Assembly: GCA_021772535.1 (NCBI GenBank) | Contig: JAJFLV010000025.1 | Coordinates: forward strand, 5,400-69,399 | Source of the DNA: Opitutales bacterium | GTDB taxonomy: Bacteria; Verrucomicrobiota; Verrucomicrobiia; Opitutales; UBA2987 | Direction of reading: 5' to 3' | Length of the DNA: 64,000 bases | In this document: positions 1 through 64,000 of the stretch, in pieces | Numbering within the stretch: the first letter of the stretch is position 1 | Layout of the letters: the number at the start of each line of letters is the position of its first letter | Translations under genes and position numbers: made by a program | The notes under the pieces: generated by a model | The model's input: only the letters and a program-made list of their open reading frames with translations | Databases searched by the model: none | Told to the model about the DNA's origin: nothing

Positions 1-3000
1 TGCCCTCTTCTTCCAACTGTAGTAGCCGCCGAAGCCGTATCATCAATTCTCCCTACGTTCTTTGCGGCTTTTGACTTAAACAGTCCTTTTGCCGCATCCC
101 ATAATTTTCCGCCGCCACTTATAATTCTTCTTCCAATCACGGTTGCTCCAACTACTTGTCCTGCCCCTGGCACTGCGGAAGCCCCATCAAAGCTAGCGTC
201 AACATAATTTCCTCTTCCCGCCGATATCGTTGCATTAACTCCATCTGCTATGTTTCCAACGGCCGGTATCAACCCAACTACACCAATAACTCCTTGAACA
301 ATATCTGCAGCACCTGAAGCAAAACCACTCTCCTCACCATCTACCGCACCATCCCCCCTGTCACTGGCAGATTCACTACGCTTTTCTAATTGGGTTTTAA
401 CCTCGGTTGCTTGATTTGAGGTTGAAGGCTGTATGGTTGAATTATTATTCGTTGTGGTAGAGGACTTTTTACTTTCTTCTGTATCGTCAGTTGATACTTC
501 AATTTTTTCAGTACCGTCAGGATCTTCCTTTGTCTCGAATACAGTATTCTCTTTGAAATTTTTGCTCGGATCAGCTTGCTTTGCCAGATTTGCTTCAACC
601 TCTATGGCGTCAGCTATGGTGTCCGTTGCACCGAGAGAAGTTTTATATCCGGGTGAAGACGCTGTGAGATGGTCCCGCCCGCCGAACCGCACATCGAAGG
701 CACGTCTCATCCCCAGGTAGTCCCATAAGTTTATGGCGTTGTTGCTGACGAAGGCGTAGAGGTTGAGCCCGCCTTCCTGCTCGATGGGGTCTCGGTTGAT
801 GAATCGACCTGTATCGGCGTTGTAGTAACGCCTGCCGTAGTAAACCAGATCGCTTTCACGGTCGGTGTATTTGGTGGAGAGGCCGAAGGAATTGGTTTTG
901 GCATAAGTCCCGCTTGAGCGCAAAAGCTCCCCGAACGGCGAATACTCGTAAACCGCATCCACGACCCCGTTCTGCGCGTTGACCAAGGCGTGCAGGTTGC
1001 CCAAGGAATCGTAGGCCGACAGATACTCGATGGAACCATCGGTCACCATTAACAACCCGCGCACACCGCCAGCCTCCTGCACCGTCCCGGAAATATCCAG
1101 ACCCCAGGTGTAGGTGCGTTCAATGGTGCCAGCCACATTCATTTCCGCAATCAGGTTCCAGCCATTGTAAAGAAAACGCTTGGTGTATTGCAAAGTCAAT
1201 GAGGGGCCGGAGTAATACACCTTCTCTACCCGCCGGTGCAGCTCGTCGTAACGAAAAACCAGCTTCTCATTCAAAATGCCGTTAGCCACCGCCGCCGCTT
1301 TTGTCTGCATTTGCACCAGACGATTCTCCGCATCGTAGGTGTAATCCCAGCGGGCGTCATTGCTCAGATTGCCGTCAAAATCATGATTGTAGCTCTCCGA
1401 AGAAGGCGGCACAAAGCTGGTGCGTGTCTCTCGATTGTAAATATCCTCGCTCAACGGCCCCAGGTCCGCCTGCCCCGCTAAAATCTCCACCGATTGCGGG
1501 GCTGGATCGACTCCATTACTAACAGCCATTTCAGCATAAAAATAGTCGCTGACCCGGCTGGCAAGCGTTCCTTCCACCAAAACACTGCCCGCGCTGTTGG
1601 CCAGACCACTGATCCCGATCATCCCCGTAGCACTCCGGCTGATGTATTGATTCAGATTATTGGGCGTATAAACTGTCGCCGACTGCGAATCGATCTGGGC
1701 GCTCGTGCGGTTGCCGATATGGTCGTAATCATAGACGAAAGTGCGCCCCGGCAAGACCGTCCCCGCCACATCCGGATCGGTCCCCACATCCGTCCAGGCC
1801 TTGTGCAATTCGCTACGGTCAAAGAGGCTGCCCGACTTGGTGTATTCGTAATGCTCCATTAACCCCACCCCATAGCGACTGAAAATCGAACCCGTCTTAA
1901 CCACATCCCGACGACGCCCCAGGTCGTCGTAGCGGTAACCGAAGCGAGCGATGCTGCTCACCCCCAATGTCGTTTCAATGGACTGTAGAAGGTTTCGATT
2001 AGGCTCATAAATCAGCGATTGCGAATAAGCTCCACCGCCGGTCGAGTTGCGTGTGATCGAATTCACATTGTTTGTGTTGGACAAATAACCATAAGTGAAG
2101 GCTCCTGTGCCCGAGTTGACTGTTTCCAGACGAGCGGTCGCGGGATTGAACCCATAAGTGACTTCGGTGTCTTTGCTCGCTGCCGAAAGCCCGAACCAAT
2201 TCCCGGTATTTCGACCATTGGGGCCATAGGTGTAAGTTAGCCGCTTCCCGGTACCATAAAATCCACTCTCAAAATCGACATAATCAAGCTGATTGTCTGT
2301 CGCGCGATAGACAAATGTGCGAGTGCCGGTAACATTTTCCGTCACGGATTTCTTCTGCCCCAACCGATTGTACTCGTAAGAGACATCCGGCGTAGTGTCC
2401 GAATATTGAATATCCTTGAGTTCTCCCGTAAAGTTGCCCGCAGCCTCAAAGTAATTGCGCGTGATGGTGATAGTGGGCGTTCGTGCCAGAGTTGTCAAAG
2501 TAAGCTGCCCCCGCACATTGTATTGGTAAGAGGTGGTTTTGTTGGCAGCATCTACCTTACTTGTTAAAAGTCCGGTGCTGGCCTGGTAATTGGAGGTGGT
2601 GGTATCGCCCGTTCCGGGTGAATCCGGCCAATCGGCATCATTCCAACTTTCCCCGCCACCGGGATCGGCGCGATAGGTCGTCACCGTGGTCCTTTCGCCG
2701 TAATTAGGATCATAACCATATTCCACCGGATAAGGAACCTCACCCCAGATATTTGTCACTTGGTCCCTGTTGTTATAGGCGAAATACTTTTTCTTGAGCA
2801 AGTGATTGCGCTCATAATCCAATCTACCTGCAAAGTCATAAAAAAAGCTTGTTTCTTTGTCCGCTGTATCAGTTACCTTTTCCACCTCTCCCGTGGTTAT
2901 ATCGTATGTCGTGGAGGTCGTTCCAAAGTGATCGGTCACTTCAGTTTGGCGGTTTTTATCGTCATAACCAAAATCGACTGTGACTCCCTGGGCGTCTTCA

Positions 3001-6000
3001 TTCTTCATCAGCAAACCATTGATCGATGTCGAAGTTTGATCATTGGTCGAAAAAGGGAAATCGGTGACAACCACAACTTTTTTTTCACTGCGAAAGACAC
3101 TGGTCTGGGTCGTAGTCAGGTTGTCATTGATGTCATAAGTCCTCGTTTCAGCCGCCACCCCATTCGCGGTAAATCCATTTAAGCGGTTCCACACTTTACT
3201 GGTGACTTTGGGGGTGCCAACGTCGGCGGTGGGATAAGTGGTGTTTGTGATTTTTAACCAGATATTCCCGGTATCTTCATCAAATACCGTATCCTGTTCC
3301 TCGATTCGGTCATCAGAAACCTTATCAAGCACATCGTTTGTGTTGAGATCCAGGCCGCTAAGCACCTGCTCTCCCCGATCATTATACTCGAACAAGGTAA
3401 TTATGCCATTGGAATCAGTTTTCCAAAATTGGCCCTTAGAATTGTAATAATTGAATGTTTGAGAATATCCTGTGAAGGCTGGCCGGTAGTATTCGTAATC
3501 CCGGTTTAGCCAATCCCTTCGCGTGGTGGTCCAACGGGGACCACTCTCTACCCCAACCGTGACCTTCTCACTCAAAAAAAACGTAGTCCCAGAGGTAAAA
3601 CCCATATCATACATCTCATAGGTATAAAAACTGTTAACCTGAGCATCCCCTGTAATTTTTTGCACGCGCTGATCAAGATATTTGGTGGTAATGCGCTGGG
3701 AATTATTCGGTAAGGTGACTGTTTCAACCTGCTCTCCGTTGGCACCAGAGTAATCGTATAGGGTCGTATAAGGCCCTGGAACTGTTTCACTTACTAATCG
3801 CCCACCCTTGTCGTACACTCTCGTCGTAACCAAAGGGTTTGTCGTTCCAACTGAAATACTCGTCAAAAGGTTGTCCGGTGAGTAAGTATAAGTAGTCACC
3901 AAATCGTCTTGCTCCGGAAATCCGCCCGCAGCAGCGATACCCTTCTTGGTTTCAGTCTTTACCCGGCCTAAACCATCATAGGTATAGGAGGTTTTAATTC
4001 CCTGTTCATCCGTTTGCGAATCCTTGAGATCATTTATCCATTCCGCCGAATATATTTGCCCGTTGGAATCGCTACGATTTTTAAGCTTCCCCGCTGCGTC
4101 GTAAGTCAAGTCAGTCTCCACGATTAGCTTCTTAATATCTACTCCACCGACATAAAGATATTTCTGCTTTCGTGCCGTTAAAGCCCTGTCATCGCGAATA
4201 ACCACTTCAATCGTCGATACATAAGGTACCATGTAAATCGGATCGACGATTCCAGGATTAGCACCGGGAGCCAGCGGATCGATATTCTGCCCTTCCCATT
4301 GCTCAACCTTAACGGAGTCTGTCACTTGAGTTGAATATCCATTTAAGGTTATCAGCATTCGATCTTTTTCTGTACCCGTTCGCCAAGATTCCGTTGTAAA
4401 TACTTTAGTGGTTTGATTGTATTCACCTCTGTAGTAAACAAATGCCTGTTTACTTCCATCGGGATTAATGACATAGGTCGTCATGCCCACCATAAAATCG
4501 TTGTATTCTGTATCTTCAAATTCATCAAAACCGTATGTTTTTGTTCCAGTGAGGGTAGTATTGCCCTCATTATCGCTGTAATCGGTACGTTCAGAATACC
4601 TCGTTAAACCCGTATAATCATCTCTAGCCTCATCAAAATAAAGTTCTTCATATGACCTAATAGTACGGGTTTTAAATACCGTTTTATTCTCAATTTTTTC
4701 CTCGATTGATTTTGGACCCATTCCTTCATAATCTTCGGTATCAATATTTTCATGGATCGTGACATGAGTGCCTGTTGTAGTAGGCGCTGAAATTAAAGGA
4801 GTGTTCCCAAATGGACGATAAATTTCCTTTACCTTTCCACGAATTCCCCAAAACGCAGAATCATCGTAAACGTAGAAGAGCCAGGAACCATTGGGATTTA
4901 CTTTTGATTTAACTTTTCTGTAACTGAAATCATCGGTCGATTCAGTATAATAGGCATATTCGGTTTTGTACGTTCTCGGAGTTTCACCCTCAAGAATTTC
5001 TACCAGCTCCTCGCCCCAATCAAAAATCTGAAAAGTCTTTACTGTTTGCGCCTTAACTCCCTCTGCTGTGTTTTCTACCGTGATTGATTCATAGCGCTTC
5101 GTATCTACATTAGGGTATAGTGCATCGTATGTGTTCGTACCGGTAATTTTTCGGATAACGCCAGGAGAAGCGTGGTGCCAGTCCTCAAGTACCCAGTTGT
5201 CCGTACTTGTTTTCGTGTAGGTTGTGGCTTTTACATCTGCTCCCGCAGTTCTCGTGATTTTTAGGCCATTGTATGTGGCAGGCTTTTCAAGCTTGTAAAT
5301 GACATAAGCAGTAGTGTCATACTCCCAAACTTGAGTTGTAGCATTATATTTTTTGGCGAAAAAGTGAAGTTCATAACTGGTGGCTGTAATATTTTCGACT
5401 TTTGCTTTTGCTTGACTTGACAGGAAAAACAACTCTCCTGACGGTTGTTCAACGCCCCAAGATGTCTCGGAATGAAATGTGTCAAAATAGAGAGCCCCTT
5501 GTGAATAAATTAATGGGTCGTCTGGGTCTTGTGCAAGGACTATATGTCCTGCAGAATTGCCGTTTTTGAGATAACCCATCGATACATACCACATTACCTT
5601 GTCCTTTCCTGGAATGATGGATGATCCTTGACCTGCCAATGCAACCTCAGCCCATTGCGTTTTATGAACCTCTAAGGTAAACTGATCAGGATTGTCCGGA
5701 TCGTTCAGGAATTCGTATGATATGAATTCATCGACTTTTTTATTGTTAATCGAAATAAAGTACCCTGGGATAGGTTTAAATCTCACTTCGTAGCCAGTGT
5801 TATTTAATCCTGTAACATCTACTGTGTATTTCTTTCCCTCTTCGAATAGCCCATATCCATTATCAAATATCACCGGAGGATTAACGGTCCGAGTATAGTT
5901 GGCTTGTGCACCTGCAATTAAGGGTATGTCAACATGAAGTTCAGCTGTAGGGGACAATCCTGAAGTATCTCCTAGAGCTATAAATTCTATCGGAATCTTT

Positions 6001-6134
6001 AGCGGATTGTCCATCACCTGAGAATAAGATGGCTGAACAATTATCAAAGATGCTCCAGCCAAAACTCCAATCAGTTTGATTAAAAAAGCACCGCCAAGCG
6101 GTAAATTAAAATATTTTGAAAGATTATTTTTCAT
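1..6134 (-). CDS. RHS/YD-repeat polymorphic toxin with N-terminal signal-like peptide; C-terminus runs off the window (alternative in-frame ATG at 6164)
   Basis: Absent from the ORF track, consistent with no in-frame stop in the window. Manual translation gives N-term MKNNLSKYFNLPLGGAFLIKLIGVLAGASLIIVQPSYSQ. The RHS core YEYSPFGELL...LVYYGRRYYNADTGRFINRDPIEQEGGLNLYAFVSNNAINLWDYLG (~715-950) is in the same frame, followed by the pre-toxin-like DIVQGVIGVVGLIPAVGNIADGVNATISAGRGNY. Confidence 0.9.
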   Translation of the reverse strand, partial: MKNNLSKYFNLPLGGAFLIKLIGVLAGASLIIVQPSYSQVMDNPLKIPIEFIALGDTSGLSPTAELHVDIPLIAGAQANYTRTVNPPVIFDNGYGLFEEGKKYTVDVTGLNNTGYEVRFKPIPGYFISINNKKVDEFISYEFLNDPDNPDQFTLEVHKTQWAEVALAGQGSSIIPGKDKVMWYVSMGYLKNGNSAGHIVLAQDPDDPLIYSQGALYFDTFHSETSWGVEQPSGELFFLSSQAKAKVENITATSYELHFFAKKYNATTQVWEYDTTAYVIYKLEKPATYNGLKITRTAGADVKATTYTKTSTDNWVLEDWHHASPGVIRKITGTNTYDALYPNVDTKRYESITVENTAEGVKAQTVKTFQIFDWGEELVEILEGETPRTYKTEYAYYTESTDDFSYRKVKSKVNPNGSWLFYVYDDSAFWGIRGKVKEIYRPFGNTPLISAPTTTGTHVTIHENIDTEDYEGMGPKSIEEKIENKTVFKTRTIRSYEELYFDEARDDYTGLTRYSERTDYSDNEGNTTLTGTKTYGFDEFEDTEYNDFMVGMTTYVINPDGSKQAFVYYRGEYNQTTKVFTTESWRTGTEKDRMLITLNGYSTQVTDSVKVEQWEGQNIDPLAPGANPGIVDPIYMVPYVSTIEVVIRDDRALTARKQKYLYVGGVDIKKLIVETDLTYDAAGKLKNRSDSNGQIYSAEWINDLKDSQTDEQGIKTSYTYDGLGRVKTETKKGIAAAGGFPEQDDLVTTYTYSPDNLLTSISVGTTNPLVTTRVYDKGGRLVSETVPGPYTTLYDYSGANGEQVETVTLPNNSQRITTKYLDQRVQKITGDAQVNSFYTYEMYDMGFTSGTTFFLSEKVTVGVESGPRWTTTRRDWLNRDYEYYRPAFTGYSQTFNYYNSKGQFWKTDSNGIITLFEYNDRGEQVLSGLDLNTNDVLDKVSDDRIEEQDTVFDEDTGNIWLKITNTTYPTADVGTPKVTSKVWNRLNGFTANGVAAETRTYDINDNLTTTQTSVFRSEKKVVVVTDFPFSTNDQTSTSINGLLMKNEDAQGVTVDFGYDDKNRQTEVTDHFGTTSTTYDITTGEVEKVTDTADKETSFFYDFAGRLDYERNHLLKKKYFAYNNRDQVTNIWGEVPYPVEYGYDPNYGERTTVTTYRADPGGGESWNDADWPDSPGTGDTTTSNYQASTGLLTSKVDAANKTTSYQYNVRGQLTLTTLARTPTITITRNYFEAAGNFTGELKDIQYSDTTPDVSYEYNRLGQKKSVTENVTGTRTFVYRATDNQLDYVDFESGFYGTGKRLTYTYGPNGRNTGNWFGLSAASKDTEVTYGFNPATARLETVNSGTGAFTYGYLSNTNNVNSITRNSTGGGAYSQSLIYEPNRNLLQSIETTLGVSSIARFGYRYDDLGRRRDVVKTGSIFSRYGVGLMEHYEYTKSGSLFDRSELHKAWTDVGTDPDVAGTVLPGRTFVYDYDHIGNRTSAQIDSQSATVYTPNNLNQYISRSATGMIGISGLANSAGSVLVEGTLASRVSDYFYAEMAVSNGVDPAPQSVEILAGQADLGPLSEDIYNRETRTSFVPPSSESYNHDFDGNLSNDARWDYTYDAENRLVQMQTKAAAVANGILNEKLVFRYDELHRRVEKVYYSGPSLTLQYTKRFLYNGWNLIAEMNVAGTIERTYTWGLDISGTVQEAGGVRGLLMVTDGSIEYLSAYDSLGNLHALVNAQNGVVDAVYEYSPFGELLRSSGTYAKTNSFGLSTKYTDRESDLVYYGRRYYNADTGRFINRDPIEQEGGLNLYAFVSNNAINLWDYLGMRRAFDVRFGGRDHLTASSPGYKTSLGATDTIADAIEVEANLAKQADPSKNFKENTVFETKEDPDGTEKIEVSTDDTEESKKSSTTTNNNSTIQPSTSNQATEVKTQLEKRSESASDRGDGAVDGEESGFASGAADIVQGVIGVVGLIPAVGNIADGVNATISAGRGNYVDASFDGASAVPGAGQVVGATVIGRRIISGGGKLWDAAKGLFKSKAAKNVGRIDDTASAATTVGRRG

Positions 6135-6194
6135 CTTGCATATGTTCGGTAATATTAAATTCATACTCAGATCGGCCTTTGATTTTTAAATTAG

Positions 6195-6767
6195 TTATTC
6201 AACCTGCGTTTGATGTTTTTTTATCAGCGCAATTTCCACCTGGAGTCTATCCACCTCTCTTGAAAATCGTCGTGAATCAGGAGAGAGAGCTACAGCTTGC
6301 GAGTATGCAGCAGCAGCAGCTTCCAAATTTCGGAAGTAGTTCTCCTGTAAAAACGCTAACGACTTGAGAACTTTTAGTTTATCTTCAACTGCTTCTTTGC
6401 CTAATAGACTAAGAGTTGATTCAAATTCAATAATGGCTTGGTTTGCCAGTTGATCAGCAATAGACTTTTCTCTTTCTTCTTTGAGAATTACTGCTGTCCG
6501 GGCTTTCAAATGGGCATAATTTCGATGCCAATTTGGAGTTCCCCTTGGATGTGTTATGATATTTTCTAGCTTTTGTTCTCCTGCAGCAATATTTCCGGCC
6601 TTGAAATCTTCTTTTGCCTCATTCGTACTTTGTATTATTTCAGCAGCACGAGTCCTTCCTAGTTCGCCCGGCGTTTCACTAGATTGCCCTTGGCCATAGA
6701 CAGAAAGATGGAATTGCAAAATGAAAATTAACAGGAACAATATAGATTTTCTTTTTGTTGTTTTCAT
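6195..6767 (-). CDS. Secreted TPR-like helical protein
   Basis: Signal peptide; TPR-like LEAAAAAYSQAVALSPD; directly upstream of the RHS gene. Confidence 0.65.
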   Translation of the reverse strand: MKTTKRKSILFLLIFILQFHLSVYGQGQSSETPGELGRTRAAEIIQSTNEAKEDFKAGNIAAGEQKLENIITHPRGTPNWHRNYAHLKARTAVILKEEREKSIADQLANQAIIEFESTLSLLGKEAVEDKLKVLKSLAFLQENYFRNLEAAAAAYSQAVALSPDSRRFSREVDRLQVEIALIKKHQTQVE

Positions 6768-6835
6768 AACTTAATCCGGTATTCGGTTATTTTTCTTTAA
6801 ATATTTTGTTAAAATTCTATGCTGGCTTTTTACGC

Positions 6836-9367
6836 TTACTCTTCCGGCTTAAATATATCGAGTTGTAGCAGGTTCGATGTATCATCGAGTCCAGATTGAC
6901 TGGGATCAGTCCCCATAAGGAATTCTTCATGGTTAGTGAGACTGTCGCTGGATGGAGTTTCCGAATCGTCGTTACCGTTTTGACCTGTGATAGTGGGGAA
7001 GTATGTTAATTCCCAGGAATCCTTTAACCCATCGGAATCGTTGTCCGGTATGTTTACTGTTGGGTCACTGCCGATCTGGAATTCTTGTAGATTGGTGAGT
7101 CCATCACCATCAGAATCAATACCAGGGAGAACGTTCACAGGTAGAGTCGGGTCAAAATAAAAATTTTCCCAAGAATCGAGAATGTTGTCATCGTCACTAT
7201 CGGCTAAATATTGAAACCAGTCTTCAATTTGAGGATCATCGTTCCAAAACTGATTATTCGTGTTATCATACCAGAGCCAGGCTCCTCCTTGAGTTCCTTG
7301 ATCTTCTCCCCATATCCAGGGGTAATTTGTATTATCGGTCCAGAGCCAGCCGAGTTGATCGTTCCACATCCAAATAGGGTCGGGAGGCGTATCGGTTAAG
7401 AGATTGAACCAGAGTCTCATGTTGTCGCTCCATATCCACGGATACTCGCCCGCGTAAATCCACCCAAACCAAGTGGAATTAAACCAGCCGGGAGTAGCAA
7501 TCGGATCCTCCTCGGTTGCAGTAAAATTGTTCCATAAAAAAGTATCTGCTGCGGCCGGGGGTGAAACTCCTCCTGTTGCTGATAAGGAATATACCGGGGG
7601 AATCAAATTGGGAATATCGCTAAGGAGCGGGTCTGAACCAGAGCTACTGCCTCCATCACGTGAGCTTTCGGCTGGACCGGTTCCTGTCGGTGTATATCCA
7701 GCATTAAGTGTCAGGAGGATTTTATCAATTTTTGAACCGTCTTCACGCATCCAAAAGTTCAATGTCTGGTCAGCACCGGCGCTGATGTTTATTCTAGCAT
7801 CATTAGTACCGTCTCTGGTGTCTTTAGACCAATTCCATTGGTTATTTGGACTGTTGGGTTGTAATCTATCAGAAGTTGATGGGTATGGGGCATTATCATT
7901 AATACCGGCGTGAAAGGAATCATCCGAACCACTTGTTATATAAGCCCTAAACCATACATGGTAATTGCCAGCAGTGATAAAACTTACTTGGTATTGCAGT
8001 TCTGGGCTGTTTGCAGCATATCCTGTATCTTGATTTAGTCCTGTATTTGGCAAGGCTTCCATATATCCCGTGCCAGAGTACGATCCATGGGTGGTTTTAA
8101 GATCCCAGGATTTTCCATTTCTTGGAATATTATTGTCAAAATTTTCCGCTTCAATGACGATCATCCCTCCGCTCTCTATAAATGGGCCAGTTCCAGTTCC
8201 GCTTCCACACTCTCCGGGATTAATTACTATCGGATTAGTGCCTCCCAAGTATTCCGTAAGGTTATCTAAACAGTCGTTATCAGGGTCGCCCGTTGCCGTT
8301 TGATTAAGATTTCCCCAATACTGGATTTCCCAATTGTCGTGTAAACCATCGCTATCGGTATCTACCAAGGTAAATACAATGGGATTAGTACCTCCCTGGT
8401 ATTCCTGAAGGTTGCTTAAACCGTCATTATCGGGGTCGCCTGCTGCCGTTTGATTAAGATTTCCCCAATACTGGATTTCCCAATTGTCGTCCATTCCATC
8501 GCTATCAGTGTCGACAAAGTTTGACACAATTGGATTTGTTCCTCCCTGGTATTCTTGTAGATTCGTCAAACCGTCATTATCGGGGTCACCGTTGGCACCA
8601 TTATTTCCAGAACCTGAAAAAGGACTGAGACCATATTGAACTTCCCATCCATCAGGCAATCCATCTCCTTCGGAATCACTTTTCCAGAGAGTGGTACCTA
8701 TTTGCCATTCAGTTAGATCGTTCAAAGTGTCGCCATCAGTGTCAGTAAGAAATCGATTTCCCCCTAATTGTGTATCTTCCCAATCATCTAATCCGTCTCC
8801 ATCGGTATCGACAGCGTCCCAGATCTGCAACCGATAATTACCTGTATTGGTAGTGTAAATTGCTTCATATGGAATTATTTCAATTTTAACACTCCCACCA
8901 TTCCCTATAGATTGTGGAGAAACATTTTCCCAGAATCCCCCTTCCTCTGGAATTAGTAATCCGTAGACCTGATATTTTTTATATGGTTTGTCGTACCAGC
9001 GAAATTCAAGTTGGGATGGCAATCCTCCGCTGTATATGACATTGGGATCATAACCCGGTATGAAGTCAGGTCTCTCCGAATTAGAGTTCCACAATGGATC
9101 GGTTCCACCAATAGATTCTTCTAGGTTGTTAAAGCCATCACCGTCATTATCATTCAGTGGGCCACAGGCAGGGCATTCCTCGCCTAAATCCAATCGAGAA
9201 AACCAGACATCAGACATACCGTCACCGTTGGTATCAACTTTTGCATAGCCAATTTGGTTTGCTAAGGTAATGGCGGAATATAGCGTTGCAAAAAAAGCAA
9301 AAGAGTATGCCATTTTCCGGATTCTAGATTTGTTAAAACAAGTTGATCGATTATTAATTTTCATCAC
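6836..9367 (-). CDS. Secreted protein with bacterial thrombospondin type-3-like Ca-binding repeats, a carbohydrate-binding-like beta-sandwich and a Trp-rich domain
   Basis: Many DxDGDG/DPDNDGL...EY..GTNP repeats; IVIEAENF...REDGSKIDKILLT module; WFNSTWFGWIY...YPWIW domain; signal peptide. Confidence 0.8.
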   Translation of the reverse strand: MMKINNRSTCFNKSRIRKMAYSFAFFATLYSAITLANQIGYAKVDTNGDGMSDVWFSRLDLGEECPACGPLNDNDGDGFNNLEESIGGTDPLWNSNSERPDFIPGYDPNVIYSGGLPSQLEFRWYDKPYKKYQVYGLLIPEEGGFWENVSPQSIGNGGSVKIEIIPYEAIYTTNTGNYRLQIWDAVDTDGDGLDDWEDTQLGGNRFLTDTDGDTLNDLTEWQIGTTLWKSDSEGDGLPDGWEVQYGLSPFSGSGNNGANGDPDNDGLTNLQEYQGGTNPIVSNFVDTDSDGMDDNWEIQYWGNLNQTAAGDPDNDGLSNLQEYQGGTNPIVFTLVDTDSDGLHDNWEIQYWGNLNQTATGDPDNDCLDNLTEYLGGTNPIVINPGECGSGTGTGPFIESGGMIVIEAENFDNNIPRNGKSWDLKTTHGSYSGTGYMEALPNTGLNQDTGYAANSPELQYQVSFITAGNYHVWFRAYITSGSDDSFHAGINDNAPYPSTSDRLQPNSPNNQWNWSKDTRDGTNDARINISAGADQTLNFWMREDGSKIDKILLTLNAGYTPTGTGPAESSRDGGSSSGSDPLLSDIPNLIPPVYSLSATGGVSPPAAADTFLWNNFTATEEDPIATPGWFNSTWFGWIYAGEYPWIWSDNMRLWFNLLTDTPPDPIWMWNDQLGWLWTDNTNYPWIWGEDQGTQGGAWLWYDNTNNQFWNDDPQIEDWFQYLADSDDDNILDSWENFYFDPTLPVNVLPGIDSDGDGLTNLQEFQIGSDPTVNIPDNDSDGLKDSWELTYFPTITGQNGNDDSETPSSDSLTNHEEFLMGTDPSQSGLDDTSNLLQLDIFKPEE
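8229..8590. repeat. 150-bp (50-aa) tandem repeat, about 2.4 copies, inside the TSP3-like gene
   Basis: Near-identical tgccgtttgattaagatttccccaatactggatttcccaattgtcgt at ~8294 and ~8444. Confidence 0.85.
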
Positions 9368-10382
9368 TCGAAAGAAAATATGGTAGAATATTAGTTGGTT
9401 CTTTTAGAATGAATGCGGACTCGGCAACAACGTTCACACGTTCGTTGGGACGAAGCCCAACTGCATTGATCCAAGAGCGTGAAATATCCGGGACGAACCG
9501 AATATTTCCAGCCTCATCTGGAGCGGTTGTCAAAGCACCGACATCTCCGGCAAGCATTATGGGCTGTGGGTTTGTACGGCTACTAACAACACGCGCACGG
9601 GCACGCTCTATGTAATTAGATTGTTTGTGGGTGCCTTGTTGGAGATCACTCATAATGTTAATACCCGGCTCTACGGGGAGATTGAAGGAGTCTACCACAA
9701 GTGGACCGCTAACGGCAATTTTGATCCCCGCCAACTCTTTGCGACGTAAAAAAAGCCCCTGACCAGGGTAAATGATGACGTCTCCACTCAGAATTCGTGG
9801 TGCACTGGCTTTTACCCAGCCAGCCATTACTGTGGAGAAAAAGTAAATCTCGGGAACTTGATTGCGGGCATCGAAAATAATCAATTCATCCGCTTCATTT
9901 TGCGTTTTACCAGATTTTAAGCCGTAGCGATTGTCTACTCCAAAGAAGGAGAAAAGTGTGTGGTGTCTGCCGATACGGATTTTTTCACTTCCCTGTAAAA
10001 TCGAAGATAGGTCACTAGCAGTAGTTAAAATCATTGAGGTTTCAGACAAGTTTTCAATGTCGGAAAACTGTCCACGATTCGGACCAGTTACAATTTCGAC
10101 ATAATACTGACTAGTATTCAGATCAAAATTCTCCTCTACCAACTGCCCCTTTTTAAAAAGTAGCTCCCGCCCAGTTGCGTTTTGTAGTTGGCCTCGAAAA
10201 AGTATTTCCCGATATAATGGAATGCCAAATAAATTGACTGTAGGGGTTTTATCAACTGCACAGCCCTTCAGTTCCAATTCCACGACCGAGCGTGTCTTCC
10301 CATAGACAACGGCAGCATTTGTCTCAGCAGGAAAGGCAAAGAACCCAATCAGGCATAAGGTAATGATTATTAATGTCTTCAT
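9354..10382 (-). CDS. TIGR02597-like Verrucomicrobia secreted protein
   Basis: Signal peptide; YYVEIVTG..G, HHTL..FFG, ADELIIFD and IIYPGQGLFLRRK motifs typical of this family. Confidence 0.65.
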   Translation of the reverse strand: MKTLIIITLCLIGFFAFPAETNAAVVYGKTRSVVELELKGCAVDKTPTVNLFGIPLYREILFRGQLQNATGRELLFKKGQLVEENFDLNTSQYYVEIVTGPNRGQFSDIENLSETSMILTTASDLSSILQGSEKIRIGRHHTLFSFFGVDNRYGLKSGKTQNEADELIIFDARNQVPEIYFFSTVMAGWVKASAPRILSGDVIIYPGQGLFLRRKELAGIKIAVSGPLVVDSFNLPVEPGINIMSDLQQGTHKQSNYIERARARVVSSRTNPQPIMLAGDVGALTTAPDEAGNIRFVPDISRSWINAVGLRPNERVNVVAESAFILKEPTNILPYFLSSDEN

Positions 10383-10913
10383 AGCTATAACGTAATGAAA
10401 TATTTTTACTGATAGTCGTTAGTAGTTTTATGTTTTAATCGTCAAAGAAGTAATTTTGTGCAGCAGGGTGATGTGTTTGAACCAGAGCGGGAATCTCCAT
10501 AAATTGGGTTCCGATCCAATTGCCGAAATCAAAGTGCAATCGAGTTATATGTCCAAGCTCAAACACATCCTCGCCCTTTCTTAGGACGGAAGGAACAGAT
10601 CGGCATGCAAACGTCGGTTGCATTAATTTCAAATCGAGTAGTGTCAGATATTTTCAGTTAGGTGTTTACTTTTTTCAATGAGAGTAACGTTTAGGTTTTT
10701 GCAAGTCAAATTTGAATAAAAAACAAACTTTTTTCATATTTTTCCCATCACGGTAGGCAGCTCCGACCATCTGTAACTGTTCTTAGATTTTTGTTATTTT
10801 CTGACAATATGTTAATTATCAAGATGTTGGGAGAATCATCACAAATTTTTGTTTCGGCAATAATTTCGCGAAAAAATTTTTTAACTGTAAAATGAAAACT
10901 ATAGTAGAAGTAC

Positions 10914-10953
10914 GTAAGGGAATTCCTTACATTGGGCAGGAAAAACCCTTACA
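10914..10953. promoter_or_regulatory. Tandem palindromic operator-like sites upstream of the RHS operon
   Basis: GTAAGG-GAATT-CCTTAC dyad at 10914-10930, then the related GGCAGGAAAAACCCTTAC. Confidence 0.4.
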
Positions 10954-11212
10954 TGGTTGCCAAACTTAGCTCAATACTTCAAATTGACGCAGCAAATTAA
11001 GGTATTTTTCTCTTTGGAAGGCAATCTCCCCGTCATGGGTAATATCCCTGCTCAATCGGATCGCCTTTTAAACCATTTTAATGGATAAACCACCAGGGAA
11101 TTCAAATTTCCTGAATACCCAATAGGATAACTTCGAGGGTTTCGCTAAGATCATTTTTGGCTCTAACCGATAAGTATTTAAACTTATAGATCTTATCAAA
11201 TGTCTTAATATT

Positions 11213-11274
11213 CGAAACGAGTAAAAACAAAACTCTAATTGTTTACAATTCCTCGGTTCCTCTTCAAGGGTTTG
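11213..11274 (+). repeat. Putative recombination site A (left arm plus core)
   Basis: CGAAACGAG...AAACTCTAATTGTTTACAATTCCT-5nt-CCTCTTCAAGGGTTTG; homologous to sites B and C. Confidence 0.75.
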
Positions 11275-11522
11275 TGAATAAAAAGTAGAGTAAGTTTATT
11301 AACGATAAAACTTTTTTAGGATATTCTTAATAATCCGTCACAAGCTTGTACGGAAATTTCTGCATTTTTACTAACGTTATCATAAATGTTTTTGATGTTC
11401 TGAGAAATCGATAGTAACTTTTAAATATTCAACATAATCTAAAAACTTATGCAGATCAAGAACATGGACAACAACTTGGAGGTTTATAAGTTTTACACAT
11501 AGAAAGCTTATAGAAAATATTC

Positions 11523-11960
11523 ATGGGAGGTAAAAAACTTGCGGCAGGTATGCTAATTGTTAGTGCAGGTTTAGCAGGCATTGTTACATTAGGAATCGAG
11601 AGAACCCTTTTTAGGGAGCCATCAAGCTATATCAATGGTAAAGTTATCAAAGAATATGGTAATATAGAGCAAGCCATAGATGAAAATACACAATATGAAA
11701 AAGTAAATTATGGTATAATTGTCAAAACCGTTGATGGAAATTATACAATTAATATAAATTCAGAAGATCGAGCAGAGGATGGAGGGCCACAAGATATATA
11801 CAGTGTTGCAGCCACTATTCAAGTAGGGACGCGAATTAGATTCCCTAGACAACCCGGAAGCGTAATAAATAGGACCCGTGCAGACACATCGTCGGGTTTT
11901 TCATCTAGTAAAATAGGGATGCTTGATCCAGACGCAATTCAAATATTAGATCCAAATTAG
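11523..11960 (+). CDS. Hypothetical protein with N-terminal membrane anchor
   Basis: Hydrophobic N-terminus followed by a beta-rich domain; AT-rich codon usage. Confidence 0.65.
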   Translation: MGGKKLAAGMLIVSAGLAGIVTLGIERTLFREPSSYINGKVIKEYGNIEQAIDENTQYEKVNYGIIVKTVDGNYTININSEDRAEDGGPQDIYSVAATIQVGTRIRFPRQPGSVINRTRADTSSGFSSSKIGMLDPDAIQILDPN

Positions 11961-11967
11961 GATAAGT

Positions 11968-12855
11968 TTAAAATAATTTTTTGCAATCTATATAAAAATA
12001 TTCTCTTTGATTGGAAAAACGAACCATGGTTAATATCTTTAAAGTTATAATTACTAAAGAAACTTGAACAATTGTAAAAATAATTATAATTCTAAAATAT
12101 ATGGAGGCATATTGAACATGACTAAAAAATAAAAACATAAGAATAATTATTAAAATCGCAAACACTTTGCTGAGCGTAACTAGCCACTTCATTTTATTTT
12201 TCATGAATAATCTCCAGTGTTTTTCATAAATTTTTTTGTTATTATAATTTGTTGCTAATTTACAACATTCGAGTCGTTGGATAAAACGATGACAACTATC
12301 AGAATAAAATATTCCAAACGCCATCACGACTGACATTGTTATAACAAAAGCCTCATCTTTATCAATGGTAACGTTTTTGAAATAATAAAAAAGTCCTGCT
12401 CCTAATATAAAGTAATTTGCAAAGTACCCAATATTGCCTAAATGTTTCCAAGATCCAGGTAGTATCATATCTCTGAACTTTGCAGGTAAGACGTAATTAG
12501 CACCCAAGTGGACATTTGCCTTCTTTTCATGGTACTTTATTCTTTCTTGCCTCAAAACAAGGCAACTCTTAGAAAATAAGATGATATGAGAAATTTTGTG
12601 TGAAAGAAAAGACATAGCAAACCAACCAAGTAAAAATACTACTATCGTCATTCCTACCCCCGTTGCTGAAAGTTCCGGAGTGTCTTTTTTTCCGACTAAA
12701 AATCCTGAAATCGCAAAATAACCAGATAACACTGTTAGATATAGTTGAGTAACCCACTTAGACTGCTGTGTGTGTGAATTTAAACTATTCCATGATTCAT
12801 CGTATTCTCGATCGAGTAAGTAAATATAATTATGATCAGCATCCATATTTCCCAA
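11968..12855 (-). CDS. Multi-pass membrane protein (about 6 TM)
   Basis: Paired hydrophobic helices; 295-aa ORF in AT-rich DNA; start uncertain. Confidence 0.7.
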   Translation of the reverse strand: MGNMDADHNYIYLLDREYDESWNSLNSHTQQSKWVTQLYLTVLSGYFAISGFLVGKKDTPELSATGVGMTIVVFLLGWFAMSFLSHKISHIILFSKSCLVLRQERIKYHEKKANVHLGANYVLPAKFRDMILPGSWKHLGNIGYFANYFILGAGLFYYFKNVTIDKDEAFVITMSVVMAFGIFYSDSCHRFIQRLECCKLATNYNNKKIYEKHWRLFMKNKMKWLVTLSKVFAILIIILMFLFFSHVQYASIYFRIIIIFTIVQVSLVIITLKILTMVRFSNQREYFYIDCKKLF

Positions 12856-13000
12856 CCTATTTTTCCAATAGTCTTTTAAAGTACTCTTTTAATTTGAGAA
12901 AAGCCAATTAGAGCATCAATGTTCTTATGTCAACTAATATAATTTAGCATGTTCTGGTCCTAAATACTTAAAGCGAATGAAAGAAAAGCACTTACATTAA

Positions 13001-13252
13001 CTACCTTTTGTAAATCCTACTTCTTTTATCAAAAACTCTGACAAATACAATTTTCTCTTTATTATCAATATCAGCAAGAATCCTGTAATCCCCAATTCTC
13101 AGTTTATAATAATCTCCTTCAAAATGAGTTAGATACCTTGAGGGATATTCTGCTATCTTATCCAGCTTAATCAAAATTCTTTTCGCAATCTCCCTAGGCA
13201 GTTTTTCTAAATATTTGAGTGCTTTTTTATCCCACTCTATTGAATAAGTCAT
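13001..13252 (-). CDS. relE: RelE/ParE family type II toxin
   Basis: YSIEW...YKLRIGDYRIL...VFDKRSRIYK signature. Confidence 0.9.
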   Translation of the reverse strand: MTYSIEWDKKALKYLEKLPREIAKRILIKLDKIAEYPSRYLTHFEGDYYKLRIGDYRILADIDNKEKIVFVRVFDKRSRIYKR

Positions 13253-13446
13253 TTTCCAAGAATAATTTTCTTAACTTTTTGTTGAGATACGTAATCTGAT
13301 CTTTTTCTTGCTTCACTCAGCTCTTTTTTTGCCCAATCAGATAATTCTCCTTCATCATCTGATTCTCTTTTCAACAATAGGATATCTTTTATAAAAGCCA
13401 AATCTTTCTTTATTTCATCTAAATCCTTCGCTATTTGTTGTGCCAT
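13249..13446 (-). CDS. Cognate antitoxin (archaeal-type)
   Basis: ATGA overlap with relE; GELSDWAKKELSEARKR motif; paralogue at 33725. Confidence 0.8.
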   Translation of the reverse strand: MAQQIAKDLDEIKKDLAFIKDILLLKRESDDEGELSDWAKKELSEARKRSDYVSQQKVKKIILGK

Positions 13447-13538
13447 TTTAATTCTAATAAGAATTAGTTTATAAATTTATCCAACGAATTATAGATAAAT
13501 ATATATACAAGCACCACATAAATAATACACAAAGATTA

Positions 13539-13625
13539 GAACGAGTTAAAATTCAAAACTCTAAACGTTTACAATTCCTCCGAACCTCTTCAAGGGTTAT
13601 AGGAAATGTTAACTGTTGAGGGTTT
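13539..13625 (+). repeat. Putative recombination site B (full dyad)
   Basis: Left arm 13556-13579 and right arm 13601-13625 are inverted repeats (20/25 aligned matches) around core CCTCTTCAAGGGTT at 13585-13598. Confidence 0.8.
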
Positions 13626-13764
13626 ATCTCTTATTCCATAAAACTATAAAATTTATCAATAATATTATTCCTATAATAAATAATATAAGTCCAATAAATC
13701 CACCACTCAATATGCCTCTAACCCCAAATTCAACAACATCTTTAAACTCAGTCTCATTCATCAT
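13624..13764 (-). CDS. 46-aa single-TM protein (below ORF-track cutoff)
   Basis: Manual translation MMNETEFKDVVEFGVRGILSGGFIGLILFIIGIILLINFIVLWNKR; TATA-like TACTTATAAG upstream. Confidence 0.55.
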   Translation of the reverse strand: MMNETEFKDVVEFGVRGILSGGFIGLILFIIGIILLINFIVLWNKR

Positions 13765-13792
13765 ATAATCTCCAAATTATCTTATAAGTATA

Positions 13793-14035
13793 TTATCTAA
13801 CTCCAAGGGTTCTTCTTTTCTTATGTATTCCTCTATGTGTGCTCTTTTTCATAACTGATAGATTAGATTTTTGATTGTTGTCTTTATTGCCATCTTTATG
13901 ATGAACTTCATATCCTTTCCATATCCTTCCTCCAACTTTCTTTTCTGCTACTCTCTTATGGACTGAACGAGTTGTTCCATCACTATCTTTGAATACTTTA
14001 TATCCACTCTTATTTCTTCTAAACTTAAAAGCCAC
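13793..14035 (-). CDS. Small HNH endonuclease
   Basis: VHKRVA...EVHHKDGNKDNNQKSNL...HRGIH. Confidence 0.85.
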   Translation of the reverse strand: MAFKFRRNKSGYKVFKDSDGTTRSVHKRVAEKKVGGRIWKGYEVHHKDGNKDNNQKSNLSVMKKSTHRGIHKKRRTLGVR

Positions 14036-14080
14036 AAATATTAAGAGTAAAGATAATTTAAATATCTTCCTTAGCCTTAT

Positions 14081-14656
14081 TCAATTGAGTAAAGCAAAAA
14101 ACCAAGGAGTATATTTAGCAGCAATTAAACCTACCTGTTTTATTAACTCACCAGCATTTTCTCCACTTTCTTTTAACGTATTAAATTTTTCCAATATTCC
14201 AAATAATTTCTTTTTATTTGGTTCATCCAATTCATTATCGTTTTTTATTAATTGCCTTAGTACATTTATTTTAGAATTGTCCTGAACTTGAATTATAGGA
14301 GATTGGTTTCCTGTTGTTTGTGCAATTTGAAACTTCGAACTGTTGTTAACATTCGTTTGGCTATGAATATTCTGAGAAATTTCGGCCTTTTCCTTAAAAT
14401 AATCCCTTTCTCCCAAAATTACCTCCATACCTTTGTCTATTAATTTTATTTCATCATCTGATATCCAATGTTCGTTAATAAATAAAGGATTCTTCCAATT
14501 AATATATTCTTTTTTTATTAAGTATCTTAATAATTCTCTTAATTCATCTCCTTTTATATCACATCTTTTTTCCAATTGTTTAAATGAAATTTTTTCTTGT
14601 ACTTTATCTAACATTGCTAATACTTCCATACCATAAAGTAGTGTTTCGGATTCCAT
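14081..14656 (-). CDS. Hypothetical protein with N-terminal winged helix
   Basis: ISFKQLEKRCDI..ELRELLRYLIKKEYI wHTH-like segment; low-complexity linker; helical C-terminus. Confidence 0.65.
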   Translation of the reverse strand: MESETLLYGMEVLAMLDKVQEKISFKQLEKRCDIKGDELRELLRYLIKKEYINWKNPLFINEHWISDDEIKLIDKGMEVILGERDYFKEKAEISQNIHSQTNVNNSSKFQIAQTTGNQSPIIQVQDNSKINVLRQLIKNDNELDEPNKKKLFGILEKFNTLKESGENAGELIKQVGLIAAKYTPWFFALLN

Positions 14657-14667
14657 TTCTTTTTATT

Positions 14668-15120
14668 TTATATGTTACACTTAATAAACTCTTTTTTATG
14701 AGGAGTTGTTTCTCCCCACCATTCAATTTTCAATCCATTTTTTTCAATTATCTCATCAGTTAGATCAGTTCCTAAATCAAAAGACGAAACAGTATTTGGA
14801 GGAATAAAGTCACAATGGAATTTAACCCTATCATGAGAATCTACTTCTATTTCTCGAATTCTTTCACATTGCTCATCGACAAAATAGTCGGTACCATAAC
14901 TGTCCGTTTCAACACTCCAAAGGTAAATAAAAAAATTCTTCCCAGAAAAATCTGCTTTATTGTTAAAAAAGACTTCTAGTGTATAGTTTGCATTTAGTCC
15001 TTCTGAAATCTTACAACTAACATCTATATCAGTTGATGGTTTTAGTTGAGAAGGAATCCAAAGACCAATTAGTATAATTATTACTCCAAGAATTACTTGA
15101 ATTTTAATTTCTTTATTCAT
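14668..15120 (-). CDS. Membrane-anchored hypothetical protein
   Basis: N-terminal TM followed by a beta-rich domain. Confidence 0.65.
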   Translation of the reverse strand: MNKEIKIQVILGVIIILIGLWIPSQLKPSTDIDVSCKISEGLNANYTLEVFFNNKADFSGKNFFIYLWSVETDSYGTDYFVDEQCERIREIEVDSHDRVKFHCDFIPPNTVSSFDLGTDLTDEIIEKNGLKIEWWGETTPHKKEFIKCNI

Positions 15121-15251
15121 TTTTTAGGAATGTTCCAGGACCTCGATTTACATCTAGCGCATGAGATCGACAATTTTAGAGTTTTCCATTTGTGGTTACA
15201 CCTTTCACATTTACAAGAATATACTTTCCCTTTTTGAACTTTGTATGACAT
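15117..15251 (-). CDS. 44-aa zinc-ribbon protein (below ORF-track cutoff)
   Basis: Manual translation MSYKVQKGKVYSCKCERCNHKWKTLKLSISCARCKSRSWNIPKK; CxxC..W..CxxCxSxxW pattern; ATGA overlap with the next gene. Confidence 0.75.
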   Translation of the reverse strand: MSYKVQKGKVYSCKCERCNHKWKTLKLSISCARCKSRSWNIPKK

Positions 15252-15322
15252 ATTATTGCTTATACTACCAAAGTAGTAAAGTTTATATAGTTTATTGTTC
15301 TTTAGAATTTAAGCTAGTTCAC

Positions 15323-16081
15323 ATGAAAAAATTAATAATTAATGCTCCGATTAGAACGTTGATTTATCAATGTAATAAGTGGAGACCACACGCGATACCA
15401 ATAGATGAAATTGAAAATTTAATGGATGCTTTTGATAGACTTCCAAAACGTCACAAACTAAATGATAAAGATAAGTGGGCAGAATTTATAATTAAAAGAA
15501 ATAAAGTCATATTTGCTACAAGCTATTATCTAGCCCTAAGACCTCAAGAAGCGGTTGGTATACATCTTAATGATGTAACAAAAGATCAATTCGGTAGATA
15601 TTGGATTCAGATAAGAGGAGAAAACAATAAGAGAAAGAAGTCTAGGTTGTTACCAGTTCCTAAAGAATTAGCAATTATCTTTTATGGTTTCTTTAATGAG
15701 TTTAAGTATAAAGATTTCTGGAAAGATTCTAAGTGGGCCTTCCCTTCCTTTATGGGTAAGAATAAACATCTTGGTAGAGCAAGGTGGAATGATATCTTTC
15801 AGTTAGCGATAAAAGAAGCTGGTTTGTGGAGATCTCATCCGACAAAAGAAGGAAGAGGATTATATACAGCTCATTCTATAAGACATGCACGAGCGATACA
15901 TTTGCTTGAAGCAAGTAATTTCGATCTCTGGACCGTAGCAAATATCTTAGGTCATGGAAGAGTTGATGTTACTGCTTCTTACTTACATATGTGTCCTAGT
16001 ATTCAAGAACACATCTGTGATGTAATGAATGTTAGCTTAAAAGATAAGAAACATGGTCCCGTTATAGTCCCTAATTGTTAA
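15323..16081 (+). CDS. Tyrosine recombinase (XerC/D-like catalytic domain); probable start 15323
   Basis: LRPQE, K, HSIRH, LGH and Y catalytic residues; AAAGTTTATATA box upstream. Confidence 0.85.
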   Translation: MKKLIINAPIRTLIYQCNKWRPHAIPIDEIENLMDAFDRLPKRHKLNDKDKWAEFIIKRNKVIFATSYYLALRPQEAVGIHLNDVTKDQFGRYWIQIRGENNKRKKSRLLPVPKELAIIFYGFFNEFKYKDFWKDSKWAFPSFMGKNKHLGRARWNDIFQLAIKEAGLWRSHPTKEGRGLYTAHSIRHARAIHLLEASNFDLWTVANILGHGRVDVTASYLHMCPSIQEHICDVMNVSLKDKKHGPVIVPNC

Positions 16082-16313
16082 ATATAATTTTTATTTTTAA
16101 TTCTTTATGAAAAGCTCAGTCTGGATGTTGAAGTTACAAGAAGGAGAATTACGATTACATCCATTCTTGAAAGAAAAGAAAGATGAAATCAAAAGGAAAA
16201 AGAAAAGGAAAAAGTAAGATGATATATTTGAAAGTCCCCTTTATTGTTAAGGAAACTAAGAATAGTTACGACCTTGTCTGTCCTATTCATAAATTAGTTG
16301 TGGAGATTGCATA

Positions 16314-16727
16314 ATGGCTGCAGATATCTATAAATTTGTAGTTATAATAGCAGGATTAACAATTCTATTCACTTTATCAGGAATGGAAACTGGAATAGGA
16401 TTATTATTAGAAAAATCAGGAGTAGATATTGTAAAGAATCCTCAGAATATTGCTCTTAGTAATCTATCATCTACACTTATAGCAGTATTGGTAGCCGCAG
16501 GTGTTGGAGGTATTGCTATAGGATTCATAACAAAGACATCTCCCGTAAATTTCTTATTAGTAGGATACGCTACATTATTAATTAGTTTTGTAGCTGATAT
16601 TGTAGTTATAGCAAACTATGCGTTTAGCTTACAAGTTTGGGCTGGATGGGTTGTATTAGCTATTTTAACTCCCTTAGCATTTGGATACTTACACTCAGTT
16701 ATAAGTTGGTGGGGGGATAAAGCATGA
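16314..16727 (+). CDS. Multi-TM protein, putative viral membrane/structural protein
   Basis: About 4 TM helices; first of three co-oriented, closely spaced genes. Confidence 0.7.
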   Translation: MAADIYKFVVIIAGLTILFTLSGMETGIGLLLEKSGVDIVKNPQNIALSNLSSTLIAVLVAAGVGGIAIGFITKTSPVNFLLVGYATLLISFVADIVVIANYAFSLQVWAGWVVLAILTPLAFGYLHSVISWWGDKA

Positions 16728-16981
16728 GCTTCATAGAACCCTTAGACTTTTATCAGATCTTTGTAAATACTTTTGCAGGTAGTATCACAATCTTTAGTTT
16801 TGTTGGAATAGTTCTTATCTCTGGTTTAGCTGCAAGATTCAAGATGCCTAATATTGTCTTCGGAGTTATGTTAATTATATACGCAATGATTTTCTCTGAC
16901 TATGTCAAAGAATTATATTTAATAGCAATCCTAATAACTGGCTTCCTTGCGTTCAACGCATTTGCACAGTTATTCAAATAA
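16724..16981 (+). CDS. Small multi-TM protein, putative viral
   Basis: About 3 TM; ATGA overlap. Confidence 0.7.
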   Translation: MSFIEPLDFYQIFVNTFAGSITIFSFVGIVLISGLAARFKMPNIVFGVMLIIYAMIFSDYVKELYLIAILITGFLAFNAFAQLFK

Positions 16982-16983
16982 AT

Positions 16984-19398
16984 ATGGCTAAATCAATACC
17001 ACAACAACAGCAAAATCTTAGATTTGCGGCAGGATTACTAGGGCAACAAGAAACTCAAGTAGCAGCTAGGCAAGAAGAGATTAAGCAAGTTAAAGATCAA
17101 CTATTATTAGCTAGAAGTAAGTTATCAAGTCAGCAAGTTCTAAGAAATATAAGAGATCAAAACCAACAACAAAAGAGAAATCTAGCAGTTGCGCAAATTA
17201 GTCAAATAAGAGAAGAGGTAGAAAAGAAATCTAGAGAGATACAACCAATAGTTGCACAAATAACTGAAAGAAGAGGTTTAGTCCAGGAAGCCCAAGAACA
17301 ATTAGCTAAATTGGAAAAAGCAAGAAGAGAAGGGATTCCGTTATTAATAGAAGCAAGAGAGCAAGGAATTAATCAAGTTGTTCAATCTTTTGAAACAGAA
17401 CTGGGAAGACCTTTAACAGATGCGCAGAAACAAAATATTACTAAACAAATAATAAGCGGTCAAACTACTATTAAGATTCCCGCTACAAATCAATTCGGAC
17501 AACAAGACGGTAGGAATAATCTATTTTTCGAGAAGTTACCGACCATAGCACCACAATCTGTATTAGTTAATCAAAGTAATAAAGGTGTTTTATCTACAAT
17601 TGGAGAATCAATTACTAGCCGTTTTGCTCTTTCTGTTGGACAACCAACAGCAGCAGTTTCAAACATAACAAGTTTACCTCAATTAGTAAACGTAGTAGCA
17701 CAAAGAGAAAAAGATATTCTTGCTCAAAAGAAAGAGTTTGTTGCAAGAAATTTAAATGCTCCCATAAGAAACGTAACAGTAAATGAATTATTATCTACAA
17801 ATAAACAGATAGTTGAATTAGATGATAGAATTGGAGGGTTTGTTAAGGTAACACCAGAAGGTAATATAGAAAAAGATCTAACCAGAAGAATATTTGCGTT
17901 AAGAGATAGAGTTAGTGGAAATGTAGAAGTGATTAATACAAACGCTCCAAGATTAGCTGAATTAGTTGGAAGAGGAGTTCCCGCTCCTGCTGCAGCTGGT
18001 ATTGCTGGAGTTGATTTTCTAGTACAGCAATTAGATGAAAGATTTGTTGAACCAACTTTAGATAAAATAAGTATTCAAGAAGAATCAATATTAAGGAAAA
18101 AAATACCTTTTAGTTTTGGGGAATTGGCTGCTTTTATTGCTATTAGTCCTCTTATAGAAACCGCAGCTGCAGCTAGGGCAGTTTCCAAACAGAAGGCTAA
18201 ACCTAGTTCTCAGCAAGCTAACAAGAAAAAACTTGATGCCTTAAAGAAGAAATTAAAAGAATTAAGAGATGAGGAATTGAAAAAGTTTAGGGAAATACAG
18301 CGAAAAAACATAAAGAATAGTGCTTTAACTGAAACAGAAAAAGCTAATGCTTTATTGAGGTTAGACGCAACTATTTTAGAAGCTAAAACTGGTAGAAGTG
18401 TTATTACTGAATCTGGAGCAGTAGATCTTAGAGCAGTGGAAGAGGCCCTTGCTAGTTTAAGAAAAAGTAAAAAGAAACTACCAGAGATTTCAGAAGCCAC
18501 ACTAGAGTTTGCTTTAGAGAAAACACCCGCTCAATTAGAGGGTTCTGCTGCTGGATCTGGAATAGTCCAACAAAGTATATTCTTTAAAGAACCAGCAAGA
18601 CCTAAAATGGTTGGAGGAGAGGGAGTTGAAGAGAGCGAATTTGCTGGAACAGGACAGTTTGAGAGAACTGAAGAGTTAACTGGAATCGCTCAAGCAATTC
18701 AACCATTATCTAAAAGTAATTTATTCTTTAAGCAAGATACTAAACTTAATGCTTTACAAGATACATCTCAATCCCAATTACAAAGAACACAACAAAGCCA
18801 GGTACAAAAGCAATCTCAGAATGTATTAACATTACAAACTAATTTACTTGGACAATCAACTTCTCAAGTTCAGAGACAACAACAAAAACAGAGATTGGCT
18901 CAAGCACAAAGATCTGTACAAGCACAGAGACAATCTCAACTACAAGCATTAGGGCAAGGACAAGCATCTAAGTCACAAACAAGAAGTAAAGGAAAAAGGA
19001 AAATTAGGATCCCTCCACCATTTATTTTTTCTTTACCTGGAGGATTTGATAAAGAAGTTTTACTAAGCGCTGTAAGAAAAGTTAAAGGTGTGCAACCACA
19101 GATAAGACAAAAAGGGGCTTGGAGAGACTTAGGTAATCCAACTGACTTTCTTAAAGCTAAGAGAAAAGCAATTTCTTTTACAGATAAAAATCTTGCAGCC
19201 AGTTTTAGATTAAAGCTAGGAAGTAAGGTACTACCTATCGGTATCTTACCTCCTAGCTTTAGGCCCTCTAAATCAAATTCAAAAGTAGGTGTCGAGAAAC
19301 GAAGGTTTAGATTAGATTCTAGCTCGGAAGTAAATCAAATTTTAGGACTAAAGCGAAAAGCTAGTAAAAATTTAAATTTATTTAGGAAAAGGAGGTAA
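16984..19398 (+). CDS. 804-aa Gln/Lys-rich coiled-coil protein, putative virion-associated
   Basis: Long coiled coils, Q-rich tract, basic C-terminus (LAASFRLK...FRPSK...VEKRRFRLDS). Confidence 0.75.
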   Translation: MAKSIPQQQQNLRFAAGLLGQQETQVAARQEEIKQVKDQLLLARSKLSSQQVLRNIRDQNQQQKRNLAVAQISQIREEVEKKSREIQPIVAQITERRGLVQEAQEQLAKLEKARREGIPLLIEAREQGINQVVQSFETELGRPLTDAQKQNITKQIISGQTTIKIPATNQFGQQDGRNNLFFEKLPTIAPQSVLVNQSNKGVLSTIGESITSRFALSVGQPTAAVSNITSLPQLVNVVAQREKDILAQKKEFVARNLNAPIRNVTVNELLSTNKQIVELDDRIGGFVKVTPEGNIEKDLTRRIFALRDRVSGNVEVINTNAPRLAELVGRGVPAPAAAGIAGVDFLVQQLDERFVEPTLDKISIQEESILRKKIPFSFGELAAFIAISPLIETAAAARAVSKQKAKPSSQQANKKKLDALKKKLKELRDEELKKFREIQRKNIKNSALTETEKANALLRLDATILEAKTGRSVITESGAVDLRAVEEALASLRKSKKKLPEISEATLEFALEKTPAQLEGSAAGSGIVQQSIFFKEPARPKMVGGEGVEESEFAGTGQFERTEELTGIAQAIQPLSKSNLFFKQDTKLNALQDTSQSQLQRTQQSQVQKQSQNVLTLQTNLLGQSTSQVQRQQQKQRLAQAQRSVQAQRQSQLQALGQGQASKSQTRSKGKRKIRIPPPFIFSLPGGFDKEVLLSAVRKVKGVQPQIRQKGAWRDLGNPTDFLKAKRKAISFTDKNLAASFRLKLGSKVLPIGILPPSFRPSKSNSKVGVEKRRFRLDSSSEVNQILGLKRKASKNLNLFRKRR

Positions 19399-19405
19399 TT
19401 TAATC

Positions 19406-19606
19406 ATGGAAAAATCAGTTGGAATTTCTTGGATTTTCTATTATATTGGCGTTATATTTATTTCCTTTATGAATGGAGGGTTTTTTGCTACGGAACCAGT
19501 TATTAGTACAATAATATTCTCATTTGGAGCACCAATCCCTTTAGCGTTGATTGTGTTCTATATTTTAGAGAAACACGAGAAGAAGAAAGAGAGGGAAAAA
19601 GAGTAA
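19406..19606 (+). CDS. Small 2-TM protein
   Basis: GGAGG SD upstream; paralogue of the next gene. Confidence 0.65.
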   Translation: MEKSVGISWIFYYIGVIFISFMNGGFFATEPVISTIIFSFGAPIPLALIVFYILEKHEKKKEREKE

Positions 19607-19636
19607 GTTTATCTAGGAAAAAAGGATAATAAAACT

Positions 19637-19834
19637 ATGAAAAGATCACATCTAATTAGTTGGATTGTTTATTATATCTTTGTTATCTTAGTTTTTTTTA
19701 GAAGTGGTGGGTTTATCTGGCAAGAAGGCTGGAATGTTTATGGTTATATAATTGGTTCACTAATCTTTATATTTGGAGTTCCTATCATTCCCTCGCTGAT
19801 TCTCTTTTATATTTTAAGGAAATTCGATAAGTAA
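19637..19834 (+). CDS. Small 2-TM protein, paralogue of 19406
   Basis: Shared ISWIxYYI...GGF...FGxPI...LIxFYIL. Confidence 0.65.
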   Translation: MKRSHLISWIVYYIFVILVFFRSGGFIWQEGWNVYGYIIGSLIFIFGVPIIPSLILFYILRKFDK

Positions 19835-19923
19835 GCAATTATAGCTAGTTAAATATCACATATTCTTTTTGATTTGGGCTATTTCATAGTCATTTGTTAA
19901 TCTTTACATTAAACTATCCCAAA

Positions 19924-20511
19924 TCAATACATCCTTTCAGGAAAGAATCTTTGAGGAAGATTCCCTAGAATAGATCGCATTATCATTTTGTCCTTATGAG
20001 AGAAGACGTCGTTAGTTGCATAATCATCAGCAAGTTCTTTAGGAGTATGTCCTAAGTGTTGTGCTAACTTAAAGCCATCAACACCTAAAGCTAACATCCA
20101 AGAAGCAAAAGTCTTTCTTATATTATGACTAGAAAATTGATCTGGTTTATCTATTCCTGCTTTCTTAGATGCTTCTTTCAATCCAATGTTTAAAGCGTTG
20201 GTTGATAAGAACCTATGACTATCTATATTATTCTTTAACCAGTTCATAAATTTGGAAGAGACTGCAATGATTCTAGGTTCAGGGAATCTCTCCCCAAGTT
20301 TAGCTCGAACTTTTACATGCTCAATCACAATGTTGTTTCTTTCACTATCTAGATTTCTTTTCTTAATACCTCTACACTCTTCAATTCTTCTGCCTGTGTT
20401 AATCATTATCATAGTAGAATACCTTTGATTTTTATTGAGGTGGTCTAACATCTTCTCAAAATCACCAGGGAAAAAAAATCTTTTCTTAACTTCTTTTCTT
20501 TTGTTTACCAT
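19924..20511 (-). CDS. Minimal tyrosine recombinase (catalytic domain only)
   Basis: TGRRIEE, K, HNIRKTFASW, LGH, DYA; 195 aa. Confidence 0.85.
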   Translation of the reverse strand: MVNKRKEVKKRFFFPGDFEKMLDHLNKNQRYSTMIMINTGRRIEECRGIKKRNLDSERNNIVIEHVKVRAKLGERFPEPRIIAVSSKFMNWLKNNIDSHRFLSTNALNIGLKEASKKAGIDKPDQFSSHNIRKTFASWMLALGVDGFKLAQHLGHTPKELADDYATNDVFSHKDKMIMRSILGNLPQRFFPERMY

Positions 20512-20699
20512 TATTTTAATTCTAAAGCCTTCAAGATACGCTTTACGTTTTCATCTAAAAATACAACATCTTCTCTCGCGAGCTTCTGTAAGAATCTACC
20601 TAAAGATCCCCTACCTTCAAACCCAGCACGTTTTGCTTTATGGATTAGCCTTTGCTTATCTTCTGGGTAAAGCCATGCTTTAACTATTAGTTTATTCAT
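20511..20699 (-). CDS. Ribbon-helix-helix-like DNA-binding protein
   Basis: Beta-strand plus two helices pattern; overlapping operon. Confidence 0.55.
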   Translation of the reverse strand: MNKLIVKAWLYPEDKQRLIHKAKRAGFEGRGSLGRFLQKLAREDVVFLDENVKRILKALELK

Positions 20700-20959
20700 C
20701 CTAAATATTCCCCTGTCTTTTTCTTTACTTTGAAAAAACCTAAGTAATTCTTTATCTCTTCATGCTTCAACATCTTAAGAGCGAGATCTGCCAGGTCTAT
20801 TGTATTAAGAACCTGAGAAGTTAGTACTAGATCACCAACCGCCACCTGCTCATGGCCATTTAATGGCTGGCTATTAATAATAACAGGAGCTACTTGCTTT
20901 TTCTTGTTTGTTTTTTTTATTTCTTCCATTTGTTTTTTATTTCCCTTTGACTTAACCAT
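20696..20959 (-). CDS. Hypothetical protein
   Basis: Tightly packed in the operon with an ATGA overlap. Confidence 0.6.
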   Translation of the reverse strand: MVKSKGNKKQMEEIKKTNKKKQVAPVIINSQPLNGHEQVAVGDLVLTSQVLNTIDLADLALKMLKHEEIKNYLGFFKVKKKTGEYLG

Positions 20960-20965
20960 ATATAA

Positions 20966-21832
20966 TTATATAATTGTGCTATGATTAGTGTATGAACCCC
21001 CTTTATCCTTGAATTTCCGTAGTATATTGAATATTTGCGTGTTGCCCACGCTGATTTTATACTCTTTAAACAAATCTACCAATCTTTTTCTACTAACTTT
21101 AAGCTCTTTAGTCATAATATAGATCATTTTGTTTCTATCTTCATACTTACTAGCTGGATTGCTATCAAAATCTGCTTCCATTAGGGCCTTTTCTTTCAAT
21201 TCTTTGTATTTCTTTTCTATTTTTTCATCACCCAGAGCAAATTTCCCGTAGAATCTTCCTCTGTTTCGTGTGTGAACGGAACGATATTCATAAGTCTTAG
21301 AACCCAATAAGTATAATCTTTTCTTCTTAGATCTATTATAAACCATATAATAACCTCTTCTAGATTTGTTTTCATATACATTGATCAATACCTTAGCTCT
21401 AAAAACTGCAACATACTTGTCTAACAAGAAGAAAGTCGGCAATACTACAATCACAAATAAGTTTTTTTGTCTCATTTGCATCATTAATGATATTAACATT
21501 CTATTTATGCCTGAAAGAGAAGCTCTACTTGATAAACCAGTAAATGCTTCATCATAAATTACTACTTGACCTTTCTTAGCATTCATTATTTGTTTCTTGA
21601 ATTGTTCTGCAGAAAAACAAATTCTCTCAAGATCGAGTGTAGAATCTATAAATCTTCCAATTTGTAAAGCTAAAGTAGATTTTCCAGCACCCTCATTACC
21701 ATCAATACATAAAACAAAGTCCCTATCTTCCTTTTGTAAGTTTTCTTTAATATTACTTAATTCTTTATGTATTCTATCCTGCATAAAATATTCTACTTGT
21801 CTATCTGCTGGTTCATTAATTTTTAATATCAT
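20966..21832 (-). CDS. P-loop ATPase of the archaeal-virus/Zot-like type
   Basis: Walker A GNEGAGKS, Walker B VIYDEA, MRQKNLFVIVVLP..FLLDKY. Confidence 0.8.
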   Translation of the reverse strand: MILKINEPADRQVEYFMQDRIHKELSNIKENLQKEDRDFVLCIDGNEGAGKSTLALQIGRFIDSTLDLERICFSAEQFKKQIMNAKKGQVVIYDEAFTGLSSRASLSGINRMLISLMMQMRQKNLFVIVVLPTFFLLDKYVAVFRAKVLINVYENKSRRGYYMVYNRSKKKRLYLLGSKTYEYRSVHTRNRGRFYGKFALGDEKIEKKYKELKEKALMEADFDSNPASKYEDRNKMIYIMTKELKVSRKRLVDLFKEYKISVGNTQIFNILRKFKDKGGSYTNHSTII

Positions 21833-23418
21833 TTTGAACCCCCAAAGAAATCATAGCCACATTTCTTACAATACCAATTAATTCCATCTTGAGTAAATGG
21901 AGCAAATTCATCACCACATTTAACACACACAGGGTTTATTTCCTGTGGTTTAATCTTTTCCACATCATTTCTATCCTGTGTGTGTCTTAGTTTTTCATTA
22001 TTTTTAGACAATTTAACAAAATCATTAGCAGAAAACCCATCATACACACCCTTGTTTTCTTGAGGAAAAGTCTTTTCCTCATCATTTGTACCCTGTGTGT
22101 GATGTAATAATTCAGAAAATTCAGGTTTTATCTCAACATAATACATAGGTCTTCCACTACCAATTTCTAAATTTTTAAGAGAAACAACACCTAAGATTTC
22201 AAAGATTTTCATAGTTCTTCTTGCAGTTTCAGAAGAACAACTTAATTCAGACTGTATGTTTTCTGTTGTTAGTTTTCCTTCATGCTTTAGAAGTAATTTC
22301 AGAAACTCAAATCTATCATGAGGCATTGATGAAAATGTAACTGCTCTAACTATTTCTAAATCTTCAGATTTCAAAAAAGTTCTTCCATTAATTAAAGCAT
22401 TTCCTTTTGCAAGATTATAAAGAGAATTTATTGCTCTTGGTGGTTCTTCAATTATCGGAAAGTTATGCTGATAATCTTCTCCTTCTCCTTTCCAAATCAT
22501 TAAAGTACCTCTAAGTTTTGCTAGAAGTTGAGCATACTTGACAATTTCTTGTAAGATAAAAATATCTTGTTCAGCATTCCATTCTAAAGAACGAACTGGA
22601 TATTTCTTAAAATGATTATCAAGAAAGTTTCTTACAGCACCCCTACATATTTTTATTTTTTCTTCATAAGCATTTGAACGGAACATTTCAACATAATCCG
22701 CATTTTCTCTATTTTTTTCAGACATATTCAAAAAGAAAAGTCTATTACCAATCTTTCCCATGATGTTCCAAACATTAGCTCTTAGAGGAGTAGTTGCACC
22801 AATCCATCCAAACTTATAGTCTCCAGAATAACCTCTATGTCCATGAACTCCACTATCACGATTCAGGCCTTCGCCATCTAAAACTCTTGTTAAGATTGAA
22901 AAGTTATCAAGTAGTTTATCTTTTGGAGCTTCAAATAAAGGAGCAAGTTCTGGAGAAAGTAAGACCTTATTCCTCAATTTTGGTAATAAATCAACTTGTC
23001 CTAGATCATCAGCTTTTACATTTGCAGAATGAGATACAAAAGACTTAGGAGTAAAATCATCTGAAACATAACTTAAAGGGTGATTGTAGAAGAAAGATAA
23101 CACTGTTGTTTTCTCTCCGCTTGGAGCACCAACAAGATTAAGACTAGGACAACCATTTAAGTTCTTTAATGAAAGAGATGCGTATAGAGATAAACATGCT
23201 TTTGTTTCAAACCAGACTGAAGAAAAATTATCTTTAACATATTTCTCTAAACTTTGAATTTCCTTAATATCTTTTTTAGGAATATAATAACTAAATTCAA
23301 ATTTTGGACTTTCTATCTTTTTTAATGGTTCAGTCTTCAAGGCACCCATTGACTTAAGCTGTTTACGGGTTCTTTCTTTCATAAATGATGTTGCTTCTTC
23401 TTGAGTTATTTCTTTCAT
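21829..23418 (-). CDS. MCM-like AAA+ replication protein with C-terminal wHTH and Zn ribbon
   Basis: GAPSGEKTT, FTPKSFVSH, DLLPKL, LTRVLDG, WIGATTP; CVKC/CKKC tail. Confidence 0.7.
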   Translation of the reverse strand: MKEITQEEATSFMKERTRKQLKSMGALKTEPLKKIESPKFEFSYYIPKKDIKEIQSLEKYVKDNFSSVWFETKACLSLYASLSLKNLNGCPSLNLVGAPSGEKTTVLSFFYNHPLSYVSDDFTPKSFVSHSANVKADDLGQVDLLPKLRNKVLLSPELAPLFEAPKDKLLDNFSILTRVLDGEGLNRDSGVHGHRGYSGDYKFGWIGATTPLRANVWNIMGKIGNRLFFLNMSEKNRENADYVEMFRSNAYEEKIKICRGAVRNFLDNHFKKYPVRSLEWNAEQDIFILQEIVKYAQLLAKLRGTLMIWKGEGEDYQHNFPIIEEPPRAINSLYNLAKGNALINGRTFLKSEDLEIVRAVTFSSMPHDRFEFLKLLLKHEGKLTTENIQSELSCSSETARRTMKIFEILGVVSLKNLEIGSGRPMYYVEIKPEFSELLHHTQGTNDEEKTFPQENKGVYDGFSANDFVKLSKNNEKLRHTQDRNDVEKIKPQEINPVCVKCGDEFAPFTQDGINWYCKKCGYDFFGGSK

Positions 23419-23786
23419 TCTAAATCCTCCTTAACTGGCTTCGCATAAAGTATGGCCTCTTCTTCTGGTGTAAGTTCTGTTTGTTCAATTTCTTTGATTT
23501 TTTTAGTAGAAACCAGCTGAACAGGTTGACCATTTTCACTCCAGGATTTTGTAACAATAATAAAATCTCCACCCGTTGCCCATTTACAAATCTGTTTAAT
23601 CGTACCATAAGCTAGGTTTGATAACTTAGCAAGTTGGTATTTAGAAATAGGTTGTTTTGCTCTAATTAAGTTTAGAACAAGATTATTCCTTTCAACTACG
23701 CCATTATAATCCTTTTCTTGTAACTTTTTAACTAGGGTTTTAACGTCATGTTCGCTAAAAAAGGTATTAGGAGTCATACTGGGCAA
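23415..23786 (-). CDS. Winged-helix DNA-binding protein
   Basis: PISKYQLAKLSNLAYGTIKQI HTH; ATG start possibly at 23777. Confidence 0.7.
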   Translation of the reverse strand: MPSMTPNTFFSEHDVKTLVKKLQEKDYNGVVERNNLVLNLIRAKQPISKYQLAKLSNLAYGTIKQICKWATGGDFIIVTKSWSENGQPVQLVSTKKIKEIEQTELTPEEEAILYAKPVKEDLE

Positions 23787-23928
23787 AACCTCCCTTGAGA
23801 AATAGAATTATAGCTCTTTCGTAAAAAGCGACATATTTTTAAAGTTCTGTGATTTGTTCCCATTGTAAATTAAGAAGGGGTGATTGTCCTGTGAAATTTC
23901 AATCACCTCTTTGCTATGAAATTGAAGA

Positions 23929-24150
23929 TTATTTCTTGAGCTTCTTTATTCTCCCATCCATTGTATTTTTTGATTCGATGTTATCATGTTCCTCTAGCCA
24001 GATTACTAATAGGTTTTCAATCAGAGGTGAAACTTTTCCACCGAAGTAATTAATTTTATATCTAACTTTATCTATAATACTTCTACGAATTGAGATTGTA
24101 ACATTTACTTTTTTTTCCTCATTAGTCTTTTCTTTAACTTGCTTAGACAT
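23929..24150 (-). CDS. RHH/CopG-like regulator
   Basis: KVNVTISIRRSIID...VSPLIENLL; CAAAGCTTATAAG box upstream. Confidence 0.65.
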   Translation of the reverse strand: MSKQVKEKTNEEKKVNVTISIRRSIIDKVRYKINYFGGKVSPLIENLLVIWLEEHDNIESKNTMDGRIKKLKK

Positions 24151-24384
24151 ACATGATTCTATGTAAGATTACTTATAAGCTTTGTGGGTACAAAGATTTT
24201 TATCGACGATAAGAACTCTAAAATACCTCAATGTCATTTTAGAATAGTTCGGTTAAATAGACATAAATTTAAAATCTTCTTACATTAGTCTTTAACATGA
24301 ATTGGGGTTATATGGCTCTTCTTGCGCTGGCAATTGTAATATCAATTATTTCGATAGTTGTTATAAATTTATTTATCTAATTTA

Positions 24385-25533
24385 TTACTTGGTCCTAACA
24401 TACATTTTTTTATTCTTCTCAAAAACTTTAACTGTTGGAAACTTTTTCTTAAAACGTTTCTCCATTGCTATTGTTTTATCATTGATTCTTTCTTCAAACT
24501 TATCCATAAGATCTTTCATATCTCTTATTTTAGACTTTAAGTTTCCCACCTCAAGTTCTAATTTATGTTTTGTCTTTGGGTTGATCTCTTTAATCTTATA
24601 TACATTCTCCAATAAACTCTTAGCAACATCTTCTGAATTTATATGAGAGTAAATTGCAGTCATTCTACTATCTTTACTGTGTCCTGCAAATTTCTTATGT
24701 ATTTGCTCAGGCAATATTTTATACAACTCATTTAATCTACTATGTCGTAAAAGGTAAGGATATATTGGTCTGCTTAGTTTTGATTTCTTTGACAACCTTC
24801 TTAGAACCATAGACAAATAACTTTTATCTATGGATTTCTTTCTATCTCGAATTGTAGGAAATACATAATCGCTATTTCTTATGTTCTTAAAGGCCCATTC
24901 TTGTTTCCATCTTTTTAAGTGTACAACACTATCTTTAACCAAGATAGTTCTCGCGCTATCTTTCTTCTTAGAATATAAATGTACCTTGCATAATCCATCA
25001 TCAGTAAATTTCAAATCTTCCCACTTTAATTCCCTTATTTCTTGTGGTCTTGCTCCACTTTCATATAACAACGTAATAAGGGCTTTATCTCTTAACCTTT
25101 CTGCTGTTCTGAGCAAAAGCTCAAGTTCTTCTTCTGTTACTAAATTATTTTCATTAACCTTCTTTTCATTTAATCCATTTTGATTTTTTACATCAATAAA
25201 TTCATCAAACCTTATACTCCAATCTCTAAAGTTCCACCTCAAGAATTTCTTTATATGAATTTTAATTCCGTTCTTTGTCCATTTCTCTCTATCTGAATTA
25301 TTTAATAAACTTAGGTAATTTCTTAAATCTTCTAAATTTATGTCATCAAAATTCTTTTTGACAAGAAGCCTAAATTGTACAACATTTCTTCTTATATCTT
25401 CTAATTTCTTTTCTTTTGCATTTATAGAACAATAATCTATGAACTTATCCAATTTATTTTTTTCTAGAATATCAAGGTTTCTATATGCTTTTTTCAACTC
25501 CCCCCTTCCGTACTTAGGATAAACTCCTTTCAT
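24385..25533 (-). CDS. Tyrosine integrase IntA (archaeal-type, C-terminal coiled coil)
   Basis: SGARPQE, SKK, YLLRHSR, AGH, IYSH; adjacent to site C. Confidence 0.9.
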   Translation of the reverse strand: MKGVYPKYGRGELKKAYRNLDILEKNKLDKFIDYCSINAKEKKLEDIRRNVVQFRLLVKKNFDDINLEDLRNYLSLLNNSDREKWTKNGIKIHIKKFLRWNFRDWSIRFDEFIDVKNQNGLNEKKVNENNLVTEEELELLLRTAERLRDKALITLLYESGARPQEIRELKWEDLKFTDDGLCKVHLYSKKKDSARTILVKDSVVHLKRWKQEWAFKNIRNSDYVFPTIRDRKKSIDKSYLSMVLRRLSKKSKLSRPIYPYLLRHSRLNELYKILPEQIHKKFAGHSKDSRMTAIYSHINSEDVAKSLLENVYKIKEINPKTKHKLELEVGNLKSKIRDMKDLMDKFEERINDKTIAMEKRFKKKFPTVKVFEKNKKMYVRTK

Positions 25534-25559
25534 AAAAGAGAATAATAAAGGAAGTTTAT

Positions 25560-25630
25560 AAACCCTCGTTTGTTAACACTTACTTACCCCCTCTTCAAGG
25601 GTTTGACTTTTTGTAAGCGTTTACGGGTTT
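25560..25630 (+). repeat. Putative recombination site C (full dyad) between divergent integrases
   Basis: AAACCCTCGTTTGTTAACACTTACT-5nt-CCTCTTCAAGGGTTTG...TTGTAAGCGTTTACGGGTTT; same arm spacing as site B. Confidence 0.8.
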
Positions 25631-25681
25631 TGTGAAGGAAATGTGTATTAACTTTAAAAAACTCGTTTCGACTTAACAAAG

Positions 25682-26866
25682 ATGAAAGATCACTATCCCG
25701 AATATCGAAAAGAGAATATTACCACTGAGTATATTTATTCACATTTAGTTAAGGCTGAACAAGAAATAGTGGACAAATTTTTGACTTATTGTTCAATTAC
25801 CGCAGGAAAGGGAAAACTTAAAGACATCAAAACCAATATTCTTCAGTTTCGGGATATAGTTGAGAAACATTTTGAAAAAAATACGTTAAATGATGTCAGA
25901 GCCTATCTCGCAATTCTTAACCAATCGGGGCGAGCGAAATGGACAAAGAACGGAATTAAAATCCATGTGAAGAAATTTCTGAAATGGAAATTCAAAGATT
26001 GGTATGAAAGATTTAACGAACTAGCAGATATAAAGCTATCCAAAAATCCCAGAAACGAAGAGCGGATAAATGACAGCACTCTCGTAACAAAAGAGGAGTT
26101 ATCGAAACTGCTTCGCATAGAGGATACAATAAGGGGCAAGGCCCTCTTGTTCACATTATATGAAACAGCGGCTAGACCGCAAGAAGTCAGGCTCTTACGG
26201 TGGTCGGGAGTCGAATACCTGGAAGATAAAATTACAAAAATTTCTCTATATTCAAGGAAAACGGGGCATTCGAGAGCGGTCTTCGTTAAGGACGCAACCA
26301 TTCATCTTAAGAGATGGGAGCAAGAATATATCAATTCTGAAAGAAAATTAACAGACTATGTATTTCCGTCCAAGAAGGCTTCCCATGAACCAATGGGAAA
26401 GAGTGCTTTAGAGGTTTGGTTGCGGAGATTATCGCACAAAGCAAAGCTAGGCAGAACCATATATCCTTATTTGCTTCGCCACACCCGGTTAACTGAAATT
26501 TGGGATAAACTTGGTGATGTCATCGTCCACAGGAAATTTGCCGGACATAGCCAGGACAGCTCAATGACTTCACTTTACGTCCATCTCAGCGACAAGAATG
26601 TAAAAGATTCTATTTTAAGGAAAGTTTATCAAGTTGATGAATCACATCCAAGCAAAACACAGGAATTGGAAAACGAAAACAAGCATTTGCGGGCGGAAGT
26701 TAAGAACATGCGGTCAATCAAGGAAGAGTGGCATTTACTAAAACGGCACTTCCCAATGATCCAAGAGGTTTTTGCAAAAGCAAAATCTGTTGAACAGCTA
26801 GAGGCCGCTTATCGGAATAAAAGTGAAGAGGAGTTGGTTTTGCAAAATACAAGGGCTGCTCAGTAA
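25682..26866 (+). CDS. Tyrosine integrase IntB, paralogue of IntA
   Basis: Shares KWTKNGIKIH.KKFL.W, RPQE, YPYLLRH.RL and KFAGHS with IntA; visibly higher GC. Confidence 0.9.
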   Translation: MKDHYPEYRKENITTEYIYSHLVKAEQEIVDKFLTYCSITAGKGKLKDIKTNILQFRDIVEKHFEKNTLNDVRAYLAILNQSGRAKWTKNGIKIHVKKFLKWKFKDWYERFNELADIKLSKNPRNEERINDSTLVTKEELSKLLRIEDTIRGKALLFTLYETAARPQEVRLLRWSGVEYLEDKITKISLYSRKTGHSRAVFVKDATIHLKRWEQEYINSERKLTDYVFPSKKASHEPMGKSALEVWLRRLSHKAKLGRTIYPYLLRHTRLTEIWDKLGDVIVHRKFAGHSQDSSMTSLYVHLSDKNVKDSILRKVYQVDESHPSKTQELENENKHLRAEVKNMRSIKEEWHLLKRHFPMIQEVFAKAKSVEQLEAAYRNKSEEELVLQNTRAAQ

Positions 26867-27036
26867 CATCGATATAGTGAAAATTAAAACCGCCCTTCTT
26901 AAAGCAAAAGTGTCCTGAGACTTCAGTTGTTCGTTGTTATTACTCCCGGTATTTTACAAATAGAACTGGGGTATTAAAAATATCCCGCAATTAAATGAAG
27001 TCTCGAATCAGTTATAAAAAAGTTCAATCGTAATTT

Positions 27037-27849
27037 CTAGTTGATCAGAATCACATCAAACCATTGATTTGTTCTAAAATCATAAAACCATCGTGGGTTC
27101 GATGAACCAACAACATACCAAAGCCATGAATTTCCATTTTGGCTAAAGATAAAAGGGTAAACTTCATCGCTCGTCCAAAGCCATCCCATGTTGGTTGTCC
27201 AATACCATATATTGTTTGTTGCCTGGCTTTTAGTATATATCCACTCATGTTCATTATGCCAAATCCAAGGTTCAAAAGATTTGTCATATGTTCCAAACCA
27301 GGAAGAGGTATACCAGTCATTTCCAATGGATATTCCGCCAAATATATCTCCTCCATCGATCTTTCTTTGAAGAGACAAGGTATTCTGATATGTAAAACTG
27401 AAGTTTATGCCTTCAAAACTTCCGGAAAGCTCGCCACTTCCCGAAAATTCGATTTGGTTGTCGCTGATTATGCCAGTTGAAGAATAAATATTTTTTGAAA
27501 TAATCAATCCTTCCTGTGCCTCCACAATTAAGAATACTTCTGAAATTGAAATTAAATTGCCAGATATATTCCCTCTTCGAGACCTCACAGGGATAAAATC
27601 TTCGAGACCTTTCAAAAAGTCAGTATAATCAAATCTCATTTCACAGCCTGATTGAATCACAGTCAAATTCTCAACATTTGCTTCTTCTCGCGGGATATTT
27701 ATTATTTCCTGACCATCTACTATTTTTCCAAAACCAATTCCTACCCCTCTATAGTCTCCGGCTATGTTTGGACAATCTGCGAAAAGACCATTAAGAAAAA
27801 GACAAGAAATAATTGTCGCCAAGGAATAGATACGCACTTGATGTTTCAT
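27037..27849 (-). CDS. Secreted protein with C-terminal Trp-rich (Opitutae-type) domain
   Basis: Signal peptide; WYTSSWFG...PWIWH...GWLWT...YPFIF...WLWY. Confidence 0.7.
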   Translation of the reverse strand: MKHQVRIYSLATIISCLFLNGLFADCPNIAGDYRGVGIGFGKIVDGQEIINIPREEANVENLTVIQSGCEMRFDYTDFLKGLEDFIPVRSRRGNISGNLISISEVFLIVEAQEGLIISKNIYSSTGIISDNQIEFSGSGELSGSFEGINFSFTYQNTLSLQRKIDGGDIFGGISIGNDWYTSSWFGTYDKSFEPWIWHNEHEWIYTKSQATNNIWYWTTNMGWLWTSDEVYPFIFSQNGNSWLWYVVGSSNPRWFYDFRTNQWFDVILIN

Positions 27850-27911
27850 GGAGGTTTCTTTTGGGATAATCCTCGTAATCCTCGTTTACAAAATCAGAGA
27901 AAATCTTGGAA

Positions 27912-28430
27912 TTATGCGCTGCTTACAGAAAACAGCATAAAGCCATCTGAAAGGGGTTTGAATTCGATTTTGAATGACAAAGGCTCTTCTTCCCCTCTCT
28001 CTTTTTCAGGGCCGTCCAGGGATTTATTACTGTCAGATTTTGATTTAATTGGGGCAAGTTTGACCTCTATAGGATTTGGAACGAGGTCATTTGTAGCTCC
28101 GGTGCTTGAATCCACCGCTACACCAATCAGACCGCCAAATAAAATGTTGCCAGCCATTGCCTGTGCTCCACCTTTTACTCTCGTTTGCACCTGGATTTCA
28201 ACGGGTTCATAGCCGGGCTTTTCAATCTTTACCGTAAAGCCTTCTTTTCGAGAAACTTTGAAGGATGCGGGTGTTTTCCCGGAGAGCCCTATAGAGGTTG
28301 TTACGGTAGCTCCTGGAGGGTCGGAATTAACAACCAAGACATCTTTAGAGCCTCGAGTAATTGTGGCACAGCCAGAGAGAAATTGAAAAAGGATTGGTAA
28401 TACAAGGCAGATAACAGTTATTTTTTGCAT
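27912..28430 (-). CDS. PEGA-domain lipoprotein
   Basis: Lipobox LSGC; VNSDPPGATV...GKTP...IEKPGYEP; GNILFGGLIGVAVD..TGA. Confidence 0.8.
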   Translation of the reverse strand: MQKITVICLVLPILFQFLSGCATITRGSKDVLVVNSDPPGATVTTSIGLSGKTPASFKVSRKEGFTVKIEKPGYEPVEIQVQTRVKGGAQAMAGNILFGGLIGVAVDSSTGATNDLVPNPIEVKLAPIKSKSDSNKSLDGPEKERGEEEPLSFKIEFKPLSDGFMLFSVSSA

Positions 28431-28499
28431 GATTCAGAATATTAAGTTGTTGATATAGAATCGGTTAAGTCACGAATTAATGGACCAATGCAATAAAAA

Positions 28500-28548
28500 G
28501 AATACATTTGTGTTCATTATGTCAATAAAATATGAATACATATGTCTG
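28500..28548. promoter_or_regulatory. Two operator-like dyads upstream of the XRE gene
   Basis: GAATACATTTGTGTTC and GAATACATATGTCTG, 34 bp apart, between divergent genes. Confidence 0.45.
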
Positions 28549-28583
28549 TGTAAAATCCTAAGCACTTTCCTATACAATTTTGC

Positions 28584-28829
28584 TTGTTGAACCTAGAACA
28601 AGCATTTGGAGAGATTTTAAAGAAAGCCCGAAAGGAGCGGGGAATCACTCAGGAAGAACTTGCTCACCGCTCAGGCTTTCATCGCACAGCTATATCCATG
28701 CTGGAGAGAGGGTTGCGAAAACCTACACTCCACACGGTATTTGCCCTTGCGAAAGTCCTTGATTATCCCCCTGAAATTCTTATCGCCGAGGTCAAAAGGC
28801 TAAATCCGGATATAGAGTTGCCAAAATGA
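28584..28829 (+). CDS. XRE-family HTH regulator (C-protein-like)
   Basis: RKERGITQEELAHRSGFHRTAISMLERG..PTL. Confidence 0.9.
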   Translation: MLNLEQAFGEILKKARKERGITQEELAHRSGFHRTAISMLERGLRKPTLHTVFALAKVLDYPPEILIAEVKRLNPDIELPK

Positions 28830-28985
28830 CAGATGCCCGAAATTGGGCGACTGAACTCAAAGTTTAAGACATCACCATTTAGGAAAATAGCAAAGGTGTA
28901 AGTCCAAAGAATTCTGTCATAACAAATTGAAAGCGTTCAAGTCATCCACCTGATTCGGCAATTTGGTGTTTTGCTTATTTGGATG

Positions 28986-29021
28986 CCCTCGCTTTGCCTC
29001 GTGCCCGGCGAGGGTTTTTTT
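28986..29021 (+). terminator. Possible intrinsic terminator
   Basis: CCCTCGC...GCGAGGG followed by T7. Confidence 0.5.
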
Positions 29022-29113
29022 ATATCGGCCTTGAAGGAATTTGAGATTTCAAATTCGATGAACAATAATATCTTTGGCTAGACTCCTTATCTATTGCTCG
29101 TCAATTTAAGTCC

Positions 29114-31186
29114 ATGTTCCGGCCTTCCTGTGACATCAGAACAGTTCACGCCGACCAAAATCAATTAGCGGAGCAAATAGCACGTAACCTGGATTCTGGA
29201 GGTTATGTCGTATCTTCAACGATTGAGGCGGAAAGCCATGGAAGAGTCACCATCACATCAAAAAACGAAATCCGTTCGCCATGGAAGCTTTTTAAGGAAA
29301 ACCTACCCCAGATTGTTCATTTCCGACTTGAGCAGAAGGAACACAACGAAATTGTTATTGAAACGGAGTTTGAGTCTCATGCTTGGTATGTGTTCTTTCT
29401 TGCCTGCTTGAATATTGCCTTCACTTGCCTGGGAGTAGCGCTTTATTTATTCCTGGCCTTGCGGGTTGGCGGTGTAGATCACCGTGTTCATGTCATTTCT
29501 ATTGTTCTCCTCATAGGCGGTTTGGCTTTCGCGGGCTGGATGCGTTTTGTGTTTCTTGCCCTCAATGCTCAGGGCAATGTCATATTTATCGAAGCGTTCT
29601 ATAAAAATATTCAAAACACTTTAGGCGTGAATGCACGGGTTATTCAGCGGCCTCATCTTTGCCCTCATTGTTCCAAATTTATCTCTTTTACATTCGTTTG
29701 TTTTCTGCTGGCAACTTCTTTGTTATTTGATTCAAATCTCTCATCAAAAGTAACGTTCTTTTTATTATTCGGCTTTATCTTATCGCTATGCTGTATTCAG
29801 GCGGCAAATATATTTGGGCGGGGAACAACCGTGGTCACGGTGCTCCATTCCACGGTATTTTTTGGCGTATATGGCGCGGTTCTATTTGCCGCCCTAAAAC
29901 CGCTGAAGCTGGCCGCATCAATTTTTGAGTCGCAAATCAGGCGCGGCGTTTCGCCTGACCTGAACCTGTCCCCTTACCTTCTGGAAGTAGCTGTTTTACT
30001 GGGTTGTATCATCTTTCCCACAGCATTCCTACTCAGTCTCTTCAGCTTCATCAAAAAAATCATTCCAGAGTTAGACCTGAGACGATCAAGGGAAATTCAG
30101 CCTATCGAACCCGAACCGGTGGAAAAATACTGTTCGTATTTTGTGGTCGGAGCGCTGTGGATTTTTTCCATCGGAGTGCACGCAGCGATTCTCTATATTT
30201 CGCTTTCGCTGCTTGAGCCCCTCCTATTTGGAAAGAATGTGATATTCCAAAACGCTTTTTTAACCGAATTTCACGAAACATTTGTTGTTTTGACCCAACA
30301 CTGGCATCCGAACTCTTTTGTAGAAAAAGCAGGCGTAGTATTGTCCAACCCGGCAGCGGAACGTTTTGCAGAAAGCATATGGAAAGTTTTTGTGTTCGTT
30401 TATACATTGCCCGTACTGTTTCTGTTCGGCGCATTGGTCGTTAAAAATCTCTCCAATTTACTTCACTATTTCCGATTGCTTCGGTCAAATTCTGGGCCGG
30501 AAAACACAGGGGATCAGTTTAATAGGATTCAGGAAATTGCACGAAACATCTCGGCCTATACAGGTATTAAGCCCCCTGCAGTTAGGATCGTCAACAGTGA
30601 AGCGATCAACGCCTATGTCGTCATTCCCAAGCTGCCTTTATTGAAGGAAATACTTGTCCTGACGGAAGGCGCTGTCACAAAACTGCCATCAAATGAAATC
30701 GCCGCCTTAATCGCTCACGAAATCGGACATATCCGGGCGCGGCATGTGGCCTATTTCTCGTTACTGGATTTTCTATCGGCATGGACTTTTCTGGGAGAAG
30801 GCTACGTTACTGTTCTATTTGCCAACCCGTTTCATCTGGAGGAGGAAGCGGATACTTTTGCTGTTCGCTATTTGGATGAAGAGCGGTTGCTTGGGAGACA
30901 AGCTTTGATTCAGCTTCTAACCTTGATTGAGAAGGAAAAGATTAAGGCGTACTGGCAAGCTTCTGAATTACAGGGTTTGTCTGTGAGCCGGAATGATCAC
31001 ATGGACTGGCTGCCGTCCACTCTGAGATATGGATTGAGCCATTATCCAGGTTTTGGACCAACAAAAAAACTATCGTTCAATTTCCGGCTGTTTTATTTTC
31101 TCTGTTACAATGGTTGGTTGGCGTATTACACACACCTGCCGTTTGACGAACGTGTGATGAAAATTAAAAGTATGGAAACGCCATGA
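29114..31186 (+). CDS. M48 (HtpX-like) membrane zinc metallopeptidase with extended multi-TM N-terminus
   Basis: INAYV, ALIAHEIGH, EEEAD, THLP...ER. Confidence 0.85.
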   Translation: MFRPSCDIRTVHADQNQLAEQIARNLDSGGYVVSSTIEAESHGRVTITSKNEIRSPWKLFKENLPQIVHFRLEQKEHNEIVIETEFESHAWYVFFLACLNIAFTCLGVALYLFLALRVGGVDHRVHVISIVLLIGGLAFAGWMRFVFLALNAQGNVIFIEAFYKNIQNTLGVNARVIQRPHLCPHCSKFISFTFVCFLLATSLLFDSNLSSKVTFFLLFGFILSLCCIQAANIFGRGTTVVTVLHSTVFFGVYGAVLFAALKPLKLAASIFESQIRRGVSPDLNLSPYLLEVAVLLGCIIFPTAFLLSLFSFIKKIIPELDLRRSREIQPIEPEPVEKYCSYFVVGALWIFSIGVHAAILYISLSLLEPLLFGKNVIFQNAFLTEFHETFVVLTQHWHPNSFVEKAGVVLSNPAAERFAESIWKVFVFVYTLPVLFLFGALVVKNLSNLLHYFRLLRSNSGPENTGDQFNRIQEIARNISAYTGIKPPAVRIVNSEAINAYVVIPKLPLLKEILVLTEGAVTKLPSNEIAALIAHEIGHIRARHVAYFSLLDFLSAWTFLGEGYVTVLFANPFHLEEEADTFAVRYLDEERLLGRQALIQLLTLIEKEKIKAYWQASELQGLSVSRNDHMDWLPSTLRYGLSHYPGFGPTKKLSFNFRLFYFLCYNGWLAYYTHLPFDERVMKIKSMETP

Positions 31187-32085
31187 GCAAATCAAAAATC
31201 AGTCCGCTGGAAGCGAAGAACCTATCCAAAAAAATCTTTCTCGAAATTCATCCGGAAAAGGATCTCTGGTTCGATCTGGCATGGGAGGCATTCGAGGAAC
31301 GCGGGTTCGATTTGCCCGTAAAGGGTAAAGCGCATGTGCTACCCGCATTGGCAATGTCTTCGGATTCGGACACGGCGGTCAAGGAATTGATCGATCATTT
31401 TGCGGTATTTTTCGAAGCTTTTATGGTATCCTTTCCTGTGGCTAGGGAGGAACTCTTAAAAAGAATCCAACAGGTAAGCCAGGAGCATGGTGAGGGCCTT
31501 ATCGCGACTCAAGGACTGGTAGAAAAACTTAATTGCCACCTGCCACTGGATGACGGGTCAGAAGCGCAGCGGATTGATCTCAAGAAAGCAGCCCCGTCTG
31601 AAAAACAGGTTTTCGTCGAAAGGCTCCTCAAAGGGGAATATACTGGACCCCGAAGCCGTTCACTGAGGTATGCAAAAAGCGTTCCATCGAGGGCGAGTTA
31701 CGACCTCGTTATCGATGAAAGGAATTCCACCCTGTATATCAGGCCGTCTGGCGACGATTTGGTCAAAAGGGATATATTCAAACTGCCTGGAATGCAGCGC
31801 GGTATGCTTTGGCTGGTTCTTTCTCATGTCTCCATTGGCTACTTGACTCATGAAGATATCGGAACAACTTTTGGATATGAATTGGGGAATAGGTTTGACC
31901 CGCAAAAAATTTATCAATGCCGCATTCAGTTGGGCAAGCTTTTGGGAGATGCTCTGAGGAATAAAGTTTTGTCCGAAGGGGTCACGAAAACCTACAGGAT
32001 AAGCAAGGAAAACTGGTCCTTTTGTTGGATCAGGGAACATTTGGATTCCGGCTCAAGCCTGCTCTTGCGAGGCGTTGGGCGGTAA
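31183..32085 (+). CDS. Hypothetical protein with C-terminal winged-helix-like domain, coupled to the M48 gene
   Basis: ATGA overlap; LTHEDIG...IYQCRIQLGKLLG resembles an OmpR-type wHTH. Confidence 0.6.
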   Translation: MSKSKISPLEAKNLSKKIFLEIHPEKDLWFDLAWEAFEERGFDLPVKGKAHVLPALAMSSDSDTAVKELIDHFAVFFEAFMVSFPVAREELLKRIQQVSQEHGEGLIATQGLVEKLNCHLPLDDGSEAQRIDLKKAAPSEKQVFVERLLKGEYTGPRSRSLRYAKSVPSRASYDLVIDERNSTLYIRPSGDDLVKRDIFKLPGMQRGMLWLVLSHVSIGYLTHEDIGTTFGYELGNRFDPQKIYQCRIQLGKLLGDALRNKVLSEGVTKTYRISKENWSFCWIREHLDSGSSLLLRGVGR

Positions 32086-32665
32086 TTACGACTGTTCAGG
32101 CTTGTCCTCTCGTTTGGAAAACTCGGGTAGTCGCATATGAGTCCAAAACCTCAGACCACCTACTCTGCTAGGAGAGATGGTCAGAGAATTATTATGAACC
32201 CATAATTACCATTTTATCATAGATATTTTGACTTAACATTATCGCTATATTGTTGATAATAAGTAACTTAATTCGACATTAAGCAAGTAAACTCTCAAAA
32301 TCCAATAGGCGACGCAAAAAAGGCTGTTTTCGAGTTCAGTTTAACCGCCGAATCAAGTTGGAGTTCCACGATGCGACGGTTACGAGTGATGCGTGATAGT
32401 TACTCTACGGGGAACTTAATGAGGCTTTCTGGCTGACTGCGATAGGAAACGAAAATTTGGTGAATGACCGCACAGACAAAAATATCCAACACACCAGAAC
32501 GGCTCTGTTTCGCCAGTTTGGTGATCTGGAACGGGCCAACCTGTGTAGAGGCAACATGCACATGGCCGACGATTGGTTGTCAGTTCTTCCAATCGATCGT
32601 TGCCCGCTATTGAGAGCGTCCCCTGAAACGACGTTTTCGATATCCTGACTTGTTAGCCCATTTCC

Positions 32666-33445
32666 TCAAAGCATATCAAACTCAGTCTGTTCAGGTCGCG
32701 GACTTGGCTTCGATTCATAATTTGAATGGGTTTCTGATTCATCTACTTCTGGAATTGTTTGGAAGATATAGCCACCTTTCCTTATCGAAATTATCAAGCG
32801 CCTTTCGTTGAGCAGCGTATTGCCGTGTATTAAGTCGGCATTTAAGTCAAAGAGCCATGCGTTAATGGCCGCCATCTTAACACACCTATCGTCAATATCC
32901 TGGCCGACATAAAAAGCATCTGGATGATATTTCGACATATTTATTAAAAGCCTTCCAGAACCACAGCAGGGATCGTTGATAGTAGTTCTCTCCATTGTTC
33001 GGCCACTAATCATTCTTGCCATCACTTCAGAAACATTACTAGGAGTCATAAACTGTCCATGTTCTCCGTAGGAAATGCCTGATTGATAAATTTCCCCAAG
33101 TATGTCTCTTTCCTTTTCCCGTGTTTCTCTCGACAACACACTCCAGGCTTCGGTAAAATAATCAATTGGTCGTTCACCCCTTCTCCTTGTCTGATTTTCC
33201 CTATATCGTTGAATAATTTGCAAGTATTGATCTTCATATTTTCCTTCTAATCGGTTTTCGCGTAATCTTTGAATAAGATCGGGTCGATTTATATTTTCTG
33301 TTAAGGAGCAGAGAGAATTCAAAATCAAATCCAGCCAATCAGGAAAAATTGTATTAGCTGAATAGCCAAAGCTCCTAATCTTCATTAATTCATTCCAAAC
33401 TTCCTTTCCATCATCTCCAATATAGTCACGATTTCTCCGAGCCAA
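32666..33445 (-). CDS. N-6 DNA methylase-like SAM-binding protein (HsdM-like, short)
   Basis: GQFMTP, DPCCGSG, GQDID, GNTL; GAGGTGA SD before a TTG start. Confidence 0.8.
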   Translation of the reverse strand: MARRNRDYIGDDGKEVWNELMKIRSFGYSANTIFPDWLDLILNSLCSLTENINRPDLIQRLRENRLEGKYEDQYLQIIQRYRENQTRRRGERPIDYFTEAWSVLSRETREKERDILGEIYQSGISYGEHGQFMTPSNVSEVMARMISGRTMERTTINDPCCGSGRLLINMSKYHPDAFYVGQDIDDRCVKMAAINAWLFDLNADLIHGNTLLNERRLIISIRKGGYIFQTIPEVDESETHSNYESKPSPRPEQTEFDML

Positions 33446-33479
33446 ATTTTAAATCACCTCATCATTTTCAAACACAAAT

Positions 33480-33728
33480 TTATTTATAGATTCTTCCTCT
33501 CTTGTCAAAAACCCTTACGAATAAAATCTTTTTCTTTTTATCAACGTCTATCAATGCCCTATAATCCCCAATTCTTAATTTATAACCAATGCCTTCATAA
33601 TGAACTAAATATCTAAATGGTAATTCTTTTATTTGATCGAATTTGTTTAAAATCCTTTTAGATACTTTTTTTTGTAGTTTTCGCAGGAGCATGAATGCAT
33701 TTTTACTCCATTCTATCGAGTAACTCAT
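33480..33728 (-). CDS. relE: RelE/ParE family toxin, paralogue of 13001
   Basis: YSIEW...YKLRIGDYRAL...VFDKRGRIYK. Confidence 0.9.
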   Translation of the reverse strand: MSYSIEWSKNAFMLLRKLQKKVSKRILNKFDQIKELPFRYLVHYEGIGYKLRIGDYRALIDVDKKKKILFVRVFDKRGRIYK

Positions 33729-33913
33729 TTTTCGATAATCAACTTCTTAACTTCTTCATGAGATATATTATCAGTTCTTTTTCTTGCTTCTGCTAACTCT
33801 TGTTCCGCCCAATCTGTTAATTCTTCCTCTTGAATGATTGCCTTTTTTATAAGTTCTATGTCCTTTCTCAAACTGAGCATATCTTGATGAATGGTTTTTA
33901 GATTGATTTCCAT
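33725..33913 (-). CDS. Cognate antitoxin, paralogue of 13249
   Basis: ELTDWAEQELAEARKR; ATGA overlap. Confidence 0.8.
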   Translation of the reverse strand: MEINLKTIHQDMLSLRKDIELIKKAIIQEEELTDWAEQELAEARKRTDNISHEEVKKLIIEK

Positions 33914-34009
33914 TCCCTGCTAAAGAATTTTATGTTTAAAAATCTATCGACATCGATCAATAGTGAATCCTTTCTTGTATTTTCTCATCAGCAAACTTTA
34001 TTCCTGATT

Positions 34010-34294
34010 TCATTTTCTCCAACTTAGACGTGGCTTAGATAAATATCTTTTTACCAGTTCTGGATTCCAAATCCAGACAATCCACCCCTCTTTGTCCCGT
34101 GCTATTTTTCCCGATTCTAACAGATAGTCAAAAACAACGCAAAAAGTCTGGTAAATCATTTTTTTAGGCAGAGCTTCCCAAAGAGATTTTTTCTTATATT
34201 CTCCAGAGTTGTCTCTAATAAAATTCTCTACTCTTAAAATAGTATCTAATTGTGGATAGTGCAGGATATTCTTTCTTAACATTACTTGTGGCAT
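34010..34294 (-). CDS. Small winged-helix-like protein of DPANN type
   Basis: YPQLDTI...LWEALPKKM.YQT...DYLLESGKI...VWIWNP; CGAAAGATTTTTAAG promoter about 21 bp upstream. Confidence 0.7.
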   Translation of the reverse strand: MPQVMLRKNILHYPQLDTILRVENFIRDNSGEYKKKSLWEALPKKMIYQTFCVVFDYLLESGKIARDKEGWIVWIWNPELVKRYLSKPRLSWRK

Positions 34295-34829
34295 GGTTAT
34301 ACATATTTGTATAACTTAAAAATCTTTCGGTAAATCGAGCCCAAACCAATAGCTGACAATTTCTCCAGTAAACTAGGTTTTTGGCAAAAACACGCACTAT
34401 CTACTCATCGGTGACTCGCGCGGAGCGTATAAGTCGCGAAATCGTGCTTTGATATACCCGTCAATAACACCCAATGGTGACAAGCGTCACTAAATTTTCA
34501 ATGGGTGAATCGGGAGTATTGTTCGTCGTGAATCCCTGGTATAGGGAGTTAAGGCGTATCTGAAAATAAGCCAAATGGAATTGTAATTGGTTCATGGCCA
34601 GCCACTTTCGCCTATTTATCCCTCCTGTGAAATCGGGAAGGAATTATAAGTAATATTTAAGCAAGCTTTAGGGGTTGAGTGAATGGCTGGCAACCCGCTG
34701 TTGTGATAATCTTAGGCTAAATAATTCAGAGCGTTAAGATGATACATTTATCAAATAAAACTATTTCTTAAAAGTATTCAGACAGCGAAGAAAACATTAA
34801 GGCCATACCCAGGATGGAAAGCATAATTT

Positions 34830-35249
34830 ATGGATATACTAACAAAATTAGCCCATGACTATTGGAATTGGGTTGGAAATTTTCACCCGATTTTTCAAAT
34901 GTTCCTTCTCAGGTGGGCGTGTCTGCTGCTCTCCCTTCTATTTTTTGGGACGATTGTTCGCACCATTTCCATAAAATTAGTGAGTAGGACGCTGGCCCTA
35001 CAGGTTTTGGCTGTAGCATTGGGTATTATCGTTGGATTTTCAATTTCAGTGGAGAAAGCCCTTAATCTCAAATCAAACGACTTAAATCTTCTCCTGACGA
35101 TTTCAATCCTTACCTGGCTTATCGTTCCTTATTTTCTTCCTCAAGTCCTTATACGAAGGAGAGGATTTCAGAGAATCACATGGCCGGTTATTTACCTGAC
35201 AGAATTCGTTCTTCTGGTTGTGCAATTCGTCGCTTTGAAAGGCAATTAA
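34830..35249 (+). CDS. Membrane protein (about 4 TM)
   Basis: Hydrophobic helices; first gene of the operon. Confidence 0.7.
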   Translation: MDILTKLAHDYWNWVGNFHPIFQMFLLRWACLLLSLLFFGTIVRTISIKLVSRTLALQVLAVALGIIVGFSISVEKALNLKSNDLNLLLTISILTWLIVPYFLPQVLIRRRGFQRITWPVIYLTEFVLLVVQFVALKGN

Positions 35250-35251
35250 CG

Positions 35252-35797
35252 ATGCTAACCATAATAAAATCAAAATTGTCCCGATTCTTTTCGGATGGAA
35301 TTGATACCTGGACCGGAAAAAATTCGCCTACTGTAAAGGCGGACCGATCCGTATCGAAAACTCCAGATGCAATAAATCCGCAAACACTTCCCGCACAACC
35401 AACAGTCCAGAGAATGAGGAACGATCTCATCCAGAGCGAGGTCGTCGAAGAAATCCTGAGTAAAAAATCCGAGCGGGTCCATATAGTCAAAAGTGGTTCG
35501 GAAATTATTGGCTCTGAAGAAAAAAGGAGTTTTACGGATGAAGGGCTGATCACGGACTCAGACCAATATTTTCTCCAAACCTCGGAAGGAAGATTTATCA
35601 AGGGGAAAGAACTGCACGGCGGAGGCGAATGCTATGCGTGTCAGCGATATTCCGATCGCGTGAATTTTTGTGATGTATGCCGGAAGCTAGTCTGCGTCCT
35701 TCATTCTGTGCCCCACCAAAATTTGACCGTATGTCCATCTTGTTGGCGAAAATTGAAGTTCAACGAGGATTCTTGGGAAGAAATTCAAGGGAAATAA
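35252..35797 (+). CDS. Binuclear Zn-finger protein (probable start 35252)
   Basis: CYAC...CDVCRKLVCVLH...CPSC provides eight candidate ligands. Confidence 0.7.
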   Translation: MLTIIKSKLSRFFSDGIDTWTGKNSPTVKADRSVSKTPDAINPQTLPAQPTVQRMRNDLIQSEVVEEILSKKSERVHIVKSGSEIIGSEEKRSFTDEGLITDSDQYFLQTSEGRFIKGKELHGGGECYACQRYSDRVNFCDVCRKLVCVLHSVPHQNLTVCPSCWRKLKFNEDSWEEIQGK

Positions 35798-35803
35798 TTC
35801 ATA

Positions 35804-37957
35804 GTGAAAAATCAGCAACAGTTTGACGATAGAAGTCCCGCCTTAAAGCGGTATGACCTTATTCAGTATCTAGCAAAGCAAGCCGGAATGAGGCAAGACC
35901 GGCGGGTGCTTAAAGCTCTGCGTTTGATTAAATTGAACCCCACAGACAGAAAGGCCATACGTGAAGTTTCAGGGCAAATTATCAATCTGATCAAAAGCAC
36001 TCCTGAACACTTGATCCAACAGCAAGACCTAAATCCATTTCAACCCTATCCCGGACGTATTGTATCCGGTCCGATAAGGATAGGAAAGGCTTACAACCCG
36101 CGAAACCGCTTCCCGGTCATCTTCGGACTCCACCCCTACGAGTTGAATCAAAACATTTTGCTGGCCGGGCGAGCCGGGGCGGGGAAAACGGTTCTTCTTC
36201 TAATCATCCTCTCGGAGCTAATGAGATTGGGGATGCCAGCCATGGTTTTTGATTTCAAGAGAGACTATAGACATTTAATCCGAAGATATCCTTCCATCCA
36301 GGTCTTCAACTGGAAAAACCTCAAATTCAATCCCTTCGCTCCCCCACCTAATACCGATTTTATCTATTGGGTTCAGGTGATCGTAGATATTTTCTTTGAA
36401 GTCTTCTTTGATACGACACCGATAGCCGCCAAAAGCATTTTCTTAGATTTTCTGGTTCGGAAATATCAAGAATTCGAGAAGCTTTATGGAAAGGGAGTTT
36501 ACCCAACTCTTTTTGATATTGATGAATCGATCAGCGAAACCCTAGCGAACAAAAGCGTTTCGAAGAATTACAAAGAGCGACTTTGCACAGCGCACAGCAG
36601 AATCCGGCCGCTTCTTGTTATTTTAGGAGAAATGTTTGATTGCCAGGAAGGATACCCGATTGAAGACCTCTTGGAAAAAACCGTCGTGCTCGAACTCGAT
36701 GGTCTACTGGAAGAACCCCAAAACTTTTTAGTCAACACCCTCTTTCATTGGATTTTCACCTATCGTCTTCAAAATAATCAGCGGGGGAAATTGGTTCACG
36801 CACTGTTCTTCGATGAAGCCAAGAAGATTGTGGCCAAATCCAAAGCTTCCGGCTCCTCAACAATTTCAAGGCTTCTTTCAATGGCTCGTGAAATGGGCCA
36901 GGCGGTTATTGCCGCTGATCAAATGCCTTCCAGTTTGGGCGATGCGATCCTCGCCAATGTTTACACCACCATCGTCCTGAATCTTTCTGCGGGCAAGGAC
37001 ATACACGCTATGGGCTATGCAATGGGCCTTAATGCAGAGCAAAGAGCCTATCTCAGTCGCTTTCCTGTCGGTCGAGGTGTTGTAAAATTGGCTGGCAGAC
37101 ACACCCAACCGTTCCTCATCGAGATTCCAAATTTCGAAATCAAAAAAGATGTCAGCGATGCAGAATTGGAAGCTTTAATGGAGTCAAATTTTTCCGAATT
37201 GAAATTTAAGCCAAGAGTTTCACGTCGGACTGACGCCGATGCTTATACAACAACCCAGCCCAAAGAGGAATCTCCACAACAGTTTGAGAAATCGCCAGTC
37301 CAAAAATCAAAGGATGATGAGATTGGGAAAACACCTGCGCTCCCATTCGATCTATCGGAGAAAGAATTCTCCTTTTTGATGGATGTGAAAAATCGTCCAT
37401 TCCTTTCCATCGGGAAAAGATATGAATCTCTAGGATTATCAGGTTACATGGGCAACAGGATTTGCCACACCCTCCTGGAGAAAGAACTGGTTAGGGATAT
37501 AGAAATCAGGATTGGGGGGCGAGGAAGGTCGCGAAAGTATTTGGAGTTTAAAGAAAAGGCTCAAGGGGAAATAGGTCGGCAAAATTTTGGTCCGGGAAAA
37601 GGCGGCTTTGAGCACGTCTTTCATCAACAACGTCTTCGTGATGATTTCATTCAGAAGGGTTTTCAGGCAGGGATAGAAACTTACCGGAACGGTAAGGCAG
37701 TGGATTTGGAAATTACCAAAGAGGGAATTTCCATTGCCATTGAGCTGGCCATGACTCCGGGAGGAGAGGTCAGCAATTTCCAAAAGAATTATCAAGCCGG
37801 TTGGACTCGGATTTGGTCCGTCTGCAAAGACCAGAAGATCATGGAACAAGTGCAGAGGGAATGGGAGGGCCAGAGGGCCAATTACCCTGCTGATCTTGTG
37901 GAATTTTTTCTCATTTCAGACCCGCGATTTTATTCTGACGGAAAAATTAACAATTAA
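35804..37957 (+). CDS. HerA/VirB4/TraD-superfamily (DUF87-like) ATPase with C-terminal wHTH and nuclease-like domain
   Basis: GRAGAGKT, FDFKRDY, KFNP, FFDEA, AREMG, ADQMPS, ILAN; C-terminal H..Q...VDL...IAIEL. Confidence 0.85.
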   Translation: MKNQQQFDDRSPALKRYDLIQYLAKQAGMRQDRRVLKALRLIKLNPTDRKAIREVSGQIINLIKSTPEHLIQQQDLNPFQPYPGRIVSGPIRIGKAYNPRNRFPVIFGLHPYELNQNILLAGRAGAGKTVLLLIILSELMRLGMPAMVFDFKRDYRHLIRRYPSIQVFNWKNLKFNPFAPPPNTDFIYWVQVIVDIFFEVFFDTTPIAAKSIFLDFLVRKYQEFEKLYGKGVYPTLFDIDESISETLANKSVSKNYKERLCTAHSRIRPLLVILGEMFDCQEGYPIEDLLEKTVVLELDGLLEEPQNFLVNTLFHWIFTYRLQNNQRGKLVHALFFDEAKKIVAKSKASGSSTISRLLSMAREMGQAVIAADQMPSSLGDAILANVYTTIVLNLSAGKDIHAMGYAMGLNAEQRAYLSRFPVGRGVVKLAGRHTQPFLIEIPNFEIKKDVSDAELEALMESNFSELKFKPRVSRRTDADAYTTTQPKEESPQQFEKSPVQKSKDDEIGKTPALPFDLSEKEFSFLMDVKNRPFLSIGKRYESLGLSGYMGNRICHTLLEKELVRDIEIRIGGRGRSRKYLEFKEKAQGEIGRQNFGPGKGGFEHVFHQQRLRDDFIQKGFQAGIETYRNGKAVDLEITKEGISIAIELAMTPGGEVSNFQKNYQAGWTRIWSVCKDQKIMEQVQREWEGQRANYPADLVEFFLISDPRFYSDGKINN

Positions 37958-38097
37958 AGCAAGTTTAAAGAAAAATCTTATTTGTAACCAATTACTTTCA
38001 AACAACTTATGAATTATTCAAGGAAACATGAAATGATTTTATTCTGATTCCCCAATTTATTCTACCACTTTCCCTCTCTAACAAGGCCCAGAAAAAA

Positions 38098-38832
38098 ATG
38101 AAAACACAGAAATTAAATCAAGAGAAGCCTGCAGGCACAGACAAACTCATTCAAAGAACAGACAAAGCAGTCGAGCAGTTCAATGTCTCCTTCGGTGAAT
38201 GCCTGGCGATTGCTGTCACCTGGTTGCAGAAATTGTCCATTCATTTGGAAAACCAAGACCAGCACCAACTGGATTTGGACAAACAGCTTCTCCGAATTGG
38301 AAAGCAATTGGATAATCAGGACACAGAACTTGATGGTCTTCGTAAACAACAAACCCGGCTGACCTCAATTATGCTTGGTCTAAGCAAAGAGAGTGATGCC
38401 CAAGGCCACAATATCGAGCAAATCAGGCTACTCAACGATGGTTTGGTGCGAAAAGTTGAGGATCTGTCCCAGGAATTCATCCAAGAGCATGTTGAAGCCC
38501 CATTGTATAAAGAATTCGCAAAAATTTACGGCTCACTCCTGGCCCTCGAACCTCTAATGAGGGCAAGCGGACAGGATGATCTTACTGCTCTGGCCAATAG
38601 CATAGAGAGATTCCTCGATACGGAGGGTATTAAAATCATTCGTCCCAAGCCCGGAGACCAATTCGAGCCAAGGCAACATCAGCCAATCAAGAAAAGTGAT
38701 ACGGACCAAAGCTCAATGAGCGGCCGTATCGCAAAGACCTATCTTCCCGGATTAGGCCAGAACGAGAGAATTATCCAGCACGCGAGAGTGGCAGTTTTCA
38801 CATTCAAAGAAAAATCTCAAACCCAAGAATAG
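38098..38832 (+). CDS. GrpE-like nucleotide exchange factor with long coiled coil
   Basis: C-terminal GDQFEPRQHQ...IAKTYLPG...RIIQHARVAV. Confidence 0.8.
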   Translation: MKTQKLNQEKPAGTDKLIQRTDKAVEQFNVSFGECLAIAVTWLQKLSIHLENQDQHQLDLDKQLLRIGKQLDNQDTELDGLRKQQTRLTSIMLGLSKESDAQGHNIEQIRLLNDGLVRKVEDLSQEFIQEHVEAPLYKEFAKIYGSLLALEPLMRASGQDDLTALANSIERFLDTEGIKIIRPKPGDQFEPRQHQPIKKSDTDQSSMSGRIAKTYLPGLGQNERIIQHARVAVFTFKEKSQTQE

Positions 38833-38843
38833 GAGGAATATAA

Positions 38844-40379
38844 ATGAATAGTTCAATCAGCAACAAACAATTCGTGGGCATAGACCTTGGCACGAGCAAT
38901 ACCGGCGTCGCTTTTTTCGACGAGACAGGCAAACCAAAGATCATACCCAATATCGATGGTGAGATGCTTACTCCATCCGTTGTCTATGTTGGTCCTGGAT
39001 GCAGGGAAATTCTTGTCGGCACTGCCGCAAAAAACATGGAAATGCTTGAGCCGGACAGAGTCTTTAAGGAGTTCAAACGCGAGGTGGGAACGGACAAAAT
39101 CTACGCCTTGGAAGAGGGAAAGGAAATAACGCCCGAATTCTTACAAACACAGTTGTTAATATACATTCACAATTCGGTAATAAAATATTTTGGCGATTCC
39201 ACCACTGGAAATATCAAGGTTGTTGTAACCTGTCCCGCGCAATTCAAAGAACATCAGCGCCAATCCATAAAAAAATCAGCGAAACAGGCCGGATTCGATA
39301 TTCTCGCCATTATCAACGAGCCCACTTCGGCTGGATTGGCCTATGGAGTAAATGAAAAGCAGGGCGACAGGCTTGTCATGGTTTCGGATTTTGGCGGGGG
39401 AACTTACGATTCTTCACTGATTTCTTATGCCGGGGGAGAAGCGACTGTCCTCGCCTCCAACGGTGACAAGCAACTCGGAGGAAAGGACGTTGACGACATT
39501 CTTCTCGATTTGGTTCAGAAAGCATTCCAGAACGAGCATAACTTGATAATCTCTGCCCAATCTCATCCTGCCGATTGGTTCAATATTCGCGAGGAGGTCA
39601 TCAGGCAAAAACACATGCTTTCTTCCAGGACCGAAGTGAAGCTGGTGGCAAGGATTGAAGGGAAGCAGGTCGTCATTCCTGTCAATCGAGAAATGCTAAA
39701 CATGATCGTTAAGCAACTCATGGATAGGATCGAGAACATCACTCTCGAAACAATCAATAAGGCAAAGGTCGATAAGAAAGAAATAAAGCACGTTCTAACA
39801 ATTGGAGGTTCGAGCCGCTTGATTTCCTTCCAGGAGTCAATCAAGAAAATGTTTGGAGAAAACTGTATTCTTGCGGGAAGCGTCTCACCGGATATGGCCG
39901 TTGCAGAAGGGGCCGTTATCCATGCGGCCAAACTTATTAGCTCAAAAGGAAAGACCATTGTCGATGAAGGATTGCGGGCCATTCCCGCCCCTTCAATATC
40001 CCATGTCGATTGCATGCCTCACAGCCTTGGAGTGGCCGTGTTCGGTGCCATCAACTCGGGATCTCACAAGCTCTATTGCTCTGCTATCCTTGAAAGTAAT
40101 ACGCCCATTCCCTGTCAGGCAACAAAGGCGTATTCTTCCGTTGAAGATGCTCAAACTGAATTTCATGTTCAGGTTTTGCAGGGGGAAGAGGATCAAAAAT
40201 TCGAAGATTGTTTGGTCGTCGGAGATCGCAGATTGAATTTTCCGGCCCGTCCTTCTGACAAAGACAGCATCGAGGTAGTTATGGCATACGACAATTCGGG
40301 CATGGTCAACGTCAGCGTGAAAGACCTCATTTCTGGAAACACCGAAGACATTACCATTGATTTCTATTCCAATAATTAA
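38844..40379 (+). CDS. Hsp70/DnaK-family paralogue lacking the helical lid
   Basis: GIDLGTSN, TPSVV, TCPAQF, INEPTSAGLAYG, DFGGGTYD, LGGKDVD, IGGSSR, VLQGE; ends after SBD-beta; AGGAGG SD. Confidence 0.92.
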   Translation: MNSSISNKQFVGIDLGTSNTGVAFFDETGKPKIIPNIDGEMLTPSVVYVGPGCREILVGTAAKNMEMLEPDRVFKEFKREVGTDKIYALEEGKEITPEFLQTQLLIYIHNSVIKYFGDSTTGNIKVVVTCPAQFKEHQRQSIKKSAKQAGFDILAIINEPTSAGLAYGVNEKQGDRLVMVSDFGGGTYDSSLISYAGGEATVLASNGDKQLGGKDVDDILLDLVQKAFQNEHNLIISAQSHPADWFNIREEVIRQKHMLSSRTEVKLVARIEGKQVVIPVNREMLNMIVKQLMDRIENITLETINKAKVDKKEIKHVLTIGGSSRLISFQESIKKMFGENCILAGSVSPDMAVAEGAVIHAAKLISSKGKTIVDEGLRAIPAPSISHVDCMPHSLGVAVFGAINSGSHKLYCSAILESNTPIPCQATKAYSSVEDAQTEFHVQVLQGEEDQKFEDCLVVGDRRLNFPARPSDKDSIEVVMAYDNSGMVNVSVKDLISGNTEDITIDFYSNN

Positions 40380-40400
40380 AAACAGAAAGGAAAGACAACT

Positions 40401-41084
40401 ATGAAAGGGTTAGCTACAATATTTAGAGAAATGATAAGTCCAACTGAGGACACTTTGAATGCAAGAGATTCAAAAAACACGGCCATAATCGCGTCTCACA
40501 ATCAAGATCAAATTTCGTCCGTAACTATACTTACATTCGATGTGAGCGGAAGTATGTCAGGAATGGATTATAAACCGACAAGGCTTAAGGGAGCTATCAA
40601 GGCTGCCCAGCATTTCCTTATACGTCTCTCAGAAGTCGAGCCTGAAAACAGGGTGGGAATCGTCAAATTTGGAAGCATGGCAAAGGTTGTATCTCATCCA
40701 TTGCCTATAGGCATTTCTATTGGTGAACTCCAAGCTAAAATCGATAATCTCTCAACGGGATGTCTAACTAATATTGGGTACGGCCTTACCTTGGCTGGAA
40801 GAGAAATCTCTCGGATTCCTTATCAACAAAATTCAAGAATTCTTCTTCTAACAGATGGATCAAGTAATGCCGGTCCCAATCCTGTAAGAGTTTCTCAGGA
40901 ATTAAAGGCAAGGGGTATTCAACTGGATATTATCGGAATTGGCGGCTCACCAAAAGATGTCAATGAGCCTGACCTCAAGAAAATGGCCTCAGTTGTGAAT
41001 GGAGAGTTGAGATATTGGTTTATCAAAACAGTTCCAGAGTTAGTAAAAAAATTTGAATCTTTGGCCTTGAGGGAGATTAAATAA
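40401..41084 (+). CDS. Stand-alone von Willebrand factor A domain protein
   Basis: MIDAS DVSGSM, T(NIG), LLTDG. Confidence 0.9.
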   Translation: MKGLATIFREMISPTEDTLNARDSKNTAIIASHNQDQISSVTILTFDVSGSMSGMDYKPTRLKGAIKAAQHFLIRLSEVEPENRVGIVKFGSMAKVVSHPLPIGISIGELQAKIDNLSTGCLTNIGYGLTLAGREISRIPYQQNSRILLLTDGSSNAGPNPVRVSQELKARGIQLDIIGIGGSPKDVNEPDLKKMASVVNGELRYWFIKTVPELVKKFESLALREIK

Positions 41085-41116
41085 GTCAATTCAGGGAAAA
41101 TCAAGAACACTGATCA

Positions 41117-41491
41117 TTGAATAAAATGGAACGGGACGTAACAGAACAGAGAGATTTTGAAGTCATCACAGGCGATTCAAAAGGGTTGCCTAGCTGTATT
41201 TCTATCTCACTTTCAGTTCAATTATTTTTACTCAATCAAAATCTCCATAAGCTTCTTGACCATCTTCCTTTTTTATCGGCGAAACCATTAATCGTGAACG
41301 GTAAAATGTTTTGCCTGGCCGATAAGCAAGATCTATCAAAAATCTTAGGAGTTTCAACGGCTACGATTCAAAGATGGTCTAAAGATGGAGTCATCCCGAA
41401 ACCCTTCAGCCCTGAACGATCTAAAAAAGGAAGAAAGATTTTGAAATGGGATATTTATGAAGTCTTAGATTGGATACAAAAATACCGCTAG
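41117..41491 (+). CDS. Excisionase/AlpA-like HTH protein
   Basis: DLSKILGVSTATIQRWSKDGVIPKP...WDIYEVLDWI; convergent with the integrase. Confidence 0.75.
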   Translation: MNKMERDVTEQRDFEVITGDSKGLPSCISISLSVQLFLLNQNLHKLLDHLPFLSAKPLIVNGKMFCLADKQDLSKILGVSTATIQRWSKDGVIPKPFSPERSKKGRKILKWDIYEVLDWIQKYR

Positions 41492-41589
41492 GGATTGATC
41501 TTCACGCCATATTTCGAGGATATCAAGGTATATTCTCCTATTAGAAAACGATTTCTACGGAATCCTCCGGCTTCGAAATTCTGAAAAAT

Positions 41590-42774
41590 CTAGGAAAGAC
41601 CGAAATCCCCGGGGCTAATTCCGAAAAACTCTTCCACCCTTTTGTTATCTGTAATCAAAACCTTGTAGTGCCGTCGAATCATGCTCAGTGATGTAGCACA
41701 TTGATAGCAGACCTCCCCTATTGGTTCTATTTTACTCAAATTACTGATAAACGTGTGACGCATGATGTCATTCTCTTTCGCTTTTTTATCAAGTAAAATC
41801 TCCTGCTTTACGGCACGAAATTTTCTCTTTAAATTTGTCGGAAGCATCGGAAAATCTTTTGGATGAGACGCAAAGAATTTTATCCAGGCCATTAAATTGT
41901 CCTGAATCTTGATCTCACGGGTTCTTTTTCCTGTTTTTTCAATTTCCTCAGAGACGATGATTTTCCGATCCACCAAATCCACAAACTTCCATCCATATTC
42001 TGAGTTCTTCCAAAATTGTTTCATTTCCGCCTCTGGTCGCATCCCTGTAAAAAACCCCCAGACAAACCATGGGGCACAATTCTTCTCAATGGCTTTCTTA
42101 ATGAGATTTTTTACCTCTGGAACCGTGCATATTTCCGGTCGACTCCTTTTTTGTTTGGGACGTTCAATATGGCTTAAAGGATTTATGGAAATTGGAGGAT
42201 TTTCGAGCTTCGAAATGTCTTTGGCTTCATTCGCTAGCCATCCAAAAAAATGATTGAGGACCTTATAGCGGTGAAAGACATGGTTGTTTACTGCAAGATA
42301 TCGGTCTAATTCCTTCCACTCGATTTCAGATGGTTTCCGAGATCCGAACACTTCTTTGAAAGCATTGAGGTAATACAATATTTCCTGAATTGTTTTAACG
42401 CTTCTACGCTTCTTTTTGCGATTGATAAAATCTTCCACATATTCGTCTAAATAAAGTTCATGGCGCGTATCGCGGTAATGTTTGATGAACCAATCTACAA
42501 TTGTCAGGAGGTCTTTTCCTTGAGCATCAGGATTGGATGTGCGTCGCAATTTAAGAAGGGCGGCTTCAGCAACTTGTATTTCATCAGCTTTTAATCCACC
42601 ACCATGATACTCTCGAATAAGACGCATCCTATCTTGCTTAGCGGTTTCTTCGGTAGAATGTTTTCGCCGGTATCGTCCACCATCGGGCAGCGTGCAGGAT
42701 AACAGCCAAAACGGATTACCCGTCGAATAATCATATTTTTTGATTTTGGGATTGAGGGGCTTCATTTCTCCCAA
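41590..42774 (-). CDS. Bacterial phage-type tyrosine integrase of the island
   Basis: FTGMRPE, K, IMRHTFIS, HY; N-terminal arm-binding-like region; abuts the tRNA att. Confidence 0.9.
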   Translation of the reverse strand: MGEMKPLNPKIKKYDYSTGNPFWLLSCTLPDGGRYRRKHSTEETAKQDRMRLIREYHGGGLKADEIQVAEAALLKLRRTSNPDAQGKDLLTIVDWFIKHYRDTRHELYLDEYVEDFINRKKKRRSVKTIQEILYYLNAFKEVFGSRKPSEIEWKELDRYLAVNNHVFHRYKVLNHFFGWLANEAKDISKLENPPISINPLSHIERPKQKRSRPEICTVPEVKNLIKKAIEKNCAPWFVWGFFTGMRPEAEMKQFWKNSEYGWKFVDLVDRKIIVSEEIEKTGKRTREIKIQDNLMAWIKFFASHPKDFPMLPTNLKRKFRAVKQEILLDKKAKENDIMRHTFISNLSKIEPIGEVCYQCATSLSMIRRHYKVLITDNKRVEEFFGISPGDFGLS

Positions 42775-42777
42775 AAC

Positions 42778-42830
42778 TTGTCCCCTTTTTGTCCCCCGTC
42801 AACATAAATTATTGATAATCAACGTATGTT
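42778..42830. promoter_or_regulatory. Integrase arm-type and accessory sites
   Basis: Tandem TTGTCCCC x2 and dyad AACATA...TTGATAATCAA...TATGTT between the integrase start and the att core. Confidence 0.5.
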
Positions 42831-42834
42831 TACC

Positions 42835-42882
42835 TGCATGGGGTGCAAGGGGTCGCAGGTTCGAATCCTGTCAGCCCGACCA
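42835..42882 (+). tRNA. 3' fragment of tRNA-Pro(GGG) = island att site (5' half absent, non-functional copy)
   Basis: TGCATGGGGTGCAAGGGGTCGCAGGTTCGAATCCTGTCAGCCCGACCA has anticodon loop GGG, T-arm and CCA; no D-arm or 5' acceptor strand upstream. Confidence 0.85.
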
Positions 42883-43046
42883 TAAGAAGATGAAAGTGGG
42901 GTTCGAACCCACCAATCGAGTTTCTTCCAAGGAGGGCGATCCCCCTGAACCCGAAACGATCCTCGGATTCTATTGGCATGATTTCTTTTCATTGATTAAG
43001 TCGGATTTTTTTTAATAATGAAAACGAGTTAAGAAAAGGGGCTCCC

Positions 43047-43841
43047 ATGAATAAATTGATTTCTCAACATATTAGCAACGATTTCACGGAGGTTGCCGAA
43101 AATTTCGGCCGAAACGAAATCAAGAATGTAGCCAACACTGAACTCCTGGACTATTTGGAGAGGTTTGCCGAATTGTCCATAGATCCAAATGCGGATTATA
43201 CCCCGAACTTCAAGGTAAGTTCACCAAGAGGCGTTTTCAGCATCGAAGCAGGAGAAGATAAGATTTACCTGTCAGATACCAACGATCCGAATTTATCAAG
43301 CATTGAGACTACTCCTGATGAGGCGCTGTTCATAATTACGGGTCTTGCAGCAGAGCCAAAAGATCAAACCTCTGGTCAAACTCCCAAGCAAAGCTTCACT
43401 AAAAAATTCCTCTACCCTTGTTTGGTGCTCATCATCGTCGCCGGAACTGTGGCTGCAATCGGCCATAAGCTGCTCACCCCGGCCAATCCCCTATTCCCGC
43501 CGGTTACTATTCCTTTAATTAAAGACGGCAATCAAGTCGCCGATCTGGAAAACCAATATGCAGGAACTTATTTTACGGGGCGCAAAGAGGGGGATCGCTT
43601 GATAACAATATCCAATGGAGGAATGGTCGATTTTTTTGAAGTTAATTTTTCCCCTGATGAACAGAAGCACACTTTGGTTAAGAGGGCGTCCAGAAATTAC
43701 GTTTTTGGCTCCGAGGGGGGCGGCTTTTTCGCTATTGCCGACAAAGTGCATGTAATCACGCTTCTCAACCCGGACGTAATCGAATACTACGAGGGCCGCT
43801 ACAACCGCATACCGGGAAAGGTTGAATCCTTTTTCGAGTAA
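43047..43841 (+). CDS. Hypothetical single-TM protein
   Basis: 264-aa ORF with a central TM. Confidence 0.7.
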   Translation: MNKLISQHISNDFTEVAENFGRNEIKNVANTELLDYLERFAELSIDPNADYTPNFKVSSPRGVFSIEAGEDKIYLSDTNDPNLSSIETTPDEALFIITGLAAEPKDQTSGQTPKQSFTKKFLYPCLVLIIVAGTVAAIGHKLLTPANPLFPPVTIPLIKDGNQVADLENQYAGTYFTGRKEGDRLITISNGGMVDFFEVNFSPDEQKHTLVKRASRNYVFGSEGGGFFAIADKVHVITLLNPDVIEYYEGRYNRIPGKVESFFE

Positions 43842-43862
43842 ATATTGTAATCAGAGTATTTA

Positions 43863-44378
43863 CTATTCCGGAAACTCTTCGCTGGAGGAGCCGAGTATGT
43901 AAATAGGGGAATTCTCAAACCCCAATTGGAAGCGCCCGGTGGTTAAAACTCCATCGTCGATAAGCTCATCGATTTCTCTTAATTGTTCACGCGATGCAAC
44001 AACGTTATTATCGGGCAAGGAGCTAATCTCAATTACCGCCTCGGAAAGTTCAAACCCGTGAAAGTTATACCGGTCCCAATCGTAGAGTCCTCCAATAGGC
44101 GCCCGGCGTTTCCAACCTCCCTCCCCTAAATATCCTTCCATGTCTCGGGGAACTTCACCGACACTTTGCCGATCGTCAGGCCAATCTCCATGCTCCAGCT
44201 CGTATCTTTGAAAGGCGCCTGAAAATATCCTCAAGTCATTGGCGACAGTGGAATTTTGACTGGCCCTCATAGTTTTCATAATTCCAGGAATGGCCAAGGC
44301 TCCCAGAATGCCGACAATAAGCCCGACGATGGCCAGCTCAATGAGGGTGAAACCAGATTTGCTGTGACTATTTTTCAT
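43863..44378 (-). CDS. Type IV pilin / pseudopilin
   Basis: Prepilin motif KSG-FTLIEL followed by a hydrophobic helix. Confidence 0.9.
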   Translation of the reverse strand: MKNSHSKSGFTLIELAIVGLIVGILGALAIPGIMKTMRASQNSTVANDLRIFSGAFQRYELEHGDWPDDRQSVGEVPRDMEGYLGEGGWKRRAPIGGLYDWDRYNFHGFELSEAVIEISSLPDNNVVASREQLREIDELIDDGVLTTGRFQLGFENSPIYILGSSSEEFPE

Positions 44379-44400
44379 AAATAATAGTCAGGGGAAATCT

Positions 44401-46140
44401 TTACAAAGACCATTCCAGGGAAGAGTGTTTTTCAATTTCCTCAATGGTTGTGAGGCCCAGGAGGACCTTGAGGAGCCCATCGTGGCGAAGAGAGCGGTAA
44501 CCGGTTTTCTGGGCCGCCTCTTTCAGTTCCTGCAATCCGGCATTGCTGGAAATCAGGCTGCGCATTTGCTCCGATACAACAACCAGTTCATGAAAGGCAA
44601 CACGGCCTCTATATCCCTGTTGCCGGCAGTTGGGACAGCCCGCGCCCCGGTAAAAGGTAACCTCCTCCACGTCTGCGGAATCGTAAAAGTGTTTGTTTAG
44701 CATTCTTTGTGTCGGCTGGAAGGATTCCCTGCAAAATTCACAAATCCGGGCAGCCAGACGCTGAGCCAGTACTCCTATGATGGACGGCGCCACAACATAA
44801 GGTTCGATCCCGATTTCAATTAACCGCACAATTGCCTGTATTGCGGTATTGGTGTGGAGGGTGGACAACACCAAGTGTCCAGTTAGAGCGGCTTCACTGG
44901 CAATCTTGGCGGTTTCAAAATCACGGATTTCACCAACCAGGATAACATCCGGGTCCTGCCGCAGTATCGACCTCAACAGTATGGAAAATTTCAGGTCGAT
45001 AAAGGAGTTGACCTGCGATTGACTGACGCCTGCCATGCGCACCTCGACCGGATCTTCAATGGTGGAAATCTTTTTGTCCGGAGTGTTGATTTCAGCCAGA
45101 GCGGAGTAAAGGGTGGTGGTCTTGCCGCTGCCGGTCGGGCCGGTAACGAAGAGTATGCCGTTGGGGCTGCTGATGAGACGCCGGAAAGGTTTTACAATGT
45201 CCTGGGACATGAAAAGTTTATCCAAAGTCAACAACTGCCTGTTGCTGGTCGTTGGAAGGATGCGCAGGACCACATTGTTCCCATAGATGGTTGGGATGAA
45301 GGAGACGCGGAAGTCCGCCTTGTTGGTACCCACCGAGAGGGAAAACCGACCATCCTGAGGAAAACGGTTTTCGGAGATGACCACTTTGGTTAAAATTTTC
45401 AAACGGCTTACGATGGCGGGCAGAACGCTCCGCGAAAACCGCATAATCTCGTGCAGTCGCCCATCGATGCGCAATCGTACCAATGCATCGGCCTCAGCCC
45501 ATTCCAAATGAATGTCCGAGGCGCCCTGTTTTATGGCAAAATAAAGGAGCGCATCAACGACATTGATTAAGGACTCCGAGGCACTCAAGGTACTCAAGTC
45601 TTCTTGGGAAAGGCGTTCAAGCAAATTGCCCTCCTTCTTCTCAAACTGGCCGATAGAATCCGCAATGCTTTGTTCGGTGCTGTAGTGAATTTCGATGGCG
45701 TCCTCGATTTCACAGGGAAGAGCGAAAACCGGGCTGACTTTTGTTTTGGTGATGTTTTCCAGTCTTCGGACAAGCTTTTCGTCCTCTGGATGGGCCATTG
45801 CCGCGGTTATGGTGGAATCTAACGAATAAAGAGCGATAACCTGGGCTTTACGGGCAATTTCAAGCGGAATCGTGGATAACGCCTCAGGGGTAATTACCGA
45901 AATTATGGGATCCACGTAAGCAAACCCGATGGATTTTCCCCACAAACGGCACACCGATTCCTTGTCGACAAATCCCTTGTCGATTAAAACCTGAACGGTA
46001 TCCAGGGTGACGCCATCGCGGCTTTTTAAAATTTGATCTATTTCCTCTTCTGGGGGGGCGGAGGCGGATTCTCGCAGGAAAAGATCTAAAAATTTATTAT
46101 TCTTTTCTATTCGCACGTTTTTTCTTTTTTGCGGGACCAA
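44401..46140 (-). CDS. GspE/PilB assembly ATPase (GTG start possibly 46116)
   Basis: ASDIHLE, GPTGSGKTTTLY, TIEDPVE, LRQDPDVILVGEIRD, LSTLHT, CxxC...CxxC. Confidence 0.95.
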   Translation of the reverse strand: MVPQKRKNVRIEKNNKFLDLFLRESASAPPEEEIDQILKSRDGVTLDTVQVLIDKGFVDKESVCRLWGKSIGFAYVDPIISVITPEALSTIPLEIARKAQVIALYSLDSTITAAMAHPEDEKLVRRLENITKTKVSPVFALPCEIEDAIEIHYSTEQSIADSIGQFEKKEGNLLERLSQEDLSTLSASESLINVVDALLYFAIKQGASDIHLEWAEADALVRLRIDGRLHEIMRFSRSVLPAIVSRLKILTKVVISENRFPQDGRFSLSVGTNKADFRVSFIPTIYGNNVVLRILPTTSNRQLLTLDKLFMSQDIVKPFRRLISSPNGILFVTGPTGSGKTTTLYSALAEINTPDKKISTIEDPVEVRMAGVSQSQVNSFIDLKFSILLRSILRQDPDVILVGEIRDFETAKIASEAALTGHLVLSTLHTNTAIQAIVRLIEIGIEPYVVAPSIIGVLAQRLAARICEFCRESFQPTQRMLNKHFYDSADVEEVTFYRGAGCPNCRQQGYRGRVAFHELVVVSEQMRSLISSNAGLQELKEAAQKTGYRSLRHDGLLKVLLGLTTIEEIEKHSSLEWSL

Positions 46141-46309
46141 CCTTGAACATTTTGTTCATTTCTTCCTGGTCAACCAATTCTTTTGCCAAAACAGAGTCGG
46201 ATCGCTCCGCCTGGGCCTTTTCCATCAATTCGATAAGAGAATACCGAACCTCAATCAACGGACTGGCAGTCGATGATTCTGCCAAAGTAGTTTTCTTGTT
46301 CGCACTCAT
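46097..46309 (-). CDS. Small hypothetical protein in the pilB operon
   Basis: Fills the gap between the response regulator and pilB on the same strand. Confidence 0.55.
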   Translation of the reverse strand: MSANKKTTLAESSTASPLIEVRYSLIELMEKAQAERSDSVLAKELVDQEEMNKMFKVGPAKKKKRANRKE

Positions 46310-46369
46310 TTCGGGGCTTTCCTCAAACCTGGGATGTTCGATATTGCTTTAATTACAGTAGAAAGGAGG

Positions 46370-46756
46370 TTATTCTTCCTCCCATATCTGCGAGAACACA
46401 TTCTTGAAAATTTCGATCATTTCATCCTTCAAGGTGTCTTTACGTATATAATACGTGGCGCCTCCTTCTCCACTCTTTTCCACTGCCTTGCGCGACGCTT
46501 GGGCGGTCAACATGATAACGACCGCATCCGGATCGACTTCCACGATTTTCGATAATGCCTCCAACCCGTCCATATTGGGCATATTGATATCCAGTAATAC
46601 CAAATCGGGTTTTTTCTGGCGGTAGATTTCGATAGCCGGTTCACCATCGTCGGCTTCGTAAAAAGTTTCCACCCCGAGCCTCTTTAAAATGGCTTTGAGG
46701 TAAAGCCTGATGTGGGGTTCGTCGTCAACGAGAAGAACAGAATTGGGGCCTGACAT
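46370..46756 (-). CDS. Stand-alone CheY-like response regulator
   Basis: LLVDDE, DLVLLDINMP, MLTA, YIRK; probable start 46756. Confidence 0.9.
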   Translation of the reverse strand: MSGPNSVLLVDDEPHIRLYLKAILKRLGVETFYEADDGEPAIEIYRQKKPDLVLLDINMPNMDGLEALSKIVEVDPDAVVIMLTAQASRKAVEKSGEGGATYYIRKDTLKDEMIEIFKNVFSQIWEEE

Positions 46757-46957
46757 ATAATTTACCTCATTAAAATTGCTCTGGCTTTGGTATAGTAGTC
46801 CAACCCGACCCAGAACTTCCTTTAGGGTAAGAAAATGAATTGCAGGAGGGCTAGTCAAGGCTATAAGAAAGGGAGTCTTGAAGAGAAATCGGCCGGGGAT
46901 CGGAATCGTTGCCCGATATTCGGATTGGATTTGATAACAGATATCTGCAATAAGAGA

Positions 46958-48664
46958 ATGAGCAAAAACAAAGCAAACCTAGCCTTTCTGAAGCTCATTG
47001 AAGAGGCGCAAATCACTCCCTCTTTCGATGAACAGCAGGCCCATGGCATTTCTGTAAAAAGGGGCTCCCTCGAATACCTGGAGGCAACGGTCAAGGCTGG
47101 GCTGCTGCCCAAAGAAACGGCTTGCAAATTGTGGGCAAAGTCGATCGGGCATGCTTACTACAACCCCCTCACCAGCATCGTTACGGAGGAAGCTCGTCAA
47201 AAACTCTCACTCGAGGCGACCCGCCAATACAATGCTTTGGGATTATACTTCCTGGCGGATGTGTTAACGGTGGCCATGGCCGAACCGGATAACCTGGAAA
47301 CCATTACAAAACTCGAATCCTGCGCCGGATGCAAAATCAGTCCAGTCTTCTCATTACCTTGTGAGATCTTCGATGCCATCAAGGTGCATCATTCCAACAT
47401 CGACCGTTTATCGCAATCGGTAGATACCCTTGAAAAGTCCGAGAATCTTAAAATTGCCGGCCTTTCCAGGGACAATATGTCCGATTTCATTCAATCAGAA
47501 AGCCTGGTTTCCATTTTCGATACGCTCCTCTTTCTGGCCATCAAGGAAAAGGCCAGTCATATCCATCTTGAACCTCATAAGACAATGACCCAGGTTCGCT
47601 TTCGATGTCATGGTCGGTTTGTCAACCAGTTGAAATTCCCTATGATCATCCACAAGGCCCTCATCACACGCTTTGGCGCTCTTTGCGGTTTCCATCCCGG
47701 AGAAAAAGGTTTTAGTCTGGAAAGAGGTTCCTTCACTTTGGGGCTGGGCACCGGGAAGGCTTCCTTCGAGGTTTCGTTTCTACCCTGCCTCCACGGAGCG
47801 AAGACCGTAATTACGATTCGTTTGACAAAGACTCGTCACAGCGTGGGGAGTCTGCAGGAGATGCTCATTGCCACAGGCAATTTACGGCAATTGGAGCAGT
47901 TCGCCTCTTCCCGCCAAGGTCTCCTCATTTTTGCCGGATTGCCCGGAGATGGCATCTCGGGTCTCTTCAATGCGATGATCAAGGAGATCGCCTCCACTTC
48001 CAGAAGCATCCATTCCCTGGAGGACTTTATCGAGGTGGAATGGCCAGGTATGACACAATCTCACTATAATCTGGACCCATCAAACGCCCAGGGCGCTCCA
48101 GCCCTCCTGGAGGCAATTCTGAATCAAGATGCCGACGTTATTGCCCTCCGTGGAATGAACGATGAGGCCACGGCGGCTAAGGCTGTGGATGCTTCATTGC
48201 AAGGACATTTTGTTTTGGCCACACTTTCGGCCAACGGTGTTCGTAATGCCCTATTAAAACTCAACCAGCTCGGCCTGAGGTCCGATATTTCAGCCGCCGC
48301 CCTGCTTGGGGTGGTAAGCCATCGGCTAGCCCGGCGAATTTGCAATGAATGTCAAACGGCTTATCAACCCTCTGCGGAAACGTTGCAAAAATATTTCAAC
48401 GACTGGGAAAACCAAACAGTTAACTTCTATCGTGGTGAAGGCTGTGCCAATTGCCAAAATTCAGGCTACGACGGCCACGTATCCCTTTTCGAAATTTTAA
48501 CACTGGATGACCGTGTTCGAGCAATAATGGCAGAAAAACTCGACTTCCTGGGATCAGGGTCGGAAGAACTTGACCTCAACTGGCAGCCTTTTCTTTTAGA
48601 CGGCTTGTTGAAAGTGCTTTTGGGTCTGACCACCGTTGAGGAGGTGGAACGGGTCTGTCGTTAG
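46958..48664 (+). CDS. Degenerate GspE/PilB paralogue (probable start 46958)
   Basis: Collinear with 44401, but Walker A reads GLPGDGIS and Walker B DADVIALRGM; Zn Cys motifs retained. Confidence 0.85.
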   Translation: MSKNKANLAFLKLIEEAQITPSFDEQQAHGISVKRGSLEYLEATVKAGLLPKETACKLWAKSIGHAYYNPLTSIVTEEARQKLSLEATRQYNALGLYFLADVLTVAMAEPDNLETITKLESCAGCKISPVFSLPCEIFDAIKVHHSNIDRLSQSVDTLEKSENLKIAGLSRDNMSDFIQSESLVSIFDTLLFLAIKEKASHIHLEPHKTMTQVRFRCHGRFVNQLKFPMIIHKALITRFGALCGFHPGEKGFSLERGSFTLGLGTGKASFEVSFLPCLHGAKTVITIRLTKTRHSVGSLQEMLIATGNLRQLEQFASSRQGLLIFAGLPGDGISGLFNAMIKEIASTSRSIHSLEDFIEVEWPGMTQSHYNLDPSNAQGAPALLEAILNQDADVIALRGMNDEATAAKAVDASLQGHFVLATLSANGVRNALLKLNQLGLRSDISAAALLGVVSHRLARRICNECQTAYQPSAETLQKYFNDWENQTVNFYRGEGCANCQNSGYDGHVSLFEILTLDDRVRAIMAEKLDFLGSGSEELDLNWQPFLLDGLLKVLLGLTTVEEVERVCR

Positions 48665-48684
48665 ACAGCCCACCATACATGCCA

Positions 48685-49884
48685 TCAACCCCTGCCTGTA
48701 TTCTCGGACAATGGCAATTCGAAGATAAATGTGCAGCCACGGCCGTATTCCGATTCGGCCCAAATGCGGCCGTTATGGAGATCGATCAATTGTTTGACGA
48801 TGGACAAACCGAGGCCGGTGGAAGTTTCGCCGCCTGTCGGCCGGGCGGACAGTTTTTGAAATTTTCCAAACAATTTACCCATTTCATCCGGCTTTAAACC
48901 CGGGCCTTCATCCTTAACGGAACAACGGATAAAGTTATTCGCTTCACCGCCGGCGGACATATTTACCCAAACCCGCTTTTCGCATGGGGAAAACTTGATC
49001 GCGTTGCTGATCAAATTGTCCACCACCTCACGCAGGCGCCCCGGATCAGCCAAAACGATTGTTTCACCAGTGGACTCTACAATGAGTTCGATCTTTTTAC
49101 CCGCCACTTGTTCCCGGCCCAGTTTGACCACTTCCGAAACAATTTTTTGCAAATCGCATTTTTCTTTGTGCAACTGAACATGTCCGCTTTCCAACGCTTC
49201 GGTATTGAGAAGGTTGTTAACAATGGAAAACATGTGAGTGGAGGCTTTTTCGATGCCCTGAACCATTTCCAGGGCCTCCTCATCCAATCGGTTGTTCGGA
49301 TCGTTTCCATCCTCGACCATGTCTTTGACAACCCCTGAAAGCCCCGCGATAGCAACCAGGGGGTTTTTCAGGTCATGGGCAGCGATTCCCATAAACTCAC
49401 TTTTTTTCTTGTTCAGAACTTTCAACTCTTCATTTCTGACTGAAAGTTCCTCATTGGACAGTTTCAGCCGTTCCCTCGCCTGTTTCAAATTCAACTGGGT
49501 GGCTACCCGGGCAATCAATTCACCTGTCCGAAAAGGTTTGGTCACATAGTCAACACCCCCAGATTCGAAAGCTTGCACAATATCCTCAGTTTCAGTTTTT
49601 GCAGTTAGGAAAATAACCGGTATGCTTGCCAAGGCGTTGTTTTGTTTGAGCTTTGTACAAACTTCATAACCATCCATTCCGGGCATCATGACATCAAGTA
49701 AGATCAAGTCGGGAGGATCCTGATCAGCCAGTTCCAGGGCACGCTGGCCGCTCTTGGCAAAGGCGATGTCGTAGCCTTGGTCCTCCAGCAAGCTTCCTAC
49801 CAACTGGAGGTTTTTGGCCTTATCGTCAACGACGAGAATAAAAGGTGGATTGTCCGATTCCGCAGGTTGGCTTTCGTATTTCAT
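48685..49884 (-). CDS. Hybrid response regulator / histidine kinase (REC-HisKA-HATPase)
   Basis: VVDD, LLDVMMP, AAHDLKNP, NLISNAIKF, GLGLSI. Confidence 0.95.
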   Translation of the reverse strand: MKYESQPAESDNPPFILVVDDKAKNLQLVGSLLEDQGYDIAFAKSGQRALELADQDPPDLILLDVMMPGMDGYEVCTKLKQNNALASIPVIFLTAKTETEDIVQAFESGGVDYVTKPFRTGELIARVATQLNLKQARERLKLSNEELSVRNEELKVLNKKKSEFMGIAAHDLKNPLVAIAGLSGVVKDMVEDGNDPNNRLDEEALEMVQGIEKASTHMFSIVNNLLNTEALESGHVQLHKEKCDLQKIVSEVVKLGREQVAGKKIELIVESTGETIVLADPGRLREVVDNLISNAIKFSPCEKRVWVNMSAGGEANNFIRCSVKDEGPGLKPDEMGKLFGKFQKLSARPTGGETSTGLGLSIVKQLIDLHNGRIWAESEYGRGCTFIFELPLSENTGRG

Positions 49885-49918
49885 GGGTTTTGGATTAAGA
49901 GGTAGCTAAGTAAGTAAA

Positions 49919-52390
49919 TTAAAGAAAACGTTTCAACGAATTTATTAATTCGGGGTATTGGGAGAGTATTTTCCCCATTTGATCGACATCGAAACTAACT
50001 GCCGCATTTTCGAGTTTGCTTGAGAAATCCAAAAGAAGCTTAACATCCGACTTTTCGCCAAGGGTTCTTATTTTCGCCAAAAAGTTTTTAATTGGGCCAA
50101 TTCTGGAACGATTTTGGACTGCGACCCACTCCTCCTTCAACTCGCCTTCAAGAAGTTTCAATAGGTTGGGCAGGTTGTCGCGGGCCATTAGGGGGAGTGA
50201 ATCCATTTCCTGCCTGGGTGATGTTCCAAAAACGCTCACTGCTTGCTTTGTGCGCGGCTTTGTTTTTAAAAGAACGCTATGTGGCAGGAAGTGTTTCAAC
50301 TCCGCTAACAAACGATGCTTGCCGATCGGTTTCGTCAAAAAACCCTCAAGAGATAGTTGACCTGCCCATAGCTCTCGTTCCTCTAATGCGGAAGCTGTTA
50401 ATACAATGATTGGAATTTGGCCGGTTTTTGCATCACTACGGATAAACCTTGATGCTTCACGACCATCCATTACAGGCATGGAAATGTCCATAAGTATGAG
50501 ATCCGGCATCTCCTTCGCCGCTAGTTCGCAGGCGTCCTTGCCGTTCTCGGCCTCAAGGGTCAAAAGACCCGACTCTCGCAAAAATTCACGGATAAGCTCG
50601 CGATTCTTGATGCTGTCTTCGACTATTAAAACGGTGGAGGGGTCGAAGTGTAACTCTTCCTCCGCAGATGCCTCCTCTTTTTTGGCCTCATTTTCACTTA
50701 ACGCGGCCACCTCGAGTTCTCTGATATTAACGGTAAATACGCTTCCTTTCCCGAGTTCGCTCTCAACCGATATCGAACCTCCCATAAGCTCAACCAGGCG
50801 CTTGGTAATGGCGAGACCAAGCCCGGTGCCCTCAAATTGCCGGGTTCGATGGCCGCTTTGCTGGACAAATGAATCGAAAATCCTGTCCTGATCCTCCTGC
50901 GGAATGCCGATCCCGGTATCCTCTACCTTGAAAATAATATCCAGAGCGCTGCTTTCCGCATTTTCTATCTTTTCCAGAAGTAACCGGACACTGCCTTCCG
51001 AGGTGAATTTTATGGCATTTCCAACCAGATTAAAGAGGATCTGGCGTAAACGCACTTCGTCCAACAATAATTGCCCCGGCAAGGAAGGATCGACCTGCAC
51101 GACCAATTCTAGGCCCTTTTCCTGGGCTTTAGACTCGAAAATCCGGCCGACCTCCTGAAGGACTGCCACGGGGTCCGCCGGCTCGCGCTCCAGGTGCATT
51201 TTCCCTGACTCGATTTTGGAAAGGTCGAGCAGGTCGTTAATCAAGTCGAGAAGGATTCTGCCGCTCGATATAACCGAAGAAATATAATGGCGCTGCCTGG
51301 GATCCTCGATCTCTTCCTCGAGCATTTCGCTGAACCCCAGAATAGAATTCATGGGAGTTCTTATCTCGTGGCTAAGATTAGAGATAAACTCTGTTTTGGC
51401 CATATTGGCCGCCTCTGAAATTTCCGCTAAACGATTTGTTTTCTCTATGGCCTCCTCCAACTGCTTATTGGCCTCCGTTAGTTCTTCGGTGCGAGAATTA
51501 ACCTCCTGCTCGAGATTTACGCGGTTTTTTTCAATTTCCTGGCGCAGGATTCTAAGTTTGTCGTTCATGTGGTTGAAGGCAGAAGCCAGTTCGCCAATTT
51601 CATCCTCGGTCTGAATAGTTGCACGGTGCGCCAAATCTCCACTGGCAATGCGCTCGGCGCTTTTTTTCAAAGCCCTTATTGGCCTTAAAAACCAACCCCC
51701 GACGAACCACCCCAAAACCGCTGAAAGGGGTGCCAGGAAAGCGAATATGACTAGAGCAATCCATAAAGCCTGTCGTTCCCGTGCCAATACCTGCGTGACA
51801 GAAACATCGACACCTAATATACCTTCTCTAAGGCCGTCGGTTGTAAAAAATGGGGCATAGCCGGTCATCCAGTCTCCCCACTTGTCCGAATAATACTCTT
51901 CCAAAACCAATGGCCCTTCCAGGCTGGCCAGAATCACGCCCAGAGGGGATCCCGCCTCCGCATAAATATCACCAGGGTGAGTTGATAAAACTGGATTGTA
52001 ATCGGGATCAGAAGTAAGATAGGAGTCGGTTATATGAATGGTTTGACCCAAATCGTTCTGCCTGAAAGTGCCCTTTACATCTACCCCCGCCTTCAAACGA
52101 AGTGACTTTAGATTTCGCTCCAATTGGAGATGTGTCTTGTTCCCTTCTGCCGAACCATCCCGAATTGTGGCGTGAGCGTCCCCGTCGATGCTCAACACGG
52201 CGATACGCAAGGAACCGAGGAGCTTATCCCTGACCTCCTTGCGTACCTGTGAGCGGACCGTAAAAAATAAGGCAAGGGTAAAGAAGGCGGATACTAACAC
52301 AGTCAGGATGGCAAAACATAACCCCATCCTTGTTCTCAGCCTTCCATGCCTTCTGAGCCCATTTTTACCTAATGCTCTCATAATCGTCAT
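49919..52390 (-). CDS. Membrane hybrid histidine kinase (periplasmic sensor-HAMP-HisKA-HATPase-REC)
   Basis: Two TMs, DEIGELA, SHEIRTPMN, GTGLGL, LMDISMP. Confidence 0.95.
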   Translation of the reverse strand: MTIMRALGKNGLRRHGRLRTRMGLCFAILTVLVSAFFTLALFFTVRSQVRKEVRDKLLGSLRIAVLSIDGDAHATIRDGSAEGNKTHLQLERNLKSLRLKAGVDVKGTFRQNDLGQTIHITDSYLTSDPDYNPVLSTHPGDIYAEAGSPLGVILASLEGPLVLEEYYSDKWGDWMTGYAPFFTTDGLREGILGVDVSVTQVLARERQALWIALVIFAFLAPLSAVLGWFVGGWFLRPIRALKKSAERIASGDLAHRATIQTEDEIGELASAFNHMNDKLRILRQEIEKNRVNLEQEVNSRTEELTEANKQLEEAIEKTNRLAEISEAANMAKTEFISNLSHEIRTPMNSILGFSEMLEEEIEDPRQRHYISSVISSGRILLDLINDLLDLSKIESGKMHLEREPADPVAVLQEVGRIFESKAQEKGLELVVQVDPSLPGQLLLDEVRLRQILFNLVGNAIKFTSEGSVRLLLEKIENAESSALDIIFKVEDTGIGIPQEDQDRIFDSFVQQSGHRTRQFEGTGLGLAITKRLVELMGGSISVESELGKGSVFTVNIRELEVAALSENEAKKEEASAEEELHFDPSTVLIVEDSIKNRELIREFLRESGLLTLEAENGKDACELAAKEMPDLILMDISMPVMDGREASRFIRSDAKTGQIPIIVLTASALEERELWAGQLSLEGFLTKPIGKHRLLAELKHFLPHSVLLKTKPRTKQAVSVFGTSPRQEMDSLPLMARDNLPNLLKLLEGELKEEWVAVQNRSRIGPIKNFLAKIRTLGEKSDVKLLLDFSSKLENAAVSFDVDQMGKILSQYPELINSLKRFL

Positions 52391-55300
52391 TTTTTGTTAT
52401 AAGATTTCAGGTCAGCAATTAGGTGGGGATACCCCGAAAGTGTTTGGCTGATAAGGTCGATATCGAAGCTCTCCGCAGCGAGCTCTAGTTTCTCGGCAAA
52501 TTTAATGATCGGAGGGACATTATTTTCATGGCCGAAATGGTAAAGTTTGCCCGCAAAGGATTTTATCGGTCCCATGCGGGAACGTTTACCGACCGCCTTG
52601 CATTCCTGCATCAGTTCTCCTTCCAGAATCACCAAGAGTTCGGGCAGTCTGTCTCGGACTTCCGGCGGTAATTCCTCTAATTGCAGCCCGATGGTCGTTG
52701 TGGTCGCCCTGGGTTTCCCCGCCGTTCCTGCTTCGTTTACTTCCGAAACAGATTCGTAGGGAAGAAATTTAATTAATTCTTGAATCAATCGTCCTTGCCC
52801 GATTGGTTTTCGCAGGAAGCCTTCCAACTTCAATTTCTGAAACGAGATATCCTTCTCCGATGCTATCGAAGCGGTCAAAATGAGAATGGGTATATTCCTG
52901 GTCTTTGGATTTTCCCTAATCAGGCGGGCAGCTTCTTTGCCATCCATCACCGGCATGGAAATATCCATCAATATCAATTCTGGCTGGCCCTCGATGGCCA
53001 TATCGACTCCTGCCTGTCCATTTTCCGCCTCGAGGGTTTTCAATCCGGAATTTCGAAGAAATTCCTTTATGAGATCACGGTTCATTTCGTTGTCCTCAAC
53101 GATCAAGACGGTGGCTGGGTCAAAATGTACTTCTTCGTAAGATTCATCTTTTAATAACTCGACATCTTCCTCTTTAACCGCGGCAACCTCCAGGTCTTTC
53201 AGGCGTACCGTAAACAGACTTCCTTCCCCATGTTTGCTTTCGAGGATAATGAGGCCACCCATTGCTTCGACCAGCCGACGCGAGATAGCCAGGCCCAATC
53301 CGGTGCCGCCATACTTTCTTGTGCGCTGTCCGCTCTGTTGCACGAATGCCTCAAATATGCGATCCTGATCCTCCTCGGGTATCCCGATGCCGGTATCCTT
53401 GACCGAAAATTCCAGGTCGAGGGCGCTATGGTCTCTGCGGGTGTAATTTGTGCTAAGGGACAGAGTAACAGACCCGCGCTCGGTGAATTTAATGGCGTTT
53501 CCAACAAGGTTGAAAAGCACTTGCCGGAGCCGCACTTCGTCAAGGAGAACATGTTTAGGGACCGATGGTTCGATATCGATCTTCAATTCGATGCCTTTTT
53601 CCTTCGTTTTGATTTCAAAAATGCGGCCAATTTCATTCAGTACCGAGGGGACGTCTATAGGTTCGTACTCAAGGGTCAGTTTGCCGGCCTCGATTTTAGA
53701 GAGGTCGAGCAAATCATTGATGAGACTGAGAAGAGTTTTGCCTCCTGAGCGGATGGAGGAGAGGAAGCGTTGTTGCTTCGAATCAGTGATATCCCTTTCG
53801 AGGAGCTCGCTGAAGCCCAGGATGGCGTTCATGGGCGTTCGTATTTCATGGCTCATGTTGGCCAGGAATTCACTTTTTGCGCGGGTGGCTGCCTCGGCCT
53901 TCTCCTTGGCTTCAAAAAGGACCGCCTCAGATTCTTTGCGTTCGGTGATATCGCGGCTGTTCACGATAATACCCTTTACGCTTGGGTTGTCCAACAAGTT
54001 GGTGCCGATAGCCTCCATATACACCCAGGAGCCATTTTTATGTAACCGGCGATAATCCACGGTAACGGAGGTTCCGGGGTTTTTATAGCATTTTGCCAAT
54101 GCATATTTTAGCCGCACCAAGTCTTCCGGGTGAACATCGTCAAACCCACTTTGCGAGATCGACTCTTCCACCGTATAACCCGTAATGCCTTCCACCGAAG
54201 GACTGACAAACAATCGATTTCCCGTTTCATCGACAATCATGTACAAATCGGATGAATTCTGGATCATCAGGCGGAACCGTTCATCCCTCCTGCGTATTTC
54301 AGCCTCGGCCCGGTTGCGCTCGGTCACGTCGCGGCTGTTCACGACCAAACCCTCTACGATGGGATCATGCAGCAGATTGGTGCCAATGGCAGACATTTCC
54401 ACCCACGAGCCGTTTTTGTGCAGATGCCGGTAATCAAAATTCACGGTGGCCCCGTCTTTATTCATTTCCGTGGCCATCATCTCTTTCATTTTGGCAGAAT
54501 CTTCGGGGTGGAGAAATTCAAAACTGGTTTTTCCGACCGTTTCTTCTACTGTAAAACCGGTGATTCGCTCAATCGAGGGGCTGACGTAAGTGCGCACCGC
54601 ATTTTTGTCCAAAATGATAAACAAATCGGAAGAATTCTGCACCAATTGCTTGAACTGCTCATCTTTTTTACGTAATTCCGCCTGTACCCGGTTGCGCTCG
54701 GTCACATCGCGGCAGGTGACGACTATTCCTTGAATATCGGGATCCTCGAGCTGATTGTTGCCGTAAGTCTCGATGGTGATGTAGGAGCCGTCCTTGCACT
54801 TGTGGCGGAACTCCGTTATGGGGGTTGCTCCGGCTTCATGTTGAATGGCCTGTTCGGTCGCCTCTGCAATGTATTCGAGATCGTCGGGATGGATGAAACT
54901 CAGCCCCGGCTGGCCGATGATCTCCTCGACTTTAAAACCGGTCAGGCGCTCAATCGTCGGGGTGACGTATTTTATGATTCCCTCTCCGTCCATGATGGTA
55001 AACCAATCAGTGGAGTTCTGGACTAACAATCGGAACCGCTCTTCTTGGGCTTTGAGTTTTTCCTCGGCTCTTTTCGCATCCGTAATGTCGCGCCCCACGC
55101 CAAGATAGCTCCAGACTTTGCCATCCTGGTCGAAGAGAGCGGTTTCGACCCATAGCACATAGTGATCGTCCCATCTTTCAGAAGTGTATTTGACTTCATG
55201 CTCCCGACGCGGGTTTTCTGGGTTAAGAGCCGCCAGGCTTTGACGATACGTTTCGGCGTAGTTACCCTTAATGAAATCGAAAACATTTTTCCCCAGCAAG

Positions 55301-58300
55301 ACATCGGGGGTGCCGTGGTTGTTGCTCATGTATTGCTGGTAATTTTTATTGGCGAAAATTATCTCCCCCGATGGCAGAATCTGGTTGATCATTTCCGACT
55401 GCCACTCCACCACCTGCCGGTATTGTTCCTCACTTCGCCGGAGAGCTTCCTGCGTTCGCTTTATTTCAATCTCCGCCCGTTTGTAATCCGTTATATTCCG
55501 ACCTACCCCCAGGTAACTTTGCACTTCGCCATTCTCATTGAAAAGCGCTTTATCATTCCATAAAATAAAATGGTTTTCCGCTTTCCCGGGAAAGTATTCG
55601 ACCTCATGCTCGATGCGGGAATTTTCAGGCGTAAGTGAGGCCAGGTTTTGACGGAAGTCATCCGCGAATTTCGGTGGAATTAATTCAAAAATGTTATTTC
55701 CGGCAAGGTCTTCGGGAGCGCCGTGGTACTTGTGCATGTAGTCTTGGTAATTTTTATTGGCGAATATTATTTCCCCGGAGGGGAGTATTTGGGTGATCAT
55801 TTCCGATTGCCACTCCACCACCGAACGGTATTGTTCCTCGCTTTGCCGGAGGGCTTCCTGGGTTTCTTTAATTTCAATCTCGGCCAGTTTCGCTGCGGTA
55901 ATGTCGCGACCTACCCCGAGATAACCGATCACATTGCCCTCCTCGTCGAGCATCGCCCGATTCGTCCACTGCATATAGAAGACTTTGCCGCCATCGGTTT
56001 GATGGGCAATTTCCCGCGAATTAACTTCATCAGGCGCTAGAGATTCCAGAATTTTGAGCAATTCTCCACGGTGTTCTGCCGGTGTATAATCAAAGATGTT
56101 CTCCCCAATGATCACTTCGGGAGCGCCATTATGTCGGGTAACAAATTCCTGATAGTTCCTGTTAGCGAATAAAATTTCACCGTCTGGAGCGATTTGATTG
56201 ATGAATTCCGATTGGTAATCGACCACCAAACGGTATTGCTCCTTACTTTTTTGCAAAGCTGCCTGGGCGCGAATCAATTCCTCCTCCGCCTCCCTCTCCT
56301 TGGTAATGTCCCGGCCCACCCCGAGGTAACTGCAGACCTTTCCTTCTTCATCGAACAAGGCCTTATCCGTGTAGCTGATGACAATGCGCTCCCCCTTCAG
56401 GGTATGAAAATCCGCCTCGTGATTCCAAGATGGATTATCCACAGTCAATTTTGCCAGGTTCGCCCGAGTATCCTCGACATCTTTTTTTTGAAGAATATCG
56501 AAAATATTTTTCCCGATCATATCATTGGGTGAATCATAGTACGCCGAAGCCGATTTCACGTAGGCAGGATTTACGAATATGATCTCTCCCGACGGCAGTA
56601 TTTGATTGATCATTTCGTTCTGCGCCTCAACCAAGTTACGGTATTGCTCCTCGCTTTTTTGCAACGCTGCCTGTGCCAGTCGTAATTCTTGCTCGGATTC
56701 CCTCTCCTTGGTGATGTCTCGGCCCACCCCGAGGTAGCTCCAGATCTTTCCTTTGTCATCGAATAATGCTTTTTCTGTGTAACTGATGACAAAACGCTCC
56801 CCCTCGTCGTTATGAAAATCCACTTCGTGATTCCAGACTGGATTTTCATATGTCAACTTGGCCAATGTTTCCCGGATGCCGGTGGCATTTTTCGGCGGCA
56901 GAATTTCAAACAAATTTTTCCCAATTAAATCTTTGGGAGAATTAAAATGCTTGAAGGCTGATCTCACGTAGGCGGGGTTTGCAAAGATGATTTCACCGGA
57001 AGGGAGAATTTGGTTGATCATGTCGTTCTGCCCCTCGACCACGGTCCGGTATTGCTGCTCGCTCCGGTGGAGGGCTTCCTGGGCTTGGGTGATTTCTTTT
57101 TCGGCCTGCTTGCGTTCCAACACACGGCCCACCTGCTCGCTCACGTTGTGAGCGGTCCTCAGCAGCCACTCATCCGAACTCACCTCCTTTTCTGTGAAAA
57201 ACTCCAGGACGGCAACGGTTTCACCCCGCACTTTGATGGGGAAACCAAAGGCTCCTTCCACATTGATGTCTTTGCACAAAGGACTCCTCGGAAAATTCGA
57301 GTCTCTTTGTACATTTTCGACCCGAACGGGTTGGCCCGATTCCCAAATGCGCCCGGGCAGACCGATTCCCCTGGCAAAGGTAGTGCGCATTGTCACCTCG
57401 TAAAAATCGGCATGAGTTCCCTCCTCCGTCAGATGCCATATATCGGCTGGTTCAAGTTCGGTTCCATCTTTGGCTACCAGGTAGGCGTGGCCGATCGGCC
57501 ACCCGGTAAGCTCACACACGATGTTGACACATTGCTGAAGCGAATTCTCAAACGAATCGGTCCCCGCCGTCATTTCGGCAACCCGGTGCAGCAAGGTCGA
57601 CTCCAACGCTTGTTTTGCCAGAGTTTCCTCTGCATTTTTTTGTTCCGTAAAGTCGAATCCGATTCCCTCCATATGTGTCGGATTGCCATCAGCATCCCGT
57701 TTGACCACAATTTCGTGGGCCTCAAAATACCGCCACTGACCGGAAAGGGTGCGAATGCGCGCAGACCATTCGGCTTGTTCCGTTTGGTTTGAATTAAGGC
57801 CATCAAGGGCCTTTCTAACTCCTGCCAAATCGTCCGGATGGATCGATTCCTCCCAAAGTTGCAACATTTTTTCAGTATCCGGGAGACCCGCAAGCGAATA
57901 ATCAAATACCTTGGCGTAGCACTCGCCATAATCAAAGGAAGAACCATCGAGGGCTAGTTTCCAGTTAGCCACATTTCCCGAGGTTAAGGCCAAGTCCAAA
58001 CTCAATTTACTGAACTTGAGTTCTTCAGATCTTTTCTCCAGCTCAATGGTGCGTCTTTGAACCTCCTCCTCAAGCCGTTCCCTAGTCTGCCGCAAATTCC
58101 TGAAACGCAACCGATAAGCCAGGAATATGCCGAGAATCAGTGACAGGACGGTAAGCCCGTAAAAGATTGGAGTTTCATAGAAGCGGGGATTGAGGGTAAA
58201 AGTAAAAGTCGGCGAAGTCGTATTCCAGACCCCGTCGCTATTGGTTGCCTTGAGCCGAAAGGTGTACGGCCCGGAAGGGAGATTCATGTAGTATATATGC

Positions 58301-60444
58301 CGCTCGGCTACGGAGGGTATCCAATCTTTGTCATAGCCTTCCAGTTTGTATTCGAACCGAATTTTTTCAGGCGCGGTAAAACTTGGCGCGGTATAGTAGA
58401 AGTCGATGCGTTGTGTTTGCGGGGGTAACTCAATGCCGGACCGTTCTTCGACCGGCTGGTTGTCCACCAAAACTTTTTCCAACACAATCGATGGAGGAAC
58501 TTCATTTCGTTTGATATGTTCGGGATCGATGACAACGGCCCCGTTAATGGTGGCGAACCAAAGACGCCCGTCACGGGCCTGTAATGCTCTGCTCACAGCG
58601 GTAACTCCAAGCCCTCCCAATCCATCCGAGCGACTGAATACTTCCATCGAAACCTTGCCTGGATTTCCGGCCAGGTATGCTTCGACCTTTTCTTTCTCAA
58701 CGCGGCCGATGCCCTTGTCGGAGGCTACCCATAAGTAATTTTGAACGTCTTCGATTACGTGAAACACAGAGGAAACTGGCAATCCTTCAACATCCTTCAG
58801 GTCCAGGAATTGGCCATCCCGCAAAATTGTGATGCCGCTATCGGTTCCTATCCAGAGTGCCCCGTTTTCATCTTCGAAAAACCTGAAAACGGTATTCCCG
58901 CCCAATCCATCCTGGGTCGAGAAATGTTCGAACTTTCCGGTATTGAAATCGTAACGAAAGGCACCTCCGCCGGCGGTCCCCACCCAGACGTTTTTCGCTG
59001 AATCTTCAAATAATTCGAGAATAAATGATTCCTTTAGACCATCTTTGTCGCTGAATGAGCTTAATTCACCATTTATCATTCGGCTAATGCCGTTGCGGGT
59101 GCCGATCCACAGGTTTCCCCGGTGGTCTTCCATCAGCACGCGAACCTGGTTGTGCCCAAGCCCGTCAGTGGCAGTTAATGTTCTTGCCGCACCTCTACTC
59201 AAATGGGTCAGGCCCCCTTGCGTGCCTATCCATAATTCCCCATTGGAATCCCTCAGGATTTCTCGTACCCTTTCGCTGGGCAAAATGCCTCCTATGGGAA
59301 GATAGGTTTCAATTTTATTGTCCTGCAACCGGTCAACACCGCCATCCGAACCAATTAGAATAGCTCCATCGGCGTCCTCATAAACCACATTTACCGTATT
59401 GTCCGAAAGTCCTTCCAAGGTTGAAAAATTAGTGAATTTTCCATCGCTTACCCGAATCAACCCATTGTAATGCGTCCCGATCCAGAGGTTGCCCTCGGCG
59501 CCCTCGAAAAAGGACCGCCATCCGTTGAACAATTCACGATCGATGTAACTGTTCAAACCGGAGACATTCCACCGAAATATCCCGTTATTGGCGCCCAGCC
59601 AAACATTGCCGTCGCTGTCCTCGAAGACTCCGTAAATCTGGCCCGACTTCTCTCTATCCTCGATGAAAAATTCTTCCACCTCATCCTTTTTAAGGCGATA
59701 AACCGCAGAGGATTCCGTAATCAGCCAAAGCGCTCCATCGCTTGCCGCATATAAAAAACGGATGTTGTTTTCCGTGAATCGGGAGGTCGGATGAAATTCT
59801 GTCACGCGACTGTCCCTGATCTTAAAAACCCCTTTATCCTGGTTTGCCACCCAGAGGGTTCCTTCCTGGTCTGCGTGCAGTCCCAGTATGCGGCTGCTTC
59901 CCAGCGTTTCCGGAGCGAAGACCTCAATGGTATATCCGCTGTTTGGGCGAATGAAATTCAACCCGCGGGATGTGCCTATCCACAGGGTCCCGGTATTGTC
60001 AATTTGCAGGAAAAGCACATTATTGCTGAGAAGACCATCCTCGGTGGTATGGGCTTCAAAGACACCTTCCTTAAAAGTATAGAGACCCCCGCCATTTCCC
60101 CCTGCCCATAATGTTCCCGATTCATCCTCGGCCAACGCCCAAAAGCCGGCTGTATTTAAATTAGAATGGCTGGAACGGTCGAAAAAGGTAAATTTGACAC
60201 CGTCGAAACGCACAAGGCCGCCAAAATTTGCCAGCCACAGGTAACCATCGCGGGTTTGCAGAATATCCAGGACCTCCATGTTCCCGATACCCTCGGCAAC
60301 TCCCCAACTGGTGTATTGTAACTGTGTCAGTTCCTTGTCGGGATTGAGCGCCAATCCGGGCGATGGCCCCATGATTCCACCTGCCAATATGGTAACCAGG
60401 GATTTTAGGAACCAGGCCCTAATTTTGAACTTTACCTTGATCAT
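52387..60444 (-). CDS. Giant hybrid histidine kinase (beta-propeller/Y_Y_Y sensor, TM, GAF, about 9 PAS, HisKA, HATPase, REC)
   Basis: Repeated D..G.LWIGT..GL, YKLEGYD...YTFRLKATNSDG, repeated PAS units, SHEIRTPMN. Confidence 0.95.
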   Translation of the reverse strand: MIKVKFKIRAWFLKSLVTILAGGIMGPSPGLALNPDKELTQLQYTSWGVAEGIGNMEVLDILQTRDGYLWLANFGGLVRFDGVKFTFFDRSSHSNLNTAGFWALAEDESGTLWAGGNGGGLYTFKEGVFEAHTTEDGLLSNNVLFLQIDNTGTLWIGTSRGLNFIRPNSGYTIEVFAPETLGSSRILGLHADQEGTLWVANQDKGVFKIRDSRVTEFHPTSRFTENNIRFLYAASDGALWLITESSAVYRLKKDEVEEFFIEDREKSGQIYGVFEDSDGNVWLGANNGIFRWNVSGLNSYIDRELFNGWRSFFEGAEGNLWIGTHYNGLIRVSDGKFTNFSTLEGLSDNTVNVVYEDADGAILIGSDGGVDRLQDNKIETYLPIGGILPSERVREILRDSNGELWIGTQGGLTHLSRGAARTLTATDGLGHNQVRVLMEDHRGNLWIGTRNGISRMINGELSSFSDKDGLKESFILELFEDSAKNVWVGTAGGGAFRYDFNTGKFEHFSTQDGLGGNTVFRFFEDENGALWIGTDSGITILRDGQFLDLKDVEGLPVSSVFHVIEDVQNYLWVASDKGIGRVEKEKVEAYLAGNPGKVSMEVFSRSDGLGGLGVTAVSRALQARDGRLWFATINGAVVIDPEHIKRNEVPPSIVLEKVLVDNQPVEERSGIELPPQTQRIDFYYTAPSFTAPEKIRFEYKLEGYDKDWIPSVAERHIYYMNLPSGPYTFRLKATNSDGVWNTTSPTFTFTLNPRFYETPIFYGLTVLSLILGIFLAYRLRFRNLRQTRERLEEEVQRRTIELEKRSEELKFSKLSLDLALTSGNVANWKLALDGSSFDYGECYAKVFDYSLAGLPDTEKMLQLWEESIHPDDLAGVRKALDGLNSNQTEQAEWSARIRTLSGQWRYFEAHEIVVKRDADGNPTHMEGIGFDFTEQKNAEETLAKQALESTLLHRVAEMTAGTDSFENSLQQCVNIVCELTGWPIGHAYLVAKDGTELEPADIWHLTEEGTHADFYEVTMRTTFARGIGLPGRIWESGQPVRVENVQRDSNFPRSPLCKDINVEGAFGFPIKVRGETVAVLEFFTEKEVSSDEWLLRTAHNVSEQVGRVLERKQAEKEITQAQEALHRSEQQYRTVVEGQNDMINQILPSGEIIFANPAYVRSAFKHFNSPKDLIGKNLFEILPPKNATGIRETLAKLTYENPVWNHEVDFHNDEGERFVISYTEKALFDDKGKIWSYLGVGRDITKERESEQELRLAQAALQKSEEQYRNLVEAQNEMINQILPSGEIIFVNPAYVKSASAYYDSPNDMIGKNIFDILQKKDVEDTRANLAKLTVDNPSWNHEADFHTLKGERIVISYTDKALFDEEGKVCSYLGVGRDITKEREAEEELIRAQAALQKSKEQYRLVVDYQSEFINQIAPDGEILFANRNYQEFVTRHNGAPEVIIGENIFDYTPAEHRGELLKILESLAPDEVNSREIAHQTDGGKVFYMQWTNRAMLDEEGNVIGYLGVGRDITAAKLAEIEIKETQEALRQSEEQYRSVVEWQSEMITQILPSGEIIFANKNYQDYMHKYHGAPEDLAGNNIFELIPPKFADDFRQNLASLTPENSRIEHEVEYFPGKAENHFILWNDKALFNENGEVQSYLGVGRNITDYKRAEIEIKRTQEALRRSEEQYRQVVEWQSEMINQILPSGEIIFANKNYQQYMSNNHGTPDVLLGKNVFDFIKGNYAETYRQSLAALNPENPRREHEVKYTSERWDDHYVLWVETALFDQDGKVWSYLGVGRDITDAKRAEEKLKAQEERFRLLVQNSTDWFTIMDGEGIIKYVTPTIERLTGFKVEEIIGQPGLSFIHPDDLEYIAEATEQAIQHEAGATPITEFRHKCKDGSYITIETYGNNQLEDPDIQGIVVTCRDVTERNRVQAELRKKDEQFKQLVQNSSDLFIILDKNAVRTYVSPSIERITGFTVEETVGKTSFEFLHPEDSAKMKEMMATEMNKDGATVNFDYRHLHKNGSWVEMSAIGTNLLHDPIVEGLVVNSRDVTERNRAEAEIRRRDERFRLMIQNSSDLYMIVDETGNRLFVSPSVEGITGYTVEESISQSGFDDVHPEDLVRLKYALAKCYKNPGTSVTVDYRRLHKNGSWVYMEAIGTNLLDNPSVKGIIVNSRDITERKESEAVLFEAKEKAEAATRAKSEFLANMSHEIRTPMNAILGFSELLERDITDSKQQRFLSSIRSGGKTLLSLINDLLDLSKIEAGKLTLEYEPIDVPSVLNEIGRIFEIKTKEKGIELKIDIEPSVPKHVLLDEVRLRQVLFNLVGNAIKFTERGSVTLSLSTNYTRRDHSALDLEFSVKDTGIGIPEEDQDRIFEAFVQQSGQRTRKYGGTGLGLAISRRLVEAMGGLIILESKHGEGSLFTVRLKDLEVAAVKEEDVELLKDESYEEVHFDPATVLIVEDNEMNRDLIKEFLRNSGLKTLEAENGQAGVDMAIEGQPELILMDISMPVMDGKEAARLIRENPKTRNIPILILTASIASEKDISFQKLKLEGFLRKPIGQGRLIQELIKFLPYESVSEVNEAGTAGKPRATTTTIGLQLEELPPEVRDRLPELLVILEGELMQECKAVGKRSRMGPIKSFAGKLYHFGHENNVPPIIKFAEKLELAAESFDIDLISQTLSGYPHLIADLKSYNKK

Positions 60445-60965
60445 GACTTATCTCCGCGAAAATTATTTCGATGTAGTGTAGCTTTGTGATTCCCCCATGG
60501 AATTGAACTTGATCATTCCCTGTCGCTCGCGATGGGGTTTAAAAAACACCTTGTTCCCCGATGTCCGTTCTCCCGCTTGCGGGAGATAAAAATGCGTAGA
60601 TACCCCGTCACTTGCGGCGGGGAGTTGAATTTTTAAGGGTATCGGGTTCATTAACTGCAATAAAATCTGTAAGAAGAAAGAAAATTACTGTTTTTCAGGC
60701 AAAGACATTTTTGCTTTCCAATGGAATTGCGTCAAACATGAAGGATGACATTGCAGACCTCGGTCTGAGATAACAATCCTTACGATGAAGAATCCATTCA
60801 AGAAGCCCTGAAATCAGAATCCTTGACCCTCCGGTTTCTAAATATGCAGCACCTGATACTCAAAATTTGCTGATTTGATAAAACCCCGCTTTTCACCGTT
60901 CATAATACCCGTTCTGACTTTTTCGAACTCGCCTTCCAAAAACCTGTCTGCATTTCACGGATAAC

Positions 60966-61242
60966 TAGAACCTATCTCAAATTCGCAGATGAATGATGTT
61001 TGTAGCGCCACGGCGGCAGATGCCAGGCGGCTTTGCGCCCGGATGGGCTACAAGCCCCTCGGGCGCAAACCAACGCCGCAGGTGCTGCCGTGCCGCACAA
61101 ACCATTTGGACAGAGGCAGTTATGTGTTTGAGCGGCGTTCCGCGGGGCAACAGGGCTGCCAGCCCGGCAAGCCCCGTCGCGCCTTGCTCAGAACGCATAA
61201 TTGCTTTCTGCATCAACATCCTCGAATTTGAGATAGGTTCTA
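60966..61242. mobile_element. MITE (277 bp) with perfect 20-bp terminal inverted repeats
   Basis: TAGAACCTATCTCAAATTCG ... CGAATTTGAGATAGGTTCTA; TA at both ends; GC-rich nested hairpins inside; intergenic. Confidence 0.8.
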
Positions 61243-61371
61243 TAAACAGTTCGCACAGGTTGTTTGTTTGAAGTCTATGTCCTAAGCTTAATCGTTGCCA
61301 AGATGCCATTCCAGGCTTTCCCTGATGCAACATTCGTCCACAGATTTAATTTAGAAAATGTTCCAATATTT

Positions 61372-62232
61372 ATGAAAACAGTCAATCTCATCGCAGTCCT
61401 ATGCCTGGCGTTCAACCCAGCCTTGCCCCTGACACCCTTGATGGCAGGGAATCATAAAAAGGGCCCGGAATGCTTTAACCATGATTCCTTGCAGGCCACA
61501 TTGTGGATGCAAACCTCGGCCGAGTATCATGCCGTAACTACCGGAATTTATAATTCGGCTAGGGAAAAATTGATCCTGGCGCTACAAGATCCGGATTGGA
61601 CTGCATCTCTGGAACAATCCGGCGACTACCAGGATTTGCCGCCGGCGGTCATTCTTGATGTGGACGAAACGGTTCTGGACAATTCTCCCTATGCCGCCCG
61701 CAATATCCGCAACAAGCAGAGGTATTCTCCTCAAACCTGGACCAAGTGGTGCAAGGAGGCCCAGGCGGAGTCGGTTCCCGGCGCCCTCGAGTTTACACAA
61801 TTTGCGGCCAGAAACGGAATAACCGTATTTTATATTACCAACCGGGATTCATCTCTCGATGAAAGCACAAGGCAAAACCTTGCCAACAGAGGCTTTCCTC
61901 TGGACCCGAACCGAGACACCGTCCTGACCAATGGGGAAAAACCGAATTGGGGCTCCTCCAAAGTGGAACGCCGCCAGCATGTGGCCAAGAATTACCGGAT
62001 TCTTCTTCTCTTTGGGGACGATTTCAACGACTTCACTTATGTGCGTGAATCATCAGCCGAGGAAAGAAACCAACTGGTGGAAGAGGCTGTCGGTCGATGG
62101 GGAATTCGCTGGTTTCTCCTGCCCAATCCGACTTACGGAAGTTGGGAGCGAGCCCTTCGCATTTCCGCCCATCGGGATGACCCAAAAAAATACTATGAGG
62201 CTAAGCTGCAAAAACTGAACCCTGCTCAATAA
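61372..62232 (+). CDS. 5'-nucleotidase / acid phosphatase, lipoprotein e(P4) (class C HAD) family
   Basis: ILDVDETVLDNSPY, YITNR, GDDFNDF, LPNPTYGSWE; probable start 61372. Confidence 0.92.
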   Translation: MKTVNLIAVLCLAFNPALPLTPLMAGNHKKGPECFNHDSLQATLWMQTSAEYHAVTTGIYNSAREKLILALQDPDWTASLEQSGDYQDLPPAVILDVDETVLDNSPYAARNIRNKQRYSPQTWTKWCKEAQAESVPGALEFTQFAARNGITVFYITNRDSSLDESTRQNLANRGFPLDPNRDTVLTNGEKPNWGSSKVERRQHVAKNYRILLLFGDDFNDFTYVRESSAEERNQLVEEAVGRWGIRWFLLPNPTYGSWERALRISAHRDDPKKYYEAKLQKLNPAQ

Positions 62233-62303
62233 AAGCCGATAAACGAAAATGCGGGAATGCACCATCCCTATCGCACAAGATTAAACTGAAACTTATTTCT
62301 GTC

Positions 62304-63149
62304 ATGCCTGAAACGTCCCACTTTTATTCTGAACAATGGCCCGTCAAAGCCTATAACAATCGGGACTTCCTGAACGGTTCCGATGCCCGCTCAATTCGTG
62401 TGCAGTGTGAGCTGCTCGAACCGGAGTATCGCCTGAAAATGCTGGGCATACGCAACACCATCGTGTTTTTCGGCTCCGCCCGTTTGAAGGCCCCGGAAGT
62501 TGCTCAAAGCAATCTGCAAGAATTGGAAGAAAAAATTCAAAAATCCGATTCCCGAAGTGAGGAAATGGAAGATAGGTTATCCGCTGCCAAACGCGATGTA
62601 CGAACCTCCGCCTATTACCGGGCGGCTTCAGATTTAGCCAGGATGTTTACCAAATGGTCCCTAAATATCCGCGATCCTCTGGAGCGTTTCCTGGTCTGCT
62701 CCGGGGGTGGCCCGGGTATTATGGAGGCGGCCAACCGGGGCGCTTTCGAGGCGGGGGGACGTTCCATCGGTCTGGGAATCAGCTTACCTTTCGAGCAGGG
62801 CAACAATTCCTACATCACACGGGACTTGAATTTTGAATTTCATTATTTTTTCGTGCGCAAATACTGGTTTCTCTACCTGGCCAAAAGTCTTCTCGTCTTT
62901 CCTGGAGGATTCGGCACCATGGATGAATTGTTTGAGGTAATGACCCTCATTCAAACGAAAAAAACGGAGAAGCGTGTCCCCATTGTTTTGTTTGGGTCGG
63001 AGTTCTGGGAAAAAGTGGTCAGTTTCGATACCTTGGTCGATTGGGGAGTCGTTTCTAAAAAAGATTTGAAGCTTTTCCGCATCATGGACTCGGTAGAAGA
63101 AACCTATGATTTCATAACTAATGAAATGACCCAACACTATATGAGCTAA
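62304..63149 (+). CDS. LOG-family (TIGR00730-like) nucleotide phosphoribohydrolase
   Basis: FFGSAR, SGGGPGIMEAANRGA, FFVRK, PGGFGTMDE. Confidence 0.92.
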   Translation: MPETSHFYSEQWPVKAYNNRDFLNGSDARSIRVQCELLEPEYRLKMLGIRNTIVFFGSARLKAPEVAQSNLQELEEKIQKSDSRSEEMEDRLSAAKRDVRTSAYYRAASDLARMFTKWSLNIRDPLERFLVCSGGGPGIMEAANRGAFEAGGRSIGLGISLPFEQGNNSYITRDLNFEFHYFFVRKYWFLYLAKSLLVFPGGFGTMDELFEVMTLIQTKKTEKRVPIVLFGSEFWEKVVSFDTLVDWGVVSKKDLKLFRIMDSVEETYDFITNEMTQHYMS

Positions 63150-63165
63150 AACGGGCTGGCCGAGG

Positions 63166-64000
63166 ATGAAAAAGGAAACCCTGGTCAATCACCAAACCCC
63201 GGCGCGACCCGAGCCCGGCAATGAGCCGCTGGTCGAACCGATTCACCGTTCGGTCAAATATACTTTTCCTACGGTGAAAGAAATGGCACAACTGTTCAGC
63301 GGGGAAAAGGACGGCTATTTCTACTCCCGCTATGCCAATCCCACCCTGCGGCAACTGGAAATTCTCATGTGCCAATTGCAGGAGCGGGAGGACGCCCTGG
63401 CCACCAACAGCGGAGTTACGGCCATCACCAATTGCCTGCTTTCCCTGCTCCGGCAAGGAGACCACATGGTGATATTTGTCGAATCCTATCGGCCAACCCG
63501 CTACATTGTTCGCAATCTCCTGGCCAGGTTTGGGGTCACCCATGCGCTTATTTCCGTTAAGGACCACGATGGCATCGCACGTGAACTGGCTCGAGATAAT
63601 ACGAGGCTTATTCTATTCGAAACCCCCACCAACCCCATGACCTGGATCGCCGACCTGGATTTCATCATCCGGCAGGCCCGGGCCAACAATGTATTAACCG
63701 TGCTGGACAGCACTTTTTCCGGTCTCCACAACTACGGCCATTACGACATCGACATTTTCTTGCACAGCCTGACCAAATTTGCCTCCGGCCACGGGGACGT
63801 GCTGGGCGGTGCCATAATTGGCAACAAGGAACTTATTTCCAGAATCAAGCCGGACTATGCCAACACTGGAGCGGCCATAGCCCCGGACTCTGCCTACCTG
63901 ATCCTGCGGGGCTTGAAAACTTACTTTCTGCGTTACCGGCAACAATGCGCCAATGCCCTCAAAATAGCGCTTTTTCTGGAAAACAACGAGTTTGTGGAGA
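63166..64000 (+). CDS. PLP-dependent Cys/Met trans-sulfuration enzyme (cystathionine gamma-synthase/lyase family), truncated by the window end
   Basis: Manual translation: YSRYANPT, SGVTAI, FETPTNP, LDSTF, HSLTKFASGHGDVLGG. Confidence 0.92.
   Translation, partial: MKKETLVNHQTPARPEPGNEPLVEPIHRSVKYTFPTVKEMAQLFSGEKDGYFYSRYANPTLRQLEILMCQLQEREDALATNSGVTAITNCLLSLLRQGDHMVIFVESYRPTRYIVRNLLARFGVTHALISVKDHDGIARELARDNTRLILFETPTNPMTWIADLDFIIRQARANNVLTVLDSTFSGLHNYGHYDIDIFLHSLTKFASGHGDVLGGAIIGNKELISRIKPDYANTGAAIAPDSAYLILRGLKTYFLRYRQQCANALKIALFLENNEFVE

Follow-up and report, generated by a model that had tools for sequence, protein, structure and literature searches.

Within the 64,000 nucleotides of an Opitutales bacterium analyzed here (the window), an AT-rich block holds two units of likely DPANN origin, a 12-kb element and a 2.3-kb cassette, and on balance we favor their serial entry by site-specific recombination at an att site of a bacterial island, beside an archaeal-type integrase. 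The block is layered, comprising the two units and a separate resident integrase within an enclosing bacterial island of ~61 kb. The resident integrase and its site likely form a landing pad for archaeal DNA. The features of the block and its island are as follows:

11128..11142 (+): degenerate att core copy, 11 of 15 letters matching the core; possibly the left limit of the array
11259..11272 (+): att site a, the 14-bp core CCTCTTCAAGGGTT with flanking arms
11273..13598: 2.3-kb cassette of four genes, no integrase
11523-11960 (+): membrane-anchored protein, 145 aa (cassette)
11968-12855 (-): membrane protein, 295 aa (cassette)
13001-13252 (-): RelE/ParE toxin (cassette)
13249-13446 (-): putative antitoxin (cassette)
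13585..13598 (+): att site b, exact core, left end of the 12-kb element
13599..25603: 12.0-kb integrated element, satellite-like, bounded by cores b and c, 17 annotated ORFs
13793..14035 (-): HNH endonuclease, 80 aa (PF13392, E 6e-10)
15323..16081 (+): short tyrosine recombinase, 252 aa (PF00589, E 3e-15)
16314..19834 (+): small hydrophobic proteins (137, 85, 66 and 65 aa), with hydrophobic segments, around a Gln-rich 804-aa protein; possibly a particle or membrane module
19924..20511 (-): short tyrosine recombinase, 195 aa (PF00589)
20966..21832 (-): AAA+ ATPase, 288 aa, of the type of spindle-shaped or budding archaeal viruses (phrog_5484, E 5e-6)
21829..23418 (-): predicted replicative AAA helicase, 529 aa, with winged helix and C-terminal Zn ribbon
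24385..25533 (-): the element's own integrase, 382 aa (PF00589), TATA box 29 nt before the ATG
25590..25603 (+): att site c, exact core, right end of the 12-kb element
25682..26866 (+): resident integrase, 394 aa, GC 0.39 and GC3 0.40, outside the element
33480..34294 (-): second archaeal-type toxin-antitoxin cluster (94-aa protein, antitoxin, RelE), same island
41590-42774 (-): integrase of the enclosing ~61-kb island
42832-42882: island attR, a 51-bp tRNA-Pro 3' repeat, 98% identical to the tRNA copy

Below, G000 is the genome containing the block, with C190, C5, C158, C67 and C60 among its contigs; G008 is a bacterial genome of another genus in three contigs, including C2; and L numbers denote the 89 related loci (731 kb in total) used for comparison. 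The sequencing runs, X1, X2 and a third, all stem from a single study and were used as assembled contigs and unitigs rather than raw reads, and the assembly may derive from X1.

The block differs markedly from its host in composition. GC is 0.28-0.36 over 11-26 kb vs. 0.505 for the genome, and the six lowest-GC of 1167 5-kb genome windows all overlap it, so that the AT-rich block of the original prediction is real. The drop in GC, described there as abrupt, has a gradual left edge (0.43, 0.375, and 0.337 over 9.5-11.5 kb). On the right, AT-richness stops at ~25.6 kb, which makes the last integrase a separate layer. Tetranucleotide profiles likewise set the block apart (correlation with the host r=0.40, vs. 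a minimum of 0.47 and a median of 0.77 for 148 host 14-kb windows), but they neither single out archaeal contigs nor identify the donor. The other low-GC regions checked, C67 and C60, carry mostly glycosyltransferase-like genes and are not archaeal-looking. The gene to the right of the block has 44 matches within G000 and matches in six of eight family relatives, which marks this flank as host-lineage DNA, in agreement with what had been claimed for that side. G000 has no assembled 16S gene, and models of Verrucomicrobia-type families matched the genome only with scores below their cut-offs.

Promoters also point to archaea. Of 12 leading genes chosen by eye (10 in the block and two at 33.7-34.3 kb), seven have a TATA consensus that begins 24-40 nt ahead of the start codon, compared with a mean of 1.0 in shuffled upstream regions; none of 5000 shuffles attained seven, and the rate among host control genes was 17/468. 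An SD-like motif occurs in just four of the 21 block genes, in line with the claim that many lack one. The five BRE/TATA motifs originally quoted are all present exactly, with 5' ends at 13482(-), 14069(-), 15278(+), 24184(-), and 25567(-), although the positions attached to them proved to be start codons.

The junctions between the units are recombination cores, a finding that supports inter-domain transfer involving an att array. The core, a 7-nt spacer between short inverted arms, has three exact copies in the window vs. 0.00 expected, which establishes the array as real, and four in the 3.9-Mb genome. A site homologous to a lies at G000:C190:4345, and a 199-bp, 81% match to G000:C190:4227-4425 starts directly after the degenerate copy at 11128..11142. 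When the two ends of the 12-kb element, each with its direct-repeat core, are joined in silico, they give a symmetric attP, in which 22 of 27 positions pair between the left arm of c and the right arm of b and the outer inverted repeat is perfect over 10 bp. Both the rejoined element ends (P=0.00035) and the site left behind (P=0.00075) are symmetric, but in its present form site c lacks symmetry (P=0.22). Site b in its present form is symmetric too (P=0.0012), which indicates that the arms share one consensus and gives only a weak hold on the sequence of events; there is no symmetry at sites a and C190 (P 0.07 and 0.50, respectively).

The resident integrase and the right arm of site c belong together. 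The 17-mer CCCTCTTCAAGGGTTTG occurs in two of 401 genomes of the order, at site c of G000 and upstream of the G008 orthologue, and the right arms of the two sites are similar. G008 has no array but a single core beside its integrase; a second exact 13-mer there was rejected as an att site, being a chance match without arms. Of the 89 related loci only L033 has the exact core, in a single copy upstream of the L033 integrase. Close homologues had no clear att array next to them, most of these loci being shorter than an element, and the long att pattern had no match in viral contigs. There is no tRNA gene at the att site; the core resembles the anticodon arm of archaeal tRNA-Glu, sharing 15 of 18 letters with L042. 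The contigs of the three runs contained no excised circle, empty site or recombinant joint.

The resident integrase starts 79 nt past the last core and reads away from the array. It is a paralogue of the element's integrase (43% identity) and shows 57% identity to G008:C2:586507-587664, whose sister it is, rather than that of the element's enzyme, in two trees (FastTree on 116 rows, 0.979; IQ-TREE in fast mode on 43 chosen rows, SH-aLRT 98.3). Among the 401 genomes the family profile matches only G000 and G008, and runs X1 and X2 both link the resident gene to the next host gene. It and its G008 orthologue have a TATA box 28-30 nt before the ATG, as does a PIN gene of G008, and no sigma-70-like promoter was scored upstream of the resident gene. 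Since both integrases keep these boxes, their higher GC may be that of the donor rather than the result of amelioration; amelioration was accordingly dropped as proof of age, as the archaeal-type genes of G008 could derive from a higher-GC donor. A contig scan of genomes with the resident integrase returned four Bacillus matches only, all spurious.

The integrase family occurs in archaeal chromosomes: homologues adjoin archaeal RFC and diphthine ligase genes that pass their cut-offs. Three integrase matches carry taxon labels, which together with those for RelE include 'archaeon' and Ca. Pacearchaeota; one of the three is a planctomycete. The family is also represented, on two other branches, in L048, L058, and L059, which look like bacterial contigs; some members adjoin tRNA genes, and elements of similar layout are present in L040 and L050. 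Three of four named-virus matches are archaeal viruses, the nearest named ones for the integrases being ThalV2 and GacPV1. The best NCBIfam match of the element's integrase is archaeal XerA, at 88 bits vs. the family cut-off of 220, and a dif/XerA identity was rejected (86-88 bits). This enzyme is intact, as its Arg, Lys, Arg-His, His, and Tyr columns are invariant in an alignment of 53 sequences (A1).

In the cassette, the sole taxon-labeled one of 19 RelE matches is Ca. Pacearchaeota (58%). The 145-aa protein has bacterial clusters as nearest Atlas neighbors, at weak similarity, and a 29% identical homologue in the G008 island (pairwise E 7e-14). The ORFs of the 12-kb element show no obvious break, and GC3 is 0.17-0.26 in the four genes measured. 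Its ATPase has 905 homologues and is 43-56% identical to proteins of eight IMG/VR contigs; against 50,697 phage records the sole match is the distant Haloferax LSV-48N (26%), and among the 120 matches listed the only labeled one reads 'bacterium.' The helicase has 1736 homologues, with primase domains (Prim-Pol, AEP or Toprim) above cut-off in five of 11 scanned; it matches MCM2 only weakly (E ~0.06), has mixed or bacterial Atlas neighbors, and found no match in viral contigs. The 195-aa recombinase has counterparts in L039 (57% identity, similar in length) and in viral contig L018 (37%), so it is naturally short. Archaeal origin is likely, supported for the integrases and RelE by labels and marker neighbors and more generally by promoters; to this extent, and on few named matches, the DPANN-like character originally assigned to the block stands. 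For the ATPase, the helicase, and the 145-aa protein, the matches are unlabeled, mixed or bacterial.

The proteins of the possible particle or membrane module have no Pfam, PHROG or NCBIfam match. The 66- and 65-aa hydrophobic proteins are 48% identical to each other, the 804-aa protein has a weak match to an ORF of a viral contig (E 0.001), the four small proteins match no ORF of viral loci L018-L025, and viral-contig scans with the 137-aa protein returned nothing. No capsid gene was found in the element, nor any PHROG capsid match. Given the helicase, the packaging-type ATPase, and this lack of a detected capsid gene, in its native host the element would likely live as a plasmid-like satellite of budding or spindle-shaped viruses.

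The enclosing island ends at tRNA-Pro, as does that of G008, and the two have SSB, winged-helix, and ATPase genes in common at 38-56%; beyond the integrase and the distant 145-aa homologue, no other block gene is common to both. A complete tRNA-Pro(GGG) lies at G000:C5:19216-19292, C5 and C158 overlap by 141 exact bases, and homology to two same-genus genomes begins at ~42983; no empty tRNA-Pro site was found in the two same-genus stretches examined. The RelE of the second toxin-antitoxin cluster is 65% identical to that of the block, and another copy of this cluster, 95% identical over 376 bp and differently deleted, sits at the C5/C158 joint.

The serial route would have begun when an ancestor of the island acquired an archaeal integrase with its att arm. 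Archaeal circles would then have reached the cell, likely as free DNA in a biofilm (ComEC and type IV pilus genes are present in the host), and those with the same 7-nt spacer would have entered the site by recombination, beginning with the cassette and ending with the 12-kb element, since the latter adjoins the integrase, as does the newest cassette in an integron. The catalyst would probably be the resident integrase, with the element's own enzyme as an alternative. As its promoters are archaeal, the element is probably stranded in the bacterium.

The main rival, which we regard as unlikely but serious, holds that the array and both integrases were built in a hotspot of a DPANN chromosome and entered once, as a fragment of ~16 kb, through illegitimate recombination into the island; the att sites would be relics, and nothing would recombine in the bacterium. 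The archaeal TATA box retained by the resident integrase suits this account, and archaeal-type genes without an exact core at 33.5-34.3 kb, on C5, and in the G008 island indicate that a route without att sites exists. It is opposed by the jump in GC3 from 0.17-0.26 to 0.40 at site c, by the presence of the sister integrase and the same core in a related island of bacteria whose only other counterpart of a block gene is the 29% homologue, and by the second att site elsewhere in the host. Furthermore, family scans found no housekeeping gene among the 21 block ORFs.

Origin from AT-rich bacterial DNA, whether of CPR bacteria, of their viruses or of bacterial elements that resemble budding viruses, such as IME1, with TATA-like boxes as by-products of AT-richness, is improbable. 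The lone ATPase label among the listed matches, the Atlas neighbors of the helicase and the 145-aa protein, and the failure of tetranucleotide profiles to single out archaeal contigs speak for it, and the available part of one report describes elements from bacteria that encode related ATPases as well as hydrophobic proteins (10.64898/2026.09.15.751708). Against it stand the TATA positions, which exceed composition-matched shuffles, the Ca. Pacearchaeota and 'archaeon' labels of RelE and integrase matches, the integrase homologues in contigs with archaeal marker genes, and the predominance of archaeal viruses among named-virus matches.

Mean depths of flank vs. block are 9.8 vs. 8.6, 3.3 vs. 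3.5, and 0.5 vs. 0.3 in the three runs. A unitig of X1 (20861-28233) and a contig of X2 (26704-27437) both continue into host DNA. In X1 a 38-nt node of double depth covers site a; because the left junction lies in this node shared with C190, pairing there depends on the assembler. That short repeats joined an archaeal contig to bacterial ones, the chimera originally offered as an alternative, is very improbable: the repeat node at the left junction, the X1 unitig break near 20.87 kb, a block depth ~13% below the flanks in X1, and evidence consisting of assembled contigs only would fit it, but block depth tracks the flanks without a sharp step, a single unitig contains the right junction, which a second sample also bridges, DNA left of the C190 site is likewise bacterial, G008 has the same integrase and core in another genus, and the duplicated archaeal-type island genes have diverged by ~5%.

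Transfer from archaea to bacteria is usually inferred from single genes without a visible mechanism. For the serial, site-specific entry that we favor, the sequence itself displays the junctions, attP, and a candidate enzyme, which makes the route testable. It is integron-like, yet not an integron. Integron attC sites are single-stranded hairpins bounded by RYYYAAC and GTTRRRY, whereas those here, which by inspection have a central 14-bp core as their common identity, resemble double-stranded att sites sharing the same 7-nt spacer; TIGR02249 and NF011946 miss both the 382- and the 394-aa integrase (E<=0.001), which are thus not IntI. One of the units here, the 12-kb element, brings an integrase of its own, and the resident enzyme is archaeal-type. 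Archaeal integrative elements use XerA-related tyrosine integrases and undergo tandem accretion at one att site; as in these, the att site has inverted arms around a 7-nt spacer and the neighboring integrase reads away from it, but here there is no tRNA gene and the array sits in a bacterial island. The likeness to integrons, so far as an excerpt of their description extends, lies in a resident tyrosine recombinase beside the site, with tandem units upstream that are each bounded by a related site (PMC9668308), here the units at cores 11259, 13585, and 25590 next to a divergently read integrase, and in the recruitment of archaeal DNA into bacteria (Ghaly et al., 2022, PMC9668308).

With pSSVx, pSSVi, and SRCEs, as portrayed in part of their source, the element shares a plasmid-type replication protein, a spindle-virus AAA+ ATPase, and an incomplete virion module; pSSVx has the ATPase and lacks a capsid protein (10.1101/2025.02.15.638363). 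It differs in its 12 kb, vs. 2.7-9.0 kb given for SRCEs in the same excerpt (10.1101/2025.02.15.638363), in its three tyrosine recombinases and Gln-rich 804-aa protein, in its likely Pacearchaeota/Woesearchaeota donor, and in that it sits in a bacterium; no helper virus was found for it. The Asgard virus satellite NMV2S is likewise an archaeal satellite-like element connected to a bacterial partner genome; in the portion of that account available, the link rests on shared long reads with the mechanism unresolved (10.64898/2026.08.12.739948), whereas defined att sites, attP, and a candidate integrase are visible here in the assembled chromosome.

If this recombination works, it would constitute a second site-specific cross-domain route besides IntI integrons. 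The element would also provide a complete, delimited member of a DPANN element family and a possible clue to the cells neighboring these archaea. We tentatively speculate that the bacterial island family repeatedly took up DPANN integrase-att modules, forming an integron-like landing pad that captures whole archaeal elements. G000/G008, L048/Bythopirellula, and L058/L059 might then be its branches, and the clearest case could be the one described here, in which site-specific insertion would have placed an intact DPANN virus satellite in the chromosome of an Opitutales bacterium. If true, the captured elements would record contact of Pacearchaeota/Woesearchaeota with PVC bacteria and thereby point to hosts.

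The genome carrying the window (3.9 Mb, 90% complete, 1.2% contaminated) has a GC content of 0.505, against 0.28-0.36 over 11-26 kb. The six lowest-GC 5-kb windows of this genome (n=1167) all overlap this block, and the tetranucleotide correlation between block and host (0.40) is lower than for every one of 148 host windows; both profiles agree with the original prediction of a compositionally foreign stretch. The low GC stands; the predicted abruptness does not hold at the left edge, which is gradual, and the AT-rich part stops at about 25.6 kb instead of the proposed 26870. All five promoter motifs that had been quoted are present in the sequence. A TATA consensus lies 24-40 nt upstream of the start in 7/12 leading genes, which were picked by eye (shuffled upstreams, 1.0; host genes, 17/468), a count that is indicative, as two of the seven sit at the edge of the range and one relies on a mechanical start codon. 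The host part of the window carries repeats of its own, namely coding repeats of 378-408 nt in a signalling-gene region (53936-57111) and an inverted repeat of 26 nt (60966-61242), whose arms are 92% complementary and separated by 225 nt and which may be a miniature transposable element.

Exact copies of the core CCTCTTCAAGGGTT lie at 11259, 13585 and 25590 (sites a, b and c; 0.00 copies expected), and one on contig C190 completes the genome total of four.

Features of the att array and the adjoining integrase (window positions)
Between a (11259) and b (13585): cassette, 2.3 kb; 4 ORFs, including a RelE toxin and a putative antitoxin
Between b (13585) and c (25590): element, 12.0 kb; 17 ORFs, including an integrase (382 aa) beside site c, two short tyrosine recombinases, an HNH nuclease, small regulators, four small hydrophobic proteins, a Gln-rich 804-aa protein, an AAA helicase and an AAA ATPase
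25682-26866 (+): second, resident integrase (394 aa), outside cassette and element

When the element ends are rejoined (left arm of c, right arm of b), 22 of 27 positions pair, including an outer inverted repeat of 10 bp with no mismatch (P=0.00035, with random block pairs as reference), as would be expected of an attP. Those that the element leaves behind pair as well (P=0.00075), and the pairing of site c as found is not significant (P=0.22). Because site b as found scores too (P=0.0012), all att arms have one consensus. No excised form of the element was seen among the contigs of three runs. A degenerate core at 11128 may be the left limit of the array, and a 199-bp match to C190 starts directly after it. 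The att site on C190 (4227-4425, locus L137) has 81% identity with window positions 11142-11340 over 199 bp; it is flanked by a resolvase-like fragment and an IS-like contig end, far from every integrase of the family.

The stretch is present in three runs of one biofilm study, whose contigs we examined. Mean depths of flank and block show no sharp step in any of them (9.8 vs 8.6, 3.3 vs 3.5 and 0.5 vs 0.3), and the right junction lies inside a single unitig of run X1 (20861-28233), which takes in the two long integrases with site c and continues into two host genes. A contig of run X2 links the resident integrase with its right-hand neighbour, a gene whose family has 44 matches in the genome; the independence of the runs is limited, since X1 may be the assembly's source. 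An assembly chimera could draw on the left junction, whose pairing depends on the assembler because it runs through a 38-nt node common to C190, but bacterial DNA also lies to the left of the C190 site and the X1 unitig and X2 contig cross the right junction, so that this explanation is highly improbable. We are confident that the integration of archaeal DNA is real, and it is very likely an insertion across domains, whose junctions can be seen in the sequence and whose mechanism can be tested.

The archaeal origin of the block DNA is likely, with DPANN as the probable source, the taxonomic tests covering a minority of its genes. Taxon labels exist for 3/69 integrase homologues ("archaeon", 41%; Ca. 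Pacearchaeota, 35%; the planctomycete Bythopirellula, 35%) and for one of 19 RelE matches (Pacearchaeota, 58%). Among 80 metagenome loci of the integrase family, 13 flanking genes from 7 loci were tested, and those in L044 and L055 exceed the thresholds of the models for RFC subunits and for the diphthine ligase of archaea. Archaeal pleomorphic viruses provide two of the three named-virus matches of the integrase. Against an archaeal origin count the sole labelled ATPase match among 120 listed ("bacterium") and, weakly, the mixed or bacterial Atlas neighbours of the helicase and of a 145-aa protein. The predicted DPANN-like assignment gains from the labels, TATA boxes and archaeal marker genes and loses on these three proteins; a non-archaeal origin is very unlikely. 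In L042 and L044, tRNA-Glu genes lie directly upstream of family integrases (about 9880-9960), and their anticodon arm, to judge by resemblance, may be the source of the att core. On two archaeal contigs (L036:2900-3150, L055:2540-2710), the integrase is separated from scpA-like genes by a conserved non-coding stretch that looks structured and may be a common insertion target.

Primase domains are fused to 5/11 scanned homologues of the element's helicase. The AAA ATPase has 905 homologues, matches 8 IMG/VR contigs at 43-56% and finds its sole named-virus match in Haloferax LSV-48N. In the viral contig L018, the ATPase homologue adjoins two tandem hydrophobic hairpin proteins (8924-9402), which we take to resemble spindle-virus capsid proteins; in the element itself, family scan and hydrophobic-segment comparison revealed no gene of this kind. 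L040 and L050 are similar in layout to the element, which by analogy would fit a satellite of the pSSVx/SRCE kind (10.1101/2025.02.15.638363), with a hypothetical helper. A large group of AT-rich viral contigs (L018-L025, 27-49 kb), to all of which the ATPase is common, possibly represents DPANN viruses that have been little described and that would include the helpers of the element.

The integrase family profile matches 2/401 genomes of the order, ours and G008, which belongs to another genus, and the 17-mer core is present in the same two. The G008 orthologue of the resident integrase (57% identity) is preceded by the core at a distance of about 80 nt, with a similar right arm, and the two are sisters in two trees (0.979; SH-aLRT 98.3); the element's integrase forms no clade with them. 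Our island extends about 61 kb from a full tRNA-Pro on contig C5, which overlaps the window's contig C158 by 141 exact bases, to a 51-bp repeat at 42832. The G008 island likewise ends at tRNA-Pro, and SSB, winged-helix and ATPase genes are common to both, which by sequence are related islands. Ours holds an archaeal-type toxin-antitoxin cluster twice, about 5% diverged and with different deletions; that of G008 holds a PIN gene preceded by a TATA box, as well as a homologue, at 29% identity, of the first gene in the cassette.

Within our island, the doubled methyltransferase and toxin-antitoxin cluster (32666-34350 and C5:30584-31926/C158:1-284; 88% and 95% identical) apparently lacks the RelE pair in one copy and most of a 112-aa gene in the other. 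A HerA/VirB4-like ATPase (35804-37957) is followed by a chaperone-like module (38098-41084) of a short 511-aa DnaK (below cut-off), a vWA-like protein and a third, presumably GrpE-like protein; PADLOC gave no match for these three. The G008 island also contains what we assume to be an integron-integrase-like gene (L012, C2:603348-604364), split into two ORFs.

Contigs that look bacterial carry the family on two further branches, L048 (with Bythopirellula) and L058/L059; L048 retains the last tRNA bases upstream of its integrase, like the tRNA of archaeal contig L044. A search across the phylum, covering 400 other genomes, gave two more distant matches. In one genome of this phylum, a more distant family member (L140:6988-8461, G681:C20) shares an island of lower GC with a winged-helix gene and a small gene that looks archaeal.

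The att sites, attP symmetry, layering, common integrase and core, and enclosing island are direct observations, from which we lean slightly towards stepwise capture within the bacterium. An island lineage would acquire an archaeal integrase together with its site; archaeal circles would reach the cell afterwards, likely via DNA uptake (the genome carries ComEC and pilus ATPases), and recombine where the spacer matches, the newest ending up beside the integrase. The acting enzyme could be the resident or the element's own integrase. Arrival of the archaeal DNA in one piece is the main rival and less likely. The resident integrase has a GC3 of 0.40, against 0.17-0.26 in six block genes, but it and its G008 orthologue keep an archaeal TATA box, so that the higher GC may mirror the donor rather than time in the host; the region before the resident gene contains no scoring sigma-70-like promoter.

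The array is laid out like that of an integron, but it has no IntI match in a family scan and its sites look like att sites, so that it appears not to be an integron. As published, bacterial integrons recruit archaeal cassettes (PMC9668308), an Asgard satellite is linked to a bacterial genome by a mechanism not known there (10.64898/2026.08.12.739948), budding-virus-like elements of Dehalococcoides have related features (10.64898/2026.09.15.751708), and for Thermoplasmatota and Nanobdellota together only 30 provirus regions are reported (PMC13573593). A comparable case is absent from the accessible parts of PMC12647753, PMC10936187 and PMC13573593, and the full-text literature, mostly non-subscription, yielded no bacterial island with a DPANN integrative element or such an integrase-att module. 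Beyond stepwise capture, we tentatively entertain that bacterial islands may repeatedly have gained DPANN integrase-att modules, landing pads through which they would capture archaeal mobile elements.

Follow-up and report, generated by a model that had tools for sequence, protein, structure and literature searches.

In an Opitutales-like bacterium, the docking site of a captured archaeal integrase appears to be the precise insertion point of a 12-kb virus-like element from tiny archaea. The insertion was found in a window of 64,000 nucleotides (the whole stretch of DNA analysed) and belongs to a stack of two units bounded by three recombination sites, A, B and C. The entire stack sits within a 61-kb bacterial tRNA-Pro island. 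The core of the sites, the integrases and the cargo are archaeal in origin, and the precise insertion at a captured site points to site-specific gene flow between two domains of life. The sites, units and integrases are as follows.

11228 to 11300, plus strand: site A, with a Y-type left arm, the overlap TCTTCAA at 11261-11267 and an X-type armless right half
13554 to 13626, plus strand: site B, with a Y arm, the overlap at 13587-13593 and the far-end arm of the IntA element
25559 to 25631, plus strand: site C, with the IntA-side arm, the overlap at 25592-25598 and the IntB-side arm
11261 to 13586: A-B unit of 2326 bp, integrase-free, whose circle junction would be armless
13587 to 25591: B-C unit of 12,005 bp and 29-35% GC, a virus-like integrative element of archaeal type
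24385 to 25533, minus strand: IntA, an intact tyrosine recombinase and the integrase of the B-C element, GC3 0.26
25682 to 26866, plus strand: IntB, an intact tyrosine recombinase and the resident integrase, GC3 0.40

The 14-nt core, CCTCTTCAAGGGTT, occurs exactly at 11259, 13585 and 25590, always on the plus strand. The three direct copies of the preliminary description were thus confirmed, its spacings of 2326 and 12005 bp agreed, and the tandem stacking of units stood. No further copy was found in the window at up to two mismatches; a third-order Markov estimate gave 0.001 expected copies per window and 0.06 per genome. All three sites are built alike from a 33-nt half, the 7-nt overlap TCTTCAA and a second 33-nt half. 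The arm 5 nt ahead of every core and the inverted arms at B and C, ending 29 nt past the core GGG, were present as first described. The likeness reported for the inner arms of the B-C unit was recovered, with 23 of 33 positions matching. The rebuilt B-C circle was symmetric at 23/33 positions and the rebuilt empty site at 21/33, values reached by none of 2000 shuffles in either case. Symmetry of site A was at chance level (13/33). Site A has no right arm and is of the same type as C190:4344; a fourth exact core was found on contig C190. The right arm of site B abuts the stop of a 46-codon ORF. A second dyad (overlap TCGTCAC) was absent from five relatives and mostly not symmetric. A half-site weight matrix found no more arms beside TCTTCAA overlaps, either in the host genome or across 80 kb of G008, a related bacterium.

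No intact tRNA was predicted in the window and no Rfam match was found within 9000-36000, so the core is not part of a tRNA gene here. The same site architecture adjoins homologous integrases in other genomes, which supports the proposal of a non-tRNA att family and the expected co-occurrence of site motif and IntA/IntB homologues. Transfer RNA ends do serve as targets for other branches of the integrase family. A tRNA-Glu anticodon was rejected as the origin of the core; site C is similar to it, but the exact core was located in a hairpin element.

In the chromosomes of Pacearchaeota, one integrase family targets exactly this core. The core forms one end of an unannotated hairpin element, with the core pattern AACCC-N7-GG; 228 of 301 genomes in the Pacearchaeota order have the element, against 0 for a reversed-pattern control. 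A conserved, Rfam-less hairpin element thus came to light in three of every four Pacearchaeota genomes sampled. RNase P and SRP RNA were ruled out as its identity by the lack of an Rfam hit. At each of seven loci retrieved for the overlap TTGAAGA (in six genomes), the 14-nt core is present as its exact reverse complement. The bacterial host has no hairpin element in its own genome. Archaeal elements with IntA/IntB homologues in G419, G154 and G273 carry direct cores on both flanks. Their rebuilt attP sites were symmetric at 24, 20 and 22 of 33 positions (0/2000 shuffles) and their attB sites were not symmetric. Integrases of this family would normally work in Pacearchaeota on a symmetric two-armed attP and an armless chromosomal core.

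The B-C unit has a direct core repeat at both ends, IntA beside one end and an armed rebuilt attP. This layout is repeated in three archaeal elements. Its main genes are the following.

15323 to 16081, plus strand: IntD, a small tyrosine recombinase with no assigned role
16314 to 19398, plus strand: putative structural module of two hydrophobic proteins (137 aa and 85 aa) and a Gln-rich protein of 804 aa
19924 to 20511, minus strand: IntC, a small tyrosine recombinase with no assigned role
20966 to 21832, minus strand: P-loop ATPase; 16 of 396 Pacearchaeota-order genomes have homologues, at most 60% identical
21829 to 23418, minus strand: probable replication helicase, with 717 relatives, some carrying fused primase domains

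The helicase function is suggested by these primase fusions, and a homologue was found in only one of 401 genomes of the archaeal phylum. Atlas look-alikes of the putative structural proteins were 92-100% viral, and a separate search gave 148 relatives. The predicted fold of the 137-aa protein (pLDDT 88) had no match at E 0.001 or better. When 24 unit proteins were compared by tblastn with seven related archaeal contigs, only the ATPase, the helicase and IntD were significant. Pacearchaeota contigs with a homologous ATPase are presumably spindle-shaped-virus-like, by capsid resemblance. They share with the B-C unit this ATPase and a nearby long Gln/Glu-rich protein, but no two-helix capsid protein was recognised in the unit by PHROGs, among ORFs other than two of 65-66 aa. 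Searches of viral contigs with IntB and the helicase gave no hits, and alignment gave one distant locus. Tetranucleotide correlation of the unit was 0.18 (r) to archaeal and to host DNA alike.

IntA and IntB are 43% identical. The term paralogous, used for them earlier, fits only loosely: they are homologous but not sister sequences, and a single IntA plus IntB clade was rejected (AU p 1e-5, 30-row tree, database proteins without names left out). A system served by twin integrases is not supported either, as IntB stands alone in G008. Both enzymes and the G008 ortholog of IntB have the catalytic positions R, K, Y (replacing the first H), R, H and Y. IntB and this ortholog are 57% identical with a pN/pS of 0.31/0.91, and all six catalytic positions are kept. 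GC3 was 0.61 in the ortholog; five host-type genes to the right of the stack had 0.46-0.58. An archaeal-type TATA box lies before IntA and overlaps the att arm; a promoter scan ahead of IntB was at chance level. In the tree, neither IntA nor IntB was sister to the hairpin-using integrases of G419, G154 and G273, so the case for specificity depends on site identity.

Two further features belong to the enclosing island.

41590 to 42774, minus strand: integrase-like gene of the enclosing bacterial island, unrelated to IntA and IntB
42832 to 42882, plus strand: 3' fragment of tRNA-Pro(GGG), the right end of the approximately 61-kb island, with the intact tRNA on contig C5

G008 (96% complete, three contigs) has the IntB ortholog without IntA and one uncut two-armed site. 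The IntB-side arm of site C is identical to the G008 arm at 24 of 33 positions. Besides the copy in the window, four bacterial copies retain a site that is uncut and symmetric (20, 24, 20 and 19 of 33). An uncut site with integrase is present in five bacterial genomes, indicating at least two separate transfers and probably three or more. Only one occupied pad was found.

We consider it probable that an archaeal integrase was captured in the bacterium with an uncut attP and that an archaeal element was later integrated there by IntA, splitting the pad. The sites, their archaeal target, the uncut sites of four other bacteria and the contiguity of the stack are shown; we infer the acting enzyme, the place and the order of events as follows. 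An ancestor of the bacterial island would have acquired IntB together with its uncut attP; capture would not have used the reaction of IntB itself, as the bacterium has no target. The attP of IntB holds a perfect target core and so would offer a landing pad. The low-GC archaeal element, which shares the 7-nt overlap, would have entered the bacterial cell later, and its integration there by IntA would have split the pad into B and C. As the B-C unit is a low-GC virus-like element of archaeal type and its joined ends give a symmetric attP, integration into the site of IntB inside the bacterium is most likely. IntA and IntB are oriented oppositely relative to the overlap, and their head-to-head layout is a by-product of this.

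The integrase-free A-B unit was probably an earlier arrival through an armless site, in trans. Its features are as follows.

11037 to 11349, plus strand: stretch around site A, homologous to C190 (73% over 316 bp), with different downstream genes
11523 to 11960, plus strand: 145-aa protein with a 29% homologue in the G008 island (E 7e-14, pairwise)
11968 to 12846, minus strand: 292-aa hydrophobic protein of no family
13001 to 13252, minus strand: RelE/ParE toxin, with an upstream 65-aa probable antitoxin at 13249-13446

The antitoxin was assigned from its position. A second toxin-antitoxin pair lies in the window at 33480-33913. The homologue in the G008 island was the only hit of the 145-aa protein among 21 candidates. 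The presence of this gene in the G008 island and the long C190 flank at site A suggest that A may be old island backbone and not a fresh insertion.

IntB and its site may instead be a domesticated integron-like platform, in which the fixed IntB inserts armless-site circles and so gathers archaeal DNA for the bacterium. IntB is placed beyond the units, adjoining the newest one, and its intact state, its pN/pS against G008 and the uncut sites of the five bacterial genomes with their separate transfers are consistent with this. So are the second armless site on C190, which leads into a different gene, and the archaeon G069, which has three cores and two stacked toxin-antitoxin units, integrase-free with armless ends. 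Against these, G008 and G061 have a single site each and no array, IntB homologues occur in only two of 401 genomes of the host order, and the B-C unit carries its own integrase. Sites A and C do not show an attC-like fold better than shuffles (z -0.7 to 0.4); only B folds (z -2.7), as predicted from its two arms. Pattern scans matched 37 metagenome and two viral stretches, none with an IntA/IntB relative and none with the arm layout by eye. A platform of this kind is thus unlikely. No arrays of this kind were seen in other bacteria, and the integron-like array proposed as a general state was not supported. The wider idea, that verrucomicrobial and planctomycete bacteria repeatedly domesticated Pacearchaeota integrases with uncut attP as an independent integron analogue taking whole archaeal viruses and armless toxin-antitoxin units, is doubtful.

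Archaea do have tandem units at the target, as in G069 and in G205, a tandem-site case with a 158-bp scar. The stack from A to IntB could accordingly have been assembled in an archaeon or an archaeal plasmid or virus and transferred en bloc to the bacterial island. Like archaeal flanks, the X half of site A is armless and rich in AT. Archaeal integrase genes of 42% GC exist (L039), so the 39% of IntB need not mean amelioration. However, site C marks a GC step from 0.29 to 0.39, G008 has orthologs of both IntB and its arm next to the same island module, and the hairpin that terminates archaeal arrays is missing here. Transfer as one block is quite improbable. Stacking is rare at the archaeal target: no extra cores were found in 439 kb upstream of 60 further loci (chosen mostly on larger contigs among listed matches; 18 of the 60 were re-read from an earlier set), and stacking as a common archaeal state was rejected.

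The junctions were also followed in contigs of three runs (X1-X3), all from one study. In a separate assembly, made from the probable source run, IntA, site C, IntB and the flank to 28233 were spanned at a depth of 8.15, with 8.55-10.7 over the remainder. Sites B and C each lie inside single contigs there, depth was even over unit and flanks (8-11 in X1, similar in X2), and contig C158 joins C5 through an exact 141-nt overlap, closing the tRNA-Pro island. These results make it very improbable that assembly or binning fused an archaeal element and a bacterial contig at the core they share, even though the separate assembly breaks at site A, within a 38-nt repeat common to C190, and the biofilm has other contigs partly matching the B-C unit. 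No circle or empty-site joints were found in the contigs of the three runs, which drop rare variants.

If the junctions hold, the stack is a sequence record of site-specific integration of an archaeal element into a bacterial chromosome. The enabling step is named, a captured uncut attP, and the five bacterial genomes that show it go back to more than one transfer. Uncultured Pacearchaeota also yield an integrase-site pair that can be tested and that may function without archaeal host factors.

The B-C unit resembles a Campbell-type integrative element in its intact catalytic residues, direct end cores, integrase at one end and armed attP. It does not match a XerA/dif resolution system, in which a XerA ortholog acts on a single 28-bp dif site whose spacer is 6 bp. 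The best NCBIfam hit of IntA and IntB was XerA_Arch, but at 86-88 bits this is far below the cut-off of 220, and the sites have a 7-nt overlap, 33-nt halves and four copies. No published description of this target or transfer was found; the DPANN-virus papers of Wu 2024 and Zhou 2025 (Nature Microbiology) may cover the elements. Integrons, including archaeal ones, are described by Ghaly et al. (PMC9668308). The stack is like those treated there in its fixed integrase at the insertion point, direct unit order, toxin-antitoxin cargo and archaea-to-bacteria route. It is not an integron. The NCBIfam hits of the two integrases included no integron-integrase model, and with no attC fold at A and C the noted absence of IntI and attC hallmarks was upheld. 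The sites are double-stranded dyads with a common 7-nt overlap, and the two units are multi-gene, one with its own integrase, in contrast to single-gene cassettes. Prophages integrate into prophages through attB copies on the resident element, as outlined by Nakamura et al. (PMC8112680). There too a resident mobile element gives the target core to a later one and clusters form, whereas the pad here consists of an uncut attP accompanied by an integrase of its own, and the donor is from another domain than the host. Archaeal cases of tandem island or provirus integration at one att site are presented by Badel et al. (PMC8371274). Those cases and the stack share a tyrosine integrase beside attL, a short direct core at each junction and serial units, some integrase-free. 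The target here is an unannotated hairpin and not a tRNA, and the stack lies in a bacterium lacking the target. Overall the stack is a tandem att integration, unusual for crossing domains.

The 14-nt core was present in three copies in the window, exactly as the preliminary description gave it, where 0.001 copies are expected. A fourth copy was located on contig C190 of the same genome.

11259: site A, core in direct orientation
13585: site B, core in direct orientation
24385-25533, minus strand: IntA, integrase of the 12,005-bp B-C unit
25590: site C, core in direct orientation
25682-26866, plus strand: IntB, resident tyrosine integrase
42832-42882: 3' fragment of tRNA-Pro(GGG), adjoining an unrelated integrase-like gene

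Every site comprised two 33-nt halves about a 7-nt overlap (TCTTCAA). One arm type (28-29/33 identical) comprised the A, B and C190 left halves; B-right and C-left formed a second (23/33) and C-right a third. C190-right and A-right were identical at 31 of 33 positions and neither was arm-like. The sites are a real att family. Between 11 and 25.6 kb the GC content was 28-36%, compared to 50.6% for the genome. A second dyad, AAACCC-TCGTCAC-GGGT, was present at C158:4626 (the island contig), C251:17780 and C190:210 and may be another of the system's sites. It lay 12 kb (C158) and 4 kb (C190) upstream of a like-oriented A-type site. On C158 and C251 it was slightly downstream of a short ORF, a homologue of which precedes the site in the related bacterium G008. 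To its right was a repeat of up to approximately 230 nt (C158:4657-4818; C251, C191, C211, C57, C140), found whole or in part at seven genomic positions, some beside RHS-like fragments.

Joining C-left to B-right produced a symmetric attP (23/33; 0/2000 shuffles), and the empty site rebuilt from B-left and C-right was likewise symmetric (21/33; 0/2000 shuffles). This symmetry indicates that B-C is a complete element inserted into a G008-like site. B-C encodes IntA, an ATPase, a probable replication helicase, two small recombinases, and hydrophobic proteins that have look-alikes in viruses. No capsid gene was recognised in the unit. Homologues of the ATPase were present in 16 of 396 archaeal genomes. 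Pacearchaeota contigs L197-L202 bear one, and three of these, read in detail, encode short two-helix proteins which we take to resemble spindle-shaped virus capsids.

The IntA/IntB integrases are of archaeal origin. Named IntB homologues include 'Candidatus Pacearchaeota archaeon', 'archaeon' and one planctomycete. IntA homologues were found in 21/401 genomes in the order of G064 (record titled Candidatus Pacearchaeota), and in 2/401 genomes of the host order (G008 and the bacterium itself). In a tree of 30 rows IntB grouped with the G008 copy (100/99), and a single clade of the six copies from bacterial genomes was rejected (AU p 1e-5). All catalytic positions were intact. Many family members are located at tRNA ends. 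At L129 (G064:C1:627000-634500) one lies at a tRNA-Glu 3' end with two core copies downstream, a layout that encloses a 5.4-kb element together with an integrase-free unit of 1.6 kb.

An exact reverse-complement copy of the window's core occurred at seven loci in six archaeal genomes. Elements of 10.4, 8.2 and 5.1 kb in the archaeal genomes G419, G154 and G273 had direct AACCC-N7 copies on both flanks and lay approximately 250-375 nt upstream of a gene read as, and presumably, scpA. Their rebuilt attP sites were symmetric (24, 20 and 22 of 33; 0/2000 shuffles) while the rebuilt attB sites were not. The target is a long hairpin that starts with the core, followed by GGGNAAAAAGAGGTGA. Of the order's 301 genomes, 228 had this pattern, mostly as a single copy; a control pattern gave zero matches in the 301. 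Eleven of 15 predicted hairpin pairs were changed on both sides across 24 aligned copies. A TATA-like box on the scpA side faces the hairpin, making it likely that the element is a small RNA, predicted here and unannotated; it had no match in Rfam. Read from the box, its opening stretch is anti-Shine-Dalgarno-like. Hairpin loci were L138-L181 and L207-L266 (example L125:5394-5487); L169 and L178 (G179:C4, G180:C15) are second copies lacking the box and preceding a different gene. The hairpin was absent from the bacterium's own genome (90% complete).

In G008 the IntB ortholog was 57% identical, with an exact core 82 nt upstream, the only match to the degenerate core pattern in that genome. Uncut two-armed symmetric sites were present in G008 and the bacterial records L038, L041 and L043 (20, 24, 20 and 19 of 33). 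The L041 and L043 cores resemble the 3' end of tRNA-Glu, a target in archaea, and lack the tRNA itself. Integrase GC3 was 0.50-0.70 in these bacterial copies compared to 0.15-0.45 in three archaeal genes. The start of C158 likewise carries the island module preceding the G008 site. The same G008 island holds, 16 kb from the IntB ortholog, a gene in two reading frames (L017:15300-16400; G008:C2:603348-604334) which we take to be integron-integrase-like.

In the simplest reading, the stack arose at a landing pad: because an uncut attP contains a perfect target core, an element that arrives with a matching overlap would integrate through its own enzyme. That B-C integrated in the bacterium is suggested by the step in GC at site C and by the orthology with G008. 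IntA reads off the overlap's purine strand, like the hairpin-targeting archaeal integrases, and IntB off the opposite strand, which places the two head-to-head. The system served by twin integrases in the preliminary description is not supported: a clade of IntA and IntB was rejected (p 1e-5), and the head-to-head layout is a by-product. Alternatively, IntB may have an active role in unit acquisition, as it is conserved and outside the units, and the second armless site (C190) leads into a different gene.

The 2326-bp A-B unit, which is integrase-free, would give an armless circle junction (symmetry 13/33). In the archaeal genome G069 three cores surrounded two units lacking an integrase (747 and 724 bp), armless as in A-B, one of which reads as a toxin-antitoxin pair. 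A set of 45 archaeal loci had five extra cores, all upstream and on the same strand (two at loci picked for their integrase); 60 loci not picked for an integrase had none. Tandem stacking of units, as first proposed, does occur, here and in G069, but is rare. Two results argue against a general array system: G008 and G061 have one site each, and pattern scans gave no related integrase among their viral and metagenome hits.

The host is read as an Opitutales-like verrucomicrobium from its RpoB, which matched G008 at 85% identity, a MAG titled Opitutaceae bacterium at 78%, the L038 host at 70% and Bythopirellula at 54%. The stack sits within a bacterial island of approximately 61 kb. An intact tRNA-Pro(GGG) is on contig C5, the end of which overlaps the C158 start by 141 nt. 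Logan contigs of the probable source run covered 11267-20879 (depth 8.55) and 20861-28233 (depth 8.15), each in one piece, with a left flank depth of 10.7, and were interrupted only at the repeat common to A and C190. The circle junctions anticipated earlier were not seen in Logan contigs of three runs, all from one study. Window positions 32666-34294, the C5 end and the C158 start carry a methyltransferase, another RelE-type pair (65% identity to the toxin of the A-B unit) and a 94-aa gene, with promoter or ribosome-binding motifs of archaeal type; the methyltransferase and 94-aa gene are duplicated inside the tRNA-Pro island. The island also has a cluster of HerA/VirB4-like ATPase, GrpE, Hsp70 and vWA genes (35804-41084).

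The interest of the system rests on the cross-domain event and the new target and not on twin integrases. The accessible text of a provirus survey gives no detail on Pacearchaeota (PMC13573593). A preprint describes reads in which an Asgard satellite is joined to a bacterial genome and leaves the mechanism open (10.64898/2026.08.12.739948). Integrons can carry archaeal cassettes into bacteria (PMC9668308); tests for IntI and attC features came out negative here, in line with the preliminary description. Integration in tandem at a single locus, and remnants without an integrase, have been described in archaea (PMC8371274), and resident prophages provide attB for later phages in E. coli (PMC8112680). 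What is new here is a variant of tandem site-specific integration.

Follow-up and report, generated by a model that had tools for sequence, protein, structure and literature searches.

A HerA-type ATPase with a predicted nuclease fold and an exchangeable lid-less Hsp70 cassette on a mobile element of an Opitutales bacterium

Next to the recombination genes of a mobile element in an Opitutales bacterium, six genes encode a membrane protein, a zinc finger, a HerA-like ATPase, a GrpE, an Hsp70 and a vWA protein. Do these genes form one machine, and would such a machine defend the host or move DNA? An earlier reading of the sequence alone proposed a dedicated, non-housekeeping, chaperone-assisted machine serving one of these two ends. 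Our results agree that the genes are mobile and not housekeeping. They do not form one dedicated six-gene machine, and the evidence leans to defence rather than transfer. In what follows, the window is the whole stretch of DNA that was analysed (64,000 nucleotides).

Two modules at the end of a mobile element

All six genes were recovered as ORFs on the forward strand between 34830 and 41084 (Table 1), as the sequence-only reading had it. In gene order, the gaps between them are 2, 6, 140, 11 and 21 nt, and the widest lies just before grpE. The six genes are two modules and not one fixed operon. A four-helix membrane protein, a binuclear zinc finger and a HerA-type ATPase make up the first module; GrpE, a lid-less Hsp70 and a vWA with a MIDAS make up the second.

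Table 1. Positions of the operon and of neighbouring features in the window
Feature	Position	Strand	Evidence
Multi-TM M48 peptidase and 300-aa regulator-like ORF	29114..32085	+	Pfam Peptidase_M48 3e-11
Four-helix membrane protein that opens the TM-ZnF-ATPase block, 139 aa	34830..35249	+	four hydrophobic segments
Binuclear zinc-finger protein, 181 aa	35252..35797	+	eight Cys/His ligands, nearly invariant terminal Trp
HerA/FtsK-type ATPase, 717 aa	35804..37957	+	ATPase domain, linker, winged helix, PD-(D/E)XK fold
MarR-like winged helix and restriction-endonuclease-like domain (ATPase C-terminus)	37334..37954	+	model pLDDT 90
Private GrpE-like nucleotide exchange factor, 244 aa	38098..38832	+	Pfam GrpE 7e-9
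Lid-less Hsp70, 511 aa (NBD and SBD-beta)	38844..40379	+	Pfam HSP70 2e-88
Stand-alone vWA, 227 aa, BatB/Rpn10/p44-like	40401..41084	+	Pfam VWA_2 3e-16; intact MIDAS
Excisionase-like HTH	41126..41491	+	Pfam HTH_17 6e-6
Tyrosine integrase-like ORF of the element	41590..42774	-	phmmer 1e-15 to L007 ORF, 9e-15 to L210 ORF
att site, 48-bp exact copy of the tRNA-Pro(GGG) 3' end	42835..42882	+	identical to G000:C5:19245-19292

The element measures about 61 kb and is integrated at tRNA-Pro, and the six genes occupy one end of it. An excisionase and an integrase had been placed directly downstream. Both are there, the excisionase on the strand of the six genes and the integrase-like ORF on the opposite one. 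The integrase-like ORF has no Pfam match at E<=0.05; its assignment is supported by its similarity to integrase-like ORFs of two related loci (L007 and L210) and by the adjoining att site. The second copy of the att sequence falls within an intact tRNA-Pro, and the end of contig C5 overlaps the start of contig C158 by 141 bp at 100% identity. No empty att site was found: in three same-genus loci, the 1.5 kb or so around the downstream gene contained neither a tRNA nor an att. Likewise, no excision joint was seen in the contigs examined. One contig of 8,611 nt (possibly from the source run, and not independent support) spans the module at a depth of 11.3, compared to 12.3 in the flank.

A second ATPase paralogue is found elsewhere in the same element (C158:2436-3908). 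It belongs to a separate clade (support 100) and could serve the biology of the element. Queries with Replic_Relax, DUF3150 and DUF1257 returned nothing in the element's own genome, and the Pfam scan for conjugation genes covered part of the element's ORFs. The Rfam scan was blank. Promoter and terminator scans gave nothing informative.

The ATPase block

The membrane protein matches no family in Pfam, PADLOC or NCBIfam; homologues occupy the same position in L007, L192 and L209. The zinc-finger family comprises 150 clusters (50% identity) at E<=1e-3 and 48 at E<=1e-10. Among the 150, C127 is conserved in 149, C140 in 146, C148 in 147, C161 in 142 and W175 in 147. The protein shows a weak match to Pfam TerY_C (0.002) and an ESM Atlas score of 0.84 for Prok-RING_2, which we treat as a lead only.

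The ATPase is the only P-loop protein of the six. Its HerA/FtsK-type fold (the sequence-only reading called it HerA-like) is borne out by Pfam (DUF87/HerA, 5e-5) and by an AF2 model (mean pLDDT 89, with a low-confidence linker at residues 477–509) whose top Foldseek matches are HerA, DndH, VirB4 and TrwB. Walker A GKT (with K128) and Walker B DE are present in 58 of 58 family members. What that reading overlooked is the C-terminus, where a winged helix is followed by a PD-(D/E)XK fold. The C-terminal model resembles MarR (Z 11.2, rmsd 2.0, 75 aligned), AF1548 (1y88; Z 10.4, rmsd 3.0, 103 aligned) and NucS/EndoMS (2vld; Z 9.3, rmsd 3.5, 96 aligned). H604, E625 and D634 are found in 58/58 members and E647 in 57/58, while the residue at the K position varies. 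A restriction-endonuclease fold in the model and conserved acidic residues make this domain a putative nuclease; in L209 the nuclease-like part is a separate ORF. The architecture is not specific to defence, because backbone-clade ATPases without any cassette (L176, L204–L206) share the same winged helix and nuclease fold.

The best NCBIfam matches of the ATPase are to transfer families and far below threshold (VirB4 41.5 vs 643, CedD 39 vs 600, TraC 32 vs 1177, with CedB also weak). All of these scores are less than 10% of the cut-offs.

GrpE, Hsp70 and vWA

The Hsp70 retains the Phosphate-1 and adenosine motifs, and the equivalents of K70, E171 and T199 are present in 66, 66 and 65 of 66 family rows. 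Its alignment with the host DnaK stops at residue 504 of 651. The helical lid is absent, since the tail past the last SBD strand measures 15–44 aa in the 66 family members compared to 164 in DnaK. Where the host DnaK linker has a hydrophobic LLL, the linker here is polar. The Arg equivalent to DnaK R167 occurs in 3/66 family rows vs 38/44 more distant Hsp70s, so the J-docking residue is mostly lost. A housekeeping chaperone was considered and rejected, as the protein scores far below the NCBIfam cut-offs for DnaK (276 vs 823) and HscA (249 vs 709) and has no helical lid. Its family of more than 60 clusters is set apart on a long branch of its own (support 1.00).

We searched for J-domains with a profile built from 39 DnaJ domains, which does recover the host DnaJ. 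It found none among 816 ORFs, drawn from the window, the remainder of the element and three related loci, with three test proteins added. The ORF that follows the vWA gene in L209 and L210 looks J-like by eye, and the two copies are homologous (E 5e-11); the J profile scores it at E 4.6 and PDB searches were blank. The sequence-only reading was right about the intact NBD motifs and SBD-beta, the missing lid, the variant linker and the lack of a J-domain partner in the window. Its long extra coiled coil in GrpE is plausible but modest: the protein has 244 aa compared to 193 in the host GrpE, and the Pfam match is confined to the C-terminal 70 aa. L007, L209 and L210 have a GrpE in the corresponding place.

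The MIDAS of the vWA is intact, as had been read from the sequence, with D47, S49, S51, T123 and D152 invariant in 62/62 rows. The supposed likeness to Rpn10, Ssl1 and Bat proteins also returns in the best PDB profile matches, where a mussel-thread vWA is followed by BatB, Rpn10 and p44/Ssl1. Hsp70 and vWA are tightly linked. The two families have 22 contigs in common (matched by size), compared to 0.57 expected. Out of 39 Hsp70-family contigs of at least 8 kb, 18 have a counterpart among the vWA contigs and 1 has a counterpart in the ATPase list (again by size), the latter being a weak blank because the ATPase search misses contigs with relatives at or below about 30% identity (G118, G797, G469, G907). 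The predicted Hsp70-vWA complex scored 0.29 against a mark of 0.32. Distant Hsp70-vWA fusions (P0083, P0115, L010) have no ATPase of this family in the flank examined. For the tail of P0010, an out-of-frame vWA test gave 369 against a shuffled maximum of 356, and the test is too permissive.

Cassette exchange and competing readings

The order of the six genes is conserved, as would be expected from the sequence-only reading: it recurs in a same-genus genome (L007) and in another class at about 30% Hsp70 identity (L209). The slot behind related ATPases is filled by GrpE-Hsp70-vWA at four loci in four genomes, by ORF-ORF-JAB-ThiF in Bil order at three loci in two genomes (L192, L263, L264), and by a TerY-P-like vWA-PP2C-kinase triad at six loci in six genomes (L214, L215, L257, L259, L261, L268). 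GrpE directly follows the ATPase or its nuclease-like ORF in all four loci with readable DNA. Hsp70 and ubiquitin-type cassettes are each found in two separate ATPase clades (support 100 and 99). In the ATPase domain, L192 is 47% identical to the window's protein. At L268, about 3.5 kb of other genes separate the ATPase from the triad; the membrane protein and zinc finger were detected by profile in only one of the six triad loci, and four ZnF-ATPase loci have no visible cassette. JAB and ThiF were found by Pfam or phmmer. The small ORFs beside them match nothing in Pfam, NCBIfam, PADLOC or PDB; they are candidate Ubl and E2 proteins by their position and by two motifs present in 3/3, a VG conserved close to the C-terminus and an HxxC. 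Because the membrane protein, zinc finger and ATPase also occur with a ubiquitin-type cassette, a kinase-phosphatase cassette or no visible cassette, there is no single dedicated six-gene machine. We reject a fixed six-gene machine because of this exchange.

No named system matches the six-gene cluster, in agreement with the sequence-only reading. PADLOC returned nothing for five of the six proteins and partial HerA/mad8 matches for the ATPase (best mad8, 8e-17, residues 114–449); against the HerA family NF042943 the score is 15, with a cut-off of 800. The cluster is not MADS: an MTase encoded on the opposite strand has a generic mad2 match, the excisionase matches mad1 weakly, and mad3–7 are absent from the 10 proteins scanned. 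As in Sir2-HerA and DUF4297-HerA, a HerA fold is joined to a nuclease-type effector, but here the nuclease fold forms the C-terminus of the ATPase itself, after a winged helix, and neither a Sir2 nor a DUF4297 partner is found among the six genes.

The closest precedent, as far as the available part of the source describes it, is found in the GAP1-N2 conflict systems, in which a membrane-linked NTPase core is combined with exchangeable themes, among them HSP70/GrpE and kinase-PP2C-vWA (PMC7159879; Kaur, Burroughs, Iyer, and Aravind 2020). In that account the core bears a zinc ribbon, the accessory themes do not overlap and a conflict role is predicted; the HSP70 plus GrpE theme is the one present in our window. 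Unlike the systems in that account, our core NTPase is of the HerA type, with a winged helix and nuclease fold, and not a TRAFAC GTPase, related loci add JAB-E1 as a third theme, and the Hsp70 retains SBD-beta and lacks the lid only. A Pfam scan of the six proteins (generic, with no GAP1-specific profile) found no GTPase, GAP1, FNIII or DnaJ fusion.

Both alternative cassettes have relatives that the available text reports as stand-alone anti-phage modules, TerY-P-like triads (PMC11090510) and Bil (PMC11601596). The triad of the six sibling loci corresponds to the former as described there; in the window only a vWA is found, one closer to BatB/Rpn10, and GrpE and Hsp70 stand where the triad has its phosphatase and kinase. 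The three JAB-ThiF loci share the order of Bil/Bub operons in the published excerpts (PMC11601596, PMC1779556), namely small ORF, HxxC-containing ORF, JAB and ThiF, and their first ORF ends in the conserved VG plus 1–4 residues. Compared to the Bil operons of those excerpts, the E1 has just one ThiF domain (about 270 aa) and is not a tandem-domain BilD, and the cassette is coupled to a HerA-nuclease. By Pfam, the window's module contains no Bil Ubl, E2, JAB or E1 gene. Type III-A CoCoNuT extensions, in the same portion of PMC11090510, also bring together vWA genes, ATPases of the FtsK/HerA superfamily and Hsp70-like domains, but the Hsp70 here is separate, with conserved catalytic residues and its own GrpE. 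The McrB-like GTPase of type III CoCoNuTs, a McrC homologue, a helicase and HEPN are absent from the six genes and the flanking ORFs scanned.

We favour, at slightly less than an even chance, the explanation that the operon encodes a motor-nuclease for defence, carried by the element and controlled by a regulator that can be exchanged. The membrane protein and zinc-finger adaptor would tether the HerA-type ring ATPase, a role supported by other loci in which the ATPase itself carries, as a fusion, a Cys-containing N-terminal region and two hydrophobic segments. The ring may translocate DNA and feed its own PD-(D/E)XK domain, a predicted nuclease, for cutting. The vWA would capture a target through its MIDAS and hand it to the open SBD-beta, and GrpE would reset the Hsp70 nucleotide, with no canonical J-protein used. 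This chaperone cycle might hold the motor inactive as long as no invader is sensed, or it might assemble the motor. On other elements the same control step would be exerted by phosphorylation (vWA-PP2C-kinase) or ubiquitin-like conjugation.

The motor-nuclease explanation is supported by the recurring order of the six genes, by the exchange of cassettes in one slot, by the presence of two cassette types in separate ATPase clades, by the likeness of both alternative cassettes to the anti-phage modules excerpted above, by the similar swapping of themes in the described GAP1-N2 systems, by the nearly invariant putative nuclease residues, by the patchy distribution and by the separate ATPase paralogue in the element. 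Several results speak against the motor-nuclease explanation: the linkage counts (18/39 vs 1/39), the cassette-free loci, the gap at L268, the transfer-type best matches, the same nuclease fold on cassette-free ATPases, Ubl and E2 assignments made on motifs and position, and the single triad locus with a detected membrane protein and zinc finger. The linkage counts and the cassette-free loci would also fit a cargo slot, a possible though doubtful alternative. The membrane protein, zinc finger and ATPase would then be a block of the element, and the site behind it, next to xis/int, would gather independent cassettes. GrpE-Hsp70-vWA would work on its own as a three-gene system, probably for defence, and would bind and remodel the proteins of invaders but not act on the ATPase. 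Such a system would be in keeping with the 140-nt gap, the distant fusions and the stand-alone defences of the excerpted reports. The cargo slot is harder to reconcile with the position of GrpE, directly behind the ATPase or its nuclease-like ORF in the four readable loci, with three protein-acting cassette types that share one slot at mostly short gaps, and with a pairing kept across classes at about 30% identity.

It is unlikely that the operon serves DNA transfer or element maintenance, with a Ced- or coupling-protein-like translocase that carries a nicking domain and is assembled or recycled by the chaperones. VirB4 and TrwB do stand close behind HerA in Foldseek, relatives lie near Replic_Relax genes (L204, L205) and the operon adjoins xis/int. 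However, the transfer-family scores are a small fraction of the cut-offs, the Replic_Relax, DUF3150 and DUF1257 queries were empty in the own genome, the same elements have a separate backbone ATPase, and transfer leaves unexplained why kinase-phosphatase or JAB-E1 should replace a chaperone. Least probable by a wide distance is that the element carries along a second DnaK-like system as an accessory chaperone against stress. NBD motifs, SBD-beta and a GrpE partner are indeed shared with DnaK-DnaJ-GrpE and HscA/HscC, but the lid, the hydrophobic linker and mostly the R167 equivalent are lost, no J-protein is found in the element, the family is mobile, rare, phylogenetically separate and tied to a vWA, and the host already has its own DnaK, DnaJ and GrpE.

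Going beyond the motor-nuclease explanation, we tentatively entertain a family of mobile immune machines in which one membrane-tethered translocase-nuclease would come with three interchangeable and functionally equivalent eukaryote-style controls. As part of the same tentative proposal, the first would be a J-independent cycle of the lid-less Hsp70 in which an Rpn10-like vWA serves as adaptor, the second ubiquitin-like conjugation and the third a kinase-phosphatase switch. If this is true, chaperone cycling, ubiquitin-like tagging and phosphorylation are naturally swapped regulators of one nuclease motor, and a direct cassette-swap experiment becomes possible. It would also offer an experimental way into the question of what is regulated by TerY-P triads, and by orphan bacterial JAB-E1 operons, in cases where they do not stand alone. 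An Hsp70 family with ATPase residues and SBD-beta, but without lid or usual J-docking Arg, is a natural test of an Hsp70-vWA partnership.

The distribution is patchy, at 7/201, 9/401, 2/251 and 0/251 genomes; the last of these counts comes from the vWA profile in the class of G409. With a threshold of E<=1e-150, the Hsp70 profile found only the own genome among 301, and family-level searches around G907 and G952 added nothing (1/1, 1/28). Viral contigs, scanned with a motif pattern and with queries for the Hsp70, the ATPase and the vWA, yielded no family member; one further viral contig scan gave ordinary DnaK-like genes, as did, for the most part, a metagenome scan with a generic Hsp70 motif. 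Plasmid searches gave distant matches only (identity at most 37%). Upstream of the ATPase block, the M48 peptidase and 300-aa ORF, or one of the two, reappear in L007, L194/L214, L215 and L259. They are recurrent companions and candidate regulators.

The module and its proteins

The module is real, mobile, rare and apparently undescribed. All six genes listed in the sequence-only reading are present, with intergenic gaps of 2, 6, 140, 11 and 21 nt in order from TM to vWA, and the excisionase starts 41 nt past vWA. GC content is 44% in the module versus 49% in the host flank. Pfam supports the DUF87/HerA, GrpE, HSP70 and vWA genes; the ZnF protein has sub-threshold Pfam matches only, and the TM protein has no Pfam family. 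That reading could not match the cluster to a named system; PADLOC returned nothing for five of the six proteins and only partial mad8, HerA and DndH matches for the ATPase. The ZnF family comprises 150 clusters at 50% identity, each of at most 295 aa; eight positions are Cys/His, and 147 of the clusters have a terminal Trp. For the vWA family there are 71 matches, and the MIDAS is invariant across the 62 aligned. The proposed likeness of the vWA to Rpn10 is real but not specific: BatB and p44 score alike against the profile, and all three fall below the mussel-thread vWA.

The AF2 model of the ATPase (58 sequences, mean pLDDT 89) has a single low-confidence linker at residues 477–509, and its best Foldseek matches are HerA, DndH, VirB4 and TrwB. 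Modelled alone (8 sequences, pLDDT 90), the C-terminal 207 residues are predicted to form two parts: a winged helix like that of MarR (Z 11.2), and a restriction-endonuclease fold that matches 1y88 (Z 10.4, rmsd 3.0, 103 aligned) and NucS/EndoMS 2vld (Z 9.3). This winged helix and putative nuclease domain add to the sequence-only reading, which had not seen that domain. Walker A GKT, Walker B DE, H604, E625 and D634 occur in all 58 aligned rows, and E647 is kept in 57. Several related ATPases of what we call the backbone clade likewise end in a winged helix and nuclease fold. This clade stands apart (support 100), and its ATPases usually have a small partner gene upstream and no cassette behind them. 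One member, a second HerA-family ATPase of 490 aa, lies in the same element at locus L006, together with a small partner upstream and with SSB and winged-helix genes.

The Hsp70 search found 76 proteins with at least 39% identity; the next ones fall to about 34%. Among the 66 aligned (nine partial proteins and one with an odd tail were excluded), the catalytic K, E and T of host DnaK are kept in 66, 66 and 65, and the equivalent of the allosteric R151 in 65. The equivalent of R167, which we take to be a J-domain contact residue of DnaK, is Arg in only 3 of the 66 versus 38 of 44 more distant Hsp70s. In a tree restricted to selected rows (the loci, DnaKs, 15 family members and 12 distant matches), the family forms a long branch with support 1.00. 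The lid is indeed missing, the tail past the last SBD strand being 15–44 residues long versus 164 in DnaK, and in the variant linker polar residues replace the LLL of DnaK. The lack of a J-domain partner in the window extends to the rest of the element, which encodes no J-domain. Homologous ORFs right behind vWA at loci L209 and L210 have a J-domain-like start without HPD; they are absent from the window and locus L007. Elsewhere, L010 carries a short Hsp70, an Hsp70-vWA fusion and a 1137-aa protein in tandem, and proteins P0083 and P0115 are also fusions of Hsp70 and vWA.

Gene order and cassettes at other loci

We estimated linkage from coincident lengths of the contigs carrying each protein, with jittered lengths as the null. 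The 88 Hsp70 and 78 vWA lengths have 22 in common, including the window's own and that of L007, versus 0.57 after jittering (maximum 5). Among the Hsp70 lengths, 39 are of at least 8 kb; 18 of these coincide with vWA and one with the ATPase list. The weak Hsp70-ATPase linkage disfavours a fixed six-gene unit, although the 72 matches of the ATPase list miss contigs of distant relatives recovered by genome searches. All six genes occur in order in L007 (same module proteins as in G051, a genome of the same genus, and counted once with it). The vWA profile matched 2 of 251 genomes of another class, that of L209.

ATPase searches gave matches in 7 of 201, 9 of 401, 2 of 151 and 15 of 251 genomes, and flanks were examined at nearly all sites, the exception being one in G952:C1 beyond the fetched range. 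Outside the backbone clade, the slot behind the ATPase differs in content. GrpE-Hsp70-vWA occupies it in the window, L007, L209 and the chimeric L210. In L192, L263 and L264, from two genomes, two small ORFs with JAB and ThiF follow, and each of these loci has a recognisable TM and ZnF. Six genomes have a vWA-PP2C-kinase triad, at L214, L215, L257, L259, L261 and L268. Of these loci, L268 alone has TM and ZnF recognised by profile, and its ATPase and triad are separated by about 3.5 kb of other genes; the ATPases of L214 and L259 carry a fused Cys-containing N-terminal region. L193 is a fourth arrangement: upstream of its ZnF-like ORF and ATPase lie a JAB-ThiF fusion, a Clp-like AAA ATPase and three small ORFs that are paralogues. 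No cassette is seen at four loci whose ZnF-like ORF is divergent (L252, L253, L255, L256), and L267 is incomplete at a contig edge. Genome G952 encodes both Hsp70 and kinase versions, G469 both JAB-ThiF and kinase versions.

In an IQ-TREE phylogeny of 35 ATPase domains (L258, a TrwB-like outlier, was excluded), the window and L007 group with the ubiquitin-type L192 (support 100), and L209 groups with L263, L264, L267 and L268 (support 99). Two cassette types thus each sit on two branches. This pattern fits repeated cassette exchange, with parallel loss as the alternative. In L209, TM, ZnF and an ATPase with winged helix are followed by a separate nuclease-like ORF, GrpE, Hsp70, vWA and one more ORF, which the contig end truncates; this Hsp70 shares 30% identity with that of the window. 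L210 has a split ATPase, nuclease-like ORF, GrpE, Hsp70, vWA, membrane ORFs, xis and int, within an element carrying DUF3150, DUF1257, AAA ATPase and RadC-like genes. Because the N-half of its ATPase groups with the backbone clade, the C-half being otherwise related, L210 is probably a deletion chimera joining backbone to Hsp70 cassette. L176, L194 and L210 belong to a widespread kind of integrative element that carries DUF3150, DUF1257, AAA ATPase, RadC-like and methyltransferase genes; a literature search on these DUFs returned no account of such elements.

Possible roles of the module

Tentatively, we favour an element-borne defence module acting as a gated translocase-nuclease. TM and ZnF would anchor a hexameric translocase, whose nuclease domain would cut incoming or induced DNA; vWA may hand over to Hsp70, and the GrpE-Hsp70-vWA cycle would gate the translocase-nuclease. 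We infer a defensive role from the nuclease fold, the separate backbone ATPase, the alternative cassettes and the precedent of GAP1-N2 systems. The alternative cassettes resemble reported anti-phage modules, TerY-P-like (PMC11090510) and Bil (PMC11601596), and GAP1-N2 systems have swappable regulators (PMC7159879).

Somewhat less likely, GrpE-Hsp70-vWA could instead be defensive cargo in a slot, uncoupled from TM-ZnF-ATPase. Less likely still is a DNA-transfer machine, to which the position of the module and weak VirB4 and Ced matches point. In its way of working, the proposed defence module resembles conflict systems that pair an NTPase with swappable regulators, but it fails membership of each named family compared. 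A search of full-text literature (supplements outside its scope, subscription journals largely missing) found no description of the block or its cassette exchange; loci of this kind may be listed in the supplements of the Aravind and Koonin papers.

The surrounding element

A 48-bp stretch downstream of the module is identical to the 3' end of an intact tRNA-Pro(GGG), which lies on C5, another contig of the same genome. The last 141 bases of C5 are also the first 141 of contig C158; joined there, the contigs give an element of about 60.8 kb. Since the overlap falls in a repeat also present in the window, this join is likely, not unique. The modules of L192 and L007 also have adjacent integrases at different sites: for L192 this is a tRNA-Cys, for L007 a fragment interpreted by eye as a piece of a tRNA-Leu.

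The low-GC block inside the element (32%), with an nSTAND3-like ATPase, four tyrosine-recombinase genes and many orphan ORFs, appears to consist of small elements, one or several, nested in the larger one; its archaeal flavour is our impression only. The M48 peptidase and its neighbour, a candidate sensor-regulator pair, recur in L007, L194/L214, L215, L259 and L266, upstream of the block or close to related ATPases.

Coordinates of features in the window (W) and at other loci
Feature	Location
Large secreted TSP3-repeat/GH115_C protein plus neighbours, element-borne	W 6195-10382
Low-GC block	W 10400-27000
Tyrosine-recombinase genes	W 15161-16081, 19924-20511, 24385-25533, 25682-26866
Multi-TM M48 peptidase and 300-aa regulator-like protein, upstream of TM-ZnF-ATPase	W 29114-32085
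N6 methyltransferase and ParE-type toxin-antitoxin, two diverged copies within the element, 88-96% identical	W 32666-34350; G000:C5:30590-31926
Repeat shared with C5/C158 overlap	W 33975-34350
tRNA-Pro(GGG) 3'-end copy	W 42835-42882
Direct repeats in host flank, spacing 378-408 nt, probably a repeat protein	W 53936-57111
L006; its ATPase	G000:C158:569-4218; C158:2436-3908
Tandem Hsp70 locus	L010:355-7497
Fourth cassette arrangement	L193:1710-9104
ORFs with J-domain-like start	L209:1-319; L210:2737-3390
ATPase halves of chimera	L210:6975-9241
Phage-tail-like genes between rpsO/pnp-like genes and tRNA-Cys, beside ubiquitin-type element	L192:5294-11653
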